64,000 nt of DNA from IMGVR_UViG_3300042892_005961:62001-126000, one strand, 5' to 3'; counted from the first letter of the stretch, positions 1 to 64,000 are shown. The notes: a model not told the origin generated them from the sequence alone. Translations and numbers: made by a program.

Positions 1-251
1 GCATAATAACCGGATTCATATTTAATATAGTGTAATGAATATATTATTTCATCTTCTTCTAATGTTACATATTTTAATAATGTATCAACTAATATCTTAT
101 TAGTTAAATCACAATAAAATATTTCTTTTAAATGAATTACATTTTTAAAATCGTGATATGATTTTATTTTTTTATTTTCATTTCCAAAATTATAATTTTT
201 TAACATTATATCAATGTCATCATAATTAATTTTATTTTTAAATATATTCAT
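1..251 (-). CDS. Partial CDS running off the window start, probably a 2OG-Fe(II) oxygenase
   Basis: Not in the ORF track. Hand translation from ATG at 251 is open to position 1 (MNIFKNKINYDDIDIMLKNY...SLHYIKYESGYYA). It ends in the YxxG strand that precedes the HxD iron motif in P4H-like oxygenases, and it neighbours two other oxygenases. Confidence 0.5.
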   Translation of the reverse strand, partial: MNIFKNKINYDDIDIMLKNYNFGNENKKIKSYHDFKNVIHLKEIFYCDLTNKILVDTLLKYVTLEEDEIIYSLHYIKYESGYY

Positions 252-257
252 TATGTA

Positions 258-815
258 CTAAATAAGTGTTTTTGTTTTATTAATTCTATATTTGTTACCA
301 ATTGGAAATCCTATATTTTTAACTTCTTCTATATTAAGATAATTAACAATTTTTTTAAATCCATTATTATAATATAATTCTTCGTAAGAAATTGTAAAAA
401 AATCTTTATTAACATATTTTTCTTTAAATTCAGATTTTAATATCTTAAAATATTCTGTTTTTTCTTTGGTAATTGAATTTTCTGATGTTTTATAAACATA
501 TGGTAGATGCCAGTTATCCGTATTTACCGCATTTAAAAATGATTCCAATTGTTCTTGTGTATTTTCTCTATATAGTACAATAATTTTATCGGATACATTT
601 AACAATGAATTCCAATTTAAAGTAGGATAATATATTTCTTTAATACAAAGATGTTTAGTTTTATATTTATAATCTTTTGGGTCAATATTATTTTGAAACC
701 ATTTACTATTAGGATTTTCCGGTTCAAATAGTGTGGTAAAGTTTTTATTAAAATAAAACCAATTCGTAAGATTTGTTGAACCACTTCTCGGTTCTGCTAA
801 AATTGTGATAATCAT
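258..815 (-). CDS. Sulfotransferase-like protein
   Basis: N-terminal ILAEPRSGSTNL matches the 5'-phosphosulfate-binding loop (xxRSGST); LYRENTQEQLES and ISYEEL resemble later sulfotransferase motifs. Confidence 0.6.
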   Translation of the reverse strand: MIITILAEPRSGSTNLTNWFYFNKNFTTLFEPENPNSKWFQNNIDPKDYKYKTKHLCIKEIYYPTLNWNSLLNVSDKIIVLYRENTQEQLESFLNAVNTDNWHLPYVYKTSENSITKEKTEYFKILKSEFKEKYVNKDFFTISYEELYYNNGFKKIVNYLNIEEVKNIGFPIGNKYRINKTKTLI

Positions 816-833
816 ATTAATAATATTTTTATA

Positions 834-1421
834 TTAAAGTATTGTTTTTTTTTCCTTTAAAATCGGAAAATCAAATAATACATTTGCGGCAATTACAATT
901 CTATCGATAGTAGAATTAATTGAAGTATCAGGTCTATGATATACATCTGCAGGGAAAATAACAAGTTCATTTTCTTCTGGTAAAAACATCCTTTGTACAT
1001 TATCTTCTTTATCCATAAAAAATAATTTACCATCGTTCCCAGTTAAATTATTTGGCATTTGTACATAATAAGTGAATGTGCAATTGCTTTCTATTGATTT
1101 TTTTACATGTGGAGCAAACATTGTGTGGTTATGATAATGAGATTGTGTATCCTCATCCCTAGAAATAAAAATCCAAGAATATAAACAATAATCAACTTCT
1201 TCAACTTTTTTATCTTTTTTAAATAATTCTATACATCTCTTAACACCATAATTTAAAATAAAATCAATTTCTTTACATGTTAATACTATGTTAGTTTGAA
1301 TACCTGGTGTCAGATGTGATGGTTCATAATTAAATAATGATACGTTTTGATATATTTTTTTTATCAAAATTTCTTTTTCATATGGATATTTTATTTTTTC
1401 TCTATATATTTTATCAATCAT
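834..1421 (-). CDS. Putative 2OG-Fe(II) oxygenase
   Basis: HYHNH (HxH), TFTYYVQMP, DGKLFF, LVIFPADVYH and RIVIAAN give the DSBH oxygenase layout. Confidence 0.7.
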   Translation of the reverse strand: MIDKIYREKIKYPYEKEILIKKIYQNVSLFNYEPSHLTPGIQTNIVLTCKEIDFILNYGVKRCIELFKKDKKVEEVDYCLYSWIFISRDEDTQSHYHNHTMFAPHVKKSIESNCTFTYYVQMPNNLTGNDGKLFFMDKEDNVQRMFLPEENELVIFPADVYHRPDTSINSTIDRIVIAANVLFDFPILKEKKTIL

Positions 1422-2032
1422 AGTAAACTAATTATATTTTTTGTTTTAAGATTTGTTTCATAAATCCACCCACTTATAGAATATCTTTTATAATTTTTAT
1501 CAATAATTTCATCTACACAATGTAAATCTTTTATATTTTCAACATCAAAAATATTTAAACTATTAAATTTGGGTAATAATTTGTATGTAATATTATTTTT
1601 ATCATCTATGAAGTTTAAGCAACCACCTTTTTTTTCATCTGCATCTTTTGTTAAATTGTAAACAAAAGCATATTTTCTACCCAAAGATACATCGTTATGT
1701 GGAGATAAAAAATGGCCATATGTATATTTTGAGACAAATACACTCTGTGCTGTAAAAAACTTATCTTCTAACAATTTACTAATTTCTAATTCCAAATTTA
1801 ATAGAAAAAATAAGTTTTGTATAAATTCTTTGTTTTCAATACTACTATACCAATATGAAAATTCACCTTCTTTAAATTTTGATTTTTCATATTCATAAGA
1901 TTTTTTATGTTTTGAATTTGTAATCCAATCAGTTTGAGAATCGATTATATCATATACATTATTTGCAATACCATCAGATAAAAAATTTTCTATTTGTATT
2001 GGTTTTTTTTTTAATTCTTCAATATACCCCAT
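1418..2032 (-). CDS. Prolyl-4-hydroxylase-like 2OG-Fe(II) oxygenase
   Basis: KYTYGHFLSPHND (HxD), GGCLNF, distal His in LHCVDEI, and RYSISGW. Confidence 0.75.
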   Translation of the reverse strand: MGYIEELKKKPIQIENFLSDGIANNVYDIIDSQTDWITNSKHKKSYEYEKSKFKEGEFSYWYSSIENKEFIQNLFFLLNLELEISKLLEDKFFTAQSVFVSKYTYGHFLSPHNDVSLGRKYAFVYNLTKDADEKKGGCLNFIDDKNNITYKLLPKFNSLNIFDVENIKDLHCVDEIIDKNYKRYSISGWIYETNLKTKNIISLL

Positions 2033-2043
2033 AATACTTAATT

Positions 2044-2733
2044 TTATACTAAATTACCTTTTTTTACAAATCTTGATTCAAAAGTATCCCACAAAAAAGT
2101 TTTTAGTTCATTATTAACTTCTATTTTATTTTTTATTTTTTTAGTATCGTTCATTTTGGTAATTTCTAATTTTACTCCAAATTTATTGTTTATAAAATTA
2201 ATAAATTTATCAATTTCGGTTATATCAAATTCGTATGTACATTTTTCATTTTCTTTCCAATATTTTTGGGAATTAAAAATATATAAAGTACCAGGTAGAT
2301 TTTTATTTATTTTTATAAATAAACTATTATAATAGTTTTGCACTTCAGACTGGTTTTCAGAATATATAGCATTTGCAAAATTATTATTAAAATGTTTGTA
2401 TATAAATGCATTATCAACATCTTCCCAATTACAAATTAATTCATTATTATGTTGTATTGCAGAAGAATAGAAAAAAAATTCAAATGCACTTAATAATCTA
2501 TCTAACCAATTTCTTGTTATGCAAATAGTATCTTTATGACCAAAATAATCTATACAATCTTTTTTTCTACTATGAAAATGAGGGATAATTTTATTTTTAG
2601 ATTCTTCTATTAAATGTGTTCCACTTATAATTTTTTTTATATTTAAAGATGAATTATAAATTGAGTTTTCAATTGAAACCGATGCGCATCTTGGAATTGA
2701 TATCCAAATTAATTCATTGTTAATAAGAAACAT
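2044..2733 (-). CDS. Sulfotransferase family 2-like protein
   Basis: WISIPRCASVSIE resembles HIPKT(A/G)GTS; ITRNWLDRLLSAF resembles the RxPxxRxxSxY 3'-phosphate motif. Confidence 0.6.
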   Translation of the reverse strand: MFLINNELIWISIPRCASVSIENSIYNSSLNIKKIISGTHLIEESKNKIIPHFHSRKKDCIDYFGHKDTICITRNWLDRLLSAFEFFFYSSAIQHNNELICNWEDVDNAFIYKHFNNNFANAIYSENQSEVQNYYNSLFIKINKNLPGTLYIFNSQKYWKENEKCTYEFDITEIDKFINFINNKFGVKLEITKMNDTKKIKNKIEVNNELKTFLWDTFESRFVKKGNLV

Positions 2734-2744
2734 TTAAATTTAAT

Positions 2745-3008
2745 TTAGATTATATTTTTTTGTTTATTTTCTGAAAAATATTTAAAATCAACATCGTCCC
2801 ATTTTCCTTTAGGACATGCATTTTGTTTTTCAGAAAATATTTTTTTTGAAAGTGGGCAACCACAGGCCGAACAAATAGGTTTTTTAATTACATATTTTTT
2901 ATATTCACATGTACCACATATGTTAGCTCTATTTAATGCAAGTGTTTTTTGGCCTTCATTTGGATTAAAAGAAATAATCCACGCATTAATTATCTCCGCA
3001 ATTTTCAT
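2745..3008 (-). CDS. Small Cys-rich, probably metal-binding phage protein
   Basis: R..ICGTCE ... CSACGCPL ... CPKGKW pattern (CxxC, CxxCGC, CPxxKW). Confidence 0.7.
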   Translation of the reverse strand: MKIAEIINAWIISFNPNEGQKTLALNRANICGTCEYKKYVIKKPICSACGCPLSKKIFSEKQNACPKGKWDDVDFKYFSENKQKNII

Positions 3009-3025
3009 AACCTATTTAATAAAAT

Positions 3026-3103
3026 TTAAGAATTTGAAGTTACAATTAATGAACCTATTTGTGTCATTATTGTATTGATTGTAGTAATTTCTTGTGCTGT
3101 CAT
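3026..3103 (-). CDS. Unannotated 25-aa Thr/Ser-rich peptide MTAQEITTINTIMTQIGSLIVTSNS
   Basis: Hand-translated ATG(3103) to TAA(3026). It fills the gap between two co-oriented genes and has an A-rich upstream region like other starts here. Confidence 0.4.
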   Translation of the reverse strand: MTAQEITTINTIMTQIGSLIVTSNS

Positions 3104-3125
3104 ATTTTAAGTATTTTTAATTATA

Positions 3126-4634
3126 TTATAATGGTAAACAAACCAAACTTGGTGAAAAACAAGGGCCTCCACCATTGTAGGTACAATATTCATACATTTT
3201 GTCGCATCCACCAGCACCAATTCCAAATGTGTTACAAGGTTGACATTGGTAATTATGTTCAATTGCTACAAACATACCATCATTTGTTTTGGTTAGGAAT
3301 AAATGTTCATCTTGAACAGTTATTGTCCATCCGTCAAACCCATTAACACTATTCGTTATATTTGTAACGGTTTTTTCTACCACACTTACTGTTTCTAAAT
3401 CATCTGTCTGAACTAAAAGGATTTTATCACCAATTTGTAACATATCTAATGTAGTATCTTCCAAATTTAAAGCAGTCCATTTAACAATATCTCCTCTTTT
3501 TATTAGATATTGTGATATTGATGTATCTTCCCACGTTGTATTATCATCAAATGTAATAGTTGTCATTGGTGACAAAACATTTGATTTTTGTTTACCTAAA
3601 ACTACATTTGTTGAAAATGTTGAGTTTGATAAAAATTCAGTAAAATTAACACTATATCCTCTAAGTTCATCTGATTCTGTTAAATTTGGTTGATTTTCGT
3701 ATAACTTTATTGTTTTTACCACATCTCCAACTTGTAATTCTAATCCTGTCTTATATGACCCATCTGCCATCATAACCAAATCGTCATCCATTAATTTTGG
3801 TTTATTAATAGTTTGTGTACCTGAAATATATGATTTTCTGAAATTAGGATTTACTTCAAACGTTTCAGTATCGTAAGTGACATCTTCAAATAATTGAACA
3901 TTACCATGTTTAGTATATGCTCCAATTGCAATTGATTCTAATGTAGGTGGATATAATAGATTATATGAACGAACTACTGTTGCAGTATTATTTTCAATTT
4001 TTTCAGCGTTAAAATAATACTCCATTAAAAAATATTCATTAGATACATTTTGTAATACTACATCTAATTGTTCTTGAGTTGCAACTTTAAAAAATTTAGG
4101 ATATTCGTTTCTATCATATACTGGATATTTTGCTTTTAAAACAAAATTTGGGTGAACTCCATTGTCGTTAAATGTTGTAATGTTTGACACTAATTGGTTT
4201 GACTCATCCATATAAGCAAATTGACTACCAAATTCGGTAGATTGTATTAACTTTAAAAAGTTTACCTTATCTTTACAATAAGTTTCATCTACAATTGCGG
4301 TTACATCATATGCACTTCTTATGATTAAATGAGTTTCCGAATCCTCTACATATGGGATAGTAATATTATTTGCAACCTCACTAAATACATATTCTATGTT
4401 TAGTGTCACACATAATTCTTGTAATTTTTTCTCAAATTGTATTATTCCACCAATATATGTTACTTTTGTAAAATTATTAGAAGCTATAAAGTTGGTTAAT
4501 TCGTTTAAATCAAATGTGTTATCAATTTCTGTTTGAGTCATTCGATTCATACCTGCATTAGTATTTATTTCAATTGGTTTTAAATTACCTAATGAATTAT
4601 ATACTAAATCGGTCCCTAATAATACTGTTCTCAT
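3126..4634 (-). CDS. Circularly permuted ATP-grasp-like domain fused to a Hint domain and a Cys-rich C-terminal peptide
   Basis: N-terminal GTDL...PIEINTN (ATP-grasp D..ExN motif at the N-terminus), then FVLKAKYP and FLMEYY. Hint blocks: LVMMADGSYKTGLELQVGDVV, LQIGDKI, WTITVQDEHLF, IEHN. Then a 41-aa tail with 6 Cys. Confidence 0.6.
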   Translation of the reverse strand: MRTVLLGTDLVYNSLGNLKPIEINTNAGMNRMTQTEIDNTFDLNELTNFIASNNFTKVTYIGGIIQFEKKLQELCVTLNIEYVFSEVANNITIPYVEDSETHLIIRSAYDVTAIVDETYCKDKVNFLKLIQSTEFGSQFAYMDESNQLVSNITTFNDNGVHPNFVLKAKYPVYDRNEYPKFFKVATQEQLDVVLQNVSNEYFLMEYYFNAEKIENNTATVVRSYNLLYPPTLESIAIGAYTKHGNVQLFEDVTYDTETFEVNPNFRKSYISGTQTINKPKLMDDDLVMMADGSYKTGLELQVGDVVKTIKLYENQPNLTESDELRGYSVNFTEFLSNSTFSTNVVLGKQKSNVLSPMTTITFDDNTTWEDTSISQYLIKRGDIVKWTALNLEDTTLDMLQIGDKILLVQTDDLETVSVVEKTVTNITNSVNGFDGWTITVQDEHLFLTKTNDGMFVAIEHNYQCQPCNTFGIGAGGCDKMYEYCTYNGGGPCFSPSLVCLPL

Positions 4635-4652
4635 GTTTTTTTGTTATTTATA

Positions 4653-4662
4653 ATAAATACTT
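4653..4662 (-). promoter_or_regulatory. AAGTATTTAT motif (candidate late promoter)
   Basis: Exact copy of the 10-mer also found upstream of fibre genes at 45371, 52660 and 60187; 18 nt upstream of the ATG at 4634. Confidence 0.5.
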
Positions 4663-4876
4663 ATTTTTTATCTTTTAGTCCAAATTTTATCCATTTATAC
4701 CAAATTCTTTCATGAAGATAATATTGAATGGGTTTATATATCAGTTCTACCACCCCGAAAGCCGTACCAACCTTGATTGATCCACTTACCCACCATATTA
4801 TTAAAAACCCAATAAGAGTACTTACAATACGATATGAGATGGTTTTAGCAATATGTCGTTTACGTTCTACTATCAT
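4661..4876 (-). CDS. DUF2061-like small membrane protein
   Basis: RHIAKTISYRIVSTL ... YYLHERIW pattern with two hydrophobic segments; adjacent to APS kinase. Confidence 0.7.
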   Translation of the reverse strand: MIVERKRHIAKTISYRIVSTLIGFLIIWWVSGSIKVGTAFGVVELIYKPIQYYLHERIWYKWIKFGLKDKK

Positions 4877-5259
4877 TTGTCATTCATATCAGGATATTCT
4901 ATAATATCTCCGTTTGAGTCAATATACCCGTTTCTGATACTTGTACCACTAATTTTAGCAACTTCTTCAGGTGGTTCGTGGTAAATAACATCATACCCAA
5001 CTCCTCTACCATAATTAATACTCTCAATATCAGGAATAATGGATATGTTAATTCTATGTGAATTTTCCTTAAAAAACGGTTCGTCCGATAAATCCATCAT
5101 TACTTGTTGAGCCGTTTTAGGGTTATTCTCATCTGTCTCTACATTTCTAATAGCCACCCACACATTCTTCCCCTTTTCTAATTGTTGATTAAGTAACCAT
5201 TCGTGGCCCTTGTGCCAATTCTGCCAGCGTCCTACATACATTGCATATTTCTTACTCAT
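4873..5259 (-). CDS. HIGH-superfamily nucleotidyltransferase (cytidyltransferase-like); candidate minimal ATP sulfurylase
   Basis: GRWQNWHKGH (HxGH) and C-terminal ISGTSIR; overlaps the APS kinase stop codon by 4 nt. Confidence 0.7.
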   Translation of the reverse strand: MSKKYAMYVGRWQNWHKGHEWLLNQQLEKGKNVWVAIRNVETDENNPKTAQQVMMDLSDEPFFKENSHRINISIIPDIESINYGRGVGYDVIYHEPPEEVAKISGTSIRNGYIDSNGDIIEYPDMNDK

Positions 5260-5693
5260 AGTGTTAATTTTTTTAATATTTCATAATAAGAATCTACTTC
5301 GGTTTTATCCGTTGTATCCAAATCTATAAAGTTTTCGGTAGGTGGTTCGTAGTTCTCTACGTGAAACTGATTTCTACCTCTATCCTCTGTCGTGCGTACA
5401 TAAACCTCAATAACATCTTCTCTATTCTTAAAGTCCTCTCTTTGGTCTTTATATGGGGAAACTAAGGATACCAAGACCGTAAACCCCTTTTTATTCAAAA
5501 ATTGAGCGATGTCTTGTGCTCTTTCAATATTTTTTTTCCTTCCCACCTCAGAATAGTCCTTATTTTGGAAAATGTCCCTTAAATCGTCCCCATCTATAAT
5601 AATAGTATTCTCCTTACCAAAATGGGTTAGGAGGTTGTTTACTAACGTAGTTTTACCAGATGCGGGTTGTCCTGTGAACCAATATATTGACAT
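5256..5693 (-). CDS. cysC: Adenylylsulfate (APS) kinase
   Basis: WFTGQPASGKTT P-loop, DGDDLR, VSLVSPY, YEPP. Confidence 0.9.
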   Translation of the reverse strand: MSIYWFTGQPASGKTTLVNNLLTHFGKENTIIIDGDDLRDIFQNKDYSEVGRKKNIERAQDIAQFLNKKGFTVLVSLVSPYKDQREDFKNREDVIEVYVRTTEDRGRNQFHVENYEPPTENFIDLDTTDKTEVDSYYEILKKLTL

Positions 5694-5699
5694 AATACT

Positions 5700-5731
5700 A
5701 TAATATAATCAATTAAAGTGATTTTGAGAAA
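5700..5731 (-). promoter_or_regulatory. Candidate Bacteroidota-type sigma70 promoter TTTC-N20-TATATTAT
   Basis: Same spacing and boxes as at 14765, 35643, 63828 and 63845; the -7-like box ends 6 nt upstream of the cysC ATG. Confidence 0.45.
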
Positions 5732-6447
5732 TAATTCTCAATAAATTTTTCATTTAATGGATCATTTTTTATTCTTTCCATTATTTTATTCGCAATAAAT
5801 TTATTTCCTTCTTCATTTGCGTGTCCCTGTTCATCCCTATTGAACCTTTTTTCTTTAAAAAGATCAATTAAACCAGTAAATAATGTTCTAATATGTAAAC
5901 CAAAATCAACAAATCTACTTAAATCAATTTTTTTATATATCTCCAATTCCGTTATACTATAATCAAATTGCATATAATTGAAAAAATAATAAGGAATGTC
6001 ATGATTTATTAAAAATTGTTGTAAAGAATATATATAATGAATTGTATGCATACTGCCCATCGGTTCATACTTTAAATGGTATTCTGTGTTATCATATAAA
6101 GTTACATATACTGGTTTTTCATCCATTAAACAATGTTCTCGTCTATTTGGTCCCGACCATTGTATTATAACAAAATCAGGTTTTTTACCTGTACTCATTA
6201 ATTTACATATGGATTCCATTGATTGGTGAAATATCTTATCATTACCGACACCAGATATCGCATCATTAACTAAAAAGTCTTTATCTAATGCCTTTATTTC
6301 ACTTAAAGTCAAAGGTAAAATATATTGATTATGATAATAGTTAAATGATTTGGTAAATCCACTCATAAGTTGATTAGGCCAAACATAACTCTCTTTGAGT
6401 GTTGGGTGATCGTCACTATGTGAACAACCATTTGTATATATTAACAT
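5713..6447 (-). CDS. SGNH-hydrolase/acyltransferase-like protein
   Basis: TNGCSHS, NDAISGVGN, and C-terminal GHANEEG catalytic-His motif. Confidence 0.55.
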   Translation of the reverse strand: MLIYTNGCSHSDDHPTLKESYVWPNQLMSGFTKSFNYYHNQYILPLTLSEIKALDKDFLVNDAISGVGNDKIFHQSMESICKLMSTGKKPDFVIIQWSGPNRREHCLMDEKPVYVTLYDNTEYHLKYEPMGSMHTIHYIYSLQQFLINHDIPYYFFNYMQFDYSITELEIYKKIDLSRFVDFGLHIRTLFTGLIDLFKEKRFNRDEQGHANEEGNKFIANKIMERIKNDPLNEKFIENYFSKSL

Positions 6448-6450
6448 AGA

Positions 6451-6567
6451 TTAGTGGTTATAAATAAACGGATCTCTTTTACGTAATTCTTCTAATTTCT
6501 TTTTAAATTCCTTCTTTCTTTTCTTGTCAGCAAAGTATTTCTTCACCCAATTGATTAGTTTTTTCAT
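6451..6567 (-). CDS. Small basic peptide, 38 aa (MKKLINWVKKYFADKKRKKEFKKKLEELRKRDPFIYNH)
   Basis: Hand-translated, below the ORF track cutoff. Starts at a TAATG overlap with the upstream stop and fills the gap exactly. The LRKRDPFIY ending resembles a small conserved phage family (from memory). Confidence 0.65.
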   Translation of the reverse strand: MKKLINWVKKYFADKKRKKEFKKKLEELRKRDPFIYNH

Positions 6568-7259
6568 TATATTATATTTTTAAGTTTATCATTTAATAAG
6601 TATTCGTAAAACATTCTGTTCATTTTTTCACTCCAATGATCGTCGCCAAAAATACCACGTTCACCATTTGAATTAATATAATCATCTTGGAGGGTCTCCC
6701 AAAAATTTATATTTTTTTCCAAGATTTTCCTATCCTCAATGTTACTATTTTCATAGTTTAAATTGTCCCACGAAAAAACATACACATAAGATGGTGTGAT
6801 TTTAATTAAACTATCAATTATTTCAAGATAATTTGAATGTGAAGATTCAGTTGAATTAAAAATCTGACACATTTTTATTAATTCTTCATTTAAATAATCA
6901 AAACCATCTATGTTTTCATTACCTTTTGACTCCGCACCAATAAACTTATTTACAAATTTATAACCATTAACATCAAATTTGTACCAATTATCTTTTTTTA
7001 AAGGTAACCTTGTTCTGTGAAATGCCGGTAAACAAATTATTAAAATGTCATCTTGTTTTAAATTGGGGATTGATATTATCCATTTATCAATTATTGTTTG
7101 TACATCTCTACTTGGTTGTCCGTCCACAATAACGTTATAATTTAATACATTTTCTTCTATTAATCTCGTCCACGTATGTAATTTATTTATTGAAATTAAT
7201 TCATATAATTTGTCCGTTTTCATAACAAAACTATCTCCAATAATTAAAAATCTTTTCAT
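6567..7259 (-). CDS. SGNH-like protein
   Basis: IIGDSF at the N-terminus and GDDHWS near the C-terminus. Confidence 0.55.
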   Translation of the reverse strand: MKRFLIIGDSFVMKTDKLYELISINKLHTWTRLIEENVLNYNVIVDGQPSRDVQTIIDKWIISIPNLKQDDILIICLPAFHRTRLPLKKDNWYKFDVNGYKFVNKFIGAESKGNENIDGFDYLNEELIKMCQIFNSTESSHSNYLEIIDSLIKITPSYVYVFSWDNLNYENSNIEDRKILEKNINFWETLQDDYINSNGERGIFGDDHWSEKMNRMFYEYLLNDKLKNII

Positions 7260-7262
7260 ATT

Positions 7263-8930
7263 TTAATTTTTATACATAACATAATTACCCATTACTAATA
7301 TATCCATATCAGTATCAAAGAAAGTGTCGACGGCATCTTTAGGTGTCAACACCATTGTCTTATCTTTAACATTGAATGAGGTATTCAGTAAAATTGGATA
7401 ACCACTTAATTTTTCAAATTCATTTAGTAAATCATGAATTACAGTGTGTTTATAAACTGTTTGAACTCTCGCACTACCGTCTACATGAGTAACAGCCGGT
7501 AATTTATCTCGATATTCTTCCTTTACTTTAACAACTTGATTCATATAAGGAACATCATCCGTCATCTCGAAGAATTGATCTTGTTTCTCTTTGGTTACCA
7601 TTGGGGCAAATGGTCTAAAACCTTCTCTTTTCTTAATTACCTTATTAATTCTATCTTTCATATTTGGTAATGTTGGATTTGCTAATATTGATCTATTACC
7701 CAACGCTCTTGATCCGAATTCTATATGACCATTAAACCATCCAACAACCTTACCTTCAAATAATTTTTGTGCAATGTGTGTTCTTAATTTATTTTCAGAT
7801 TCAAACTTTTTAAAGTTCTTGGTGCCAATTGCTCGTCTAATATCATCTAAATAATATTCAGGACCTAAAAATGGATTTCTTGTAATTTTACTTCTTACTT
7901 TACGTTCTTTAACTAAGTAATGAACCACAGCACCTATTGCCGACCCTGCGTCAGATGGTGCGGGTGGAATCCAAAGATGATTGAAGTGTGACTTATCAAT
8001 AATTTTACCGTTAGCAGTTCCGTTATAAGCACAACCACCACTTAATGTTAAGTTTGGGCTTTTACTTACGTGTCTAATTGATTTGATAATCTCAAACAAT
8101 ACCTCTTCATATCTTAATTGAACCGCAGCTGCCAAATCTTTATGTGTTTGTTCTAATGTTTCTTCAGGTAATCTTTGTGGAACACTTAATAGTTCCGCAA
8201 GTTTCTCATTAAACATAGACTTATCGGTCTTATTCCAACAAAATACATCCATATTACACACTAACTTACCACTTTTAAATGAAATCAAATCACGTACCTC
8301 TTTAATATACTTTTGAGGGTCACCGTAAGATGCTAATCCCATTACCTTATATTCACCTTCATTTGGTCTAAACCCTAAATAAGAGGTTAATGCGGAGTAA
8401 TAAAGACCCATTGAATGTGGATACTTTGCAAGTGAACTATATTTGATTCCATTGTAATCGGCAACTCCTAATGACACCGTATCAATCTCACCCACACCGT
8501 CAACTGATAAACAAGTTGATTCCTCAAAATGTGATGTATAATGTGCATAATACTGATGAGCTTCATGATGTGTTGAATAAAACACCGTGGAACAAATCTC
8601 TTTTAATTTCTTATCAATTTCTTTTACGTTATTACGTATTTTAAAATAGGACTTTAACGAATATATTGGATTCTTAAACCATTGAGGTTTAATGTTTTCC
8701 ATTACTCGTTGGTATTTTAATTGTGGATCTTCATAATAACAAACCGCCTGTAAGTTCTTAGGTGTAATCTTATATTGTTTATAGATATATTCCAACGCTT
8801 TGGTTGGGAACGAATCATCATGTTTAATACCTGTGAATTTTTCTTCTTCACAAGCGAATATCAATTGGTTATCTCTGAATAAACAAACAGATGAATCGTG
8901 ATAAAATGCGGATATACCTATTATATACAT
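7263..8930 (-). CDS. Carbamoyltransferase (NodU/CmcH/TobZ family)
   Basis: GISAFYHDSS, HHEAH, DGVGE, EGEYKVMGLASYG, LSGGCAYN, PAPSDAGSAIGA, EFGSRALGNRSILA, RPFAP, HVDGSARVQTV, LLNTSFN. Confidence 0.95.
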   Translation of the reverse strand: MYIIGISAFYHDSSVCLFRDNQLIFACEEEKFTGIKHDDSFPTKALEYIYKQYKITPKNLQAVCYYEDPQLKYQRVMENIKPQWFKNPIYSLKSYFKIRNNVKEIDKKLKEICSTVFYSTHHEAHQYYAHYTSHFEESTCLSVDGVGEIDTVSLGVADYNGIKYSSLAKYPHSMGLYYSALTSYLGFRPNEGEYKVMGLASYGDPQKYIKEVRDLISFKSGKLVCNMDVFCWNKTDKSMFNEKLAELLSVPQRLPEETLEQTHKDLAAAVQLRYEEVLFEIIKSIRHVSKSPNLTLSGGCAYNGTANGKIIDKSHFNHLWIPPAPSDAGSAIGAVVHYLVKERKVRSKITRNPFLGPEYYLDDIRRAIGTKNFKKFESENKLRTHIAQKLFEGKVVGWFNGHIEFGSRALGNRSILANPTLPNMKDRINKVIKKREGFRPFAPMVTKEKQDQFFEMTDDVPYMNQVVKVKEEYRDKLPAVTHVDGSARVQTVYKHTVIHDLLNEFEKLSGYPILLNTSFNVKDKTMVLTPKDAVDTFFDTDMDILVMGNYVMYKN

Positions 8931-8933
8931 TAC

Positions 8934-9683
8934 TTACTTTTTATACAAAACCCTTTTTAATTGTTCGGGTCCTATGTGTCTTATTGGGTTATGAACTCCT
9001 AAAGGGTTTGGTGAAAATACATCCTCCATACTAAACTTCATTGCGGTTTCAATATCAGCAACTCCGTTCCCCTCCATATACTTCATAAAATAAATATCCT
9101 CTAAAATATCTTCAGTAATTGGATTATTTTCACAAATTTCAATCATTTTACTAACTGTTCTTAATGATAATCCCCCGTTTCCAACCCATTGATTTTCTTT
9201 GGGTTTTCTCCACGGTGCACCTACATAATCATATTCTAAAAAATCATCTATTCCGCTCCTTAATAATAAGGAATCTGTTTGGAAGATTAAAGCCTTAGTC
9301 CCTTTTACTTGTCTCCAAAACTCAACACTTTCCATATATCTACTATGTTCAGTATGATTAAAGTTATCAATTCCAATATTTGTTAAAACCACATTACCTA
9401 AACTTAACTTAATGTTTTCGACCAATTCTTTATTTTGATTACCGTGAAATATTTGTAACCCCCATTTGATAGGTGAATTTGTTTCATTTAAATAAAACAT
9501 TGTTGATTTAATAACGGTTAACAGATCGGGATGAACTCTGGGTTCTATAATGACCGCATAATAATCTGTTTCCGTTGAGATATGTGGGATATATCCAACG
9601 TGTTTCACATATTCTTCGGTTAGGAACTGTTCCCAAATCTTTTTAGATTCTTCGTTTGATTTCGTCATATATGTGTTTTGCAA
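8934..9683 (-). CDS. DUF5672-like putative glycosyltransferase
   Basis: IIEPRVHP, LIFQTDS, YDYVGAPW, VGNGGLSLR, EDIYF. The real start may be the second Met. Confidence 0.65.
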   Translation of the reverse strand: MQNTYMTKSNEESKKIWEQFLTEEYVKHVGYIPHISTETDYYAVIIEPRVHPDLLTVIKSTMFYLNETNSPIKWGLQIFHGNQNKELVENIKLSLGNVVLTNIGIDNFNHTEHSRYMESVEFWRQVKGTKALIFQTDSLLLRSGIDDFLEYDYVGAPWRKPKENQWVGNGGLSLRTVSKMIEICENNPITEDILEDIYFMKYMEGNGVADIETAMKFSMEDVFSPNPLGVHNPIRHIGPEQLKRVLYKK

Positions 9684-10266
9684 TTATTTTATACCCGTTT
9701 AGATTTGGATGGTAATCTCCTTCATAGAAGTTCTTTTCATCGTTCCATACACTCCTACTACCATATTCCCACACACCGATATTATTTTTAATTTCGTATT
9801 TTCTTAATACATCAGATACGCACCCATCTGGATTTATAAAATATTCAGGTAATTTTTTTGTATCAACATCCTCTTCTCTAAATGACGGATAGAAAGAATT
9901 AAAATAAAAATGTTTATACCCTTCTAATAGTTCTTCCATTAATAGATATATCTCAACCACGTTGTGAATATCTTTTGATTTATAACGATATGGATACGAT
10001 AGCATTATAATTACTATATCGTCTTTGTTTATAAATCCATTCTCAACCGTTTCTTTAAGATCTTTTAAAATATATTCATTACCATAACCACAAACACCTA
10101 AATTGACATATTCACACTTCAATTTATCAGATACCCATCTTGGCCAAGAGTTCATGTCTCTCAGTTTTTGGATAAACATATGTGGAAATGGTTCTTCTTT
10201 ATATTTTACATCTGTTTCAATTCCATGTCCTGCAGTCCAACTATCACCAAACGTAATTAATCTCAT
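9643..10266 (-). CDS. SGNH-like protein
   Basis: TFGDSWTAG, NLGVCGYGN, DYHPNLNGY. Confidence 0.65.
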   Translation of the reverse strand: MRLITFGDSWTAGHGIETDVKYKEEPFPHMFIQKLRDMNSWPRWVSDKLKCEYVNLGVCGYGNEYILKDLKETVENGFINKDDIVIIMLSYPYRYKSKDIHNVVEIYLLMEELLEGYKHFYFNSFYPSFREEDVDTKKLPEYFINPDGCVSDVLRKYEIKNNIGVWEYGSRSVWNDEKNFYEGDYHPNLNGYKIIAKHIYDEIKRRI

Positions 10267-11006
10267 TATATATTTTTTATGATATGGTTATAGAAATAGT
10301 CCGCTTGATTTTTGTGTCCGAACTCTCCCATATGGTCATCAATTACAACACCATTAGTTTCTTCAACAATTCTTGCCTTAAGAACTCCATCAAAGAACAT
10401 TGGTAAGTTTAAATAACCCAACAAGTTTGTTTTGCTACTTTCATTATCTCTTACAACAATACATTTTTTATCATCCTCTTGAATATTATGTTGATTGAAT
10501 ATTGTCTCGTCGGCCGTCCAATAAAAATTATGTGCACCGATGTTATTTAAATATACATTTATAAATCTCATCCATTGGTTTACTTCTAACGCCCATAAAG
10601 GATGAGATCTATTATACATTATTTCTTCTATTGTTCTTTTTGAAAATCCAGTTCCACCAAAATTATTTTCCGAAACTAATATTTGTGTAAAAATATTTTC
10701 ATCTAAATTTACAGATATAAATCTTGTAAGGTTTGTCCATCCAAACACCACAATATCATCTTGTTTTATTAACTCACATACATTAATGAACTGATTGAAA
10801 ATGTTGTAATTAGATGAACCCCCAACGGCACAATTCATTACCTTACAGTTTAATCTTTCCCCAAGTATGGTCGGCCAAACTGGTGGTAAATTACCTCCTC
10901 TCCATTTTTTATATTTATCAAAATCATTTTCAAATGGAAAAAATATTCCATCAATTGGGTCGTACTCCGCAGTAAAACTACATCCAAATGTCCAAAGTGT
11001 TCTCAT
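10266..11006 (-). CDS. SGNH-like protein
   Basis: TFGCSFTA, NCAVGGSSN, DDHMGEFG. Confidence 0.6.
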   Translation of the reverse strand: MRTLWTFGCSFTAEYDPIDGIFFPFENDFDKYKKWRGGNLPPVWPTILGERLNCKVMNCAVGGSSNYNIFNQFINVCELIKQDDIVVFGWTNLTRFISVNLDENIFTQILVSENNFGGTGFSKRTIEEIMYNRSHPLWALEVNQWMRFINVYLNNIGAHNFYWTADETIFNQHNIQEDDKKCIVVRDNESSKTNLLGYLNLPMFFDGVLKARIVEETNGVVIDDHMGEFGHKNQADYFYNHIIKNI

Positions 11007-12319
11007 TATATTAAACTTTCAAAAAATTGATAATCTTTTTCAACAATATTCAACATGTTCCATACTTTTTGTTTATTGTCTTCAAATCTTTGTTTATTGT
11101 TCTTATAGAACTCTTTAACTTGGTCTTGTATTCCGTCTAATCTTTTTATTTCTTCAACAAACATTTCTAATCTTCTCATTTGATTTGGTTCGTTGTCATA
11201 TGAATGATTAATAATATCATCAAAAAAATCAAAATTATATTTCTCTTTCATTGTTTTAATATGATATTGTGTTGCGAGTATCATTGGTAATTGATAATAA
11301 AAAAATGGTCTGTAAGATTTCTCACTAATATGTGTTACGAATAGGTCATCAAAAAATTTAGATTCGGTGACAATATTAATATATGAGTTTTCGTAGTTCA
11401 TTCCAAATTCGGGTATTCTCATCCACGAAGGAAAACCTTCTATGTTTGGTTCTTTAAATAAATTAAACCAATCTTTATTTTTTTCCATATCACTTCTCTT
11501 GAACTTAATATCGTTGAAAAAAATTATTTCATCTTTGAAATATTCTTTTTGTTCTCTTGTAAAAATTTTATCATAATAATGTCCTATTGGAAAACAATCG
11601 TATGGTGGTACCAAAGACCAATTAATTTTTTCTAATAGTCCTTCTTTTTTCAAAAAACATAACAAAGCGTATCTGTGATGTTTTGGTGTTTTATTAAAAC
11701 ACATAAACATTTTACCTTCCTTGTCATCAACCCAATTACATCCTCCTGCATTTGTCAATGAAAAATTAGACGAATGTGCAATGAAATGTAACGTATGTAC
11801 ATTTATTCCACTATTGTGTTTAATTTTAAGGTCATTCAACCTTTCATTATTATTAATTACGTAAAATTGTTTTGGGTCTAAATTTCTATGTTCAAGATAT
11901 TCTAATAATCTAATAAAACCGCTTTCATAATCCGGTTCGTGTTCTGTTATTATAATTACTTTTAAATTTTTACATTTTTGTAAACATTCAATAACCTCTT
12001 CACTTAATGGTGATTTTTCAAACTTCTCTGTGGCCTTTTCTTCATTCTCAACAAATAAATTTATTATATCGATATTACCGTGTGCAATTGGGTAATAAAA
12101 ATTTAAATCAGGTCTAAAATAAACTTCACTTAAATTGTGTGATTTAATTTCAAATTTATTTTGCTCCTTTGTTTCTATTTGAAAATGTAATAATAGATGT
12201 TGGAAATTAAATGTGAACCTATCTCCTCCATTGTATTTGAAGGTATTGGTTTCACTATCCCATCTATCATAACAAAGATTTAATATCTTGTTTTTTTCCT
12301 CCATAATAAATTGTGTCAT
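11006..12319 (-). CDS. GT-B glycosyltransferase, GT10 (fucosyltransferase)-like
   Basis: FMCFNKTPKHHR and YINIVTES...HISEKSYRPF...LP (GT10-type xEN/ES...TEK motif), DHSYD. Probable start at the second Met (MEEKNK). Confidence 0.55.
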   Translation of the reverse strand: MTQFIMEEKNKILNLCYDRWDSETNTFKYNGGDRFTFNFQHLLLHFQIETKEQNKFEIKSHNLSEVYFRPDLNFYYPIAHGNIDIINLFVENEEKATEKFEKSPLSEEVIECLQKCKNLKVIIITEHEPDYESGFIRLLEYLEHRNLDPKQFYVINNNERLNDLKIKHNSGINVHTLHFIAHSSNFSLTNAGGCNWVDDKEGKMFMCFNKTPKHHRYALLCFLKKEGLLEKINWSLVPPYDCFPIGHYYDKIFTREQKEYFKDEIIFFNDIKFKRSDMEKNKDWFNLFKEPNIEGFPSWMRIPEFGMNYENSYINIVTESKFFDDLFVTHISEKSYRPFFYYQLPMILATQYHIKTMKEKYNFDFFDDIINHSYDNEPNQMRRLEMFVEEIKRLDGIQDQVKEFYKNNKQRFEDNKQKVWNMLNIVEKDYQFFESLI

Positions 12320-13442
12320 TTAATTTTCTTTCTCTCCACGGATCCACAACAATACTACCTTCAGGAAATATTGTTTCATTAAAAATACCTCTATGTCCTA
12401 ATAAATAAACCGCCGGTTCTTCAATCTTATCAAAATCAACATTTTCTTTGTAAGTAAAGTTAACATAATAACCAACTAGTACTGAATATGAACCTTCCGT
12501 AAATTCCACACCTGGTTTATAACTTTTACCCATAATAATAATTGGTAAATTGTGTTGTCTTGCTTGTCTAACTAATTTATCGGCTAAGTTTTTCGCTTGA
12601 ACCTCTCTTGTTTTCATTATTGAATCAAATAAATCATATCCCAATCCAAATCTTTGTGAAAGATATCTTAATGCGATATTATCTCTTGGGTGACACGAAC
12701 CTCCGTCACCCATACCCGCTTTCATATATGCGGGACCTGTGATTCTATTGGTACTTCTTTCTAATGCTCCCGTTACTACATCTGTATTCATACTACCGTT
12801 TTTCTCGGCGATGTCTTGAATCATGTTAACCAAAGTTAATTTTGCTGATATAAACGTATTGTAAAATATTTTTATACCCTCCGCTTCATCCCAATTACCA
12901 ATTTCATATCTTGTGCCGTGTGTTACTATTGTATCATAAAAATCTTTCAATATTTTTGCATCCGTTGTTGTTGATCCGTCCTCAGTTCCAATTATAATCA
13001 TTTCAGGATTGACCATATCATGTTTAACGGTACCCATAGCAATTAGATATGGATTATAAATAAATCTATAATTTCTAACTAATGAATAAAATTGACTTCT
13101 TGTTGTACCGGGTAGTACTGTTGATATTAGTACCACCAATTGTGATTTATTTGTATACTCATTTAACTCATTTAAAATACCTTGTACAATTGTATAGTCA
13201 AAATCTTTTGGTGGTAATTGTGCCATTGGTTGACTACCATCATATGCTGGATCATGTGGTGTTGGTACCGCAATGAATATTATTTCTCTATCTTTACAAA
13301 CATCCTCTAAAGATGTTGTCATTGTAAATTTAGTATCGGTGACTAATTTTACATCATAACCTAACACATCGTGACCGGCTTCGTACATTACTTCAGCCGC
13401 ATCTTTACCTAATTTACCAATTCCAATAAATCCTACTTTCAT
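12267..13442 (-). CDS. ugd: UDP-glucose/GDP-mannose dehydrogenase family protein
   Basis: GFIGIGKLG, IAVPTP, STVLPGT, YNPYL, KIFYNTF, GDGGSCHPRD (catalytic Cys), GKSYKP. Confidence 0.85.
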   Translation of the reverse strand: MKVGFIGIGKLGKDAAEVMYEAGHDVLGYDVKLVTDTKFTMTTSLEDVCKDREIIFIAVPTPHDPAYDGSQPMAQLPPKDFDYTIVQGILNELNEYTNKSQLVVLISTVLPGTTRSQFYSLVRNYRFIYNPYLIAMGTVKHDMVNPEMIIIGTEDGSTTTDAKILKDFYDTIVTHGTRYEIGNWDEAEGIKIFYNTFISAKLTLVNMIQDIAEKNGSMNTDVVTGALERSTNRITGPAYMKAGMGDGGSCHPRDNIALRYLSQRFGLGYDLFDSIMKTREVQAKNLADKLVRQARQHNLPIIIMGKSYKPGVEFTEGSYSVLVGYYVNFTYKENVDFDKIEEPAVYLLGHRGIFNETIFPEGSIVVDPWRERKLNDTIYYGGKKQDIKSLL

Positions 13443-13448
13443 ATTATA

Positions 13449-14723
13449 TTATATTTTATTTAAGTCAGACCATATCTCGTCTAATACATCGGATATGTCT
13501 TTGTTTATTTCCATTTCACTATATTTTAAATCATATAGTTCTCTATACTTCAATTGATTGTGTTGACATACTTCTTTCATTTCATTTCTCATCTGATGAA
13601 GTTGTTCCGTTGACAATTCACTCAATCTTTTTAATTCTTTTGATATCATTATAGATCGTTGATCTCTATTTGGTTCATTATCGTAATTCTCATCAAACCA
13701 TTTGTCAAATGTTCTATAACCCTTCTCTTTAAGATATTTCAATGAGTATTGATTACCGTACAATAAGAATGGATGTCCGACCATTAATGGTTTCCAAATT
13801 TTCTCTGAGAAGAATAAAGTGCCGTCGTCAACCAATGATTCTGTAACCATTGAAAGGAATGTTCTCTCATAATCTTCTTTAGTTATATTAACCGCCAAAT
13901 TATAATTCAAATCGTATCTATGATCAATAATAAATGGTGCGTTATCTTTTAAATAATTTAAATGATCTTGATTTAAATAATCGGGTATAGGTTCTCTTAA
14001 TTTATTTAAACTTACTAATCCCTTATCAAAAACACCGTATTCTAATAAATGTGTTAAGAACACTAATCTCTGTGGTCTTGGATTTCTATTATATGATAAA
14101 AATAAATATCTATTATCAATTGGTTTAAAATCAACTGGTGTCATTTCATCATACCTATTCCAAGGTTCAAACGAATGTGTCGGTCTTGCTTGAAAACCTA
14201 ATTCTCTTTCTTTAACAAGTTGGTCAGATATTAGATTACCACAGATTAAATAAACTGAATTAATGGGGAAATCCATATCTTTTCTCCATTTTTCCAAAAT
14301 TTCTAAATCATGATTACCATATGATCCCGAATATCCTTCAAATAAGTAAATTAAGACTATTTTAGACTTTCCATTTCTCACATCATCAATGTATTGTTTT
14401 GACATACACTTAAATCCTATGTCAAAGTTTTCCACAAAAAAATGTAGGTTCCAAACATTAATAATGTATATATGTGGTTGATTATCAATGTTTTCTATTG
14501 GTGTGTATTCAATATCTTTAGAGTAATTAGGGGTTATGATTCCCTTGAATCTTCCGTTATCAAAAAGATCACCGTCTTCACTAAATATATTCCACATACC
14601 CCACATTAAAGGTCTGTGCAATTCCTTTAATTCATTAAGATACCACGTCTTTGATGAACCGTTAGGTCTATAGTAATTAATAATACTATCCCATTGTTCT
14701 AAACTGCAAATGATTTTACCCAT
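13449..14723 (-). CDS. GT10-like glycosyltransferase paralog
   Basis: FLSYNRNPRPQR, SMVTES...FFSEKIWKPL...HPF, DENYD. Confidence 0.55.
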   Translation of the reverse strand: MGKIICSLEQWDSIINYYRPNGSSKTWYLNELKELHRPLMWGMWNIFSEDGDLFDNGRFKGIITPNYSKDIEYTPIENIDNQPHIYIINVWNLHFFVENFDIGFKCMSKQYIDDVRNGKSKIVLIYLFEGYSGSYGNHDLEILEKWRKDMDFPINSVYLICGNLISDQLVKERELGFQARPTHSFEPWNRYDEMTPVDFKPIDNRYLFLSYNRNPRPQRLVFLTHLLEYGVFDKGLVSLNKLREPIPDYLNQDHLNYLKDNAPFIIDHRYDLNYNLAVNITKEDYERTFLSMVTESLVDDGTLFFSEKIWKPLMVGHPFLLYGNQYSLKYLKEKGYRTFDKWFDENYDNEPNRDQRSIMISKELKRLSELSTEQLHQMRNEMKEVCQHNQLKYRELYDLKYSEMEINKDISDVLDEIWSDLNKI

Positions 14724-14764
14724 AAATTATTATGAAATATAAATAAAAAAAACCATAATAACAA

Positions 14765-14795
14765 TTTGTAATTCATTATTTTTTTTGTATATTTT
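14765..14795 (+). promoter_or_regulatory. Candidate Bacteroidota-type promoter TTTG-N19-TATATTTT for the + strand cassette
   Basis: Lies in the divergent gap 14724-14799; matches the TTTG(-33)/TAnnTTTG(-7) consensus with one mismatch and ends 4 nt before ATG 14800. Confidence 0.5.
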
Positions 14796-14799
14796 ATAT

Positions 14800-15771
14800 A
14801 TGAAAATATTAATAACCGGAGGGGCCGGATACCTTGGATCGGTAATTACGGGAAAAATGTTGTCTGAAGGACACGAAGTTGTTGTTCTTGACAAGTTAAT
14901 CTTTAATCAGGTTTCTCTTTTATCATACACCTCAAATCCTAAATTTAAATTTATACATGGTGATGTTCGTAACGTAACCTTATTAGAAAGACTTTGTAAT
15001 GAGTGTGATGTTATAATTCCATTGGCCGCAATTGTAGGGTTTCCAGCATGTGCGTCAGAACCTGAATTGGCGAAAGAAATTAATTTTCAACAAATAGTTA
15101 ATATTGTCAAATTTACAAATGGTAAAAATAAAAAGATATTATATCCAAATACAAATAGTGGGTATGGATTAGGGACGGGACAATTGGAATGTACTGAGGA
15201 ATCTCCATTAACTCCAATATCTGTTTATGGACAAACTAAATGTGAAGCCGAAAACTTTTTAAAAAATTGTACCGATGCGATAATTTTTAGATTAGCAACT
15301 GTATTTGGTGTTTCTCCTCGTATGAGAACTGATTTACTAGTGAACGATTTTACATACAAAGCAATAACTGACAAATATATTGTTGTATTTGAAAAGAATT
15401 TTAAACGTAATTTCATTCACATTCAAGATGTTGCATCGGTTTTCTTATTTATGTTAGAAAATTATGATCTACATAAGGGTGAAATTTTTAATGTCGGTTT
15501 AAGTAATGCTAATTTATCTAAACAAGAATTACTTGAGAGAATACAAACTCATGTAAAGAACTTTGCGGTTTCATATAATGATTATTATGAAGATCCAGAT
15601 AAAAGAGATTATATTGTATCAAATGATAAAATAGAATCAATCGGATGGTTTCCTAAATGGACTATCGATATGGGTATTGAAGAATTAATAATGGCTTACC
15701 AAATGATAGTACCAAGAATGGGTGCTGAATTTAGAAATGGATTTCCATTAGGATACGCAAATCAAACATAA
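14800..15771 (+). CDS. NAD-dependent epimerase/dehydratase (extended SDR)
   Basis: MKILITGGAGYLGS, PLAAIVG, YGQTK (YxxxK), RLATVFG, RNFIHIQDVA. ATG 14800 is preferred over the TTG start at 14785. Confidence 0.9.
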   Translation: MKILITGGAGYLGSVITGKMLSEGHEVVVLDKLIFNQVSLLSYTSNPKFKFIHGDVRNVTLLERLCNECDVIIPLAAIVGFPACASEPELAKEINFQQIVNIVKFTNGKNKKILYPNTNSGYGLGTGQLECTEESPLTPISVYGQTKCEAENFLKNCTDAIIFRLATVFGVSPRMRTDLLVNDFTYKAITDKYIVVFEKNFKRNFIHIQDVASVFLFMLENYDLHKGEIFNVGLSNANLSKQELLERIQTHVKNFAVSYNDYYEDPDKRDYIVSNDKIESIGWFPKWTIDMGIEELIMAYQMIVPRMGAEFRNGFPLGYANQT

Positions 15772-15772
15772 T

Positions 15773-16588
15773 ATGGATTTATCAAAATATAAATATTTTT
15801 ATGTAAATGGGTCATCATACTGTGAAGGTGGTGGTTTAGAGGAACCTGAAATAAGAGATGATAGTGTTATTCCTGAATATCAAAAACAATTTGGGGTTAC
15901 TTGGTCAGATAGATCTGAAGTTAATTTTGGTAAACGATTATCTGATATAATTGGAATACCCTGTATTAATGAGGCTAAGTGCGGTGGTGGGATGGAAAGG
16001 TTGGTTAGAAAGACATATGATTTTATTGATACTCATTGGTACGAAAAAGATGAGTTTTTTTTAATATTGGAAAAACCTGATTCAACAAGATTTGAATTTT
16101 ACTTTAACGAAATTAAAGATTATTATATTGCTAACTCCGTTTTTAAAAATGAAGACTATAACCTTGAATTTTCTTACGCTACAAGATCGTATAATAATAA
16201 ATTACTAAATGAATTTGATAAAAAATATCAAGATAAATTCAAACAATACTTTTTAGATTTTTTTAATTTAGAAGAAAACATTAAAAAGAATGAACTACAA
16301 TTTGTTGGTTTATACTCTTTTTGTAAATTGAATAATATTAAGGTATTTGTTATGTCTCCTAATAACATATATTTTAAAAGATGTTTTAATAGTGAAGACA
16401 TAATTTCATTCACAAAATATAATATTGGTGATGATATCGCTGGATGGTGTAAAAATAATAATTTATTAATTAAAGATGAAATTGGTAATGAGTTTAATGA
16501 TTTTCATCCTGGTTATTTCGGTCATTTAGAATATGCTAAGGAGCTTGCTAAATTTTTAGAAAAAAAAGAAAATAAAAAATTAATATGA
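15773..16588 (+). CDS. SGNH-like protein
   Basis: VNGSSYCEG, NEAKCGGG, DFHPGYFG. Confidence 0.55.
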   Translation: MDLSKYKYFYVNGSSYCEGGGLEEPEIRDDSVIPEYQKQFGVTWSDRSEVNFGKRLSDIIGIPCINEAKCGGGMERLVRKTYDFIDTHWYEKDEFFLILEKPDSTRFEFYFNEIKDYYIANSVFKNEDYNLEFSYATRSYNNKLLNEFDKKYQDKFKQYFLDFFNLEENIKKNELQFVGLYSFCKLNNIKVFVMSPNNIYFKRCFNSEDIISFTKYNIGDDIAGWCKNNNLLIKDEIGNEFNDFHPGYFGHLEYAKELAKFLEKKENKKLI

Positions 16589-17130
16589 GTAATAAATGGG
16601 ATGAGTTCATAGAAACTCCGTCAAAAAAATTCGGGTACCAAGTACCTATGTTTACACCTTCAATTTATAGAGAATATAGAGGTGAGATATTCACTACATT
16701 TCATAGTGAAGAACATCCTGTGATGAAACATATTCATTATGAGAAATCTGAAATTAGTATTCACGGTAGATTCTCAAAATCATACAAGGGAGTGTTAAGA
16801 GGTCTACATTACGATAATAAAACTTGGAAATTAGTACAAGCTGCAGTTGGTGATATATATTTAATAGTATTAGATATGAGACCAACGTCAGACACATTCG
16901 GTGAATGGGAATCCTTTATGATTACCGAGAAAGATAGAAATCAAGTATTGGTTCCGCCAGGTTTTGCGAACGGTCATTACGCGTTAACCGATTGTATGTT
17001 CCATTATAACCTATTTTATAAAGATGGTTATGTGGATGCAAATGAACAAGGTGTTGTTAAATGGAACGATCCTGAATATCAAATGGAATGGCCAACAAAT
17101 AATCCAATATTACAAAAAAGAGACAGATGA
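16585..17130 (+). CDS. rmlC: dTDP-4-dehydrorhamnose 3,5-epimerase family (RmlC-like cupin)
   Basis: EYRGEIF, SKSYKGVLRGLHY, KLVQ...G, DMRPTS, VPPGFANGH, WNDP...WP. Confidence 0.85.
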   Translation: MSNKWDEFIETPSKKFGYQVPMFTPSIYREYRGEIFTTFHSEEHPVMKHIHYEKSEISIHGRFSKSYKGVLRGLHYDNKTWKLVQAAVGDIYLIVLDMRPTSDTFGEWESFMITEKDRNQVLVPPGFANGHYALTDCMFHYNLFYKDGYVDANEQGVVKWNDPEYQMEWPTNNPILQKRDR

Positions 17131-17762
17131 TTAAAAATTTAAACGATGAATTACCAATTGTTAGAGACGCACAATATACAGTTGAGGATTTAATAAAATA
17201 TGAAAAAATGATTGCTGACCATTGGGAAGCTGGTAGAATAAAAGGACCAGTTCATCTTAGTGGTGGTAATGAATCGGAATTACTTGAAATTGGTAAAAGA
17301 ATTAAAACCACTGATTGGGTATTCTCAACATGGAGGTCACATTATCACGCATTAATCAAAGGTGTGTCTCCCGTTTGGTTAGAACAAGAGATTCTTGAAG
17401 GTCGTTCTATAACTATTGTTAGTAAAGAAGATAGATTCTATTCATCTGCAATTGTTGGTGCAATCATACCAATTGCAACAGGTGTGGCATTAGCAAATAA
17501 AAGAGACGGTAAAGATGATAAAGTTTGGTGTTTTATTGGTGACATGGCATTTGAAACTGGTGGTTTTTATGAAATGCACAAATACGCTCAACGTTATGAT
17601 TTACCAATACGTTTTGTTGTTGAGGATAATGGTGTATCAACAAACACCCCTACAGAAGAAACGTGGAACGGAATAAAAAGAGATGTCCCAAGTGATGTTA
17701 TTTGGTATGAATATAAAAAAGAGTGGCCGCACTACGGAACAGGAAAATGGGTGATTTTTTAA
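17127..17762 (+). CDS. TPP-dependent dehydrogenase E1-alpha-like subunit (short)
   Basis: GPVHLSGGNE, STWRSHYH, IVGAIIPIATG, TPP-binding GDM...EDN motif. Only 211 aa. Confidence 0.85.
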   Translation: MIKNLNDELPIVRDAQYTVEDLIKYEKMIADHWEAGRIKGPVHLSGGNESELLEIGKRIKTTDWVFSTWRSHYHALIKGVSPVWLEQEILEGRSITIVSKEDRFYSSAIVGAIIPIATGVALANKRDGKDDKVWCFIGDMAFETGGFYEMHKYAQRYDLPIRFVVEDNGVSTNTPTEETWNGIKRDVPSDVIWYEYKKEWPHYGTGKWVIF

Positions 17763-18934
17763 ATATATTGGTGGGGGATTACGAAGATATTGATGAGAGA
17801 TATTATTATCAAATTAGAGAACCTAAAGAACGTAAATTTAGTAAAATAAAGAATGTTTTGGGATCTATTGGTATTAATAATGTCGTTGAATGTAATTCTA
17901 TTATAAATAATGATCAGAATTACTATTATTTTATTTATCAATTATCTGACTTGAGGTTTTTAGAACTGCCAACATTTTTAAAACCTGAATTTATTGAATT
18001 AATGAAAAACAATAAAAATTTAAATGTTGTCTTTTTAAATGAACATGAATCTGAATCAGAAGAAAATTATATTTTACTTAGTGAATCGGTAATAAAACAA
18101 GAATTAAATCCTAATCAATTTTATTTTATTAATAATAATTCTAATTTAGACTATTATAAATTAAAAAATAATGGTGTTAATGTTTATTCTTTAAGATTTC
18201 TACCTTCCTATTATTCAAAACACATTTTTAAAAATGATATTGATATTGTAACTGATAAAGAATTTTTATTTATGTGTCATAATAAAAGAATTAAACCTCA
18301 TAGATTTGGAATTCTTTTAGAAATGAAAAAATTAAATATTATTAACAATATCGATTGGTCTTTTCTTTTAAATGATGACCCAAATAGAGATTATTATCAG
18401 TTTTTTAAAAAATTATATAGTGACGATGAAATTACTTCTTTATTATCTCACATAGAATATTTTAATGAATTAGGTATCAAAAAAAGTAAATATGAAAATA
18501 ATCAATTAAATGATAATTTACAAAATGATTTTATTTATACCAAAACATTTGAAAATGCGTATATTAATATCGTAACTGAGACTTATTTTGAGGGTAACCG
18601 TGTTCATATTACTGAAAAGTCTTTTAAGCCGTTTAATTTTTATCAATTACCTATTTTTTTAACAACATATGGTCATGTTAAAAAATTAAAAGAAATATAT
18701 AAATTTGATATGTTTGATGACTTTATTGATCACTCATACGATAATGAAATTGATGATAAAAAAAGATTTAGACTTATTGTACGTGAAATTGAAAAATTAA
18801 ATGGTATGGATGTGAAAAATTTTTACAATAAGAATATTGACAGATTAATACAAAATAAAAAAATAATATCTGAGATATCTAATGATACTTGTGATATTGA
18901 ATACTTTAAAAAATTAACAAAGAGTAATGGATAA
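17747..18934 (+). CDS. GT10-like glycosyltransferase paralog
   Basis: FMCHNKRIKPHR, YINIVTET...HITEKSFKPF...LP, DHSYD. Start placed at MGDFLN by alignment with paralogs. Confidence 0.55.
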   Translation: MGDFLNILVGDYEDIDERYYYQIREPKERKFSKIKNVLGSIGINNVVECNSIINNDQNYYYFIYQLSDLRFLELPTFLKPEFIELMKNNKNLNVVFLNEHESESEENYILLSESVIKQELNPNQFYFINNNSNLDYYKLKNNGVNVYSLRFLPSYYSKHIFKNDIDIVTDKEFLFMCHNKRIKPHRFGILLEMKKLNIINNIDWSFLLNDDPNRDYYQFFKKLYSDDEITSLLSHIEYFNELGIKKSKYENNQLNDNLQNDFIYTKTFENAYINIVTETYFEGNRVHITEKSFKPFNFYQLPIFLTTYGHVKKLKEIYKFDMFDDFIDHSYDNEIDDKKRFRLIVREIEKLNGMDVKNFYNKNIDRLIQNKKIISEISNDTCDIEYFKKLTKSNG

Positions 18935-20165
18935 AATTTTAAACACGGTATATGATTCTTGGGATGGTGATGACATGTTACCCAATTTATGTAATACCAC
19001 TAATAGTAATTCATTTAGAACAGTAAAAGGATTATTTAATTTCTATGAAGTTATTGATCAAGTAAGAAATTGTAAGATTGAAGACGTATACAATAACCCA
19101 AATGAGAAATATTTTTATTTTATTAATCCAGTTGGTAATTCCTTATATTTGTTTCACCAATTTAAAAAAATACCTTTACCTGAAAACGTTGTTGAATGTT
19201 TTATGAAATGTGAGAATTTTAACATAGTAATTATAAATGAACACGAGCCAGAAACTAAAGAATATATAAAATTTATTGATGACGATTGTTTAGATAAGGG
19301 TTATGACAGAAAACGGTTTTATATATTAAATAATAACTCTAGGTTAAGTCAACATAAGCAATCTTTAAATTCTGAACTTAATGTTTATTCAACGGGATTT
19401 TTATTAAAATTTATATCTAAACATTTATGTAAATATGACTCTAAATTTATACCGGAGAAAAACTCTGAATTTTTTATGTGTCATAATCGTAGTCCAAAAA
19501 TACATCGTTATGTTTTTATTTGTTTATTATTAAAAAATGGTTTAATTGACGATGTTGATTGGTCTATGGTCATGGGTTGGTATCGTAAAACGAATAGATA
19601 CGGTGGATTCTATGAAGATTTATTAACAAAATATGAGACGCATTTTGTTTATCAAGAACAAATTGCTTATTTGGAAAATGTTGAGGTTAAACGAAGTAAA
19701 TTTGAGGTAGACAAAGATTGGTTTACGTCTGAGGAAATTTCACCTTCTTTTGAGTGGAATCAGATATATGAATTAAAAACGTATGAAAGTTCATACGTTA
19801 ATATTGTTACAGAATCAAATTTCTTGTTTAATGAAATTCACATTACCGAAAAGACACTAAAACCATTTTATTTCTATCAATTTCCTATTTTCTTATCCTC
19901 AATGAACCACATTAAATACATTAAAGAAATGTATGGTTTTGATATGTTTGACGACATACTTGATCATTCTTATGATAATGAGCCTGATAATAAAAAAAGA
20001 TTATTTATGGTATATGATGAAGTAAAAAGACTTAGTAAAAATAAAGACAAACTTATTGAGTTTTATAAAAATAACGAATCGAGGTTTGAAAAAAATAAAC
20101 AAATTGTTATTAATATTTCTAAATTAAATAAAGACTTAGAATATTTTAATAACATAAACAAATAA
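18927..20165 (+). CDS. GT10-like glycosyltransferase paralog
   Basis: FMCHNRSPKIHR, YVNIVTES...HITEKTLKPF...FP, DHSYDNEP. Confidence 0.55.
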   Translation: MDKILNTVYDSWDGDDMLPNLCNTTNSNSFRTVKGLFNFYEVIDQVRNCKIEDVYNNPNEKYFYFINPVGNSLYLFHQFKKIPLPENVVECFMKCENFNIVIINEHEPETKEYIKFIDDDCLDKGYDRKRFYILNNNSRLSQHKQSLNSELNVYSTGFLLKFISKHLCKYDSKFIPEKNSEFFMCHNRSPKIHRYVFICLLLKNGLIDDVDWSMVMGWYRKTNRYGGFYEDLLTKYETHFVYQEQIAYLENVEVKRSKFEVDKDWFTSEEISPSFEWNQIYELKTYESSYVNIVTESNFLFNEIHITEKTLKPFYFYQFPIFLSSMNHIKYIKEMYGFDMFDDILDHSYDNEPDNKKRLFMVYDEVKRLSKNKDKLIEFYKNNESRFEKNKQIVINISKLNKDLEYFNNINK

Positions 20166-20171
20166 TATATT

Positions 20172-21815
20172 ATGAAAAAAGTATTAATAACGGGGTGTTC
20201 TGGTTTGGTTGGAACCTACTTAATAAAAAAATTTTTAAGGGAACGATACCATGTGATTGGTGTTGACATAAATGAACCCAACATTTCAACCAAAAGATTT
20301 TCATTTGAAAAAATGGATCTTACTAAAGAAGATAATATTAGTAATATATTAAATAAATATTCTCCTGATGTTGTTATTAATGCATTTGGAATAAAGGGTT
20401 CTCCTATTAGAGCTAAAACTAAACCTGTTGATTTCTTATACCCGTCTTTTAAAATTAATACGGAATTGATTCATCAATGTTATAAAAGAGATATATGGTT
20501 AGTTTTTATGAGTTCTGTTGGTGTGTATGCTCCCGCTGAAAAATTTGTAGAGGATGATGTATGGAAAACATTACCATCTGAACATGATTGGTTTCCATCT
20601 TGGTCTAAAAGGACTGGTGAATTGTTATTAGAAGCGTATAAAGTTCAATATGGGTATGATAAATGGTCAATTATAAGACCTGCCAATATATTTGGTGAAT
20701 ATGATGACTTTAGTGGTAATGGTACCGTAATATCAACTACAATTAAGAAAATATGGGAATCTGAAGGGACAATGGAATGTTGGGGAGATGGTAGTCCAAC
20801 TAGAGACTTTGTATTTGGTGATGACGTTGCAGATGCAATATATAAAATGTATGAAAATAAAATTAATGATATTGTAAATTTTGGTTCAGGAGAAGAAATT
20901 ACTATTAAATCGATGATTGATGATTTAGTTAAAATTAGTGGTAAAGATATTACCATCACGTGGGATTCAACTAAACCTAATGGTGATCTTAGAAGACAAA
21001 TGGATGTGACTAAACAAAAATCATATGATTTATTACCTTCTAAACCATTTGTAGATGCTCTTAAAAAAACATACTATTATTACATTTCACAATTCCCAAA
21101 TCCAAATTTAGATTTCAATGTAAGAGATTTTTTATCAAAAGGTTACTATGTTGGTAATAGTGGTAAATTATTTAAAGATGTTAATGATTTTAATCGTAAT
21201 GTTGATTTAGTAATTTCTTCATCTAATGATAAAAGTAATTATTTGTATAGATACGAATATGGTGTTGCTAGTGGTGATGATAACTATAAACGTAGTATTA
21301 CCTTAGATGAAGTTCCGGCCAGAGATGAATTTATTAAAAATAACGACGCATTTGTGATTCAAAAGTGGTGGGAAACTCATAACATATCTAAAGATATGAT
21401 GGACGCTAAAATGTATTTTAGAACCTTAATTGATTCATACATACCAAACATTTATCCTGATTTAAAAGATAATATACTACATCAAGATAATTTTACATTA
21501 TACGAGAATGGTGATTTCATTACTCCTCATCAGGATGGTTATAATGCTGCAAGATATTGTGTTGTTTTAATTTACCTTTCAGATGAAAAAGACTATATTG
21601 ATGGTGGTGGTAAATTAATCATTGATGATGGTGATACTAAAGAAGAAGTATTACCGGTAAAATATAATTTTAGTATATTAGATTTTAGTGAAAACAATGT
21701 TAATCATGCGGTTGAGGTAGTTAAAAATAATTTTAGAAGATTCACTTACATTGATTTTATTTATAATGAAAGTGAATTTAAAACATGGCAAAAAAAAGAA
21801 CAAAATAAAATATGA
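20172..21815 (+). CDS. GDP-fucose-synthase-like SDR fused to a C-terminal 2OG-Fe(II) oxygenase
   Basis: N-half: ITGCSGLVG, SWSKR, RPANIFG, WGDGSPTRDF. C-half: PHQDG (HxD), LIYL, GGGKL, NHAVE, RF. Confidence 0.75.
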   Translation: MKKVLITGCSGLVGTYLIKKFLRERYHVIGVDINEPNISTKRFSFEKMDLTKEDNISNILNKYSPDVVINAFGIKGSPIRAKTKPVDFLYPSFKINTELIHQCYKRDIWLVFMSSVGVYAPAEKFVEDDVWKTLPSEHDWFPSWSKRTGELLLEAYKVQYGYDKWSIIRPANIFGEYDDFSGNGTVISTTIKKIWESEGTMECWGDGSPTRDFVFGDDVADAIYKMYENKINDIVNFGSGEEITIKSMIDDLVKISGKDITITWDSTKPNGDLRRQMDVTKQKSYDLLPSKPFVDALKKTYYYYISQFPNPNLDFNVRDFLSKGYYVGNSGKLFKDVNDFNRNVDLVISSSNDKSNYLYRYEYGVASGDDNYKRSITLDEVPARDEFIKNNDAFVIQKWWETHNISKDMMDAKMYFRTLIDSYIPNIYPDLKDNILHQDNFTLYENGDFITPHQDGYNAARYCVVLIYLSDEKDYIDGGGKLIIDDGDTKEEVLPVKYNFSILDFSENNVNHAVEVVKNNFRRFTYIDFIYNESEFKTWQKKEQNKI

Positions 21816-22792
21816 TGAATAAAAATTCCAAAATATTAATCACTGGTGGTTCGGGATTAGTAGGACAAAATTTAACCGAAAGATTACTTAGAGAAGGATA
21901 TACCAATTTAAGAGTAAACCTACATAAAAGAGGTGTTAGAACTACCCACGATGGTGTTGATTACACATACCATGATTTACAAACTTATGAAGGTTGTTTA
22001 ATGGCAACAAAAGAAGTGGATGTGGTATTTCATGCTGCTGCTTCAACATCTAATGCTGTGGACACTGTAGTTGATCCATTAGCTCATGTTACACCAAATG
22101 TTGCAATGAATAACTTCTTAATTGATTCTAGTTGGAGAAATAAGGTTCAACATTACATCTTCTTATCATCTAATACAGTTTATCCACCAAAAGGAGATGA
22201 ACCCGTTGTTGAGACTGATTTCTTATTTAATGAACCATATCCCGTTTACTTCCCTGTGGGTTGGATGAAGAGATATGCTGAGATTCAATGTGAATTGTAT
22301 GGAAAGTATTTACCTGTTAAAATGAAATGTACTGTCGTTAGACCAGCTAATTTGTTTGGTCCTCATGATAAGTATGATTTCAATAAGTGTCACGTTACTC
22401 CAGCAACCATTCGTAAAGTTGCTGACAGAATGAACCCAATTCCAGTGTGGGGTGATGGTAGTGAATTGAGAGATCTATTGTACATTGAAGATTTTGTTGA
22501 GGCATTACAAGTTATTATGGAAAATGAAACTGAAATGTTTGAAGTATATAATGTTGGTTCTAATAAAGTTTATTCAGTATTGGAAGTATTAGATATAATG
22601 AAAACAATTGCGGAACATGATGCACCAATAGAATTTATTAGTGGAAAACCTTCTATGATACCTACACGTAAAATTGATTCTAATAAAATTAAAGAAAAAT
22701 TAGGTTGGGAATCAAAAACATCTTTGTCGGTAGGTTTGAAGAAAGGTTACGATTGGTATAATGAACATAAAGAAGAATTTAATAAAATTTAA
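21812..22792 (+). CDS. GDP-L-fucose-synthase-like epimerase/reductase
   Basis: ITGGSGLVG, HAAA, GWMKR, RPANLFGPHD, WGDGSELRDLLY. Confidence 0.85.
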   Translation: MMNKNSKILITGGSGLVGQNLTERLLREGYTNLRVNLHKRGVRTTHDGVDYTYHDLQTYEGCLMATKEVDVVFHAAASTSNAVDTVVDPLAHVTPNVAMNNFLIDSSWRNKVQHYIFLSSNTVYPPKGDEPVVETDFLFNEPYPVYFPVGWMKRYAEIQCELYGKYLPVKMKCTVVRPANLFGPHDKYDFNKCHVTPATIRKVADRMNPIPVWGDGSELRDLLYIEDFVEALQVIMENETEMFEVYNVGSNKVYSVLEVLDIMKTIAEHDAPIEFISGKPSMIPTRKIDSNKIKEKLGWESKTSLSVGLKKGYDWYNEHKEEFNKI

Positions 22793-22800
22793 TAAATAAA

Positions 22801-23634
22801 ATGAAAGGATTACTATTTGGGGGTTGTTCATTTACATGGGGTCAGGGGTTATATTTCTATTCGGATTTACCTGGTTTAGTTTACCCCCCAAATGAAACAA
22901 CATATGAAAGACATCATTTAACTGACGCACATTTAAAATTTAAAGATACAATTCGTCATCCAAGATTGATTGCAAATCATTTTAATACATTTGAAGTTGT
23001 AAAAAATCTTAATGGTGGTTCTGAAGATGAAACGTTTGATTTTTTTAACATTATTTTTGACCGTAACACAAAAGGTCGAGAACATTTATCATATGAAAAA
23101 TATTCATATGAAGATATTGATTATATTATAATTCAATTAAGTCAAGTTTCGAGAAATAAATTTTGGTTTACTTTGAATGGTAAAAGACAATTCTGTGGTG
23201 CTTGGGTAGGTGGTGATAACAAGATAAATTTTGGATACAATATTGAAAATTTATTTATATGGATGGAACAAAATAATATGTCTGTTGATGAATGGTTTGA
23301 ATTACATAAAGATTTACAAGTAAAACGTTTAAAAAAAGAATTGATATTTTATGAAGAAAAGGGAATAAAACCAATTATATTTGCTTGGACGGACGAATTA
23401 CTTAGTAGAATTAAAAAAGATGATTATCTTTATAGTAAATTTATTAACATTGAATATAATGGGGAACCGTTTGAGACAATAGAAAATTTACAGAGGAGAC
23501 ATGGTAATATGGAAATCAAAAGTGACTTTAATAACTTCACAAATACCCCTCCGATGGATCACCACCCGTCAAAAGAGTGTCATCAAATATTTGCACAAAA
23601 CATAATAAAAAGAATAGAAAAAGATTTAATATGA
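22801..23634 (+). CDS. SGNH-like protein
   Basis: FGGCSFTWG, NLNGGS, DHHPSKEC. Confidence 0.55.
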   Translation: MKGLLFGGCSFTWGQGLYFYSDLPGLVYPPNETTYERHHLTDAHLKFKDTIRHPRLIANHFNTFEVVKNLNGGSEDETFDFFNIIFDRNTKGREHLSYEKYSYEDIDYIIIQLSQVSRNKFWFTLNGKRQFCGAWVGGDNKINFGYNIENLFIWMEQNNMSVDEWFELHKDLQVKRLKKELIFYEEKGIKPIIFAWTDELLSRIKKDDYLYSKFINIEYNGEPFETIENLQRRHGNMEIKSDFNNFTNTPPMDHHPSKECHQIFAQNIIKRIEKDLI

Positions 23635-24179
23635 GTTCACCACAATACACCCCGTACAAGGACGCACTAACTAATTCAATGACTTACCTTGGTCAACAGG
23701 AAGATACCGTTTTTATAGGTCAACAAGTCCTTTGGCACGGTAATCCTATGAGCACCACAATAGGTGAAGTTCCTAAAGATAAACTAATTGAACTTCCCGT
23801 TATGGAAGAATCTCAAATGGGTATGTCATTAGGAATGGCAATGGCGGGTAAGTTTGTTGTTACATTCTACCCTCGTTGGGATTTTGTGATATGTGCAACA
23901 AATCAATTGGTAAATCATGTTGATAAAATTGGGTTAATGAGTCAAGGTAAATGGAAACCTAATATGATTGTTCGTTTAGGTAAAGGTTCTGATAAACCAT
24001 TAGATCCGGGTCACCAACATAGAGGTAACTATTTTGAAGAATTTAAATCTATGTGTCCTAATACTAAATTTTGGGATTTAAAGAATTATTCAGAGATTGA
24101 ATCAATTTATAAAAACGCATATACTGAAGGTGGTATTCATGTTATAGTTGAATATCCTGAGTTATATTACGAATCATAA
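23631..24179 (+). CDS. TPP-dependent E1-beta/transketolase pyrimidine-binding subunit (short)
   Basis: VFIGQ, ELPVMEESQMGMSLGMA, NQLVNH, GHQH. Start at the ATGA overlap at 23631. Lacks the C-terminal transketolase domain. Confidence 0.8.
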   Translation: MSSPQYTPYKDALTNSMTYLGQQEDTVFIGQQVLWHGNPMSTTIGEVPKDKLIELPVMEESQMGMSLGMAMAGKFVVTFYPRWDFVICATNQLVNHVDKIGLMSQGKWKPNMIVRLGKGSDKPLDPGHQHRGNYFEEFKSMCPNTKFWDLKNYSEIESIYKNAYTEGGIHVIVEYPELYYES

Positions 24180-24204
24180 AAAAAGGGACTTAATGTCCCT
24201 TTTT
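24178..24204. terminator. Bidirectional intrinsic terminator
   Basis: AAAAAAA-GGGAC-TTAAT-GTCCC-TTTTT between convergent genes. Confidence 0.8.
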
Positions 24205-24206
24205 AT

Positions 24207-24638
24207 TTATCCTTCCATTTCTTCATCTTTCTTTGGCCAACTAACTTCCCAATCTTTAAAATCTGCAGCAATACAATCAATTTTATAATCTTTTCTACCA
24301 CCAACAACTTCTTGTATTTTATTCTTTGCAGTATTCCTAATACCATTTAATCCGTGTGTCAATGCCAACATACTTGGTCCTTCTTTTCCACTTCTTACAT
24401 TAGATTCATTATGCCAAATGTGTAAATTCATCTGTGCACATACAATAACAGCTCTTAACATTTCACCAGTAATTACAACATCTTTTTCACTTAATATAAG
24501 TTGTATATCATGTGTAATGTCTGCAATTTCTTGAGCATACTCTTCTTTGTGTTCGGTTATAAAAACCTCTTTTAATTGTACAATTGATAATCTATCAAGT
24601 AATTCCGATAATGTCGGTAAAAATCTTCTTTGTTTCAT
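24207..24638 (-). CDS. Helical hypothetical protein (DUF6165-like N-terminus)
   Basis: PTLSELLDRLSIVQLKE N-terminal helix; a family often found in glycan clusters (from memory). Confidence 0.5.
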   Translation of the reverse strand: MKQRRFLPTLSELLDRLSIVQLKEVFITEHKEEYAQEIADITHDIQLILSEKDVVITGEMLRAVIVCAQMNLHIWHNESNVRSGKEGPSMLALTHGLNGIRNTAKNKIQEVVGGRKDYKIDCIAADFKDWEVSWPKKDEEMEG

Positions 24639-25936
24639 TATATTAATGATTTATATTTTAGTTTATTTGTTTCTTCATTACAATATCTTTTCATTTCTAA
24701 ATACGCATCAGGAAATCTAAATAATTTCTCAATCAATGCATTATAATTATATTCAATCGTATCTTCCATTGATTTAAACCACCCAATTTTATCTTCTATA
24801 TTAACCACCTTTCTAATTGATTCAATTAGATATTGAAGTCTCTCATGTGTTGGTAATGTGTCATATCCTTCATCTATAAAACCATCAAAAGTCTTATATC
24901 CAATTTTTCTCATCATATTAAGACTATCTTTATTACCCATTATCATATATGGGTGTCTACAAGCTAATACTTTAAATGTTTTTTCACTTAAGAACATTGT
25001 TTGATCACTATCACCACAATGTGCTTCACTAATGACCGTAACAAATGTATCCAAACAAATATCATCATTAAAACGATTAATGTAGAAACTATCATCTAAC
25101 TCATTATTAGGTTTTTCATAAACTAATAAAGGTAGTCCTTTAGTAATTTCATTCAATAATTCTTCTTCCATATGTTTCCCTTCCCATTGATACCAATGTT
25201 TTGGAAAATCATTCATACTAACTAATCCGTCTTTTAATAAACCAGAATGATAAAGATAATTGTAGAACCAAACTCTCTGTGGTCTAATTCTTTTATTTAA
25301 ACACGCAAACGATTTTAATTTTTCAGGATGTGTAAGTTTATAATTAATATGATCTTGAAATGTTGGTAACGGATGTGCTTTCTCACCTTTAGATCGACCA
25401 TAACAAGTCATACCCATATCTAATTCAAAATGTGGGTATGGTATAACCTTTAATTTTTCAATTATATTATTATCTTCACACCATTTATCATAAACCACAT
25501 CTGCAATCATATTACCTGTTACATATATGATACGTTTTGGTGATACATCCCACTCTTGACATTGTTTATGAAAATAATCCCACAGCCATGATGTTTGATA
25601 ACCTTCTAAACTTTGATCTAACATTAAGAATGCTTTTTTATCTCTTAAATCTTTTAAGTATTTTTCATTAAGATGAAAAAAGAAACTTTTGACTCTTGGG
25701 TTATAACCTGTCCAATCATCGGGACTATGATTTACCGAAACTGGTATAATATATCCGTTTTTTTCGTCACTAGCGGGATAATATTGTAATTCACTATGTT
25801 TGTCATGTGCTTGAACGTATATCTGTGTTGCAGTTAATAATGCTGAAATACCAAACCTACCAATACCAGATGGATTAATATCATTACATGATGTAAAATT
25901 TGCTAACTTTTCTGTGTCCTCAAATAAGAAATCCAT
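24638..25936 (-). CDS. GT10-like glycosyltransferase paralog
   Basis: FACLNKRIRPQR, TVISEA...FLSEKTFKVL...HPY, DEGYD. Confidence 0.55.
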   Translation of the reverse strand: MDFLFEDTEKLANFTSCNDINPSGIGRFGISALLTATQIYVQAHDKHSELQYYPASDEKNGYIIPVSVNHSPDDWTGYNPRVKSFFFHLNEKYLKDLRDKKAFLMLDQSLEGYQTSWLWDYFHKQCQEWDVSPKRIIYVTGNMIADVVYDKWCEDNNIIEKLKVIPYPHFELDMGMTCYGRSKGEKAHPLPTFQDHINYKLTHPEKLKSFACLNKRIRPQRVWFYNYLYHSGLLKDGLVSMNDFPKHWYQWEGKHMEEELLNEITKGLPLLVYEKPNNELDDSFYINRFNDDICLDTFVTVISEAHCGDSDQTMFLSEKTFKVLACRHPYMIMGNKDSLNMMRKIGYKTFDGFIDEGYDTLPTHERLQYLIESIRKVVNIEDKIGWFKSMEDTIEYNYNALIEKLFRFPDAYLEMKRYCNEETNKLKYKSLI

Positions 25937-25938
25937 TA

Positions 25939-27393
25939 TTAAATTGGTTTATTATAATTTTCTTTATCTGAAACATATACACCTGGCTCAAAATGAGTTA
26001 TTCTACCATCAGTCATTGCCACATACGGAATTGTATTATCAATTACTAATGAATTGTACCAATCTTCCAATTCAGGGAACGTCTCAACAAAATTCTTATT
26101 TCTACGAATATCATATTGAACATAAAAACTTTTAAAATCATGATATTGCATTGACATATCCATTTCACTTGTATTATGACCTCTATTAACAACTTCGATA
26201 TAATCAATTAATCTTTGAATTTGTGCTCCTTCATTCATATTAATTAATGGATTCTTTTTATGTTTTCTCCACCACATTGATAACTTACCATGTAAATCAT
26301 GCTTGACGTCATCTGGTAATGTAAGTGGTGACATAAATGCTGGCCATCTTAATATGTTAAAATCTACAACTGGTTTATGTGTTCCGTATTTTTCTTTTAA
26401 TTTCAACATATCATCTAAAAATTCGGTAATGCTAAATAAACACAAACTATTAATTGTCATCATGATAACAACTTGTCTAATTTTAGCACTCTCAATTACT
26501 TTAACTAAATTACTTCTCCATAGTTCATAATTTAATCCATCTCTAATATATTCCGCTTGCTCACCATAAGCTTCACAACTTGTATACAAATCGAATTCTT
26601 TGATATCTAATTCGTGAGATATACTAATTAACCTATTCACAGTCGTTTCGTTAAGACCTAGGTTAGAATTGACTGCAAGTCGTAAATTAGGGGATGGGTA
26701 TTGTTTCATTATATCCATGAACTGCCAAAAATTACGTGACTGTGATGGTTCTCCACCAGTTATACGTATTTCCATTAATTTTTGAGACAATTCAGGCCAC
26801 CATTTTAAGAAAGCATCCACATATGGATTGTTTTCATTGTATTTACCATAAATCTCTGACCAAGAACCATCTGCGTAATATGCACCTGCACTTGTGGTTT
26901 TAAAATTTTGATATGGTCCGTTATCTCTAATATCTTTACCCCATGTTGTTGAGTATCCTGAATTACAATATGAACATGCAAAATTACATGTTCTATCAAA
27001 ACTAACCTCCATAGTTTGAGGTATAATGTCAGCATCCCAAGGTAATTCATTTAACGCCGCAATATCTTCAGGACTATATATTTGACTTTTATATACCCTA
27101 TCGGAAATATTATTTCTACCAATATCCTCAATCTTCCAACAGTAAGAACATTCCGCCGGTTTAACACCCTCTAACATCATTTTACGGATTTCCTTTTTGA
27201 AATCGGTATTATGTAATGCTGCAGGGTTGGTTTTAATTGCTTCAACATCTATTGGATGTGGTAATGGTAGGTGACATGAATTTGTAAACCCATGACCTAA
27301 ATGTAAACTTACGTTTAACCATTTAGCAGCACAAAAACTACAACTTACTTTATTTAAATGTTCATCTCTCCAATCACTTAAGTGTTCTGACAT
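25939..27393 (-). CDS. Radical SAM enzyme with an extra N-terminal Cys cluster
   Basis: CNFACSYC, ITGGEP, NSN; N-terminal CAAKW...SCH and CSYCW. Confidence 0.85.
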   Translation of the reverse strand: MSEHLSDWRDEHLNKVSCSFCAAKWLNVSLHLGHGFTNSCHLPLPHPIDVEAIKTNPAALHNTDFKKEIRKMMLEGVKPAECSYCWKIEDIGRNNISDRVYKSQIYSPEDIAALNELPWDADIIPQTMEVSFDRTCNFACSYCNSGYSTTWGKDIRDNGPYQNFKTTSAGAYYADGSWSEIYGKYNENNPYVDAFLKWWPELSQKLMEIRITGGEPSQSRNFWQFMDIMKQYPSPNLRLAVNSNLGLNETTVNRLISISHELDIKEFDLYTSCEAYGEQAEYIRDGLNYELWRSNLVKVIESAKIRQVVIMMTINSLCLFSITEFLDDMLKLKEKYGTHKPVVDFNILRWPAFMSPLTLPDDVKHDLHGKLSMWWRKHKKNPLINMNEGAQIQRLIDYIEVVNRGHNTSEMDMSMQYHDFKSFYVQYDIRRNKNFVETFPELEDWYNSLVIDNTIPYVAMTDGRITHFEPGVYVSDKENYNKPI

Positions 27394-27439
27394 ATTGGTG
27401 TTTTTTTTATAATATAAACTTTATTATTGACATATGAAA

Positions 27440-28177
27440 TTATATAATAAATTCTTTTGGTACCTTTTCTAAGAAATTACTATTTTTAGATTCATCGTAT
27501 ACTATACCTAAATTATTAACTGTTTTAAAATCATATAAACAGACGATATCATCATAAAATCTATTTTTTAAAATTACATCGGTTTCCTTTTCATATATAC
27601 TTTTAGAATCTTTAATGTTTGAAGTTTTACTTATTAATGAAAAATGATTCATTTCTATTTTAGTAAAACCTCCAAATGTGTTTGGATGTGGACTTGGACT
27701 GCAACAACCGATAAATAATCCAGGTCTTTTGTAGTCATCGACAAACTCATTGGTGAAATCAATATGATTGTCCTCAACAAAGTTTTTATAAACGGTTATT
27801 CTATTTTCATCTCTAATAATACTAACGGTCATTCCTTTTTCAATATCTTCTTTAGTTACTGATTTAAATACAACATTATTATAACAATCTTCAGATTCAG
27901 TGGTTGTCCAAAATTCAAAACATAACTCCCCTTGTGGTTTATTATAGCTTAATCCCATATTTTTACCTGATTTACCAAATATCATACGAACATCCTCACC
28001 CTCGTAGTTGTCTTCTATTTTAAAATTACATGTAATAATAAAATTTTCGTTGTAAAAAAAATCAGTTACTGATTGATTTTCAGATTTATTGAATTCGGTC
28101 ACATATTGATTTTCGTGGTGTGTAGATAAGTCCCATTGAAACTTTAACCAATACGGTTCTCTATAATTTATTGTCAT
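27440..28177 (-). CDS. Stand-alone LamG/ConA-like domain protein, homologous to the two N-terminal repeats of the next gene
   Basis: IFGKSGKNMGLSY, FEFWT, LFIGCCSP and EMNHFS align with repeats in 28161-30983. Confidence 0.55.
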   Translation of the reverse strand: MTINYREPYWLKFQWDLSTHHENQYVTEFNKSENQSVTDFFYNENFIITCNFKIEDNYEGEDVRMIFGKSGKNMGLSYNKPQGELCFEFWTTTESEDCYNNVVFKSVTKEDIEKGMTVSIIRDENRITVYKNFVEDNHIDFTNEFVDDYKRPGLFIGCCSPSPHPNTFGGFTKIEMNHFSLISKTSNIKDSKSIYEKETDVILKNRFYDDIVCLYDFKTVNNLGIVYDESKNSNFLEKVPKEFII

Positions 28178-30983
28178 TTTCTATTTTTTTAATAAAGTTA
28201 GTTAATTCAGGATAGTACTCTTGGCAATTCATACCTCTTCTTACTTCATATTCTTTTATGAATTTCAAGAAATCTTTTTTATTATCGTCAAATAAACTCA
28301 TTTCAGTTTCATAGTCTGTCACAAATATATCTCTTAATCTTACAATCTTTTCTATTTCTTGTGTTGAGAATCCTACGTCTTCAATTGTTTGTTGTTCGTA
28401 AAAATTAAGACTCCTATATGTTGAGTTGAACTTCATGTATTTAATCCACCTATTAAAATATTCAACATCTATATAATCTTTTAATATTCTAAATGTCATA
28501 AAAGATGGGTGACGAAGATATGATGTGTCTAAAATTATTGCTGAGTTCCAATACCTCTTAGTGTTGAAATGTTTAATTTTATATTCGTGTATCTTTTTAA
28601 TTAATTTCTCATAAGAGAATATACTGAACACATTGAACGTTGACATTACAACAATTGTTACTTTATCTAGTACTGTTAATATCTTATCGATGTTTGAAAA
28701 TAATCTATCAAATTCTAATCCAAATCTTGTGTATTCGGCTTGTTTACCATAACCCTCACATGATGTGAATAATACAACTTCTTTGACTCTATCTTCTGAT
28801 ATTATTTTTTCAAGTTTCAATATTAATCTATCAATCAATTCATCGTTAACCCCCAAATTACTATTGATTGATAATTTTAATTCTTTATTGGGTGTTTCAG
28901 ATTCGATAATATAATCCAATACTTTCCATGTGTCTTTAGATAATAAAGGTTCTCCTCCTGTTATTCTAAAAGTATCTAACGTTGAGTATAATTCAGGGAA
29001 CCATTGCCAAAACGCCTCGACGTATGGATTTTCTTCTGTTTGTCTATATGGTTTAGTTCCTCTATCCTCCATTCTTTTTGTCCCATTATATTCGTGTGTC
29101 TCTAAACTATATCCGCCGTATTCATTTATTTCTTCCATCCACTTAGAAGAATATTCAGGACCACAATACGCACATTTAAAATTACACGTATTAGAAAAAC
29201 TAACTTCGGCATATTTTGGATTATAGTTATCTCTCCAATGTGAATTGGCAATCTCATCAAAATAAGGTTCAGACCACGGTTCTGATGATTTAAAAAATCT
29301 ATCAGAGAAAGAATCTGAATTATCTTCAACGTTCCAACAATATTGACATTCTGAAGGTCGTTTACCTTCTAACATTTCTTTTCTTGCTTGTTTTTTAACT
29401 ACACTATTATGTAACGATGTTGGATTTCTTTTAATCTCATCTAAACCTATCTTATGTGGTTCAGGATGGTGACAACTATGTGTCGTACCATTATGTAAGT
29501 GCATTGTTACTTGTGTCCATTTAGCTAAACAAAATCCACAACCGACTTTATTTAACTTATCTTTCATTTGATTAAAATCTACCATTTTTTTAAATGATAA
29601 AAGATCAACCATTTCAATTGAGGTTTCTTTATTTAAATTATCGAAAATTTCAAGGTCTTCAGTCCTTTTAAAATTAAAATATGTTAGTAGATTATCAGAT
29701 TTAATATTCTTCTCAAGATCTTCAATACTCATTATACCATAATAGACACTAAAATGATTTAATTCCATTTCTGTAAAACATCTATGACTTTCCAATAAAG
29801 AGCTTGGATTGTGGCAACCAAAATAAATTGGTTCTGTATTATAATCTGTCAATAAATCTTCAGTCACCTCAATTCTATCAATTAATTTGAAATTGTGATA
29901 TAATTCAAAATATGAATTTTTTTCATAGATAATTGAAATCGTTAAACCATTATGTAAATTATTTTGATTTATCTTATAATCTTTATGACAATGAAATTGG
30001 GTATCTGTTTCATTTTTTTGTGTCCAATATTCAAAAACAAATTTTTCCACTTCATAATCAAAACTAATACCAAAGTTTTTACCTGGTATACCTAAGAATC
30101 CTATTTTTTGATCTTGGGTATATTGTCTTTCAACTTTAAAAGTAATGTTAAGTGAATAACTTTTATTACTTAATACGTTTTGTAATTCTTTTGTTTTTAA
30201 GATAAAAGGTTTTTGGTGTTCTATCTTTAAACCCGGTACCCTTATTTTCTTATGTTTAATTCTGTCAGCAACACTACTATTTAAATCACTTAATGATATC
30301 TTAATAAGTTTGTCTTTTTGATTTTGAATAATGTTGTATTCCAAATCTTCTTTATGAACCAAATATTTTTCCTTAAAATCAAAATAACATGATAAATTAT
30401 CGTTTTTTATTTTACTATTGTTATAGAATTTTTCAATATCAACTATATCATTTACACCATTAAAAATACTAAAATGAAGTACATCCATTTCAGTAAAACA
30501 TCTATGTCTTTCATTGTCAGCATCGGGATTGTGGCAACCCATATATAACGGTTGGGTTAAGTAATCTTCAAATAATGGACCGTCTAATTCAATTTCAAAA
30601 AATAAATAAAAATTATGATATAACTCAAACTTTAAATTTTCTTTATCATATATCAAAGTAAATACTATACCGTTTTCAATGTCATTTCTATTAATATGAA
30701 AATCTTTGTAACAATGAAAAGTGTCCTTTCCTTTATTCCCCTTTGTCCAAAATTCAAATACAAATGTCTCGACCTCAAAATCGTAACTAATCCCAAAGTT
30801 TTTACCTGGCATTCCAAAGAATCCTATTTTTTCACTATCATCGTGAAATTTATCTACCTTAAATTCTATTGTTAACGTTGTACTTTCCGTTAATAATGGA
30901 TTTATTTTATCGCTATTAATATTTGGTAACTCTAATAACCAGGGTTTTTCGTATTCTAAAAACATTCTATTTTGTTTTAACAT
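28161..30983 (-). CDS. Two LamG-like repeats fused to a radical SAM domain
   Basis: Repeats G(M/I)PGKNFGIS...FE(F/Y)WT...GCHNP...HRCFTEM...HFS occur twice. Then CLAKW...SCHHP, CQYCW, CNFKCAYC and ITGGEP, paralogous to 25939-27393. Confidence 0.85.
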   Translation of the reverse strand: MLKQNRMFLEYEKPWLLELPNINSDKINPLLTESTTLTIEFKVDKFHDDSEKIGFFGMPGKNFGISYDFEVETFVFEFWTKGNKGKDTFHCYKDFHINRNDIENGIVFTLIYDKENLKFELYHNFYLFFEIELDGPLFEDYLTQPLYMGCHNPDADNERHRCFTEMDVLHFSIFNGVNDIVDIEKFYNNSKIKNDNLSCYFDFKEKYLVHKEDLEYNIIQNQKDKLIKISLSDLNSSVADRIKHKKIRVPGLKIEHQKPFILKTKELQNVLSNKSYSLNITFKVERQYTQDQKIGFLGIPGKNFGISFDYEVEKFVFEYWTQKNETDTQFHCHKDYKINQNNLHNGLTISIIYEKNSYFELYHNFKLIDRIEVTEDLLTDYNTEPIYFGCHNPSSLLESHRCFTEMELNHFSVYYGIMSIEDLEKNIKSDNLLTYFNFKRTEDLEIFDNLNKETSIEMVDLLSFKKMVDFNQMKDKLNKVGCGFCLAKWTQVTMHLHNGTTHSCHHPEPHKIGLDEIKRNPTSLHNSVVKKQARKEMLEGKRPSECQYCWNVEDNSDSFSDRFFKSSEPWSEPYFDEIANSHWRDNYNPKYAEVSFSNTCNFKCAYCGPEYSSKWMEEINEYGGYSLETHEYNGTKRMEDRGTKPYRQTEENPYVEAFWQWFPELYSTLDTFRITGGEPLLSKDTWKVLDYIIESETPNKELKLSINSNLGVNDELIDRLILKLEKIISEDRVKEVVLFTSCEGYGKQAEYTRFGLEFDRLFSNIDKILTVLDKVTIVVMSTFNVFSIFSYEKLIKKIHEYKIKHFNTKRYWNSAIILDTSYLRHPSFMTFRILKDYIDVEYFNRWIKYMKFNSTYRSLNFYEQQTIEDVGFSTQEIEKIVRLRDIFVTDYETEMSLFDDNKKDFLKFIKEYEVRRGMNCQEYYPELTNFIKKIENDNKL

Positions 30984-32412
30984 TTATAAACATTGTATTT
31001 GGGTATATCGTCTCATCAACACTTATGATATCCAATACGTCTAATATTTTATTTAATCCGTCTTCTTTATAATCTATCTTTTTTTGTTGCATTTCAGTAA
31101 CAAATCTTTTCTCATTTCTTGCGGTCGTTTCTCCTTTTGCCCATTTATCAATTCCATCAACTTTAATAAATCCTTCATCCTCATGAAACATACACTTAAA
31201 GTTACCTTCTCTTCTTATTGGAATAATATTATCTACAACTTCGATATTTTCTTTAGTAATTTCAGTATTAAGATTTTCACATATTATGTTATTTACCTTA
31301 TCTAAATAACCATTCTCAAAATCCATATGTAAAACCAAACTTTTTTCTTTACTAACCGACGTTTTTATATTTTTATAACACTTGTCATATATTTTAACTT
31401 CAGCAATTTGACCTTTAAAATATGTTTTTTGGTTGCTACAAAACCCTAATATAAATGGATTGGTGTTATCGTGTTTTTTAAGGTTTTCTCCGACCATGAA
31501 TGGTTTATTCTCTTTAACATCGTTTACGTTAGTAACTAATTCATTGTTAACAAAGAAATACATTTCTTTTGTTTTATTATCAAATGAAACTGTCACCCAC
31601 GTCCATTCATTTTCAAATTTCTTAACCCAATTATTATGATAATTTTCGTTTTTATCAAAAACTGTCATGTTAACCGTCCTTGAATTATTAAAGGATAACC
31701 CCCATGTCCAAGATTCGTGTTTTCTTAATATTGGGTATTCAATAAATTTCTTTTCTTTGTCACCAACCAACCAAATAGGCACTTTCTCTTGTTGTTGTTC
31801 TGCTTTAAATAATACAGAAATAGTATGATTACCAGATAAACATTTACTTATCTTTTCGTTTGTTGGTATAACCACTAATGAATCATCTCCATTAAAATTT
31901 ACAACCGATTTTTCTTTATGTGATTTAAAAATCTTACCATCTTTATAACCCTCAAAATAACACCTCCAAAAAAGATCATCATCTTCTTGACCCCAATCCC
32001 AATATTCGTTTGAATAACCATTGGTTTGATACGCTTGTTCTTTGGTAAATAAAACAACACCTCCAAAGTATTGATCATACCCTAATGTGTAATTATACTT
32101 TGATAATTTGGTTGCAATATGAACTGGTGATTTTTCAGGATAGGAGTAATCACAAATTAAATTATCTTTATCGATTGCTAACATATCCACGTCGTGCCAA
32201 GCTACATAATCACAACCATCTTCAAAAGCATAATGTGCTGCAATGTTTTTTGTTGCCCCTCTATTAAATAATTTATCATCAACTTGATGTCCAACATAAA
32301 ATTTATGTTCTATTCCTTTTTCGTTTAAATATTTTGATAAATGTGGTATCAAATTCTCAATGTGTTCCTTTCTATTTCTGTACGGTATACAAATACCTAA
32401 TTTATGACTCAT
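30967..32412 (-). CDS. GT7 (beta-1,4-galactosyltransferase-like) glycosyltransferase with an inserted LamG domain
   Basis: IPYRNR, FNRG, HDVD, YFGGV, NGYSNEYWDWGQEDDDL; then a LamG segment (FKGQIAEVKIYD); the GT7 tail resumes at RREGNFKCMFH. Confidence 0.8.
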   Translation of the reverse strand: MSHKLGICIPYRNRKEHIENLIPHLSKYLNEKGIEHKFYVGHQVDDKLFNRGATKNIAAHYAFEDGCDYVAWHDVDMLAIDKDNLICDYSYPEKSPVHIATKLSKYNYTLGYDQYFGGVVLFTKEQAYQTNGYSNEYWDWGQEDDDLFWRCYFEGYKDGKIFKSHKEKSVVNFNGDDSLVVIPTNEKISKCLSGNHTISVLFKAEQQQEKVPIWLVGDKEKKFIEYPILRKHESWTWGLSFNNSRTVNMTVFDKNENYHNNWVKKFENEWTWVTVSFDNKTKEMYFFVNNELVTNVNDVKENKPFMVGENLKKHDNTNPFILGFCSNQKTYFKGQIAEVKIYDKCYKNIKTSVSKEKSLVLHMDFENGYLDKVNNIICENLNTEITKENIEVVDNIIPIRREGNFKCMFHEDEGFIKVDGIDKWAKGETTARNEKRFVTEMQQKKIDYKEDGLNKILDVLDIISVDETIYPNTMFINVKTK

Positions 32413-33824
32413 ATTCCAACTGTTACAAATGTTATGTTATTTTCGTTTGTTATTCCGTGTTCTACAAAATTTAAATCTGATAATCCATCGTTATATAATA
32501 ATTCGTGATTTGTAGATACTTCATTTATAAATCGTAGTTGATTCCATCTAGTAGATTGATCTTTCCATTTGTTATCTAAAAATCCATTTTCTTCGTGAGG
32601 TAAACTTTCAAATAGAGATTTTCTCCTATGTGGAACATATAATTCGTATATACTATCTACTATTAAGTCTGTAATTTCACAATTAATGATTTCACCATCA
32701 TTATTATTTCCTGATAAATCTTTTAATTTATAACCTTTTATTATCTTAGTGTCATAATATAATTTAAGGGAATCCGCAGATTTGTAATCACCAAAATTTT
32801 GTGTTAAACCCTTAAATTTATTTTTTGATATTTCCATTATTTCATTATCATCTAAAACGATATCATAAACGGCAAAAGCATCAAAATATCCTTTAAAATA
32901 TTTTGGTTCATATTCATTGTTAAGGTCACCTGTTCCAATATAAAAAAATGGTTGTTTTTGGTATTGATGTAGTTTTCCTGAAAATTCTACTTTACCAATA
33001 ATATCCCCGTCTTGGTATACTTTAATAATCTTATCTACGTCATTAATTGTAATGGAAATATTTGTCTTATAATTTTTCTTTATTTTAGAATTGACATAAA
33101 GTACATTATGTTTATTATCAAAAGTACAAATATTATATCTGGAAAATGAGTTGAATGATATTGAAAAATCATATCCTGGTATTGTAAATATATTAAATTG
33201 ATCCACTTCTTTTGTATGGTCACATATTATATCATCAGGATAAAAGGAAATAAATAATGTAATATCCTTATTAAAGTTAAGATTATTTATACCTTTTACG
33301 TAAGCATCTTTTCCATTAAATTTTAATACAGAACCTGATGTTCCCATATTGTCTAAATAAAGTGTATTTAAATCTAAATTATTTTTTATACATCTCAATA
33401 ATAAATCGGTGTCTTCATAACCCCACCCCCAATACTTGTTAGAATACCCGTTTATTTTTTTAAAATCTTTAACATTAAACATTGTAACTCCTCCAAAATA
33501 GGTATCGAATAATTCCCTATCTTGGTTTGAAAAATTGGTGGCTAAGTGTGTGGGTGTAATAGAATAACTATAATCTACATCAATCGGTAACATGTCTATA
33601 TCATGAAAAACAACATACTTACATTTAAGTTTCTCAGCATAAGTAAATCCTATATTTAATAACATTCCTCTATTGAATAATTTAGCATCATCTTGTTCAA
33701 CTATAATAATTTCATAAGGAATATTCTTTTCATTAAGATATTTTGTAATTCTTTCTTTAAAAATGTCAAGTTGATCGTATCTATTTCTAAATGGAACAAC
33801 CACTCCGATTTTTTTATTTCGCAT
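32409..33824 (-). CDS. GT7-like glycosyltransferase with an inserted LamG domain (paralog)
   Basis: VPFRNR, FNRGMLLN, HDID, YFGGV, NGYSNKYWGWGYEDTDL; LamG segment (FKGYFDAFAVYD); the GT7 tail resumes at RRKSLFESLPH. Confidence 0.8.
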   Translation of the reverse strand: MRNKKIGVVVPFRNRYDQLDIFKERITKYLNEKNIPYEIIIVEQDDAKLFNRGMLLNIGFTYAEKLKCKYVVFHDIDMLPIDVDYSYSITPTHLATNFSNQDRELFDTYFGGVTMFNVKDFKKINGYSNKYWGWGYEDTDLLLRCIKNNLDLNTLYLDNMGTSGSVLKFNGKDAYVKGINNLNFNKDITLFISFYPDDIICDHTKEVDQFNIFTIPGYDFSISFNSFSRYNICTFDNKHNVLYVNSKIKKNYKTNISITINDVDKIIKVYQDGDIIGKVEFSGKLHQYQKQPFFYIGTGDLNNEYEPKYFKGYFDAFAVYDIVLDDNEIMEISKNKFKGLTQNFGDYKSADSLKLYYDTKIIKGYKLKDLSGNNNDGEIINCEITDLIVDSIYELYVPHRRKSLFESLPHEENGFLDNKWKDQSTRWNQLRFINEVSTNHELLYNDGLSDLNFVEHGITNENNITFVTVGI

Positions 33825-34062
33825 TTTTCTTTACTTTCTTATCGTCAGTTTTAATTTCTTCTTCTTCTTTGAATGGAATTTCTTTCACTATTTTATTATG
33901 AAATTCAGCCAAATAATATTGGACTCTATTTCCCCATTCATCTTTATCTATTTCCTCAAACCACACAGTTAATGCGTCTAATGAATTAGCGATTTTTTCT
34001 AATGCCTTGATTTTACGTGTTTCAAGTTCAAGTTCAATTTTATCTTTTTCTTCCTTTGTCAT
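33814..34062 (-). CDS. Hypothetical acidic/basic helical protein
   Basis: 82-aa ORF coupled to both neighbours; no recognisable motif. Confidence 0.6.
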   Translation of the reverse strand: MTKEEKDKIELELETRKIKALEKIANSLDALTVWFEEIDKDEWGNRVQYYLAEFHNKIVKEIPFKEEEEIKTDDKKVKKNAK

Positions 34063-34916
34063 ATTGATATGATTTTTTTAATTAATTTATTCCAATTTTT
34101 ATAACGGTTATATTCGGGTTTATCTAATCCTAATTCAAACATAAAATCAGGATTTAATAAATCTATTTTAAAATTTGTCTTCTTTAATTCTTTATACATT
34201 TGAAAATATTCACTTGAAAATGCGTACTCTTCATTTAGGTTTGCAACATTCATTACTCTATCTATCGATGTTGAATCCCATTTAAAGTGATGAACTTGTA
34301 CCGAGTGTGTATCCACCGGTGCAATTAATGGATGACTCCATCCTTGCCATCTCCATGTTGTGTGGTCATCGATTTTAGCGTAATGTTGTCCTGCCGTCAC
34401 ATCAACATATCCTTTCATAATACAAATCTTATTTGGACACGCATTACTCATTGGATATCTAAAAAAACCAGCATTAGGAAATTGTTCCCATATAGATATG
34501 TCATTAACTAACTCACTAAACTCACCTCCACTACCTATTCTATCAATAAAACCACCTCTTACAATATCCCAATTATTTTCTTGACAATCATATATTATTT
34601 TACGTAAATCATCATTAGGATATAAATGGAATTCATCAATATCGGCAATAACATACCAATTATCTTTTTGTTTTGCTTTAGCAAAATTATAAAGTTGTGT
34701 TACTTTTTCCCAATCAAATACTCTTTCTTGAACGGTTATAACAACATTAACTTTTTCGTAGTTTTTAATTACTTGATTAATTTCTTCGGTTAAATTTGGA
34801 TATAACTCCGTTTCATAAACGGCAATCAAAATTTCATCAACATGTTTTTGATAATGTTCAATGAAATGTGGAAGTAAGTTAATTCCGTGACCTATGACTG
34901 TTAATAATTTAATCAT
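34059..34916 (-). CDS. GT-A fold glycosyltransferase (GT2-like)
   Basis: LLPHFIEHY, WYVIADIDEF (DxD), HHFKW. Confidence 0.65.
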   Translation of the reverse strand: MIKLLTVIGHGINLLPHFIEHYQKHVDEILIAVYETELYPNLTEEINQVIKNYEKVNVVITVQERVFDWEKVTQLYNFAKAKQKDNWYVIADIDEFHLYPNDDLRKIIYDCQENNWDIVRGGFIDRIGSGGEFSELVNDISIWEQFPNAGFFRYPMSNACPNKICIMKGYVDVTAGQHYAKIDDHTTWRWQGWSHPLIAPVDTHSVQVHHFKWDSTSIDRVMNVANLNEEYAFSSEYFQMYKELKKTNFKIDLLNPDFMFELGLDKPEYNRYKNWNKLIKKIISI

Positions 34917-35641
34917 TTCTTATTAATTACCGTTATACCACTTGAAGATGGTTTGTTAGGTAATATACGAAAATTATATAAATTAATCAAATTATATGAT
35001 GGGTTTTTTTCTAATTCCTTAACTAATTTTGATGGTCCATCAAATCTATGATGGTCTTTTTTTGAATCTTCAGATATTAATAGATTTTCCTCGTAATTCG
35101 GATCGGTATCGTGTATAACGATAATTCCTTTATCAGATAAAATATTTGAATATAAATCAAAATCCAATTTAACTCCCTCATAGGAATGGTCACCATCAAT
35201 AAATAAAACATCTATCTTTATATCTTGTAAAACAAAGAAATTATAATAAGCATCTTCTGATGTTGATTTAATTAATCGTGGTTGGAATTGTTTGTGATAG
35301 TATGAGTTTTCATCCTCTAAATCATTTGGACCTCCAATACCGTTACATGCGTCAACGATATATGTTACACCAATGTCTCCCCAATTAATATCAGGGTTAC
35401 CTTCAAATATTCCTTGTTTGTGTAAATCAATTCTTGCTTGTGTCATAATACGGGGTATAAACCCACCTCCCGACCCGATACAGACACAGGTTTTTGCTCT
35501 CATATGTTGTATCAGTGAATAAACAATAAGACCGTCACCCATATGTTCTGTCGTTGCACCATGTGTCCATCTATAAGGGACTGAATCACCCCCATTTGTT
35601 GTGATATTTCCTGTTATGAAATCTTGATTGGTTATCATCAA
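34913..35641 (-). CDS. Class I SAM-dependent methyltransferase (Methyltransf_24-like)
   Basis: VCIGSGGG, DVLFIDGDHSYEGVKLDF, GIIVIHD. Confidence 0.8.
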   Translation of the reverse strand: MMITNQDFITGNITTNGGDSVPYRWTHGATTEHMGDGLIVYSLIQHMRAKTCVCIGSGGGFIPRIMTQARIDLHKQGIFEGNPDINWGDIGVTYIVDACNGIGGPNDLEDENSYYHKQFQPRLIKSTSEDAYYNFFVLQDIKIDVLFIDGDHSYEGVKLDFDLYSNILSDKGIIVIHDTDPNYEENLLISEDSKKDHHRFDGPSKLVKELEKNPSYNLINLYNFRILPNKPSSSGITVINKK

Positions 35642-35642
35642 G

Positions 35643-35674
35643 ATAATATACGAAAAATATTTCTATAAACCAAA
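35643..35674 (-). promoter_or_regulatory. Candidate Bacteroidota-type promoter TTTG-N20-TATATTAT
   Basis: Minus strand reads TTTG GTTTATAGAAATATTTTTCG TATATTAT immediately before the methyltransferase start. Confidence 0.5.
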
Positions 35675-36787
35675 CCTTGATTTTTGTGCGTTGTAATTTA
35701 GTAAAACTTCGGAGTCTGATAATTGTCTATTATATATTCTTGAAAGAGACATACGTCCATTTAAGGGTTGGATAAAATTGGGATCATCATAACTTATTCC
35801 TAAATCAACAGGTTTACTGCTATTACATACATTGTTTATGTGGCTTCCATATAATAAATTAGTCCAAGACTGTGAAACGCCATTTCTATGTATTTTCATT
35901 GTTGTGTATCCCGCCGACCCTTTTGAAAAACATAAATGATACCATTGACCAGTAGTTATAATACCGGTCGAAGTCAAAGCACCTTCTAAACATTGTCCAT
36001 ACACTTGGGATGAATAATAACCACTAATTTTTCCATCACTACCAACCGATAGTGAAAATACCGGCCAATAATCATTATCGGTATTTTTTTTAATGATTGA
36101 TGGGTTTGACGATAATGAATTAAAGTACACCCACGATTCTAATGTGAATTCAGACGTTCCGTGGTCAACATCTGTGGTTCTAACATAATCATTAGTCCCA
36201 TCAAATACAATATATCCACTATTACCACTATTAAATGTTGGACCATTTGTTAACGTACCCGCATTTCCGTTATTACTTAAATCTGTCCATTTTGTAGCAA
36301 AATCATAGGATATTGTTCCAATTATATAATCACCTGTATCTGAACAATTGTCACTTGTATATCTGACAATTGTGTGTTCTGCACCACCACTATCAATTAA
36401 TATTATTCTAGATACTCTCGGGTGATGACTTACTACCGCAGAACCTTCAACATATCTCCAATATCTGCGAGCTCCTACTGAATTTAAACCGATACCTGAA
36501 CCTGTTTGGAATCCACATGATGTGTTGTTTGACATGACACCAGTGAAGGCTGTTGTCCAACTTGAGTTATCATCACTATATTGTACAGTATAATTTGAAC
36601 TTCTTAACCCACCTCCATAACTAGAATATATTTTAACACCAACAATTACCGGTGCAGTATTATATGAATTTTTATTACCAGCATCTAAATGCATTACCAA
36701 TCCATCCATTGATAATTGTTTTATTACTTCACTGGTGGGACCTATTGAAGTTTTGTATAATTTATTTCCGTTTAAATCTAATGGCAT
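35663..36787 (-). CDS. LamG/ConA-like virion adhesin with an inserted discoidin-like domain
   Basis: LVMHLDAGNKNSY ... WTDLSNNGN, FDGTNDY, WYHL, RIYNRQLS...NYNAQKSRFGL. The insertion contains VQYSDDNSSW and RYWR. Confidence 0.75.
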   Translation of the reverse strand: MPLDLNGNKLYKTSIGPTSEVIKQLSMDGLVMHLDAGNKNSYNTAPVIVGVKIYSSYGGGLRSSNYTVQYSDDNSSWTTAFTGVMSNNTSCGFQTGSGIGLNSVGARRYWRYVEGSAVVSHHPRVSRIILIDSGGAEHTIVRYTSDNCSDTGDYIIGTISYDFATKWTDLSNNGNAGTLTNGPTFNSGNSGYIVFDGTNDYVRTTDVDHGTSEFTLESWVYFNSLSSNPSIIKKNTDNDYWPVFSLSVGSDGKISGYYSSQVYGQCLEGALTSTGIITTGQWYHLCFSKGSAGYTTMKIHRNGVSQSWTNLLYGSHINNVCNSSKPVDLGISYDDPNFIQPLNGRMSLSRIYNRQLSDSEVLLNYNAQKSRFGL

Positions 36788-36789
36788 AA

Positions 36790-37374
36790 TTAAAAAATAT
36801 AAATGTCAGATACAATTGTTTTTGCTGGTCCGTTACATGCCCTTCCGTGAGTTGGTCCTGCTGAAGAAATTCCATTTCTTCTACTTAACATATAAAATGA
36901 ACGTGAAGCAGAATATGCATATCCTCCATGCATAAAATTTGTAGAATCATTATCACATGCACCTGATTTTTTAGTATATTGTGAATACTCAAAACAATTT
37001 AAAAAATCAAATATCCTATCTCCACTTGCTGAATCCCAAGTTAACATACCAGATGATGGTGAATATCCATCTGCGTTAAAGTTCCAACAACTTGCATACC
37101 CTTCACAATAATATTTACAAATTAAATAAGACCATTTATATTCTGATTTTATTTTAATTGCAAATCCACTACTATCACACCCACTATTTCCATGTTGAAA
37201 ATCTAAATAATAACCACCAGAATCAGTACCAATCGCGTTTATTGAATATGTACCACTATAATTTATGGTGTCAATCATATCGGCGGTAACTCGTCTAAAT
37301 GATTTATTCATTATCAATCCATCAGGTGATAATGCAGTAGATGATAAAGTATTTCCAGCTATATTAAATCCCAT
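36790..37374 (-). CDS. Putative adhesin/fibre-tip protein
   Basis: Gly/Ser/Cys-rich, with an N-terminus like its neighbours (MGFNIAGNTLSS). Confidence 0.5.
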   Translation of the reverse strand: MGFNIAGNTLSSTALSPDGLIMNKSFRRVTADMIDTINYSGTYSINAIGTDSGGYYLDFQHGNSGCDSSGFAIKIKSEYKWSYLICKYYCEGYASCWNFNADGYSPSSGMLTWDSASGDRIFDFLNCFEYSQYTKKSGACDNDSTNFMHGGYAYSASRSFYMLSRRNGISSAGPTHGRACNGPAKTIVSDIYIF

Positions 37375-37385
37375 AATATTTAATT

Positions 37386-38111
37386 TTATATTCCAAATCT
37401 TCCTTTTAATGCATTAAAATTCGATAGTACTTCCGCTCCCGCTAATGCTCTATTATATATTTTAATAACGGCAATACCACCACTAAATTGTCTACCAGAA
37501 CTTTCTCTACCTATTACCCATGTTGGGTTTGATGTTGATGTTCCTGTTACACCAAATACCTTTCCATAGTTTCCATCTGTCCATTGATGTACGTTTGTGT
37601 TATCCCAAACACAACAGAAATGATGCCATCCACCTCTACTTACCGCCGAAGTGCTTTCATGATAACCTTCGGGAGCGTGTGAATACCAATAGTTGGATTG
37701 TTTCATTGTATCTTTGGTTATACTCATATATGCCGCACCACCATCTCTTGCTAAAATTATAGTTCCTCTATCACCCGATGTTATTTCACTCGCAGCAGGA
37801 TATATCCACGCTTCTAATGTTAGAGATGTTGTTGGAAATCCCGTCATACTATTTCCTTGCATATAGTGACCATCGGATGTTAAGTTGAATGCTGTTCTAC
37901 CTCCAACTGATGTCCATCCAGGTGAACCAATGATAGTTACATTATTTCCATATGTACTTAAATCGGTCCAAGTAGTTCCACTACCTGGATAGGAATTTAT
38001 ATTACCCGCATCTAAGTGACATATTAATCCAGTCTCTATTACATTTTTAGTAAAAGAACCACTACTTAATGATGTTGAACTAATAATATTACCCCCTACA
38101 TTTATCGGCAT
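37386..38111 (-). CDS. LamG/ConA-like virion adhesin
   Basis: LICHLDAGNINSYPGSGTTWTDLS, LEAWIYP, WHHFCCVWD, KIYNRAL...NFNALKGRFGI. Confidence 0.8.
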   Translation of the reverse strand: MPINVGGNIISSTSLSSGSFTKNVIETGLICHLDAGNINSYPGSGTTWTDLSTYGNNVTIIGSPGWTSVGGRTAFNLTSDGHYMQGNSMTGFPTTSLTLEAWIYPAASEITSGDRGTIILARDGGAAYMSITKDTMKQSNYWYSHAPEGYHESTSAVSRGGWHHFCCVWDNTNVHQWTDGNYGKVFGVTGTSTSNPTWVIGRESSGRQFSGGIAVIKIYNRALAGAEVLSNFNALKGRFGI

Positions 38112-38311
38112 TATATTTCTTTTATTTTTAAATTTCTACCAACGTACCTATTATCTAATTGTAATTCTATTTTTTTGTTTTCAGCTTCTTCTAATGTTTC
38201 AAATTGAAATTTTTCATCTCCATCTATGCAAGTGCACCAATCAATATACTGCATATCTTCAGGTGTGCTTTCTAATACAGGTAATAATTGTTTTAATATA
38301 ATATATCTCAT
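38111..38311 (-). CDS. Small hypothetical protein (possible fibre chaperone)
   Basis: 66-aa ORF in the adhesin block, preceded by an AAATATTTAT motif. Confidence 0.55.
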   Translation of the reverse strand: MRYIILKQLLPVLESTPEDMQYIDWCTCIDGDEKFQFETLEEAENKKIELQLDNRYVGRNLKIKEI

Positions 38312-38332
38312 ATTTTATAAATATTTGTTTTA

Positions 38333-39544
38333 TTAATCTATACTTAACCAAACATATGCAGGTAAAAAGTTAGCTACACTATTTCCCAATGCCCAAGATA
38401 TAATTCCTGATGTTGTTGTTCTAGGATTATTACCACCCGCCACTCCTAAACCAAATCCTGAGTCAGCTCCACCTGATGAAGTTCTATTAAAGAACGCAGC
38501 AGCTTCATCCATTGGTGCACCTATCCATGCTCCCGCTCTACCTGTACTTTGCAAACTACTAAATGTTCCCAAATGTTCTGTTGTTAATCCAAACCCATAT
38601 GCATTTCCTGTATTAGCTGCGGATGTAGAGTTAGATGAAACATTTGCAAACGAACCCAAACCATAATAATTTAAAATTGTTTCTGCTCCACCAAAATCAG
38701 TAAAATTAGAACCTAAAAAATTTGTCATTCCATGATATGTGGTAGAAACTGTTGTTGAAAGTTGAGGGTCTGTACTATCCGGACCTACACCTGAACCATT
38801 TCCAACAGATATACTACTAAATACACTATATAGACTTGTTTTTTGTGCGTTCCATTGCATAATAGGAGGGATTCTATTTCCCATTTCATATAATAATCTT
38901 GTAAACGGAAAAGAATTCCAAGCACCATATTTTGCCATTCTTCCACTTTGTAAATTAAAATCACTTTGATTTACTAAAGTGTTGTTTTGCCATAATGGAC
39001 TTCCCGCCGGCATATCATGTATATTGTGACATTTTAATGCTAATACCCAATTTCGTTGTTGATGCCAATTAAATTTAACATACCCTAAAAATATTTGACT
39101 TCCAAAGTTTAACCAATATACACCAGGTCTTTGATTATATGTGGTTGATGCTGAAGATAGAGATGTGATTGCCGTTGCTGGTGTATTTTCGGCCTTAATA
39201 TTTAATGGTGTTGCAGTACTATTCATATAAACACCCGTATTGTCAACTATCAACGGTGTGTTCCAAGAAATTGTGGCATCCGCAGTTCCATTACCCGCAG
39301 TACTAAATGAAATTCCACCATTATCTAGTCCTAATGCTAATGCTGGTTGTGATGAGTTTCTATATGCAAATACTCCACTTGCATTTGTATATGCGTTTGA
39401 TGATAAATAAAATTGATTTTGACTATTTGTATTTGAGAATAATATTTGACCTCTTGGGAGCATTATACCTCCGTATTGTGACGGTCCAACATATGAATAA
39501 TTTGTCGCACCTGCAATAATATTACTATTTGTAATTAATGGCAT
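38333..39544 (-). CDS. Tail fibre/receptor-binding protein
   Basis: FYLSSNAY...FAYR fibre segment; PGVYWLN...WVLALK resembles a degenerate fibrinogen-like lectin N-terminus; Gly/Ser/Asn-rich C-terminal head. Confidence 0.55.
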   Translation of the reverse strand: MPLITNSNIIAGATNYSYVGPSQYGGIMLPRGQILFSNTNSQNQFYLSSNAYTNASGVFAYRNSSQPALALGLDNGGISFSTAGNGTADATISWNTPLIVDNTGVYMNSTATPLNIKAENTPATAITSLSSASTTYNQRPGVYWLNFGSQIFLGYVKFNWHQQRNWVLALKCHNIHDMPAGSPLWQNNTLVNQSDFNLQSGRMAKYGAWNSFPFTRLLYEMGNRIPPIMQWNAQKTSLYSVFSSISVGNGSGVGPDSTDPQLSTTVSTTYHGMTNFLGSNFTDFGGAETILNYYGLGSFANVSSNSTSAANTGNAYGFGLTTEHLGTFSSLQSTGRAGAWIGAPMDEAAAFFNRTSSGGADSGFGLGVAGGNNPRTTTSGIISWALGNSVANFLPAYVWLSID

Positions 39545-39547
39545 CTT

Positions 39548-39814
39548 TTATGGTTTAGGGTATTGCTGTTTAACTTGTTGTATTGATTGGTACCATTCAC
39601 CGTTACTTGTTAAACTACCGCTCACATTTAATTCATGCCACAACATATCTAATTGATTACCCAATGATGGGTATATTTGTTGTCTATCTCTTTGATATTG
39701 TGTTGCGTAATGTTCAGCTAAACCAACATAGAAACCATATCTTTGGTCTTCTGTAAGTGGTGTTCCATCAACTGGACTTAATAATGGTTCTCCTTTATCT
39801 AATTCGTGTATCAT
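39548..39814 (-). CDS. Tail fibre assembly-like protein
   Basis: YQRDRQQIYPSLGNQLDMLWH...VKQQYPKP pattern typical of small fibre-associated phage proteins. Confidence 0.6.
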   Translation of the reverse strand: MIHELDKGEPLLSPVDGTPLTEDQRYGFYVGLAEHYATQYQRDRQQIYPSLGNQLDMLWHELNVSGSLTSNGEWYQSIQQVKQQYPKP

Positions 39815-39823
39815 ATTATATAA

Positions 39824-40264
39824 TTATTTTACTCTTGTTAAAATTGATGATTCGTATCCTGCTGAATTTAATATTCTTATATTAAAATAAACGGTTAATC
39901 CATTTTGTCCTGATGTGTTGGTAAATCTTAACCAATTTCTATCAACATTACCTTCTTGATGATGAGATACTGAATAATCTCCCCACGATAAAATCGGTGT
40001 GTGTTGTAATCCATATCTTGATACATCAAACTCAAATATTCCATATCTCCAAGTGCCCGTTGTAAAATTAAAAAAATTACAAAGACCTATTGTTCTTACA
40101 TACCCACTCGTATTACATATTAAATCAACCGAAGAACCATTATTAATTGTTGCAGTTCCTACCCATTCATTCATACCACCAAATTGATTACTCATTAACA
40201 TTCTTGGTGATGTTATTGACGTTGCACTTAATTCTGGTGATGTTGTTGATATTAAATTTGCCAT
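39824..40264 (-). CDS. Small fibre-tip protein, paralog 1 of 3
   Basis: Shares SRYGL, WLRFTN and SILTR motifs with the next two ORFs. Confidence 0.55.
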   Translation of the reverse strand: MANLISTTSPELSATSITSPRMLMSNQFGGMNEWVGTATINNGSSVDLICNTSGYVRTIGLCNFFNFTTGTWRYGIFEFDVSRYGLQHTPILSWGDYSVSHHQEGNVDRNWLRFTNTSGQNGLTVYFNIRILNSAGYESSILTRVK

Positions 40265-40265
40265 A

Positions 40266-40733
40266 TTATCTTACTCTTTGGGTTAAATGTGATGATACAA
40301 AATCACCGGGTCCTTGTACATTCAATACAAAGTAATATGTCCCATTACCCCATTCAGAACCTATCGTATTGTAAAATCTACAATAATTCGTTCCATATGA
40401 TGGATTATGTCTAGCCACAGACCACGTACCAGTACTTGTTAGTGTTTGAATATTAAAACCATATTCTGATAATTGAAAATAAAAACTACCACAATGTATT
40501 TGAGATTGGAATACTACCCAACTACAAAATCCATACATACGGTTATGAACTCCCGTATTACCAAATAGGTCAACATAGTTTGTTGCACTATTGACCGATG
40601 TTGGTATTGATACTCCTCCGCTATACTCCCTCATCATATGATTATAACTCGTATTATTCAATATACGCGGAGATGTAAAACTCGTAGATGCAGTTAATGT
40701 ACCATTTATTGTTGTATTTTGTAAAGTTGCCAT
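40266..40733 (-). CDS. Small fibre-tip protein, paralog 2 of 3
   Basis: MATLQNTTING N-terminus; SEYGF, CRFYN, SHLTQR. Confidence 0.55.
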   Translation of the reverse strand: MATLQNTTINGTLTASTSFTSPRILNNTSYNHMMREYSGGVSIPTSVNSATNYVDLFGNTGVHNRMYGFCSWVVFQSQIHCGSFYFQLSEYGFNIQTLTSTGTWSVARHNPSYGTNYCRFYNTIGSEWGNGTYYFVLNVQGPGDFVSSHLTQRVR

Positions 40734-41203
40734 TAAACGTATCTTGTTAAAATTGGTGATGTTATCGCATTGGCGTTTGGTGCAAATAATGTTATATTAA
40801 CTAAACATGTGGCATTTCCCCACGATACATTATATTGGTTTGTAAATCTTAACCAACTTTTAGAAGCACTCGTTGGGTCTTGATAATATGAAAATGTTAT
40901 TAATTGGTCGTTAGTTGGTCCTGATGTTGTTTGTAAACCATATTGTGATAATGCAAACCAAACATTTTGAGTACCATTATAACTTTGATATGATAAAAAA
41001 CTAATATACCCCGTTACCCATTGCCAATTATTATTATTACAAAGTACATCCGTATATGGTGTCGCAGTATAGTAAGGTGAAGTTACGGAAACATTACCAC
41101 CCCATTGTTGTAAAGCCATTGCATTAGAACAAATTGTACTACTCGCATTTGACGTAGATGTTGCATTGTATGTTGTTACCGTTGTACCTATTAATGTTGC
41201 CAT
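40733..41203 (-). CDS. Small fibre-tip protein, paralog 3 of 3
   Basis: MATLIGTT N-terminus; SQYGL, WLRFTN, PILTR. Confidence 0.55.
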   Translation of the reverse strand: MATLIGTTVTTYNATSTSNASSTICSNAMALQQWGGNVSVTSPYYTATPYTDVLCNNNNWQWVTGYISFLSYQSYNGTQNVWFALSQYGLQTTSGPTNDQLITFSYYQDPTSASKSWLRFTNQYNVSWGNATCLVNITLFAPNANAITSPILTRYV

Positions 41204-41814
41204 TATTTATTTGATTTAAGTTCTTCAATTTCTTTTTTCAAATCTTTTATTGCTTCAATTAAAACCGCGGTAATCCTACCATAAGAAACTGAATCCGGCT
41301 CTCCTTCTTCATTTTTTAAAACAACCTCAGGTAATATTTCATTTAATTCTTCCGCTATTAAACCTAATTCTTTTAATCCTGTATCTTTTTTGGTATATGT
41401 TACACCTCTCATTTGAAGAACTTTATCTAAACCATATTTAACGGTTTCAATATTATCTTTATATCGTACTGATGAATTTTCAGTGATAGTACCTGAAAAT
41501 GTGGCATTTTGATTAAATGTCATTTGTGCACTACTATTCCAACTAAATAAACTATTATATTCAGTATTAGCAGCATTTGGAGTTTTAAAAGAACCCGCAT
41601 TTCTCCAAATATATTCAGTACCATTCCCACCAAATGAGCTACCTGCATTACCTGATACGTCAACATTAAAAGCTAATGTAACAGCATCGGTTTGGTAATT
41701 CGTTCCAGTGGACCCTACCAATAATGTTCTATAAGATGTGGAATACCCAAAATAAGAACCTGTTAATGCATTTCTACCACTTATTGTTACTAATCCATTA
41801 TTATTTAGTGGCAT
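41203..41814 (-). CDS. Tail fibre protein with a C-terminal peptidase S74 intramolecular chaperone
   Basis: SSVRYKDNIE...LDKVLQMRGVTY...GLIAEEL...P..V...VSYG..TAVLIEAIKDL plus a coiled coil. Confidence 0.85.
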   Translation of the reverse strand: MPLNNNGLVTISGRNALTGSYFGYSTSYRTLLVGSTGTNYQTDAVTLAFNVDVSGNAGSSFGGNGTEYIWRNAGSFKTPNAANTEYNSLFSWNSSAQMTFNQNATFSGTITENSSVRYKDNIETVKYGLDKVLQMRGVTYTKKDTGLKELGLIAEELNEILPEVVLKNEEGEPDSVSYGRITAVLIEAIKDLKKEIEELKSNK

Positions 41815-41817
41815 CTC

Positions 41818-44800
41818 TTATGATTTTTTAGGAGTTGCGATATTAGGGTCAACTTCAGTTAAAGCAAACTTATATACTTTACCCTTCTTATTATTATATA
41901 AGAATAAATCATCTTCACCCTCTACTATTGTCCAATCACCAATTCCGTTATTTAAAGATAAATCCGATGTATAAACTGTACTCCAACGAGCGGCCGCCGA
42001 ACCTAAATCTCTTGTTCCATTTGCCTCAGGTAAAACGTTACCTGCCACCGTTAATGTTGATCCGTCAAATGTTAAATTGGCTTCAGCATTTAATGTAACA
42101 CCACCGGCACTTGTCATTATTCTATTATCAACCGCATTTGTAATTGTTGTTGTACCACTAGAACCTGAAGAACCGTTACTACCACTAGAACCTGAAGTTC
42201 CAGAACTACCGTTAGAACCTGAAGAACCACTAGTTCCTGATGACCCTGAACTACCCGATGTTCCACTAGAACCTGAAGATCCGTTAGATCCACTAGAACC
42301 TGATGTACCACTAGACCCTGAAGAACCATTTGAACCTGATGTTCCTGAAGATCCACTAGTACCTGAAGTTGCCGCAGTATATGATGTTCCGTTTATTGAT
42401 AATGAACCAGTTATACTTAAACTACCCGTAACTTGATGTGTGTCATCTAATGTGTCTCCAAACTTTGTTGATCCTGAAGAATACATAACAGATGATGTAA
42501 CATATGTCATGAAAAGTTCGTCAGCCGTAATTGCTCCCTTAACTTTAAAAGAACCTGTAATCTCAACATTTTTAGTTGCCGACCATATAGACCCTGTTTG
42601 TGCGAATATTGAATCTCCCGATGAACCACTTGAACCATTGGAACCTGAACTACCTGATGTTCCACTTGATCCTGAAGTACCTGAAGTACCACCTGAACCA
42701 GACGATCCTGATCCACCACTAGAACCTGATGTACCTGATGTTGCGGACGTATATGATAGACCACCAATTGTAACTCCATTTGTAAAATTAGCTGAACCCG
42801 ATACGATAATATCGTCACCAAAAACAACACTATTACCACCTGAACTTAATATTTTAGATCCGTCTTGTAGTACAATATTTCCTCTAACATCAACCGAACC
42901 CGTCGTTGGGTCAATTAATATATTACCTCCACCTGATGATTTCAATTGAATATCTCCATCCACAGTTTGGAATGTGATTGTATCTGTACCTTGTTCTAAA
43001 ATCTTAATTGATTGACCGTTGTCAGTTGTAATCTGTAATTCTTGGTTTGTACTACCCAAAACTTTTTGTCCGTCAATGTATAATGATGCACTTGATAAGT
43101 ATAAGTGTCTAAATGGATTTGACTCACTACCTAAATCAAAAGAACCACTACCCACAGGTACAATTGACCCACTGAATGTTTGTGTTCCTTTAAACGTATT
43201 TGAACCTGTTGTTGCAAAACCTAAATTTGTTCCTTGAACACTTGAACTTACTATATTACTACTTAATAGAGCTGAAGATAAATCAACCGCTCCACTTACC
43301 ATATGTCCTCCTCTAACAACGTTCACACTACCTGAAACTGCAAGTGGGAAATAAACATTAAGATTATTATTATCAACAGATTCTATTCTACTTGGTATGA
43401 TTATACTTCTACTATCATCCCAAACCGTAACAACAGGGAAATCAATACCTAAATTATGAAATACAGACCATGTTGTTAATGATGCAAATGTTTGTGTTGC
43501 TCCACCAATACCATCTCTACCACTTGTTCCTGATGTACCATTTGATCCTGATGAACCCGAACCTCCACTTGTTCCTGAAGAACCGTTAATACCACTAGTT
43601 CCTGAAGAACCATTAATACCACTCGTACCTGATGAACCGCTAGTTCCAGATGAACCACTTGTACCTGACGTACCCGCAGTTCCCGCTCCACCAACTGTTA
43701 CACTTATTGTTCCCTCTTGTGCAAATGGGAAATATACACTTATATTATTTGTGTCTGTTGAAATTATTTCACTTGGGATTACAATACGTCCGTCATTATC
43801 AAATACTTGAACTGATGGATATCTAACACCCATTTGGTGATTAAATGACCATGTGGCTGCTGCAACACTAACGTTTTGTGTTTTTGTTTGTCCGTTTAAT
43901 ACAACGGCGTTTAAAGCATGTGATGCCGTTAATGCGTATGATGAACTTGCAATTGTTGTTGTTGAACTTGATACGTATGAATTAAACCATGACTCATCTA
44001 ACTTACCTGTTCCAACAACTGCACCATTAACGTATAATGATCCAGTAATCTTTACAGATCCAGTAAAATTGTGATTATCATCTAATGTATTACCAAATGC
44101 CGTAGATCCTGATTCAAATAATACTGAAGATGTAACTAATGCCGTATGAATTTCTTTTGCTGTAAGTGTTCCTGTAATTGTTAAATCACCATTAACTTTT
44201 GCATTATTTGTTGTTTCCCAAACTGAACCTGTTAAAGCAAATAAACTATCTCCTGATGATCCTGATGAACCACTTGTTCCTGTTGTACCACTTGACCCTG
44301 CTGTTCCTGAAGAACCTGCTGTTCCTGAAGAACCGCTAGATCCTGATGTACCTGATGAACCGTTACTTCCACTAGTTCCTGATGAACCACTAGTTCCTGA
44401 AGAACCTGAAGTTCCTGTGGATCCACTAGACCCTGATGTACCTGAAGAACCATTAGATCCGCTAGAACCTGATGTTCCCGCAGTTCCTGAACTTCCTGAT
44501 GAACCATTTGAACCTGACGTACCTGAAGAACCACTAGATCCTGATGTTCCTGAACTACCTGAAGAACCACTAGTTCCTGTAGAACCGCTAGATCCTGATG
44601 TTCCTGAACTACCTGAAGAACCTGACGTTCCAGAAGAACCATTACTACCCGATGTTCCTGATGAACCATTAGATCCTGAAGTTCCACTAGAACCACTTGT
44701 ACCACTTGTTCCCGATGTTGTGGACGTATATTCGGTTCCATTTATATTAAATGAACCTGTTAAATTAATTGAACCTGATAAAATTAAATTATTGTTTTCA

Positions 44801-45309
44801 TCAAGTAACATTTGTCTGTTACCATTTCTACTGAAAACTAAACCATCAATATCAGTTGTTGCACCTCTTGCAGCACCTATCGTCCAATTCTCTCCACTCC
44901 AATTAAAACGAACACCCGATGCGACTCTATTTGGTGTGTTAAATCCTGCTGCATTATAAATTGAACTATCAGGAACAAATGCTTGAACATTTGCAACGGG
45001 GTCCGAACCTGATACTACTAATGATGTTAATGATGTATTCCCTAAAACTCTTAAAGAACCTGACGTATTTAAAGATCCTGTAATATTTTCTGTTCCAATT
45101 AAATTGAAACTACCACTAAGATTTAATGAACCTGTGTTCTGAGCATTTGTAGTAACTATTTCCTCAATAGAGGTAGAAGCCGATCCTGATTTGGCAAAGT
45201 ATAATTTACCGTCGGTTGTGTTTATTGCTATTTCCCCTAATTGTAATTGGGAGTTAGTAGGTCTATTCCCACCAGTGGAACTTCTACGTAGTTTTACTAT
45301 TTGACTCAT
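41818..45309 (-). CDS. Long tail fibre, 1163 aa, with Gly-X-Y Ser/Thr tracts
   Basis: Mtd-N-like N-terminus (KLRRS...GEIAINTTDGKLY), several G(S/T)S tracts and repeated TGSL beta modules; C-terminal DLSLNNGIGDWTIVEGEDDLFLYN fibre domain. Confidence 0.8.
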   Translation of the reverse strand: MSQIVKLRRSSTGGNRPTNSQLQLGEIAINTTDGKLYFAKSGSASTSIEEIVTTNAQNTGSLNLSGSFNLIGTENITGSLNTSGSLRVLGNTSLTSLVVSGSDPVANVQAFVPDSSIYNAAGFNTPNRVASGVRFNWSGENWTIGAARGATTDIDGLVFSRNGNRQMLLDENNNLILSGSINLTGSFNINGTEYTSTTSGTSGTSGSSGTSGSNGSSGTSGSNGSSGTSGSSGSSGTSGSSGSTGTSGSSGSSGTSGSSGSSGTSGSNGSSGSSGTAGTSGSSGSNGSSGTSGSSGSTGTSGSSGTSGSSGTSGSNGSSGTSGSSGSSGTAGSSGTAGSSGTTGTSGSSGSSGDSLFALTGSVWETTNNAKVNGDLTITGTLTAKEIHTALVTSSVLFESGSTAFGNTLDDNHNFTGSVKITGSLYVNGAVVGTGKLDESWFNSYVSSSTTTIASSSYALTASHALNAVVLNGQTKTQNVSVAAATWSFNHQMGVRYPSVQVFDNDGRIVIPSEIISTDTNNISVYFPFAQEGTISVTVGGAGTAGTSGTSGSSGTSGSSGTSGINGSSGTSGINGSSGTSGGSGSSGSNGTSGTSGRDGIGGATQTFASLTTWSVFHNLGIDFPVVTVWDDSRSIIIPSRIESVDNNNLNVYFPLAVSGSVNVVRGGHMVSGAVDLSSALLSSNIVSSSVQGTNLGFATTGSNTFKGTQTFSGSIVPVGSGSFDLGSESNPFRHLYLSSASLYIDGQKVLGSTNQELQITTDNGQSIKILEQGTDTITFQTVDGDIQLKSSGGGNILIDPTTGSVDVRGNIVLQDGSKILSSGGNSVVFGDDIIVSGSANFTNGVTIGGLSYTSATSGTSGSSGGSGSSGSGGTSGTSGSSGTSGSSGSNGSSGSSGDSIFAQTGSIWSATKNVEITGSFKVKGAITADELFMTYVTSSVMYSSGSTKFGDTLDDTHQVTGSLSITGSLSINGTSYTAATSGTSGSSGTSGSNGSSGSSGTSGSSGSNGSSGSSGTSGSSGSSGTSGSSGSNGSSGTSGSSGSNGSSGSSGTTTITNAVDNRIMTSAGGVTLNAEANLTFDGSTLTVAGNVLPEANGTRDLGSAAARWSTVYTSDLSLNNGIGDWTIVEGEDDLFLYNNKKGKVYKFALTEVDPNIATPKKS

Positions 45310-45330
45310 ATATATGTGTTCTAAATCCTT

Positions 45331-45367
45331 GTGATATATATCACGGTTAAAGACCTATGTAGGTCTT
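45331..45367. repeat. Two adjacent inverted repeats in the fibre gene leader
   Basis: GTGATATATATCAC (45331-45344, perfect palindrome) and AAGACCT-ATGT-AGGTCTT (45350-45367). Confidence 0.75.
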
Positions 45368-45370
45368 ATG

Positions 45371-45380
45371 ATAAATACTT
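45371..45380 (-). promoter_or_regulatory. AAGTATTTAT motif (candidate late promoter)
   Basis: Exact 10-mer just downstream of a terminator and upstream of the 1163-aa fibre gene. Confidence 0.55.
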
Positions 45381-45390
45381 GTTATAAATA

Positions 45391-45419
45391 AAAAAGGAGA
45401 CTTTTTATAGTCTCCTTTT
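45391..45419 (-). terminator. Intrinsic terminator
   Basis: AAAAGGAGACT-6nt-AGTCTCCTTTT stem followed by a T run on the minus strand. Confidence 0.8.
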
Positions 45420-45422
45420 GTT

Positions 45423-45593
45423 TTAATTTACGTTTTCAATTGAAAGAACTGTTCCTTCCTGTCTTCCAACATATTTGTTTACTTCTATCGTTGTAATGTT
45501 TAGTGCCTCTTCTATTGAGTTACCAACGGCACTACAATGATATGTTATTTTTTCTTCACCTACTTGATATTCTACTTTAAATCTATGTCTCAT
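45423..45593 (-). CDS. Small hypothetical protein, 56 aa (MRHRFKVEYQVGEEKITYHCSAVGNSIEEALNITTIEVNKYVGRQEGTVLSIENVN)
   Basis: Hand-translated, below the ORF track cutoff; fills the gap between the mucin-like gene and the terminator. Confidence 0.65.
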   Translation of the reverse strand: MRHRFKVEYQVGEEKITYHCSAVGNSIEEALNITTIEVNKYVGRQEGTVLSIENVN

Positions 45594-45618
45594 TTTAATT
45601 TAATTTTATTTAATTTTA

Positions 45619-48600
45619 TTAAGGTTGTTCAGCACAAACACTTTTGTCCGATACTATTCCTGTATATGAAATTCTTCCTGAATATGGTGATCCTCCACTA
45701 TTTAAAGAAAACGCATGAGTTTCATTTTCACCGGTATATACGTTTACTAAATTAGGATCTGTAAAGAATTGTTCTACATTAAATGGTTGATCTGCTGTTG
45801 CATATACTGTAGTGTAGAAATCCATACCGTAATTTTGACAAGCCAAACTCGATGATGTATAAGATGGTCCTAATTGATAAGCATATGATGTTGCAGGTAC
45901 AGGTGTTGCAGTTGGTTCTGCTGTTGGTGGGAATGGTGTTGGTGTTGGTGATTGTGTTGGTTCATTTGTAGGAACTTGTGTTGGTTCTGCTGTTGGTGGG
46001 AATGGTGTTGGTGTTGGTGATTGTGTTGGTACGTTAGTTGGTACTGCTGTTGGTTCTGGTGTATTAGTTGGTACCGCTGTTGGTATATTTGTAGGTACTG
46101 CTGTTGGTACGTTAGTTGGTTCAGGTGTTGCTGTTGCTGGTAATGGTGTTGGTGTTGCTGTAGGTGCCGCCGGACAAGCTGTACAAGCTGTTTGTGCTGT
46201 TCCTGTTTGTGCCGAACCATCTCTCATAAACTCTCTTTCATCTGTACCATTAGAAACCCAGAATGTGGTGTTATTAGTCATATCACCATACACGTTACCA
46301 TACAATGTGGATGATAAACCTTTTATTTGAGTTAAGTTACATAATGATGTACCCTGTACGGTAATATTAACATTACCATATTCACCACCAGTACATGCTG
46401 TTGGTCCGTTAACTAAACTAACATAACCACTAAACGTAGTTTCAAATGGAGTTGGTTGTGGTGTTGGTGTTGCAGTTGCTGGTACAGGTGTATTTGTTGG
46501 TATTGCTGTTGGTACCGCTGTTGGTACCGCTGTTGGTACCGCTGTTGGTTCTGGTGTTGGTGTTGGTGATTGTGTTGGTACGTTAGTTGGTACTGCTGTT
46601 GGTTCTGGTGTATTAGTTGGTACCGCTGTTGGTATATTTGTAGGTACTGCTGTTGGTACGTTAGTTGGTACTGCTGTTGGTTCTGGTGTATTAGTTGGTA
46701 CTGCTGTTGGTACTGCTGTTGGTACTGCTGTTGGTTCAGGTGTTGCTGTTGCTGGTAATGGTGTTGGTGTTGATGTTGATGGATTAGCGCAGTCGCCGTT
46801 TACAGTACAAGGTGTTCCATTATCTACCACAGTCAATAATCCAATGTCGTCAGATATTATATCAGTACCTGACTGTATACATACCACTCTATTTGCACCA
46901 TTTGCAACCGACCATGAAACTAAACTACCATCTGAACATCTATTATATTCAAATATTATATTTCTATCTCCAGACTCATTATAAACTGTAACACATTCAC
47001 ACGATACCGGTGTTGGTGTTGGTGTTTCTGTTGCTGGTAATGGTGTTGGTGTTGGTGTATCTGTTGCCGGTAACGGTGTTGGTGTTGGTGATTCTGTTGG
47101 TGCGTTTGTTGGTTCAGCTGTTGGTGTTGGTGTTGGTGTTGGGGCCGATATTGTAGAACAATCTATTACTGTAGAAATCATACCATCATTATCCACAGTT
47201 ACAATATAACTAATATTTGCACCTTGCGTTGTTACTAATTTGTAAATATATCCATTAGGTACTAAGTATTGATTTTTAGTACATTCATTTGAGAATAGAT
47301 AATTACCGGTTTCTAAAGTTGATCCACCGACTATGTAATATACAGTATCAGTATCTGATTGGCATACATCATATAAACTATTTGGATTATACGTTTGTTT
47401 CGCATTAAATGCAATTGGAGGTAGTATTGTTGCACAATCATTAACAGATGTCACCATACCAGTATTATCCACTGTTACCAAATATGTTATATCTGAACCA
47501 TCAGTTGTTATTAATTTATAGAGATAATTGTTTGGAACTACTTGAGTTAAAGTTGAATCGGTGTATAAATAAATTCCTGGATCATTAATACTACCTGAAT
47601 TTATTGCATATACATTATTCGTACCTCCTGATGTACAAGCACAGTATAAACTTTCAGTACCATCAATTTGTAAACCATTGAACTCCGTTAATGAAACTGG
47701 TGTAGAAGTTGGTGTCGGTGTAACCGTTGGTGTTGATGTTGCCGGTAATGGTGTAGGTGTATCTGTTGGATTAGGTGTAGGTGTTGGTGTTGGTCCACTT
47801 ACATTTAAACAATTTATTAAACTGTATATTTCTCCATTTGGACCTCCATCAATAACGTATTTATTTATCGCATCTTCAATAATGTAGTAATCTCCCCCTA
47901 TTAAACCAAATATTGAAGTAAGTCCAGAATCACTATATAAAATATGTCCTGTATTTAATGATGGATATTCTGTGTAAACAGTATTATTAACTGATCCATT
48001 TTGACACGCAAAATAAGGTTCAAAATATCCTGTGACATCTATTTGATAAGAATATGACACAATTGTTGGTGTAGGTGTTGGTGTACTTGTTGCTGGTATT
48101 GGTGTTGGTGTTGGTGTATCTGTTGGTGTTGGCGTATCTGTTGGTACTTGTGTTGGTGTTGGTGTATCTGTTGGATTAGGTGTTGGGGTACTTGTTGCTG
48201 GTATTGGTGTTTCTGTTGGTGTAGGAGTTGTAGTTGTTGCATTGATACAATCAACACAATTAGGGTAGAACGTAATTGGAAAACTTCCGTCATCAGGTGT
48301 TGCATCAATTTTATTAACAATAGTATAACACTCGCTTAAAGTTGCACCTGTAAATTCTAAAAAGAAAGTATCGCCCGGTGCTAAGGTTGAACTTATTAAA
48401 TTTGCAATAAGTGTATTTGAACTAGTACATCCTGAGATGGTATAAGTTGTTACCGAAGTTAAATCTTGAGTTGGTGATGGTGTCGGCGTATCTGTTGGAT
48501 TAGGTGTTGGTGTACTTGTTGCCGGTACTGGTGTTGGTGTTGGCGTTGCCGTTGCGACAATTACCGTTGGTGTTGGTGTTGCAGTTGCACATGGAATACT

Positions 48601-48786
48601 AAAAGTACAAGTTTGACTAAAATCAGTAAAGTATAATGAATAATCACCTAAGTAGTTATCACTTACATAATTGTAAGGAACAACATGTGAACCTAAGTTA
48701 ATAGTTCCCCCACTACATGGTGAAAATGTAATTGTAGCAGTTTGACCACTATAATTTGTTGTTAATATCTGAACTGTTGTTGCCAT
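45619..48786 (-). CDS. Mucin-like Pro/Thr-rich virion protein with interspersed Cys-containing domains
   Basis: Many PTPTP / ATPTP / TAVP linkers separate roughly 60-90 aa domains containing paired Cys; no signal peptide evident. Confidence 0.7.
46003..46120 (+). repeat. 118-bp direct repeat, copy 1 (copy 2 at 46552-46669)
   Basis: Read-through comparison shows identical sequence 549 bp apart within the PT-rich gene. Confidence 0.8.
46552..46669 (+). repeat. 118-bp direct repeat, copy 2
   Basis: Identical to 46003-46120. Confidence 0.8.
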
Positions 48787-48805
48787 TTTATATCTATCTT
48801 TATTT

Positions 48806-49198
48806 TTATATTATATTATAAGTTATATCACAAGTCATATCAAATGGTACTACATTATATGTAATATCACAAGATGGTACGGATGGTGTTGGTGTTGGTG
48901 TACTAGTTGATACTGATGTAGGTTGTGGTGTTGGCGTTGGTGTATCAGTTGCCGGTAAAGGTGTTTCTGTATTTGTTGGTGTAGGTGTCGGAGTATCTGT
49001 TGGATTAGGAGTTGGTGTACTTGTTGCCGGTAATGGTGTAGCGGTACTAGTAGGTTGTGGTGTTGGTGTATCGGTTGCCGGTAAAGGAGTAGGTGTATTT
49101 GTAACTACATTAGTTGGCGCAGGTGTTGGAGTAGGTGTAGGTGTTCCATTATTAGTATTTGGAACTATTCTAAGTTTTCCTGAAAATTGTATACCCAT
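48806..49198 (-). CDS. Short Pro/Thr-rich protein
   Basis: About 90 aa of PT repeats between a short N-terminal strand and a duplicated C-terminal CDITYN motif. Confidence 0.7.
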
Positions 49199-49206
49199 AG
49201 TACTCT

Positions 49207-49216
49207 ATAAATAGTT
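49207..49216 (-). promoter_or_regulatory. AACTATTTAT motif variant (candidate late promoter)
   Basis: One mismatch to AAGTATTTAT; lies between a terminator and the next ATG. Confidence 0.45.
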
Positions 49217-49233
49217 TATTTTTCTAATAAGAC

Positions 49234-49267
49234 AAAAAAAAAGGAAGATTTTTTAGATCTTCCTTTT
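49234..49267 (-). terminator. Intrinsic terminator
   Basis: AAAAGGAAGAT-7nt-ATCTTCCTTTT stem with a long T run on the minus strand, downstream of the 1116-aa fibre gene. Confidence 0.8.
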
Positions 49268-49287
49268 AATTTTTTTGTTACGTTTTT

Positions 49288-52200
49288 TTAGAACGTTCCA
49301 CCGTCTATTGTATTTGTGAATGTTAAACTACCATCTGAGGTTTTATAACCTAATATTGTTGTCACCACATCACTCGTATCTGTTGTTGGTACCTCACCAA
49401 ATATGTCGTTAGCATTTTTAAATGTAACATTTGATCTTGTACTACTTATCAAGTCATTACCGTTAGTTGATACTTTTAACGTACCCGCTACTACTGTGTT
49501 TCCTGATACCGATTCAACTGTGAATTTATCTGTATTGAATTGTAATGTTGTACCACTATATTTCAATAAACTATCACCGATTGTGTTGTCTGAAGATGCA
49601 ATTGGGAATGTTCCACTTGTTAAACTTGTTTCACTTCCTAATGCTCCTGCGGTTGTTCCAATTACTTTACTTGAGTTATTTGAACCGTCAACTGTTAACC
49701 AATCATTATTAGTTGAATCCCATAACAATGAACCTGATTGATCCGCTGAACCTGAATCATATCCACTGATACCTGCGTATCTTTGGAATGGTGAGTAAGC
49801 GTTTACTAAGATAATATTATCACCGATTGCAACTGTACTTGATTGGATGTTTACATTTGTAGAAGAACCTAATACTTGTAAGTTTCCTGATACAAATAAA
49901 TCTCCACCTAAACTTGTTGCTGAACCTGAACTTACAGTTAATGAACCTGTGATTGAAGTGTTAGAATTAACTTGTAGACCTGCTGCTGTTACTGATGCTG
50001 TTACCGCACCACTTGCAATTTTGTCTAATTGTAATCCTGTTACACCACTTGCCGGTATGTTATATAAACCATTACCGTCTCCTATGAATGAACCTGTGAA
50101 TACTGAAGAAGTAACTGGTTGATTAAACTTAACACTTAAGTTTGTCTCCCAAACTGAACCTGTAAGTGCAAATATACTATCTCCTGAAGATCCTGATGTT
50201 CCTGAAGAACCAGACGTACCACTTGTACCACTTGAACCTGCAGTTCCTGAAGATCCACTTGTACCCGAAGTACCTGATGATCCGTCACTACCTGAAGTTC
50301 CTGACGCACCATCTACACCACTTGTTCCTGAAGAACCACTAGATCCTGACGTTCCGCTTGTTCCGCTAGAACCTGAAGTTCCACTTGTTCCTGAACTTCC
50401 TGATGTACCACTTGTACCTGATGTTCCGTCAGAACCGCTAGAACCTGAAGTTCCACTTGTTCCTGAAGAACCACTAGTACCTGAAGTGCCTGATGATCCA
50501 TCACTACCTGAAGAACCTGATGTACCTGAAGTTCCTGAACTACCTGATGTACCAGATGTTCCTGAAGATCCATCACTACCTGACGATCCACTTGTTCCTG
50601 AAGAACCATTAGATCCTGAAGTACCTGAAGTACCTGAACTTCCACTTGTTCCTGAAGAACCATCACTACCTGAAGAACCTGATGTACCTGATGTACCTGC
50701 AGTTCCTGAAGTTCCTGATGAACCGTCAGAACCGCTAGATCCTGAAGTACCTGAAGTACCTGAAGAACCTGATGTTCCAGCACTTCCGCTTGTACCTGAT
50801 GAACCGTCACTACCTGATGATCCACTTGTTCCTGAAGAACCATTACCACCGACAGTTGCGATTACTGTACCCGTTTGAGCCTCGTTAAAATATACTTTTA
50901 AGTTATTACTATCAATAACTTCAATTTCTGTTGGGATTACAACTTTATCACTATTATCAAATACATTGATTGCCGGATATTTGTATCCTAAATTGTGGTT
51001 GAATGACCATGTTGTTGATGCTGAACCAACTACTAATGTTTTAGTTTGACCTGAAACAATTACTGCGTTTTCTGCATAAACAGCATAAGATGCTGAAGTT
51101 GCAAATGATGATGTTCCAGCAAATTGAGATGTTGAACTTGAAACATATGAATTAAATGCTGATTCATCTAACTTACCTGTTCCAACTGTAACACCGTTCA
51201 ACATTAATGAACCTGTAATATTAACAGAACCTGTAAACTCGTGTGTGTCGTCTGATGTATCACCAAATTTGGTTGAACCTGATGTATACATTATTGAAGA
51301 ACTTACGTAATCAATATTTAATTGTCTTGCAGTTAAAATACCGTTAATAAATGTATCACCATTTACTCTGAATGTTCCGTCAGATGCGATAGATGCACTT
51401 ACTGAACCGCTAACTATTTTATTTAATTCTAAACCTGTTACACCCGAAGCTGGAATGTTGTATAAACCTGCACCATCACCTTTAAATGAACCTGTGAACG
51501 CAGATGCCGTTACCGGTTGATTAAATTTAACACTTAAGTTTGTTTCCCAAACTGATCCTGTAAGAGCAAATATACTATCTCCTGAAGAGCCTGATGTACC
51601 TGATGTTCCTGAAGTACCCGATGTACCACTTGTACCTGATGTTCCGTCAGATCCGCTAGATCCCGAAGTTCCACTTGTTCCTGATGAACCACTAGATCCT
51701 GAAGTTCCTGAAGTACCTGAACTTCCACTTGTTCCTGAAGATCCGTCTGATCCACTTGAACCTGATGTACCTGATGTACCTGCAGTTCCTGAAGTTCCTG
51801 AAGAACCGTCAGAACCGCTAGATCCTGAAGTACCTGAAGAACCTGAAGTTCCGCTAGTTCCTGAAGTACCCGATGATCCATCAGAACCGCTAGATCCTGA
51901 AGTTCCACTTGTTCCTGAAGAACCACTAGTACCTGAAGTACCTGAAGAACCGTCAGAACCGCTAGATCCTGAAGTGCCCGCAGTTCCTGAAGAACCACTA
52001 GTACCTGATGTACCTGATGATCCATCACTACCTGAAGAACCTGAAGTTCCACTTGTTCCTGAAGAACCATCAGAACCACTAGATCCTGAAGTACCCGATG
52101 TACCTGAAGTACCTGCAGTTCCAGAAGAACCACTAGAACCTGAAGTACCTGAAGTACCTGAACTATTTGAAGTGTATTCTAATCCATTTAAAAAGAAACT

Positions 52201-52638
52201 ACCAGTTATGTTCATTGAACCACTGATATTAACTTGACTACCAAACGTTGCAGTTGTACCCGTTAAACTAGTAATTGTAACACCACTGATAGTATTACCT
52301 TCAATGTTACCTACTAAGTTTAATGAGCTATTACCAACGTTATCGCTGTTTAATATGTATAATTTCTTTTCAGAACTGGCATAGAATGGTGTACCATCTA
52401 AACCAGAACCATATGTACCAGCAGCAATCGTTGGTGCGTTAGCTCCTTGATATATCTTGGAGACTGCCTTAAATGCTCCTGCAACCCCTTCGTCACCAAG
52501 AGCTGGTGAACCGATAAAGATAAATGGACCCTGTAAGTCACTTATCGAACCGGTTGCGATGATTAATTCACCATTTCTAGCTGTTGTATTTTTGAGGGTT
52601 GCTAACGAACCCCTCCTGTGTTTAATGATTTGTGCCAT
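49288..52638 (-). CDS. Long tail fibre, 1116 aa, with Gly-X-Y Ser/Thr tracts
   Basis: QIIKHRRGS...GEL N-terminus, tracts of about 65 and 74 Gly-X-Y triplets, TWSFNHNLG domain, C-terminal IDGGTF. Confidence 0.8.
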   Translation of the reverse strand: MAQIIKHRRGSLATLKNTTARNGELIIATGSISDLQGPFIFIGSPALGDEGVAGAFKAVSKIYQGANAPTIAAGTYGSGLDGTPFYASSEKKLYILNSDNVGNSSLNLVGNIEGNTISGVTITSLTGTTATFGSQVNISGSMNITGSFFLNGLEYTSNSSGTSGTSGSSGSSGTAGTSGTSGTSGSSGSDGSSGTSGTSGSSGSDGSSGTSGTSGSSGTAGTSGSSGSDGSSGTSGTSGSSGTSGTSGSSGSDGSSGTSGTSGTSGSSGTSGSSGSDGSSGTSGTAGTSGTSGSSGSDGSSGTSGSSGTSGTSGSSGSSGTSGTSGSSGSDGTSGTSGTSGTSGTSGTSGSSGDSIFALTGSVWETNLSVKFNQPVTASAFTGSFKGDGAGLYNIPASGVTGLELNKIVSGSVSASIASDGTFRVNGDTFINGILTARQLNIDYVSSSIMYTSGSTKFGDTSDDTHEFTGSVNITGSLMLNGVTVGTGKLDESAFNSYVSSSTSQFAGTSSFATSASYAVYAENAVIVSGQTKTLVVGSASTTWSFNHNLGYKYPAINVFDNSDKVVIPTEIEVIDSNNLKVYFNEAQTGTVIATVGGNGSSGTSGSSGSDGSSGTSGSAGTSGSSGTSGTSGSSGSDGSSGTSGTAGTSGTSGSSGSDGSSGTSGSSGTSGTSGSNGSSGTSGSSGSDGSSGTSGTSGSSGTSGTSGSSGSDGSSGTSGTSGSSGTSGTSGSSGSDGTSGTSGTSGSSGTSGTSGSSGTSGTSGSSGSSGTSGVDGASGTSGSDGSSGTSGTSGSSGTAGSSGTSGTSGSSGTSGSSGDSIFALTGSVWETNLSVKFNQPVTSSVFTGSFIGDGNGLYNIPASGVTGLQLDKIASGAVTASVTAAGLQVNSNTSITGSLTVSSGSATSLGGDLFVSGNLQVLGSSTNVNIQSSTVAIGDNIILVNAYSPFQRYAGISGYDSGSADQSGSLLWDSTNNDWLTVDGSNNSSKVIGTTAGALGSETSLTSGTFPIASSDNTIGDSLLKYSGTTLQFNTDKFTVESVSGNTVVAGTLKVSTNGNDLISSTRSNVTFKNANDIFGEVPTTDTSDVVTTILGYKTSDGSLTFTNTIDGGTF

Positions 52639-52659
52639 CTACGTGTGTTTGTTTAGTTT

Positions 52660-52669
52660 ATAAATACTT
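52660..52669 (-). promoter_or_regulatory. AAGTATTTAT motif (candidate late promoter)
   Basis: Exact 10-mer 21 nt upstream of the ATG at 52638. Confidence 0.55.
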
Positions 52670-52728
52670 TATTTTTAATCATCTTCGAGTTTTTTCTATT
52701 AAATTTCTATATTTTTTTTTTTCACATA

Positions 52729-55700
52729 TTAAAAACCACCTAAATCCAATACAATATTATTTTGTTCTTGTGATATTACCCTTTGTCCTCCCATTGATAT
52801 TGAAGCAGAGATAATTTGTGATTGAATTTGAGCTTGCATCATTGCCATAGCACCTGATATAATAAGTGATTCTCTTAATGGATCAGTTGATGTTAATGTT
52901 GTTGTTCCACGTACTGTTAAATCTCCATCAATAATAACTGAACCTGTTGTACGTAATGAACCTGTAAAATCATGTTTATCATCTAATGTATCACCGAATT
53001 TTGTTGATCCTGATTGATAAAGAATTGAAGATGTTACATAATCAATGTTTAATTGTTTTGCTGTGATTGTACCATCAATTACTACATCTGTATTAACTTT
53101 TAATTTTCCATCAGCTAATGATGCACTTACACTACCACTAACAATTCTATCTAAGTTAAGTCCTGTAATTCCTGATGATGGAATATTATATAATCCAGCT
53201 CCATCACCAACAAACGAACCACTAATTGTTCCGTTGTTTACGGTTAAATCACCTGTGTTAATTGTTAAATCACTATTTGTTAAATCAGCTTGACCGTTGA
53301 AGATGTATAAATTAGAACCGCTTGTTAAATAAAGTGAAGAACTGTCAGTCATTATAGTATTACTATCTGTAATACCAAATTCTGATGTAATTCTTAATGA
53401 ACCTGTAATTTCTACATCGTTTGTTGTTGCCCATACGCTACCTGTTAGAGCGAATAAAGAATCTCCACTAGATCCTGACGAACCATCTGATCCACTTGAA
53501 CCTGAAGTTCCTGAAGTTCCATCTGAACCTGATGAACCACTTGTTCCTGATGTACCATCACTACCCGAAGAACCTGAAGTTCCTGAAGAACCACTTGTTC
53601 CTGAAGTTCCGTCCGATCCACTAGAACCTGAAGTTCCACTTGTACCATCCGATCCACTAGAACCTGAAGTACCACTTGTCCCTGATGTTCCCGCAACTTG
53701 TCCAACTGATGTTAAAACAAAAGAATATGCGGTATTACCTTCAGTATACCAAATAACAGTATGAGATGTTGAATCTTGGTTATCAACCAATACTGTAACC
53801 AACATTCTATTTGTTGGGTCGATGGTTGTTGTTGGTAAAACTAAATCGGTTTGTACTTCTGTAGATGTAACTGAATCGGTCCAACCTATGTAAGATGGTG
53901 TACTTACTAATACTGGACCTATTGGTGTACCTGTAGAATCCGTTAATTGTATACTAACTTGAGCAAATAAATGATCGTTTGATGCTTGTTTTAGGAAGTG
54001 TAAATGAAATCTTTGCGTTCCACCTGGTATAACATTAAATCCTAATTCAGGTGTAATAAATGTTGATACTACACTATCGTTAGTATTACCTGGTAAATTA
54101 ATTGTAACTCCTGTTTGTGAAGCTGATGAAGGATATATATCTAAATCTCTGTATGTGTTAATTCCCGATAATTCTGATTGATTAAAATAATACACTTGAC
54201 CAGCAGATATACCTGTTGCACCTGATGTACCACTAGATCCTGAAGTACCATCTGAACCTGAAGAACCAGATGTTCCTGAAGAACCTGATGTACCTGAAGA
54301 ACCATCTGATCCTGAAGAACCACTTGTCCCTGAAGTTCCATCAGATCCGCTAGAACCTGATGTACCACTAGACCCATCACTACCACTAGATCCTGAAGTA
54401 CCTGACGAACCGTCACTACCACTAGATCCTGAAGTACCACTAGATCCATCACTACCTGAAGAACCGCTAGTTCCTGATGTACCATCTGATCCACTTGAAC
54501 CTGAAGTACCACTTGTTCCTGCTCCACCAACAGATGCAACTACATGTCCTGCCGTTGCGACGTTGAAATATACTTCAATTAAATCTTGATTTACACTTCT
54601 TATTGTTTCAGGGATTACTATGTAACCGTTATCATCAAAAACATTAATAACAGGGTATCTTTCATGTAAATTGTGTGTGAAAGACCACGTTGTTGAAGGT
54701 GAAGAAACGTATAATTGTTTATTAGCCCCTGATACTATTACTGCATTTTCCGCAAATATCGCGTATGATGATGTTCCTGCAAATTGTGATGTATTTGAAC
54801 CTGTATATGTGTTAAACGCCGATTCATCTAATTTACCCGTACCAATTGCTTGACCGTTTAATGTTATTGAACCTGTTATATTAACTGAACCCGTAAAATT
54901 ATGTGTATCATCAAATGTGTCTCCGAATTTTGTTGATCCTGAAGAATAGAGAACAGATGAAGAAACCAATGTAATATTATATTCTTCCGCCGTTAGTACA
55001 CCTTTAATTTTTACTGAACCCGTAATTTCAACATTGTTTGTTGTTGTCCATGTTCCTGGTGTTATCTCAGCAAATAAACTATCTCCTGATGTACCATCGC
55101 TACCCGAAGAACCTGATGTACCGCTAGTTCCTGAAGTACCATCGGAACCTGATGTACCTGATGAACCGTCACTACCTGATGAACCTGATGTACCTGAACT
55201 ACCATCCGAACCACTTGTTCCACTAGATCCATCTGAACCACTTGTTCCTGATGTACCATCTGAACCTGAAGAACCACTTGTTCCCGATGTTCCTGAAGTC
55301 ATTGCTGAGAATGAAACACCATCTATAATTAAACTTCCACTTGTAATATTAAGAGATCCCGTTATTGAAGTATTAGTGTTAATATGTAAACCATCTAAAT
55401 CAATTGAAGCTGTATTACTACCACTACCGATTAAATTTAATTGTAATCCTGTAACACCTGATGCTGGTATGTTAATTAAATTACTACCATCACCATAGAT
55501 GTAAGCTCCACTTATTATTCCACCGTCAACATATATGTTTGAACCACTCGTCATGTATAATGACGAACTATCTGTCATTATAATATTAGCATCAACAACT
55601 CCTAATTGGGAAGTTATTGATAATGATCCCGTAATTTCTACGTCATTTGTTGTTGCCCAAACGCTACCCGTTAGAGCAAATAAACTATCACCTGAAGTAC

Positions 55701-58671
55701 CATCTGAACCTGATGAACCTGAAGTACCACTCGTACCATCTGAACCTGAAGTTCCTGATGAACCATCCGTACCATCGACACCCGAAATACCTGAAGTACC
55801 ATCACTACCTGAGGTTCCTGAAGAACCGTCTGAACCCGATGTACCCGATGTACCATCACTACCACTAGATCCTGATGTGCCTGAAGACCCGTCACTACCT
55901 GAAGAACCTGAAGTTCCTGATGTACCATCACTACCACTAGATCCTGAAGTACCTGAACTACCATCCGAACCACTTGTTCCTGATGTACCATCTGAACCAC
56001 TAGATCCTGATGTACCTGAAGACCCGTCACTACCTGAAGAACCTGAAGTTCCTGATGAACCACTTGTACCTGATGTACCAGAAGTCATCGCTGAGAATGA
56101 AACTCCGTCTATTATTAAACTACCACTTGAAATATTAACTGATCCTGATATAAAAACCGAACCCGTAAACTCGTGTGTGTCGTCCGATGTATTACCAAAT
56201 TTATTTGAACCTGATGTATAAAGAATTGAGGAACTTACATAATTAATATTTAATTGTTTTGCGGTTAATATACCATCAATATACGTGTCTCCATTAACCC
56301 TAAATGTTCCATCGGATTGAATAGAAGCGCTTACTGAACCACTTACTATTTGATTTAGTGCTAAATTTGTTACACCACTTGCCGGTATATTATATAATCC
56401 CGCACCATCACCAAAGAAGGCGGCAGTAATGTAACCACCATTTTCTATAATGATATTACTACCACTTGTTAATATAAGTGATGAACTGTCAGTTAAAAAT
56501 AAACTTGAATCAAATACACCTGAACCGTTGGATACTATTAATGAACCCGTAATAGATGTGTTGGTGTTAATATTAAATCCATCTAAACTAACCGAAGCCG
56601 TATTACTACCACTTGTAATTTTATTTAATTCTAATCCTGTTACACCTGAAGCTGGAATATTATATAATCCCGCACCATCACCAAAGAAGGACGCAGTAAT
56701 GTAACCACCATTTTCTATAATGATATTACTACCACTATTTAAAACCATTGAACTACTATCAGTCAAATACAAGAAAGAATTAACCGCATTAGTACCTTGA
56801 CTAACCGTTAACGAACCTGTAATTGATGTATCGGTATTAATGTTAAATCCATCTAAATTAATTGAGGCGGTATTACTACCACTTACTATTTGATTTAACT
56901 GTAAACCTGTAACTCCTGATGCTGGTATGTTAATTAAGTTTGAACCGTCTCCATAGATATAGGCTCCACTTATTATTCCACCATCTACATATATGTTTGA
57001 ACCACTTGTAAGATAAAGTGATGAACTATCTGTCATTATAATATTACTATCTGTAATACCTAATTCAGAAGTTATACTTAAACTACCTGTGATTTGAATA
57101 TCATTTGTTGTTGCCCAAAAAGATCCTGTTTGAGCAAATAAACTGTCTCCTGAAGTACCATCAGAACCACTTGTTCCTGAAGTTCCACTAGTTCCTGATG
57201 TTCCTGATGTACCATCACTTCCTGAAGTACCTGATGTTCCGTCACTACCTGAAGTGCCACTAGTACCATCACTACCGCTTGAACCTGAAGTGCCTGAAGA
57301 CCCGTCACTACCTGAAGAACCACTTGTTCCCGAAGTACCATCACTACCACTAGAACCTGAAGTACCTGATGAACCGTTCGTACCATCCACACCGCTTATA
57401 CCACTTGAACCACTAGTTCCTGAGGTACCATCTGAACCTGAAGTTCCACTTGTTCCATCTGATCCCGATGAACCACTAGTTCCCGATGTACCGTCTGATC
57501 CACTTGAACCCGAGGTACCTGAAGAACCATCCGAACCACTTGATCCCGATGTACCTGAACTACCATCACTACCTGAAGTGCCTGAAGTTCCTGAAGTACC
57601 ATCTGAACCACTTGTTCCTGATGATCCACTTGTTCCCGCAGTTCCACTAGTTCCTGATGTCATTGCAGAGAATGGAACACCATCTATAACTAAACTACCA
57701 CTTGAAATATTAACTGAACCACTGATGAACAATGAACCTGTAAATTCATGTGTGTCATCCGATGTATTACCAAATTTATTTGAACCTGATGTATAAAGTA
57801 TTGAAGAACTTACATAATCAATATTTAATTGTTTTGCGGTAATAATACCATCAACATTTAACGAACCTGTAATCTGTACGTCATTTGTTGTTGCCCAAAA
57901 AGATCCTGTTTGTGCAAATAAACTATCTCCTGATGTACCATCAGAACCACTTGTACCTGAAGAACCCGATGTACCTGATGAACCATCACTACCGCTAGAA
58001 CCTGATGAACCATCTGAACCACTAGTTCCTGAAGAACCATCCGTACCATTTACACCACTTATACCACTTGAACCACTAGTTCCCGAGGTACCGTCCGAAC
58101 CTGAAGAACCTGAAGTTCCGTCTGATCCCGAAGAACCAGAAGAACCGCTTGTACCTGCCGTACCCGCAGAACCAAACCCACCTGTTGATAGGTCTTTTAT
58201 TGAGTCTCCTAAGATATCATCAATCCAATAACCTAAATCGGGAAACGATAATTGATTTTTAGTTAAATTACCCAATTTTGCGACTCCATCAACATATTCA
58301 TAAAAAATACCATAACTTTCTTCAGTCGGTATATTATCTTGTGCAGATGAATTTATATAGATTTCTAAATTGGTATCTTCAAACTCAATATCTGCATTTT
58401 GATTATCATTAACAGTTATAGATTTAACTGTATAAATTTTACCTGTTGGTAATGCAAATTTCCATCCTATTTGTATATCATTTGCATTATATAAATCGTA
58501 ATTTGGTTCGTTCGTTGGATATGTGGCGTCCTGTGGTGTGATATCAACATTACATATAAATGAAAGGTATACCCCGTTATATGAATCGCCAGAAGTCCAA
58601 GTTGTTGAGATTGTTGTACTTCCAAACTTAATTTTACCAATTATTATTTTATCGGGAGTTCCTATTGCCAT
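52729..58671 (-). CDS. Giant fibre protein, 1980 aa, with multiple Gly-X-Y Ser/Thr tracts
   Basis: Several G(S/T)(S/D) tracts alternate with repeated GDSLFA(L/Q)TGS.W.TTN and DGAGLYNIPASGVTGL modules; C-terminal DLGGF. Confidence 0.8.
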   Translation of the reverse strand: MAIGTPDKIIIGKIKFGSTTISTTWTSGDSYNGVYLSFICNVDITPQDATYPTNEPNYDLYNANDIQIGWKFALPTGKIYTVKSITVNDNQNADIEFEDTNLEIYINSSAQDNIPTEESYGIFYEYVDGVAKLGNLTKNQLSFPDLGYWIDDILGDSIKDLSTGGFGSAGTAGTSGSSGSSGSDGTSGSSGSDGTSGTSGSSGISGVNGTDGSSGTSGSDGSSGSSGSDGSSGTSGSSGTSGSDGTSGDSLFAQTGSFWATTNDVQITGSLNVDGIITAKQLNIDYVSSSILYTSGSNKFGNTSDDTHEFTGSLFISGSVNISSGSLVIDGVPFSAMTSGTSGTAGTSGSSGTSGSDGTSGTSGTSGSDGSSGTSGSSGSDGSSGTSGSSGSDGTSGTSGSSGSDGTSGTSGSDGTSGTSGSSGISGVDGTNGSSGTSGSSGSDGTSGTSGSSGSDGSSGTSGSSGSDGTSGTSGSDGTSGTSGSDGTSGTSGTSGTSGTSGSDGTSGDSLFAQTGSFWATTNDIQITGSLSITSELGITDSNIIMTDSSSLYLTSGSNIYVDGGIISGAYIYGDGSNLINIPASGVTGLQLNQIVSGSNTASINLDGFNINTDTSITGSLTVSQGTNAVNSFLYLTDSSSMVLNSGSNIIIENGGYITASFFGDGAGLYNIPASGVTGLELNKITSGSNTASVSLDGFNINTNTSITGSLIVSNGSGVFDSSLFLTDSSSLILTSGSNIIIENGGYITAAFFGDGAGLYNIPASGVTNLALNQIVSGSVSASIQSDGTFRVNGDTYIDGILTAKQLNINYVSSSILYTSGSNKFGNTSDDTHEFTGSVFISGSVNISSGSLIIDGVSFSAMTSGTSGTSGSSGTSGSSGSDGSSGTSGSSGSDGTSGTSGSDGSSGTSGSSGSDGTSGTSGSSGSDGSSGTSGSSGSDGTSGTSGSDGSSGTSGSDGTSGISGVDGTDGSSGTSGSDGTSGTSGSSGSDGTSGDSLFALTGSVWATTNDVEITGSLSITSQLGVVDANIIMTDSSSLYMTSGSNIYVDGGIISGAYIYGDGSNLINIPASGVTGLQLNLIGSGSNTASIDLDGLHINTNTSITGSLNITSGSLIIDGVSFSAMTSGTSGTSGSSGSDGTSGTSGSDGSSGTSGSDGSSGTSGSSGSDGSSGTSGSDGTSGTSGTSGSSGSDGTSGDSLFAEITPGTWTTTNNVEITGSVKIKGVLTAEEYNITLVSSSVLYSSGSTKFGDTFDDTHNFTGSVNITGSITLNGQAIGTGKLDESAFNTYTGSNTSQFAGTSSYAIFAENAVIVSGANKQLYVSSPSTTWSFTHNLHERYPVINVFDDNGYIVIPETIRSVNQDLIEVYFNVATAGHVVASVGGAGTSGTSGSSGSDGTSGTSGSSGSDGSSGTSGSSGSDGSSGTSGSSGSDGSSGTSGSSGSDGTSGTSGSSGSDGSSGTSGSSGTSGSSGSDGTSGSSGTSGATGISAGQVYYFNQSELSGINTYRDLDIYPSSASQTGVTINLPGNTNDSVVSTFITPELGFNVIPGGTQRFHLHFLKQASNDHLFAQVSIQLTDSTGTPIGPVLVSTPSYIGWTDSVTSTEVQTDLVLPTTTIDPTNRMLVTVLVDNQDSTSHTVIWYTEGNTAYSFVLTSVGQVAGTSGTSGTSGSSGSDGTSGTSGSSGSDGTSGTSGSSGTSGSSGSDGTSGTSGSSGSDGTSGTSGSSGSDGSSGSSGDSLFALTGSVWATTNDVEITGSLRITSEFGITDSNTIMTDSSSLYLTSGSNLYIFNGQADLTNSDLTINTGDLTVNNGTISGSFVGDGAGLYNIPSSGITGLNLDRIVSGSVSASLADGKLKVNTDVVIDGTITAKQLNIDYVTSSILYQSGSTKFGDTLDDKHDFTGSLRTTGSVIIDGDLTVRGTTTLTSTDPLRESLIISGAMAMMQAQIQSQIISASISMGGQRVISQEQNNIVLDLGGF
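56387..56736 (+). repeat. Near-identical 80-bp duplication (56387-56466 and 56657-56736)
   Basis: Two mismatches, 270 bp (90 codons) apart, encoding SGSNIIIENGGYITA.FFGDGAGLYNI. Confidence 0.75.
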
Positions 58672-58687
58672 TCTATTTTTGTCTTTT

Positions 58688-60166
58688 TTAACTTATTAAT
58701 CCGAATGTTATTATACAAGTTGATTGAGCCGAACTTGAATATATAGCTCTGTCATACACTAAACCATATAAATCTAACGTTGTCCAATTTGAGGTTGATA
58801 ATGTTTGTATTGCAGACACAGTATTTGTTTGTGGAATTGTACTTCTACCTACAGGTGGAATACTAACAACATTACCATTTGTATTTCCGTGAACCATAAT
58901 ATTAACCAAAGGTTGTACTTGTTTACTTCCAGGTCTTGTTATTGTTAATCTTGAATTTGAAGGACAACTAAATACCCAACCTAAACCTTCTAACGTTGTT
59001 TTATTTTCACCATTAGGTCCCAACACATTCGCAATTGGCGTTCCCGCAGTATCGATATTACCTCCAGTTGTATTTAATGTAATTTGATACATTAATGCGG
59101 CACCCGCTGCTCCCACACCTGAGGAACCTGACGTTCCACTTGTACCAGTTGCTCCACTTGTTCCTGATGAACCACTTGTTCCTGATGTTCCCGTTAAACC
59201 TGAGGTACCTGAAGTACCTGCCGTTCCTGAAGAACCATTAGTTCCTGCAATACCAGATGTACCTGAAGTACCACTAGATCCGTTAGATCCACTTGTACCA
59301 TCCGTACCTCCACCACCTCCACCAACTATTGTAACAGTAACATTACCCGCACCATTATCTGTAACGGTTGCTCCATCAAATGTGATTTGATCTACTCCGT
59401 TAACTAATGTTGATCCGTCACCAACTTTAAGTGTCGTTGTTCCACCTCCTTCTCCTCCACTTATTGAACTATATAAGTTAATTGACCAACTATTATGATC
59501 ACTACCTCCCACATGTTCTAAAATTCTTATTACTAATTGTGTACCTGAATAACTAACAACACGTCCTATTAAATAATTTAATATATTACTCGCAGCAATT
59601 ACAAGTTGACCCGTGGTGTAAGATAAATTACTATCAACTGTGAAAGTAAGATCTTCTCCATCGTATTCGTCAATATCAGTAATGTATGTTGTTGATGATG
59701 TTTGATAAACATTTCCAGATGTACCTGAAGTGCCTGATGTACCTCTAGCACCGGAAGTACCTGATGAACCACTTGAACCGTGATTACCTGAAATACCGCT
59801 TGTTCCTGAAGAACCACTAGACCCGTTTGATCCTGACGTTCCACTTATACCTGAAGATCCTGATGTTCCCGAAGTTCCTGAAGAACCTGTTAAACCTGAA
59901 GAACCACTTGTACCAGATGTACCACTAGTACCTCTTGCACCTGAAGATCCTGAAGATCCCGAAGATCCTGAAGTACCTGACAAACCTGAAGAACCTGATG
60001 TGCCTGAAGATCCTGTGGTTAAATCAGTTAAACTTGTTCCTGAAACATATAAATTATCTGCGTAGACCGCATTTAATGGAGTTGTGGATGAACCGAGATC
60101 AATTGTGGTACCTGGTGTGACTGTTTCTGTATCAATCTGAGTCCAATTTATTCTTTGTAGTGCCAT
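58688..60166 (-). CDS. Fibre/collar-type protein with Gly-X-Y Ser/Thr tracts
   Basis: Two G(S/T)S tracts (with GAR and GLT triplets) flanking a beta domain. Confidence 0.7.
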   Translation of the reverse strand: MALQRINWTQIDTETVTPGTTIDLGSSTTPLNAVYADNLYVSGTSLTDLTTGSSGTSGSSGLSGTSGSSGSSGSSGARGTSGTSGTSGSSGLTGSSGTSGTSGSSGISGTSGSNGSSGSSGTSGISGNHGSSGSSGTSGARGTSGTSGTSGNVYQTSSTTYITDIDEYDGEDLTFTVDSNLSYTTGQLVIAASNILNYLIGRVVSYSGTQLVIRILEHVGGSDHNSWSINLYSSISGGEGGGTTTLKVGDGSTLVNGVDQITFDGATVTDNGAGNVTVTIVGGGGGGTDGTSGSNGSSGTSGTSGIAGTNGSSGTAGTSGTSGLTGTSGTSGSSGTSGATGTSGTSGSSGVGAAGAALMYQITLNTTGGNIDTAGTPIANVLGPNGENKTTLEGLGWVFSCPSNSRLTITRPGSKQVQPLVNIMVHGNTNGNVVSIPPVGRSTIPQTNTVSAIQTLSTSNWTTLDLYGLVYDRAIYSSSAQSTCIITFGLIS

Positions 60167-60188
60167 GTAAAAGTAAAGTCTTTTACAT
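60165..60188 (-). promoter_or_regulatory. Start-codon-sequestering hairpin overlapping the candidate late promoter
   Basis: mRNA AUGUAAAAG-ACUUUA-CUUUUACAU(G): a 9-bp stem whose 3' arm includes the AU of the start codon. Confidence 0.5.
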
Positions 60189-60196
60189 AAATACTT
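60187..60196 (-). promoter_or_regulatory. AAGTATTTAT motif (candidate late promoter)
   Basis: Exact 10-mer between a terminator and the first structural gene. Confidence 0.55.
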
Positions 60197-60215
60197 TTAT
60201 TCCACTAATAGGCAT

Positions 60216-60245
60216 AAAAAAAAGGGTTTCAAACCCTTTTTTTTT
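60216..60245 (-). terminator. Intrinsic terminator
   Basis: A8-GGGTT-TCA-AACCC-T9 overlapping the glutaredoxin stop codon. Confidence 0.75.
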
Positions 60246-60519
60246 ATAATGTGTATTTTTTTATGATTTCAATACCTTCATCTCGATTATTAAAATCTTT
60301 TCCAGGTATAAAAACTAACCCTTCATCTGTGTTTTCTTTAGTAATATAGATAGTTGGAATTACATTTTGTTTTGTTTGTTCAACAACTTGGTTCCACACT
60401 TTTTTATTTTGACTTATCTCTATTTCATTAAATGATATTTGTAACTCATTTAATTCTTTTTTAAGATCATGACAATGTCCACATCCGTTCATAGTAAACA
60501 ATACTATATTATTAGACAT
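60244..60519 (-). CDS. Glutaredoxin-like protein
   Basis: LFTMNGCGHC (CxxC) and VIPTIYI cis-Pro motif. Confidence 0.8.
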   Translation of the reverse strand: MSNNIVLFTMNGCGHCHDLKKELNELQISFNEIEISQNKKVWNQVVEQTKQNVIPTIYITKENTDEGLVFIPGKDFNNRDEGIEIIKKYTL

Positions 60520-60522
60520 ATA

Positions 60523-60828
60523 TTATAATGTATCTAAAATTTTACTATATACACTGTCAACGTTAGCCCCAACTGATCTGTTTATTAATGTATCCCCCTC
60601 GTAAATCATAATGGTAGGTACAGTACTAATACCTAATTCCATTACTGCGTCTTGGTTTTCATCAACATTTACTTTAACAAATGTAATATCTGAATATTTG
60701 TTAGATAAGTTAGATAATCTTGGTGTTAGTGCTCTACATGGTGAACACCAATCGGCTGTGTACTGAACTAATAATTTTTTTCCTTCTGATTGTAATTGTG
60801 CAACTTGTGCGGATGTTACGTATTCCAT
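60523..60828 (-). CDS. trxA: Thioredoxin
   Basis: ADWCSPC, KVNVDE, GISTVPT. Confidence 0.9.
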   Translation of the reverse strand: MEYVTSAQVAQLQSEGKKLLVQYTADWCSPCRALTPRLSNLSNKYSDITFVKVNVDENQDAVMELGISTVPTIMIYEGDTLINRSVGANVDSVYSKILDTL

Positions 60829-60837
60829 TTGTTAATT

Positions 60838-61920
60838 TTAAAATCCTATTTTATTTCCTTTTGTGGATGTTTTATAGACTTCTGTGTCTATGTTATAAAT
60901 ATCAGCTAAAACCATACCTTCCTCAACTACTTGATTTTTTTCTAAATGTTTTAATAATTTATTGGTTTCCTCCACCGATAACTTCTCAAACTTATGTTCG
61001 GCAATTAAACGACCCTTACGAAGTAGTGCTTGATCAATTTTCTCTCTCTTCATGTTGAAGGTTGCAATAACTTGAATATTTAAACAATCCCCCAAAATAC
61101 CGTCAGTTAGATTAAGGATATTAGATACACCTGCCGGTGACCCGTTACCTTCACGATCACTAATAACTCGTTCAGCATCCTCAATTATTAAAACTGAGTT
61201 TTTGTGGTCCATCAAGAATGGTATAATAGTTGGTTCAGATAACATCTCCGCCATCGATGGTGGAATGAATAAAATATCTTTATCTTTAACCAAAGTAGTC
61301 AAATGTTTAATATAAGATGTCTTACCAGTACCAGGATCTCCGTGAAGTAAAATTATCCCCTTATCGTTATTTTTATTCAATCTTTCAACAATAACCTCAT
61401 GAATCTTATTAAAATCACTTCCATAATTTAATTCTAAATCTGTAGGTGGAACATATAAATCGTATTCTTCAGTATCTAAATGACCCATATCACTTTTAAC
61501 AAGTTGAATATTCGCTTTCTTTTTTGCAACCTCATACTTTTTGAATACACTAAAATCAATTTGTTCTTTAATACCTCCCTTAGTTCCATCGTAAGCAAAT
61601 TCAATATGAACCTGATTTTCTTTTGGTTCTTTATGTCCTCTACTTGACTTGTATGTTCTTACAAAAATTCCTGCAACATCATTCACAAATAAAGATTGTG
61701 TTGATGATTCATAAGTTTTAGATTTGATATTAATTTTTATAACTTCGGTGAACCCGTTCTTTTTTATTTCTTCAATAATATCAGGTTCATACAACAAACT
61801 TATATCCGTAAACTTTGATGGTAATTTGTCATACTTAATAACATAGTATTGTTCTGTTGGTATTTCATTTCCATAAACGGTATCGTAAATGGAATAATTA
61901 GTTGGTAAGTTCTTATTCAT
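60838..61920 (-). CDS. AAA+ ATPase
   Basis: Walker A GDPGTGKT, Walker B LIIEDAE, LNLTDG, ATFN, ALLRKGR. Confidence 0.9.
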   Translation of the reverse strand: MNKNLPTNYSIYDTVYGNEIPTEQYYVIKYDKLPSKFTDISLLYEPDIIEEIKKNGFTEVIKINIKSKTYESSTQSLFVNDVAGIFVRTYKSSRGHKEPKENQVHIEFAYDGTKGGIKEQIDFSVFKKYEVAKKKANIQLVKSDMGHLDTEEYDLYVPPTDLELNYGSDFNKIHEVIVERLNKNNDKGIILLHGDPGTGKTSYIKHLTTLVKDKDILFIPPSMAEMLSEPTIIPFLMDHKNSVLIIEDAERVISDREGNGSPAGVSNILNLTDGILGDCLNIQVIATFNMKREKIDQALLRKGRLIAEHKFEKLSVEETNKLLKHLEKNQVVEEGMVLADIYNIDTEVYKTSTKGNKIGF

Positions 61921-61928
61921 ATAATATT

Positions 61929-62264
61929 TTAATTAAGACAAATTGAACCGAAATTGGAGAATTCAATAAACACCCCATTATCGTAATCAAAGTCTTCTTT
62001 TTTAAATTGTATTCCGTTTTTAAATTTTGTTTTACTAATGACACTAATCGCCGCAATTGTTTTTCTTAATAATTCAAATTGTTCTCTGTCCAATGTTGCT
62101 GTTCCATTTTTTTCATAGTTCTTCTGTGCAATCTCAGTCATATGTTTGTAAAACAATTCTTCATCTGAATTACTTAAAAAAAATTCTTTTGCTTCTAAAT
62201 TGGTTTCAAAGTAATTTTTAACCGATTGAAGATATATTAAAACTTCAGGCGATAATTTATCCAT
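61929..62264 (-). CDS. Hypothetical protein
   Basis: 111-aa ORF in the co-oriented operon; no motif recognised. Confidence 0.6.
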   Translation of the reverse strand: MDKLSPEVLIYLQSVKNYFETNLEAKEFFLSNSDEELFYKHMTEIAQKNYEKNGTATLDREQFELLRKTIAAISVISKTKFKNGIQFKKEDFDYDNGVFIEFSNFGSICLN

Positions 62265-62788
62265 TAAGGTTTCTGTATTTGGTCCAAAGTTAACGAAACT
62301 GCAGTATTTCTTCCAAATATTTTTATTTCTACGTCAACACGATCACCTTTTACTTCTTTAATAATACCACTAAATTCTTTGAATGGTCCTTCACATACTA
62401 TAATAGATTCTCCTGTATCAAATTTTAATTTTTTACTTTCAATATGTTCTTCTAATGTATCATCTTTCAATATACGTCTAACGTCAGTATCTTTTAATAA
62501 CATTGGCATCCTATCACCCATCATACCCATAATATTAGGTATTAAAGATATTACCTTCAAATCATCATTTTCTAATTGTTTAAGAGATTCAAAATAAAGA
62601 TATCCACTATATAATACTTTTTCTCTAATAACTTTTTTATTTTTAACTACAACGAATTCTTTCTCAGTAGGACAAACAAATCTTACAATTTTATTTATTC
62701 TACCTAAACCAATATCTTTATTGAATTGTTCAGTTAATGATCTTTCTTTACCGGGTAAAACTTTTACCACGTACCATGCTGTATTCAT
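62264..62788 (-). CDS. nusG: NusG-family transcription elongation/antitermination factor
   Basis: NGN domain WYVVKVLPGKE...LYSGYLYF and KOW domain GESIIVCEGPFKEFSG...IFGRNT. Confidence 0.9.
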   Translation of the reverse strand: MNTAWYVVKVLPGKERSLTEQFNKDIGLGRINKIVRFVCPTEKEFVVVKNKKVIREKVLYSGYLYFESLKQLENDDLKVISLIPNIMGMMGDRMPMLLKDTDVRRILKDDTLEEHIESKKLKFDTGESIIVCEGPFKEFSGIIKEVKGDRVDVEIKIFGRNTAVSLTLDQIQKP

Positions 62789-62793
62789 GTCCT

Positions 62794-63807
62794 TTATTTT
62801 ATATCCTTTAATTTATTCTTTAGTTCCGTTTCTAATTTTTTTAATCTTTTTTCTTCTTCTTTTCTTTCTTTTTCTACTTGTCTTGCCTTTTTTAAAATAT
62901 CTCTTATTTTTCTTTCTTCTATCAATCTGTGTTTTTTCTCTTCTTTACCTTCAACTTGTGGAGCCTTATAATTCATAATCAATAATTCCGTTCCTTCATT
63001 TTGTGTTCCGTCTTTCTTAGCTGCAGCCGCTTTCTTAAAATTCTCGGTTCTCCATTCAAATTGATCTTTTGGAAACCATTCAACTAATTGAGGGAAATTG
63101 TAATATGATAAACTAAATTTACCTTCAATACTTTTCATACACTCCGCTAATCTAATATGATCGTTAACATCAAAATCGTGATTAGAATAATAGTTCTCAG
63201 TTTTCCAATATGGTGGATCCATATAGAAATATGTTGTCGGTGAATCATATTGTTTTACAACATCACAAAAATCTTTGTTCTCAACAAAACTAATACGATC
63301 AATGTGTTCTCTATATTTTGGGTTCTTTAACTTATCCATAAAAATTAAAACCTTACAACGATAGGCACCTTTATAATCTGTATATGAAGATGTTTCAGGT
63401 TTTGACCCTGAGAATACTTGTGTCAACACATACACATACTTACAAGTTATTTCTAAACTATTCTCTTCTGTTATAACTAATTCAGGATTAAATACTTCTT
63501 TCTGATATTGATTAAACATTTGTTCATATTCAGGTGGTGTGTCTTCAACTCCAACCGTTTGACATGGGTACGTTGATAACGCCTGATGTAAAACATCATA
63601 TTGTTTAGTCCACTTCATTAAGTTCGCATTAAGACGATTAAAGTCATTATAAACGACCGTTTTTAGATTTGGGAACTTGGTCAAATCCATATTAAAAAAT
63701 ACCCAAAACATACCACTAAAACCTTCTACGTATGTTTCAATATCTGTGGGTATATGTGGAACAATCCATTTACCTATTCGTGCCTTTCCTCCAATGTAAC
63801 TAATCAT
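62794..63807 (-). CDS. Dam-like N6-adenine DNA methyltransferase (D12 class) with a charged C-terminal tail
   Basis: SYIGGK, YVEGFSG, VYNDFN, catalytic DPPY; Lys/Glu-rich last ~45 aa. Confidence 0.85.
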   Translation of the reverse strand: MISYIGGKARIGKWIVPHIPTDIETYVEGFSGMFWVFFNMDLTKFPNLKTVVYNDFNRLNANLMKWTKQYDVLHQALSTYPCQTVGVEDTPPEYEQMFNQYQKEVFNPELVITEENSLEITCKYVYVLTQVFSGSKPETSSYTDYKGAYRCKVLIFMDKLKNPKYREHIDRISFVENKDFCDVVKQYDSPTTYFYMDPPYWKTENYYSNHDFDVNDHIRLAECMKSIEGKFSLSYYNFPQLVEWFPKDQFEWRTENFKKAAAAKKDGTQNEGTELLIMNYKAPQVEGKEEKKHRLIEERKIRDILKKARQVEKERKEEEKRLKKLETELKNKLKDIK

Positions 63808-63827
63808 TAATCATTTATTTATATCAA

Positions 63828-63876
63828 AAAATATAACCAAAATATTTGATAAAGAGAAATTTAAAGTATATATTTT
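63828..63876. promoter_or_regulatory. Back-to-back candidate promoters: minus TTTC-N20-TATATTTT (63859 to 63828) and plus TTTG-N20-TATATTTT (63845-63876)
   Basis: Both sit in the divergent gap and match the recurring box/spacer pattern. Confidence 0.5.
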
Positions 63877-63879
63877 ATT

Positions 63880-64000
63880 ATGGCTTGTAAAACATGTAAA
63901 GAAAAGGGTGATATCAAAGATGCTGGTAGTTTTGTACCTACAGGAGTTATCGTATTTGCGATAATTTGGACCTGTTTTGGTATCTATGGTGTTTATTCTT
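63880..64000 (+). CDS. Partial small membrane protein (MACKTCKEK...VIVFAIIWTCFGIYGVYS)
   Basis: Hand-translated from ATG 63880, open to the window end; N-terminal CxxC and one hydrophobic helix. Confidence 0.6.
   Translation, partial: MACKTCKEKGDIKDAGSFVPTGVIVFAIIWTCFGIYGVYS

What the first reader, a model, noticed from the sequence alone, without database searches (positions are those of the whole stretch)
41818..60166. Proline-free Gly-(Ser/Thr)-Ser collagen-period tracts: fibres that may need the phage's own glycosylation to fold
Seen: four fibre proteins carry uninterrupted Gly-X-Y runs where X/Y are almost only Ser, Thr, Asp, Asn and Ala. Examples are about 52 triplets at 44251-44712, about 65 at 51580-52158 and about 74 at 50182-50841. 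Established: Ser-rich triplets have low triple-helix propensity; in Riftia cuticle collagen, galactosylated Thr at Y replaces hydroxyproline as the stabiliser. Inference: these are glyco-collagen stalks (or flexible linkers), O-glycosylated by the adjacent GT7/GT10/GT2 enzymes, giving a self-encoded glycan-armoured virion.
Basis: partly seen in the sequence, partly recalled or inferred. Interest (0 to 1): 0.78.

Follow-up and report, generated by a model that had tools for sequence, protein, structure and literature searches.

The report
Proline-free collagen-like phage fibres beside sugar genes
A lake jumbo phage builds its tail fibres from long proline-free Gly-Thr/Ser-Ser collagen-type rods. 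A conserved phage-only sugar-transferase cassette sits next to them, but such rods are common in phages that lack the cassette, so the idea that they need glycosylation to fold remains untested.

Summary
Four minus-strand ORFs (41818-60166) carry 14 uninterrupted Gly-X-Y tracts, 525 triplets in all, with no Pro and no Lys. X is Ser or Thr; Y is Ser, then Asp.

They are modular tail-fibre proteins. Length-variable collagen-period spacers alternate with conserved beta-rich nodules. This tract class is widespread in aquatic phages, with runs up to 785 triplets.

The adjacent glycan island is real. Its conserved core is methyltransferase, a GT2/GT92-like enzyme, two GT7 enzymes and two twitch radical-SAM enzymes. 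In all 47 related contigs the core lies directly downstream of the fibre or lectin genes on the same strand. Each GT7 is a complete beta4-galactosyltransferase fold with an inserted ConA-like lectin domain. No GT10 was found.

- Thr sits at X, not at Y as in Riftia.
- Characterised GT7 enzymes extend sugars; they do not start chains on Ser or Thr.
- A complete 735-kb phage has 424-triplet tracts and no GT7.
- Six unrelated fibre loci with such tracts have no sugar genes nearby.

Fibre glycosylation is plausible. A requirement for folding is not supported. Verdict: a new variant of a known kind, of moderate interest.

The parts
58688..60166 (-). Fibre protein 4 (492 aa). Gly-X-Y tracts at 59708-60013 (34 triplets) and 59111-59317 (23 triplets).
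   Evidence: Pfam Collagen E 9e-22; PHROG tail-fibre families
52729..58671 (-). Fibre protein 3 (1980 aa). Six Gly-X-Y tracts, 216 triplets in all, alternating with repeated beta-rich nodules. It includes a 270-bp internal duplication at 56338-56932.
   Evidence: Pfam Collagen E 4e-80; PHROG tail fibre E 9e-88
49288..52638 (-). Fibre protein 2 (1116 aa). Tracts at 51574-52158 (65 triplets) and 50176-50850 (75 triplets). The central nodule (window 50851-51573) has relatives in 72 viral loci.
41818..45309 (-). Fibre protein 1 (1163 aa). Four tracts of 52, 22, 14 and 24 triplets. The C-terminal architecture -(GXY)n-[82 aa]-(GXY)m-[109 aa] is conserved in relatives, with n from 10 to 25 and m from 12 to 38.
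41203..41814 (-). Small fibre-like protein (203 aa) with a C-terminal endosialidase-type intramolecular chaperone domain (Peptidase_S74).
   Evidence: Pfam E 1.4e-12; PHROG tail-fibre C-termini
35663..41203 (-). Small putative fibre-tip or receptor-binding proteins. Two are ConA-like lectin proteins (35663-36787, 37386-38111). Two paralogue groups share N-termini, MP(L/I)xxxGN... and MA(T/N)LxxTT...
   Evidence: Pfam Laminin_G_3 E 1e-17 and 3e-17; PHROG virion structural protein hit; N-terminal alignment
34913..35641 (-). Methyltransferase, first gene of the conserved cassette. Present in 42 of 47 related loci.
   Evidence: Pfam Methyltransf_24 E 1e-11; synteny
34059..34916 (-). GT-A glycosyltransferase, GT2/GT92-like (285 aa), with no transmembrane segment. 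Present in 44 of 47 related loci. Candidate initiating transferase (inference).
   Evidence: weak Pfam Glyco_tranf_2_4 hit; Atlas neighbours are viral clusters carrying Glyco_transf_92 or GT2
32409..33824 (-). GT7b (471 aa): beta4-galactosyltransferase-like enzyme with an inserted ConA-like domain. Keeps the DID and WGWGYEDTD motifs. It is a 30%-identical paralogue of GT7a.
   Evidence: Pfam Glyco_transf_7N/7C plus Laminin_G_3; present in 47 of 47 loci
30967..32412 (-). GT7a (481 aa): a complete GT7 catalytic fold (residues about 1-160 and 395-481) interrupted by a ConA-like/pentraxin-like lectin domain (about 166-393). Keeps the DVD and WDWGQEDDD motifs.
   Evidence: PDB phmmer hit to beta4GalT7, E 6e-31; AF2 model with pLDDT 83; Foldseek; VIA-align Z 23.3, 211 of 241 residues of 3lw6 aligned over model residues 1..481, with the lectin part at Z 16-20
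25939..30983 (-). Two twitch-domain radical-SAM enzymes (28161-30983, 940 aa; 25939-27393, 484 aa) with a small unknown ORF between them. They belong to the conserved cassette (46 and 44 of 47 loci).
   Evidence: NCBIfam NF033640, E 2e-91 and 3e-88; synteny
258..24179 (.). Variable part of the glycan island. It holds 2OG-Fe(II) oxygenases, an APS kinase, a carbamoyltransferase, DUF5672, a GDSL enzyme, UDP-glucose dehydrogenase, three NDP-sugar epimerases/dehydratases (one fused to a 2OG oxygenase), a dTDP-sugar 3,5-epimerase and split TPP-dependent E1-like enzymes.
   Evidence: Pfam; present in only some related loci
45619..49198 (-). Two Pro/Thr-rich linker proteins (1055 aa and 130 aa; TPTPTP-type linkers between Cys-containing domains). 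They lie between two hairpin terminators inside the fibre block. They are not Gly-X-Y proteins.
   Evidence: no Pfam or PHROG family; Atlas uninformative; terminators
49239..49267 (-). Terminator-like hairpin after fibre gene 2. Similar hairpins lie at 45392-45419 and 24180-24204. No strong hairpin lies between 45309 and 24204 on the minus strand.

Best explanation
The four ORFs encode modular, probably trimeric, tail-fibre proteins of a low-GC jumbo phage from lake water.

Each protein alternates conserved beta-rich nodules with Pro-free, Lys-free Gly-(Thr/Ser)-(Ser/Asp) tracts. The tracts most likely form collagen-type triple-helical rods. The rods act as spacers of adjustable length. At about 0.29 nm per residue, 75 triplets give roughly 64 nm, and the 216 triplets of fibre 3 give roughly 185 nm.

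The nodule that follows most tracts begins with a conserved cap, GDS(L/I)FAxTGSxW. Folding is probably nucleated and kept in register by these flanking nodules. This step is inferred.

This tract class is common in aquatic phages and does not depend on the neighbouring sugar genes.

The neighbouring island is a real pathway of soluble enzymes for an exotic glycan. Its conserved core is methyltransferase, a GT2/GT92-like enzyme, two lectin-bearing GT7 enzymes and two twitch radical-SAM enzymes. The core is tied to the fibre module by order and strand and is probably co-transcribed with fibre gene 1.

The most likely role of the core is to build a glycan on a macromolecular acceptor in the cytoplasm late in infection. 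Virion proteins are the leading candidates: fibres, lectin tip proteins or the Pro/Thr-linker proteins. This step is inferred and not shown. A requirement of the glycan for triple-helix folding is not supported.
For: Fibre identity:
- Pfam Collagen and PHROG tail-fibre families.
- An S74 chaperone protein immediately downstream.
- A nodule motif shared with a structural protein of Microcystis phage Mel-JY01 that has no Gly-X-Y tract.

Structural constraint on the tracts:
- 525 of 525 Gly positions are kept despite 12-37% DNA divergence between repeat copies and a free third codon position.
- X and Y are strongly unequal: Thr is 44% of X and 1.7% of Y; Asp is 1.7% of X and 13% of Y. The same asymmetry appears in 120 independent viral loci and in the 735-kb phage LR756501.1.

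Spacer role:
- Nodules of fixed length (82 aa, 109 aa) flank tracts that vary from 10 to 38 triplets at homologous positions.
- 9 of 14 tracts end in the same cap motif.

Spread of the class:
In 102 of those 120 loci the Gly-X-Y frame is the longest ORF. Runs reach 785 triplets.
- In lake metagenomes the tract segments draw word depth up to 27,131 against about 10 for their flanks.

The cassette:
- Conserved order and strand next to fibre or lectin genes in all 47 loci.
- No strong minus-strand terminator between fibre gene 1 and 24204.
- No transmembrane-rich protein among 52 ORFs of the window.
- GT7 fold with an inserted lectin domain.
- Only one hit in 185,579 species genomes, on a 248-kb contig.
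Against: - No structure or biophysics shows that a Pro-free, Lys-free Gly-Thr-Ser tract forms a triple helix. No trimer was modelled.
- From memory of the Persikov host-guest scale, Thr at X and Ser, Asp or Asn at Y are among the less favourable placements. An unassisted helix would therefore be weak, which keeps the glycosylation idea alive.
- The terminator scan is a simple consensus search, so co-transcription is not proven.
- The RNA evidence covers only 39592-42267, comes from a related strain, and may include DNA carry-over.
- The genome-collection scan used only two peptide patterns, so 'phage-specific' holds for close relatives only.
- Published work reads fibre-adjacent sugar genes in aquatic myophages as modifying host O-antigen (PMC7029224, PMC1079782).
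Confidence: 0.7

Rival explanations
1. The tract Ser and Thr residues are O-glycosylated by the adjacent GT7 and GT2 enzymes, and this glycosylation is needed for the Pro-free triple helix to fold or stay folded (a glyco-collagen stalk).
For: - The tracts lack Pro and Lys, and so lack every published stabiliser (PMC11923368).
- That paper reports that (Gly-Pro-Thr)10 is a random coil unless galactosylated.
- The cassette is locked to the fibre module.
- The GT7 and GT92-like families are galactosyltransferase-type families.
- At least 25 of 39 cassette contigs with enough visible sequence also show such tracts. Three of the four that seemed to lack them gained them once more upstream sequence was fetched.
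Against: - Thr is at X, not at Y as in Riftia or BclA.
- GT7 relatives act on sugar acceptors, so a separate initiating enzyme would be needed (established knowledge of beta4GalT1 and beta4GalT7).
- The 735-kb phage LR756501.1 has tracts of 301 and 424 triplets but no GT7 homologue in the whole genome, and no homologue of any island gene within 20 kb on either side.
- Six fibre loci with such tracts from other phages have 46 neighbouring ORFs with no GT or sugar-enzyme family.
- Only 7 of 120 tract loci show any island homologue.
- Contig 3300042398_000969 has the cassette but no tract in about 41 kb seen.
- Fibre homologues next to the cassette can lack tracts altogether (L004, L014, L017, L023, L028, L045).
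Confidence: 0.12
2. The cassette glycosylates virion proteins, but as a surface coat (shielding, solubility or adhesion) and not for folding. The targets need not be the Gly-X-Y tracts. They could be the Ser/Thr-rich nodules, the lectin tip proteins or the Pro/Thr-linker proteins.
For: - The cassette is tied to the fibre and lectin gene module whether or not tracts are visible.
- The enzymes are soluble.
- A lectin domain is inserted beside the GT7 catalytic domain.
- Pro/Thr linkers are classic O-glycosylation sites, and such proteins lie inside the fibre block.
- Precedent: glycans on mycobacteriophage capsid and tail-tube proteins (Freeman 2023, as cited in PMC12619734).
Against: - There is no direct evidence that any protein here is glycosylated.
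- The Pro/Thr-linker genes are not seen in the related loci, although low-complexity masking limits that test.
Confidence: 0.28
3. The island acts on non-virion targets. It remodels host envelope glycans (O-antigen or capsule) to block superinfection or re-adsorption, or it supplies sugars for DNA hypermodification. Its position next to the fibre genes reflects only the hypervariable 'host recognition cluster'.
For: - This is the published reading of similar fibre-plus-GT islands in pelagimyophages and in cyanophage P-SSM2 (PMC7029224, PMC1079782).
- The outer part of the island varies between relatives, like an accessory island.
- It holds many nucleotide-sugar enzymes typical of O-antigen loci.
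Against: - No flippase, polymerase, Gtr-type or other multi-span membrane protein is found among 52 ORFs.
- The core cassette is not variable. It is conserved in order and strand in 42-47 of 47 loci.
- GT7 with the inserted lectin domain gave only one hit in the bacterial genome collection, and that hit is on a jumbo-phage-sized contig.
- No base-modification enzyme such as a dNMP hydroxymethylase is seen in the window, although the window is only 64 kb.
Confidence: 0.3
4. The tracts are not helices at all. They are flexible, disordered Gly/Ser linkers, and their 3-residue period is a by-product of expansion of a 9-bp repeat.
For: - Gly/Ser-rich sequences are usually disordered.
- The residues used have low triple-helix propensity (from memory).
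- Tract length is highly plastic.
Against: - There is not one interruption in 525 triplets here, nor in runs of up to 785 triplets elsewhere. Repeat DNA has meanwhile diverged 12-37%, and Gly third positions and Ser codon families vary freely.
- The X/Y asymmetry is conserved across unrelated phages.
- A disordered linker has no need for either feature.
Confidence: 0.1

Closest known systems
Collagen-like phage tail fibres ('Bacteriophage collagen', Smith et al. 1998; P-SSM2 orf023-028; EPclA-type prophage proteins of E. coli O157:H7)
   Same: Gly-X-Y tracts sit inside tail-fibre proteins and are flanked by trimeric non-collagen domains. They hit the Pfam Collagen and PHROG tail-fibre families (PMC1079782; PMC3368898).
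   Different: The tracts of the cultured examples are Pro-rich. P-SSM2 reads GPT/GPA/GPP/GPS. EPclA is described as rich in Pro at X with about 22% charged residues (PMC11923368). The tracts here have no Pro and no Lys and are about 90% Ser and Thr.
BclA-type exosporium collagen-like glycoproteins of Bacillus, and the Riftia cuticle collagen
   Same: These are collagen-period proteins in which hydroxy-amino acids take the place of hydroxyproline. In BclA and Riftia, O-glycans on Thr are documented (cited in PMC11923368). From memory, sugar-synthesis genes lie next to bclA.
   Different: There Thr occupies the Y position, usually after Pro (Gly-Pro-Thr). Here Thr is at X and Ser at Y, with no Pro. 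Glycosylation is not shown here.
Beta-1,4-galactosyltransferases of CAZy family GT7 (beta4GalT7, beta4GalT1)
   Same: The GT-A fold matches (Z 23, 211 of 241 residues aligned). The DxD motif and the WGxEDDD-type motif are kept. Sequence E-value is 6e-31.
   Different: A ConA-like/pentraxin-like domain of about 230 residues is inserted into the catalytic domain. There is no membrane anchor. The genes occur as two paralogues in a phage cassette. No homologue was found in 50,697 deposited phage genomes. Donor and acceptor are unknown.
Virus-encoded virion glycosylation (mycobacteriophages such as Che8; giant-virus fibrils; chlorovirus capsid)
   Same: The virus carries its own glycosyltransferases and sugar-nucleotide enzymes, which could decorate structural proteins in the cytoplasm (Freeman 2023, as cited in PMC12619734; the giant-virus cases are from memory).
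   Different: In those systems the glycans were demonstrated chemically. Here only the genes and their position are known. The enzyme families also differ: GT7 with a lectin insert, a GT92-like enzyme and twitch radical-SAM enzymes.
'Host recognition cluster' of pelagimyophages and cyanomyophages
   Same: It is a large island that mixes tail-fibre genes, ConA-like and collagen-repeat proteins, and glycosyltransferases (PMC7029224).
   Different: That island is described as hypervariable, dominated by GT8, and is read as modifying host O-antigen. Here a fixed six-gene core is conserved in order next to the fibres.

Membership tests
Collagen-like (triple-helix repeat) proteins | Uninterrupted Gly-X-Y repeats, six or more triplets long | tested here: met
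   14 runs of 14-75 triplets with no interruption. Shuffles give 7 or fewer.
Collagen-like (triple-helix repeat) proteins | Score above the curated Pfam PF01391 cut-off | tested here: met
   77-264 bits against a cut-off of 27.2.
Collagen-like (triple-helix repeat) proteins | A known stabiliser in the tract: Pro/Hyp, Lys-Asp/Glu salt bridges, or Thr at Y | tested here: not met
   Pro 0, Lys 0, Arg 3 of 1050 X/Y positions, Thr at Y 1.7%. This feature is typical rather than strictly defining.
Collagen-like (triple-helix repeat) proteins | Actual triple-helical conformation, with an adjacent trimerisation domain | not testable with these tools
   Only indirect evidence: selection on Gly, X/Y asymmetry and conserved flanking nodules. 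No trimer model, CD or EM.
Phage tail-fibre proteins | Homology to tail-fibre families, and a position in a structural or receptor-binding gene block | tested here: met
   PHROG tail-fibre families, E down to 9e-88. An S74 chaperone protein and lectin tip proteins lie downstream. Relatives sit beside T4-like capsid, portal and baseplate genes.
Riftia/BclA-type glyco-collagen | Thr at the Y position as the glycan carrier | tested here: not met
   Thr is 44% of X and 1.7% of Y. Y is 77% Ser.
Riftia/BclA-type glyco-collagen | O-glycans demonstrated on the collagen-like region | not testable with these tools
   Needs glycoproteomics of virions.
CAZy GT7 (beta4-galactosyltransferase family) | GT-A fold of beta4GalT | tested here: met
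   VIA-align Z 23.3, rmsd 2.6, 211 of 241 residues of 3lw6 aligned across model residues 1..481. Foldseek E 2e-12.
CAZy GT7 (beta4-galactosyltransferase family) | Metal-binding DxD motif and WGxEDDD-type motif | tested here: met
   GT7a has HDVDM and WDWGQEDDD. GT7b has HDIDM and WGWGYEDTD. These positions are invariant or nearly so in 38 homologues.
CAZy GT7 (beta4-galactosyltransferase family) | Transfer of Gal or GalNAc in beta-1,4 linkage to a sugar acceptor | not testable with these tools
   Needs an enzyme assay.
   No such hit in any ORF of the window, including unknown ORFs scanned at E<=1.
Phage systems that modify host O-antigen (Gtr or Wzy type) | Membrane-embedded flippase, polymerase or glucosyltransferase | tested here: not met
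   None of the 52 ORFs has more than one hydrophobic 19-residue segment. This was a crude Kyte-Doolittle scan.

The most novel reading that the evidence does not exclude
Lake jumbo phages, probably infecting Flavobacteriia, run their own cytoplasmic protein O-glycosylation pathway. A GT2/GT92-like enzyme would start the glycan. Two GT7 enzymes, steered by their inserted lectin domains, would extend it. Twitch radical-SAM enzymes and a methyltransferase would tailor the sugars. The product would coat the Ser/Thr collagen rods of the fibres, giving a glyco-collagen whose stability comes from glycans rather than from proline or salt bridges.
Probability: 0.15. Interest if true: 0.85.

Novelty: new variant of a known kind. 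Interest (0 to 1): 0.55.

Why it matters
Collagen-like phage fibres, glycosylated bacterial collagens and virus-encoded virion glycosylation are each known. Two things here appear undescribed in the literature I could search.

1. An abundant class of viral Gly-(Thr/Ser)-Ser tracts has no proline and no lysine, and reaches hundreds of triplets. Current accounts of triple-helix stability rely on imino acids, Lys-Asp/Glu clamps or Thr at Y, and none of these applies. Short peptides or tract-plus-nodule fragments could test directly what holds such a helix together.

2. A phage-restricted GT7 enzyme carries an inserted lectin domain. It sits in a conserved cassette locked to the fibre genes. If it decorates virions, that would extend phage virion glycosylation beyond actinophages to very abundant freshwater phages. 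This would bear on host recognition, on grazing or immune evasion, and on recombinant collagen design.

Tried and rejected
- GT10: looked for in every ORF and not found.
- Solved structures for the fibre nodules: the sequence search of PDB returned only collagens matched through Gly periodicity. The entry 8zxl/9ius 'spindlefibril' is a Pro-rich GAPGSQ repeat and is not informative.
- C-terminal 102 residues of GT7a alone against PDB by sequence: nothing. The structural alignment later showed that this segment is the C-terminal part of the GT7 fold.
- Cultured phages with the same tracts:
  - tblastn is blinded by low-complexity masking.
  - blastn with tract DNA found 12 records. The Erwinia phage pEa_SNUABM_48 hit is a false positive: the real gene is an antisense Pro-Glu-Val repeat.
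  - This prompted the frame check of the 120 IMG/VR loci, of which 14 failed.
- P-SSM2 as a matched case of tracts plus sugar genes: rejected because its tracts are Pro-rich.
- Shared origin of the GT7 lectin insert and the virion lectin proteins: no significant similarity.
- Literature searches for Gly-Thr-Ser, proline-free collagen, or GT7 in phages: nothing specific.
- Atlas search of the Pro/Thr-linker protein: uninformative.

Full report
**1. The observation**

The span 41818-60166 holds six minus-strand ORFs. Four of them contain 14 strictly uninterrupted Gly-X-Y runs, 525 triplets in all. These ORFs are 41818-45309 (1163 aa), 49288-52638 (1116 aa), 52729-58671 (1980 aa) and 58688-60166 (492 aa).

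Composition is extreme:
- No Pro and no Lys.
- X is 48% Ser and 44% Thr.
- Y is 77% Ser, 13% Asp, 4% Asn and 3% Ala.
- The commonest triplets are GTS (213), GSS (172) and GSD (59).

Residue shuffles of each protein never give more than 7 consecutive Gly-period triplets, against 34-75 observed. Pfam Collagen scores are 77-264 bits against a cut-off of 27.

The other two ORFs in the span (45619-48786 and 48806-49198) are Pro/Thr-rich linker proteins, not Gly-X-Y proteins.

**2. Periodic structure or repeat debris?**

The DNA repeat copies have diverged; Tandem Repeats Finder reports 63-88% matches. Even so, all 1050 first and second positions of the Gly codons are intact, while the third position is free (GGT 60%, GGA 36%). 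Ser is written with both TCN and AGY codons.

X and Y are not interchangeable. Thr is 44% of X and 1.7% of Y. Asp is 1.7% of X and 13% of Y.

The same asymmetry recurs elsewhere:
- In 120 independently sampled viral loci, pooled X is 42% Thr and 40% Ser, and Y is 74% Ser.
- In three giant ORFs of the 735-kb phage LR756501.1, X is 72% Thr and Y is 85% Ser.

A disordered Gly/Ser linker needs neither an unbroken Gly period nor position-specific residues. I therefore read the tracts as a real Gly-packed 3-residue helix, most simply a collagen-type triple helix. This is an inference; no trimer was modelled or measured.

**3. What the proteins are**

All four proteins hit PHROG tail-fibre and 'collagen-like minor tail' families, with E-values down to 9e-88.

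The tracts alternate with beta-rich nodules:
- 9 of 14 tracts end in the same cap, GDS(L/I)FAxTGSxWxT(T)N.
- Most tracts start after one of two conserved N-flanks.
- One nodule motif (YVSSS..Y.SGSTKFGDT.DD.H.FTGS) is shared with a structural protein of Microcystis phage Mel-JY01, which has no Gly-X-Y tract at all.

Directly downstream lie a 203-aa protein with an endosialidase-type S74 chaperone domain, several small paralogous proteins with shared N-termini, and two ConA-like lectin proteins.

In relatives the architecture -(GXY)n-[82 aa]-(GXY)m-[109 aa] is kept. Meanwhile n ranges from 10 to 25 and m from 12 to 38. The tracts therefore behave as length-adjustable spacers between fixed modules.

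**4. How common the tract class is**

I scanned IMG/VR with an IUPAC pattern for twelve consecutive Gly-(Ser/Thr-type)-(Ser/Thr-type) codons.

An Erwinia phage hit turned out to be the antisense shadow of a Pro-Glu-Val repeat. I therefore checked frames. In 102 of the 120 loci the Gly-X-Y frame is the longest ORF and extends at least 60 aa beyond the tract. Uninterrupted runs reach 785 triplets.

In lake-water metagenomes the tract segments of this window attract word depths up to 27,131. Their flanks draw about 10. Near-identical coding DNA must therefore sit in very many co-occurring phages.

The collagen-like ORFs of the cultured cyanophage P-SSM2 are a different, Pro-rich class (GPT/GPA/GPP). 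I found no paper describing the Pro-free class.

**5. The sugar genes**

Window 1-38000 is a glycan island. It encodes:
- three NDP-sugar epimerases/dehydratases, one of them fused to a 2OG oxygenase;
- a dTDP-sugar 3,5-epimerase and UDP-glucose dehydrogenase;
- split TPP-dependent E1-like enzymes;
- a carbamoyltransferase, an APS kinase, a GDSL enzyme and DUF5672;
- two further 2OG oxygenases;
- a methyltransferase, a GT2-like enzyme and two GT7 enzymes;
- two twitch-domain radical-SAM enzymes.

No GT10 was found, even at E<=1.

GT7a (30967-32412) matches beta4GalT7 at E 6e-31 and keeps the DVD and WGxEDDD-type motifs. Its AlphaFold model has pLDDT 83. The model aligns to beta4GalT7 over 211 of 241 residues, spanning model residues 1..481 (Z 23.3). 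Residues about 166-393 form a ConA-like/pentraxin-like domain (Z 16-20). The enzyme is thus a complete GT7 catalytic domain with a lectin domain inserted into it.

GT7b is a 30%-identical paralogue with the same layout. The GT2-like protein groups with viral clusters that carry Glyco_transf_92 or GT2.

GT7 with the lectin insert has more than 1,600 metagenomic homologues. It has none in 50,697 deposited phage genomes. It has one in 185,579 species genomes, on a 248-kb contig binned with a Flavobacteriaceae MAG.

**6. Is the cassette linked to the fibres?**

In 47 related viral loci the order methyltransferase, GT2-like, GT7b, GT7a, radical SAM is conserved; each gene is present in 42-47 of the 47 loci. 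The cassette always lies on the fibre strand, directly downstream of fibre homologues or lectin proteins. The rest of the island varies.

Strong hairpin terminators on the minus strand occur only at 49267-49239, 45419-45392 and 24204-24180. Fibre gene 1, the tip genes and the cassette may therefore form one transcription unit. This rests on a consensus scan only.

None of the 52 ORFs has multiple hydrophobic segments. The island therefore has no Wzx-, Wzy- or Gtr-type membrane step.

Metatranscriptome contigs from a related strain cover 39592-42267. DNA carry-over in those libraries cannot be excluded.

**7. Is the cassette linked to the tracts specifically?**

Of the cassette contigs with at least 7 kb of visible upstream sequence, 25 of 39 show Pro-free Ser/Thr tracts. 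Three that showed none within 10 kb (L003, L034, L039) proved to have 430-500 triplets further upstream (L187, L180, L182).

The link is nevertheless not exclusive:
- Contig 3300042398_000969 has the cassette but no tract in about 41 kb seen.
- Several cassettes adjoin fibre homologues without tracts.
- Only 7 of 120 tract loci carry a homologue of any island gene.
- Six tract-bearing fibre loci from other phages have 46 neighbouring ORFs that hit T4-type capsid, portal, protease, baseplate and lectin families, but no GT or sugar enzyme.
- The complete 735-kb genome LR756501.1 has tracts of 301 and 424 triplets, no GT7 anywhere, and no island homologue within 20 kb on either side.

The association is therefore between the cassette and the fibre module of one jumbo-phage lineage. 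It is not between glycosyltransferases and this tract chemistry in general. These flank-limited tests cannot exclude GT genes elsewhere in the genomes.

**8.

The premise is fair. The tracts have none of the published stabilisers. PMC11923368 reports Lys-Asp/Glu clamps as a general folding code, Thr-containing triplets as frequent in bacteria and viruses, and (Gly-Pro-Thr)10 as a coil unless galactosylated. From memory of the Persikov host-guest scale, Thr at X and Ser, Asp or Asn at Y are unfavourable placements.

The analogy is nonetheless loose. In Riftia and BclA the glycosylated Thr is at Y after Pro. Here Thr is at X. Characterised GT7 enzymes extend a sugar rather than start on Ser or Thr, so the proposed assay of GT7 on bare peptides would probably fail even if the model were right. 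The class also exists without the cassette.

Flanking trimeric nodules, a dense hydroxyl-water network and a cold habitat are sufficient alternative explanations. All three are inferences.

My estimates:
- About 0.4-0.45 that the cassette glycosylates some virion protein.
- About 0.12 that it does so on the tracts and is needed for folding.
- About 0.3 that it acts on host glycans or DNA, as published for similar islands (PMC7029224, PMC1079782).

**9. Comparison with known systems, and verdict**

The closest known systems are:
- Pro-rich collagen-like phage fibres;
- BclA- and Riftia-type glyco-collagens;
- mycobacteriophage and giant-virus virion glycosylation;
- the 'host recognition cluster' of aquatic myophages;
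- beta4GalT7 and beta4GalT1, for the enzyme.

The fibres pass the sequence tests for collagen-like tail fibres. They fail the Thr-at-Y feature of glyco-collagens. The GT7 enzymes pass the fold and motif tests but add an insertion with no precedent that I could find.

The phage may belong to, or lie near, the freshwater Flavobacteriia-associated 'moraphage' jumbo lineage, which has four core GT families (PMC12619734). This was not tested.

Overall this is a real feature and a new variant of a known kind. The structural reading is well supported. The glycosylation mechanism is open and directly testable.

Noticed in passing
window 45619-48786 and 48806-49198; also 834-1421, 1418-2032 and 20172-21815: Two proteins made of TPTPTP-type Pro/Thr linkers between Cys-containing domains sit between terminators inside the fibre block. 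The same window encodes three 2OG-Fe(II) oxygenases of the prolyl-hydroxylase-like Pfam families. One of them has OGFOD1, a protein prolyl hydroxylase, as its best PDB match (E 1e-7). Pro hydroxylation followed by O-glycosylation of these linkers, as in extensins or chlorovirus proteins, is a possible alternative substrate for the island.
   Followed up: partly
window 25939-27393 and 28161-30983: Two twitch-domain radical-SAM enzymes (NCBIfam NF033640, E about 1e-90) are the most conserved neighbours of the GT7 pair, present in 44-46 of 47 loci. One carries an N-terminal extension of about 480 aa with no family match. Their chemistry is unknown.
   Followed up: partly
window 42148-42363, 42610-42735 and 43495-43692: In lake-water metagenomes the Gly-X-Y segments draw summed contig word depth of about 930 to 27,000, against about 10 for flanking fibre sequence. 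Many chimeric 'joints' link one tract to another. The tract DNA is shared by very many lake phages and is likely to confuse assemblers.
   Followed up: partly
window 36790-41814: Nine small ORFs downstream of fibre gene 1 fall into two paralogue groups with shared N-termini: MP(L/I)xxxGN...TS and MA(T/N)LxxTT...TSxxSPR. This looks like a set of interchangeable tip proteins that use a common attachment peptide.
   Followed up: partly
L049 (Erwinia phage pEa_SNUABM_48, record 270719-272488): A Pro-Glu-Val (VPEVPVVPE) repeat protein reads as a perfect Gly-Thr-Ser tract on the opposite strand. Scans for Gly-X-Y tracts in raw DNA need a frame check; 14 of 120 IMG/VR hits failed it.
   Followed up: yes
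L172 (Prochlorococcus phage P-SSM2, 18953-28270): The Pro-rich collagen-like fibre ORFs of P-SSM2 are followed directly by piuC, a 2OG-Fe(II) oxygenase. This mirrors the pairing of oxygenases with repeat proteins in the window.
   Followed up: no
window 5256-5693, 7263-8930, 17127-17762 and 23577-24179: The island encodes an APS kinase (sulfate activation), a NodU/CmcH-type carbamoyltransferase, and a split TPP-dependent E1-like pair. This suggests a sulfated, carbamoylated and possibly branched-chain sugar. No sulfotransferase was recognised.
   Followed up: no
window 60244-63807: Upstream of the fibre block lie a glutaredoxin, a thioredoxin, an AAA ATPase, a NusG-like transcription factor and a Dam-type N6-adenine methyltransferase. 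Weak DNA similarity to 634-642-kb 'huge phage' genomes was found only here.
   Followed up: no
L173 (CBFHJJ010000001.1, 248 kb): The only hit to GT7 with the lectin insert in the species-genome collection is a jumbo-phage-sized contig binned with a Flavobacteriaceae MAG. This hints that the host is Flavobacteriia, as predicted for the freshwater 'moraphages'.
   Followed up: no
window 56338-56932: A 270-bp unit is repeated 2.2 times (77% matches) inside fibre gene 3. It duplicates a nodule containing the motif GDGAGLYNIPASGVTGL, which also occurs in fibre 2.
   Followed up: no
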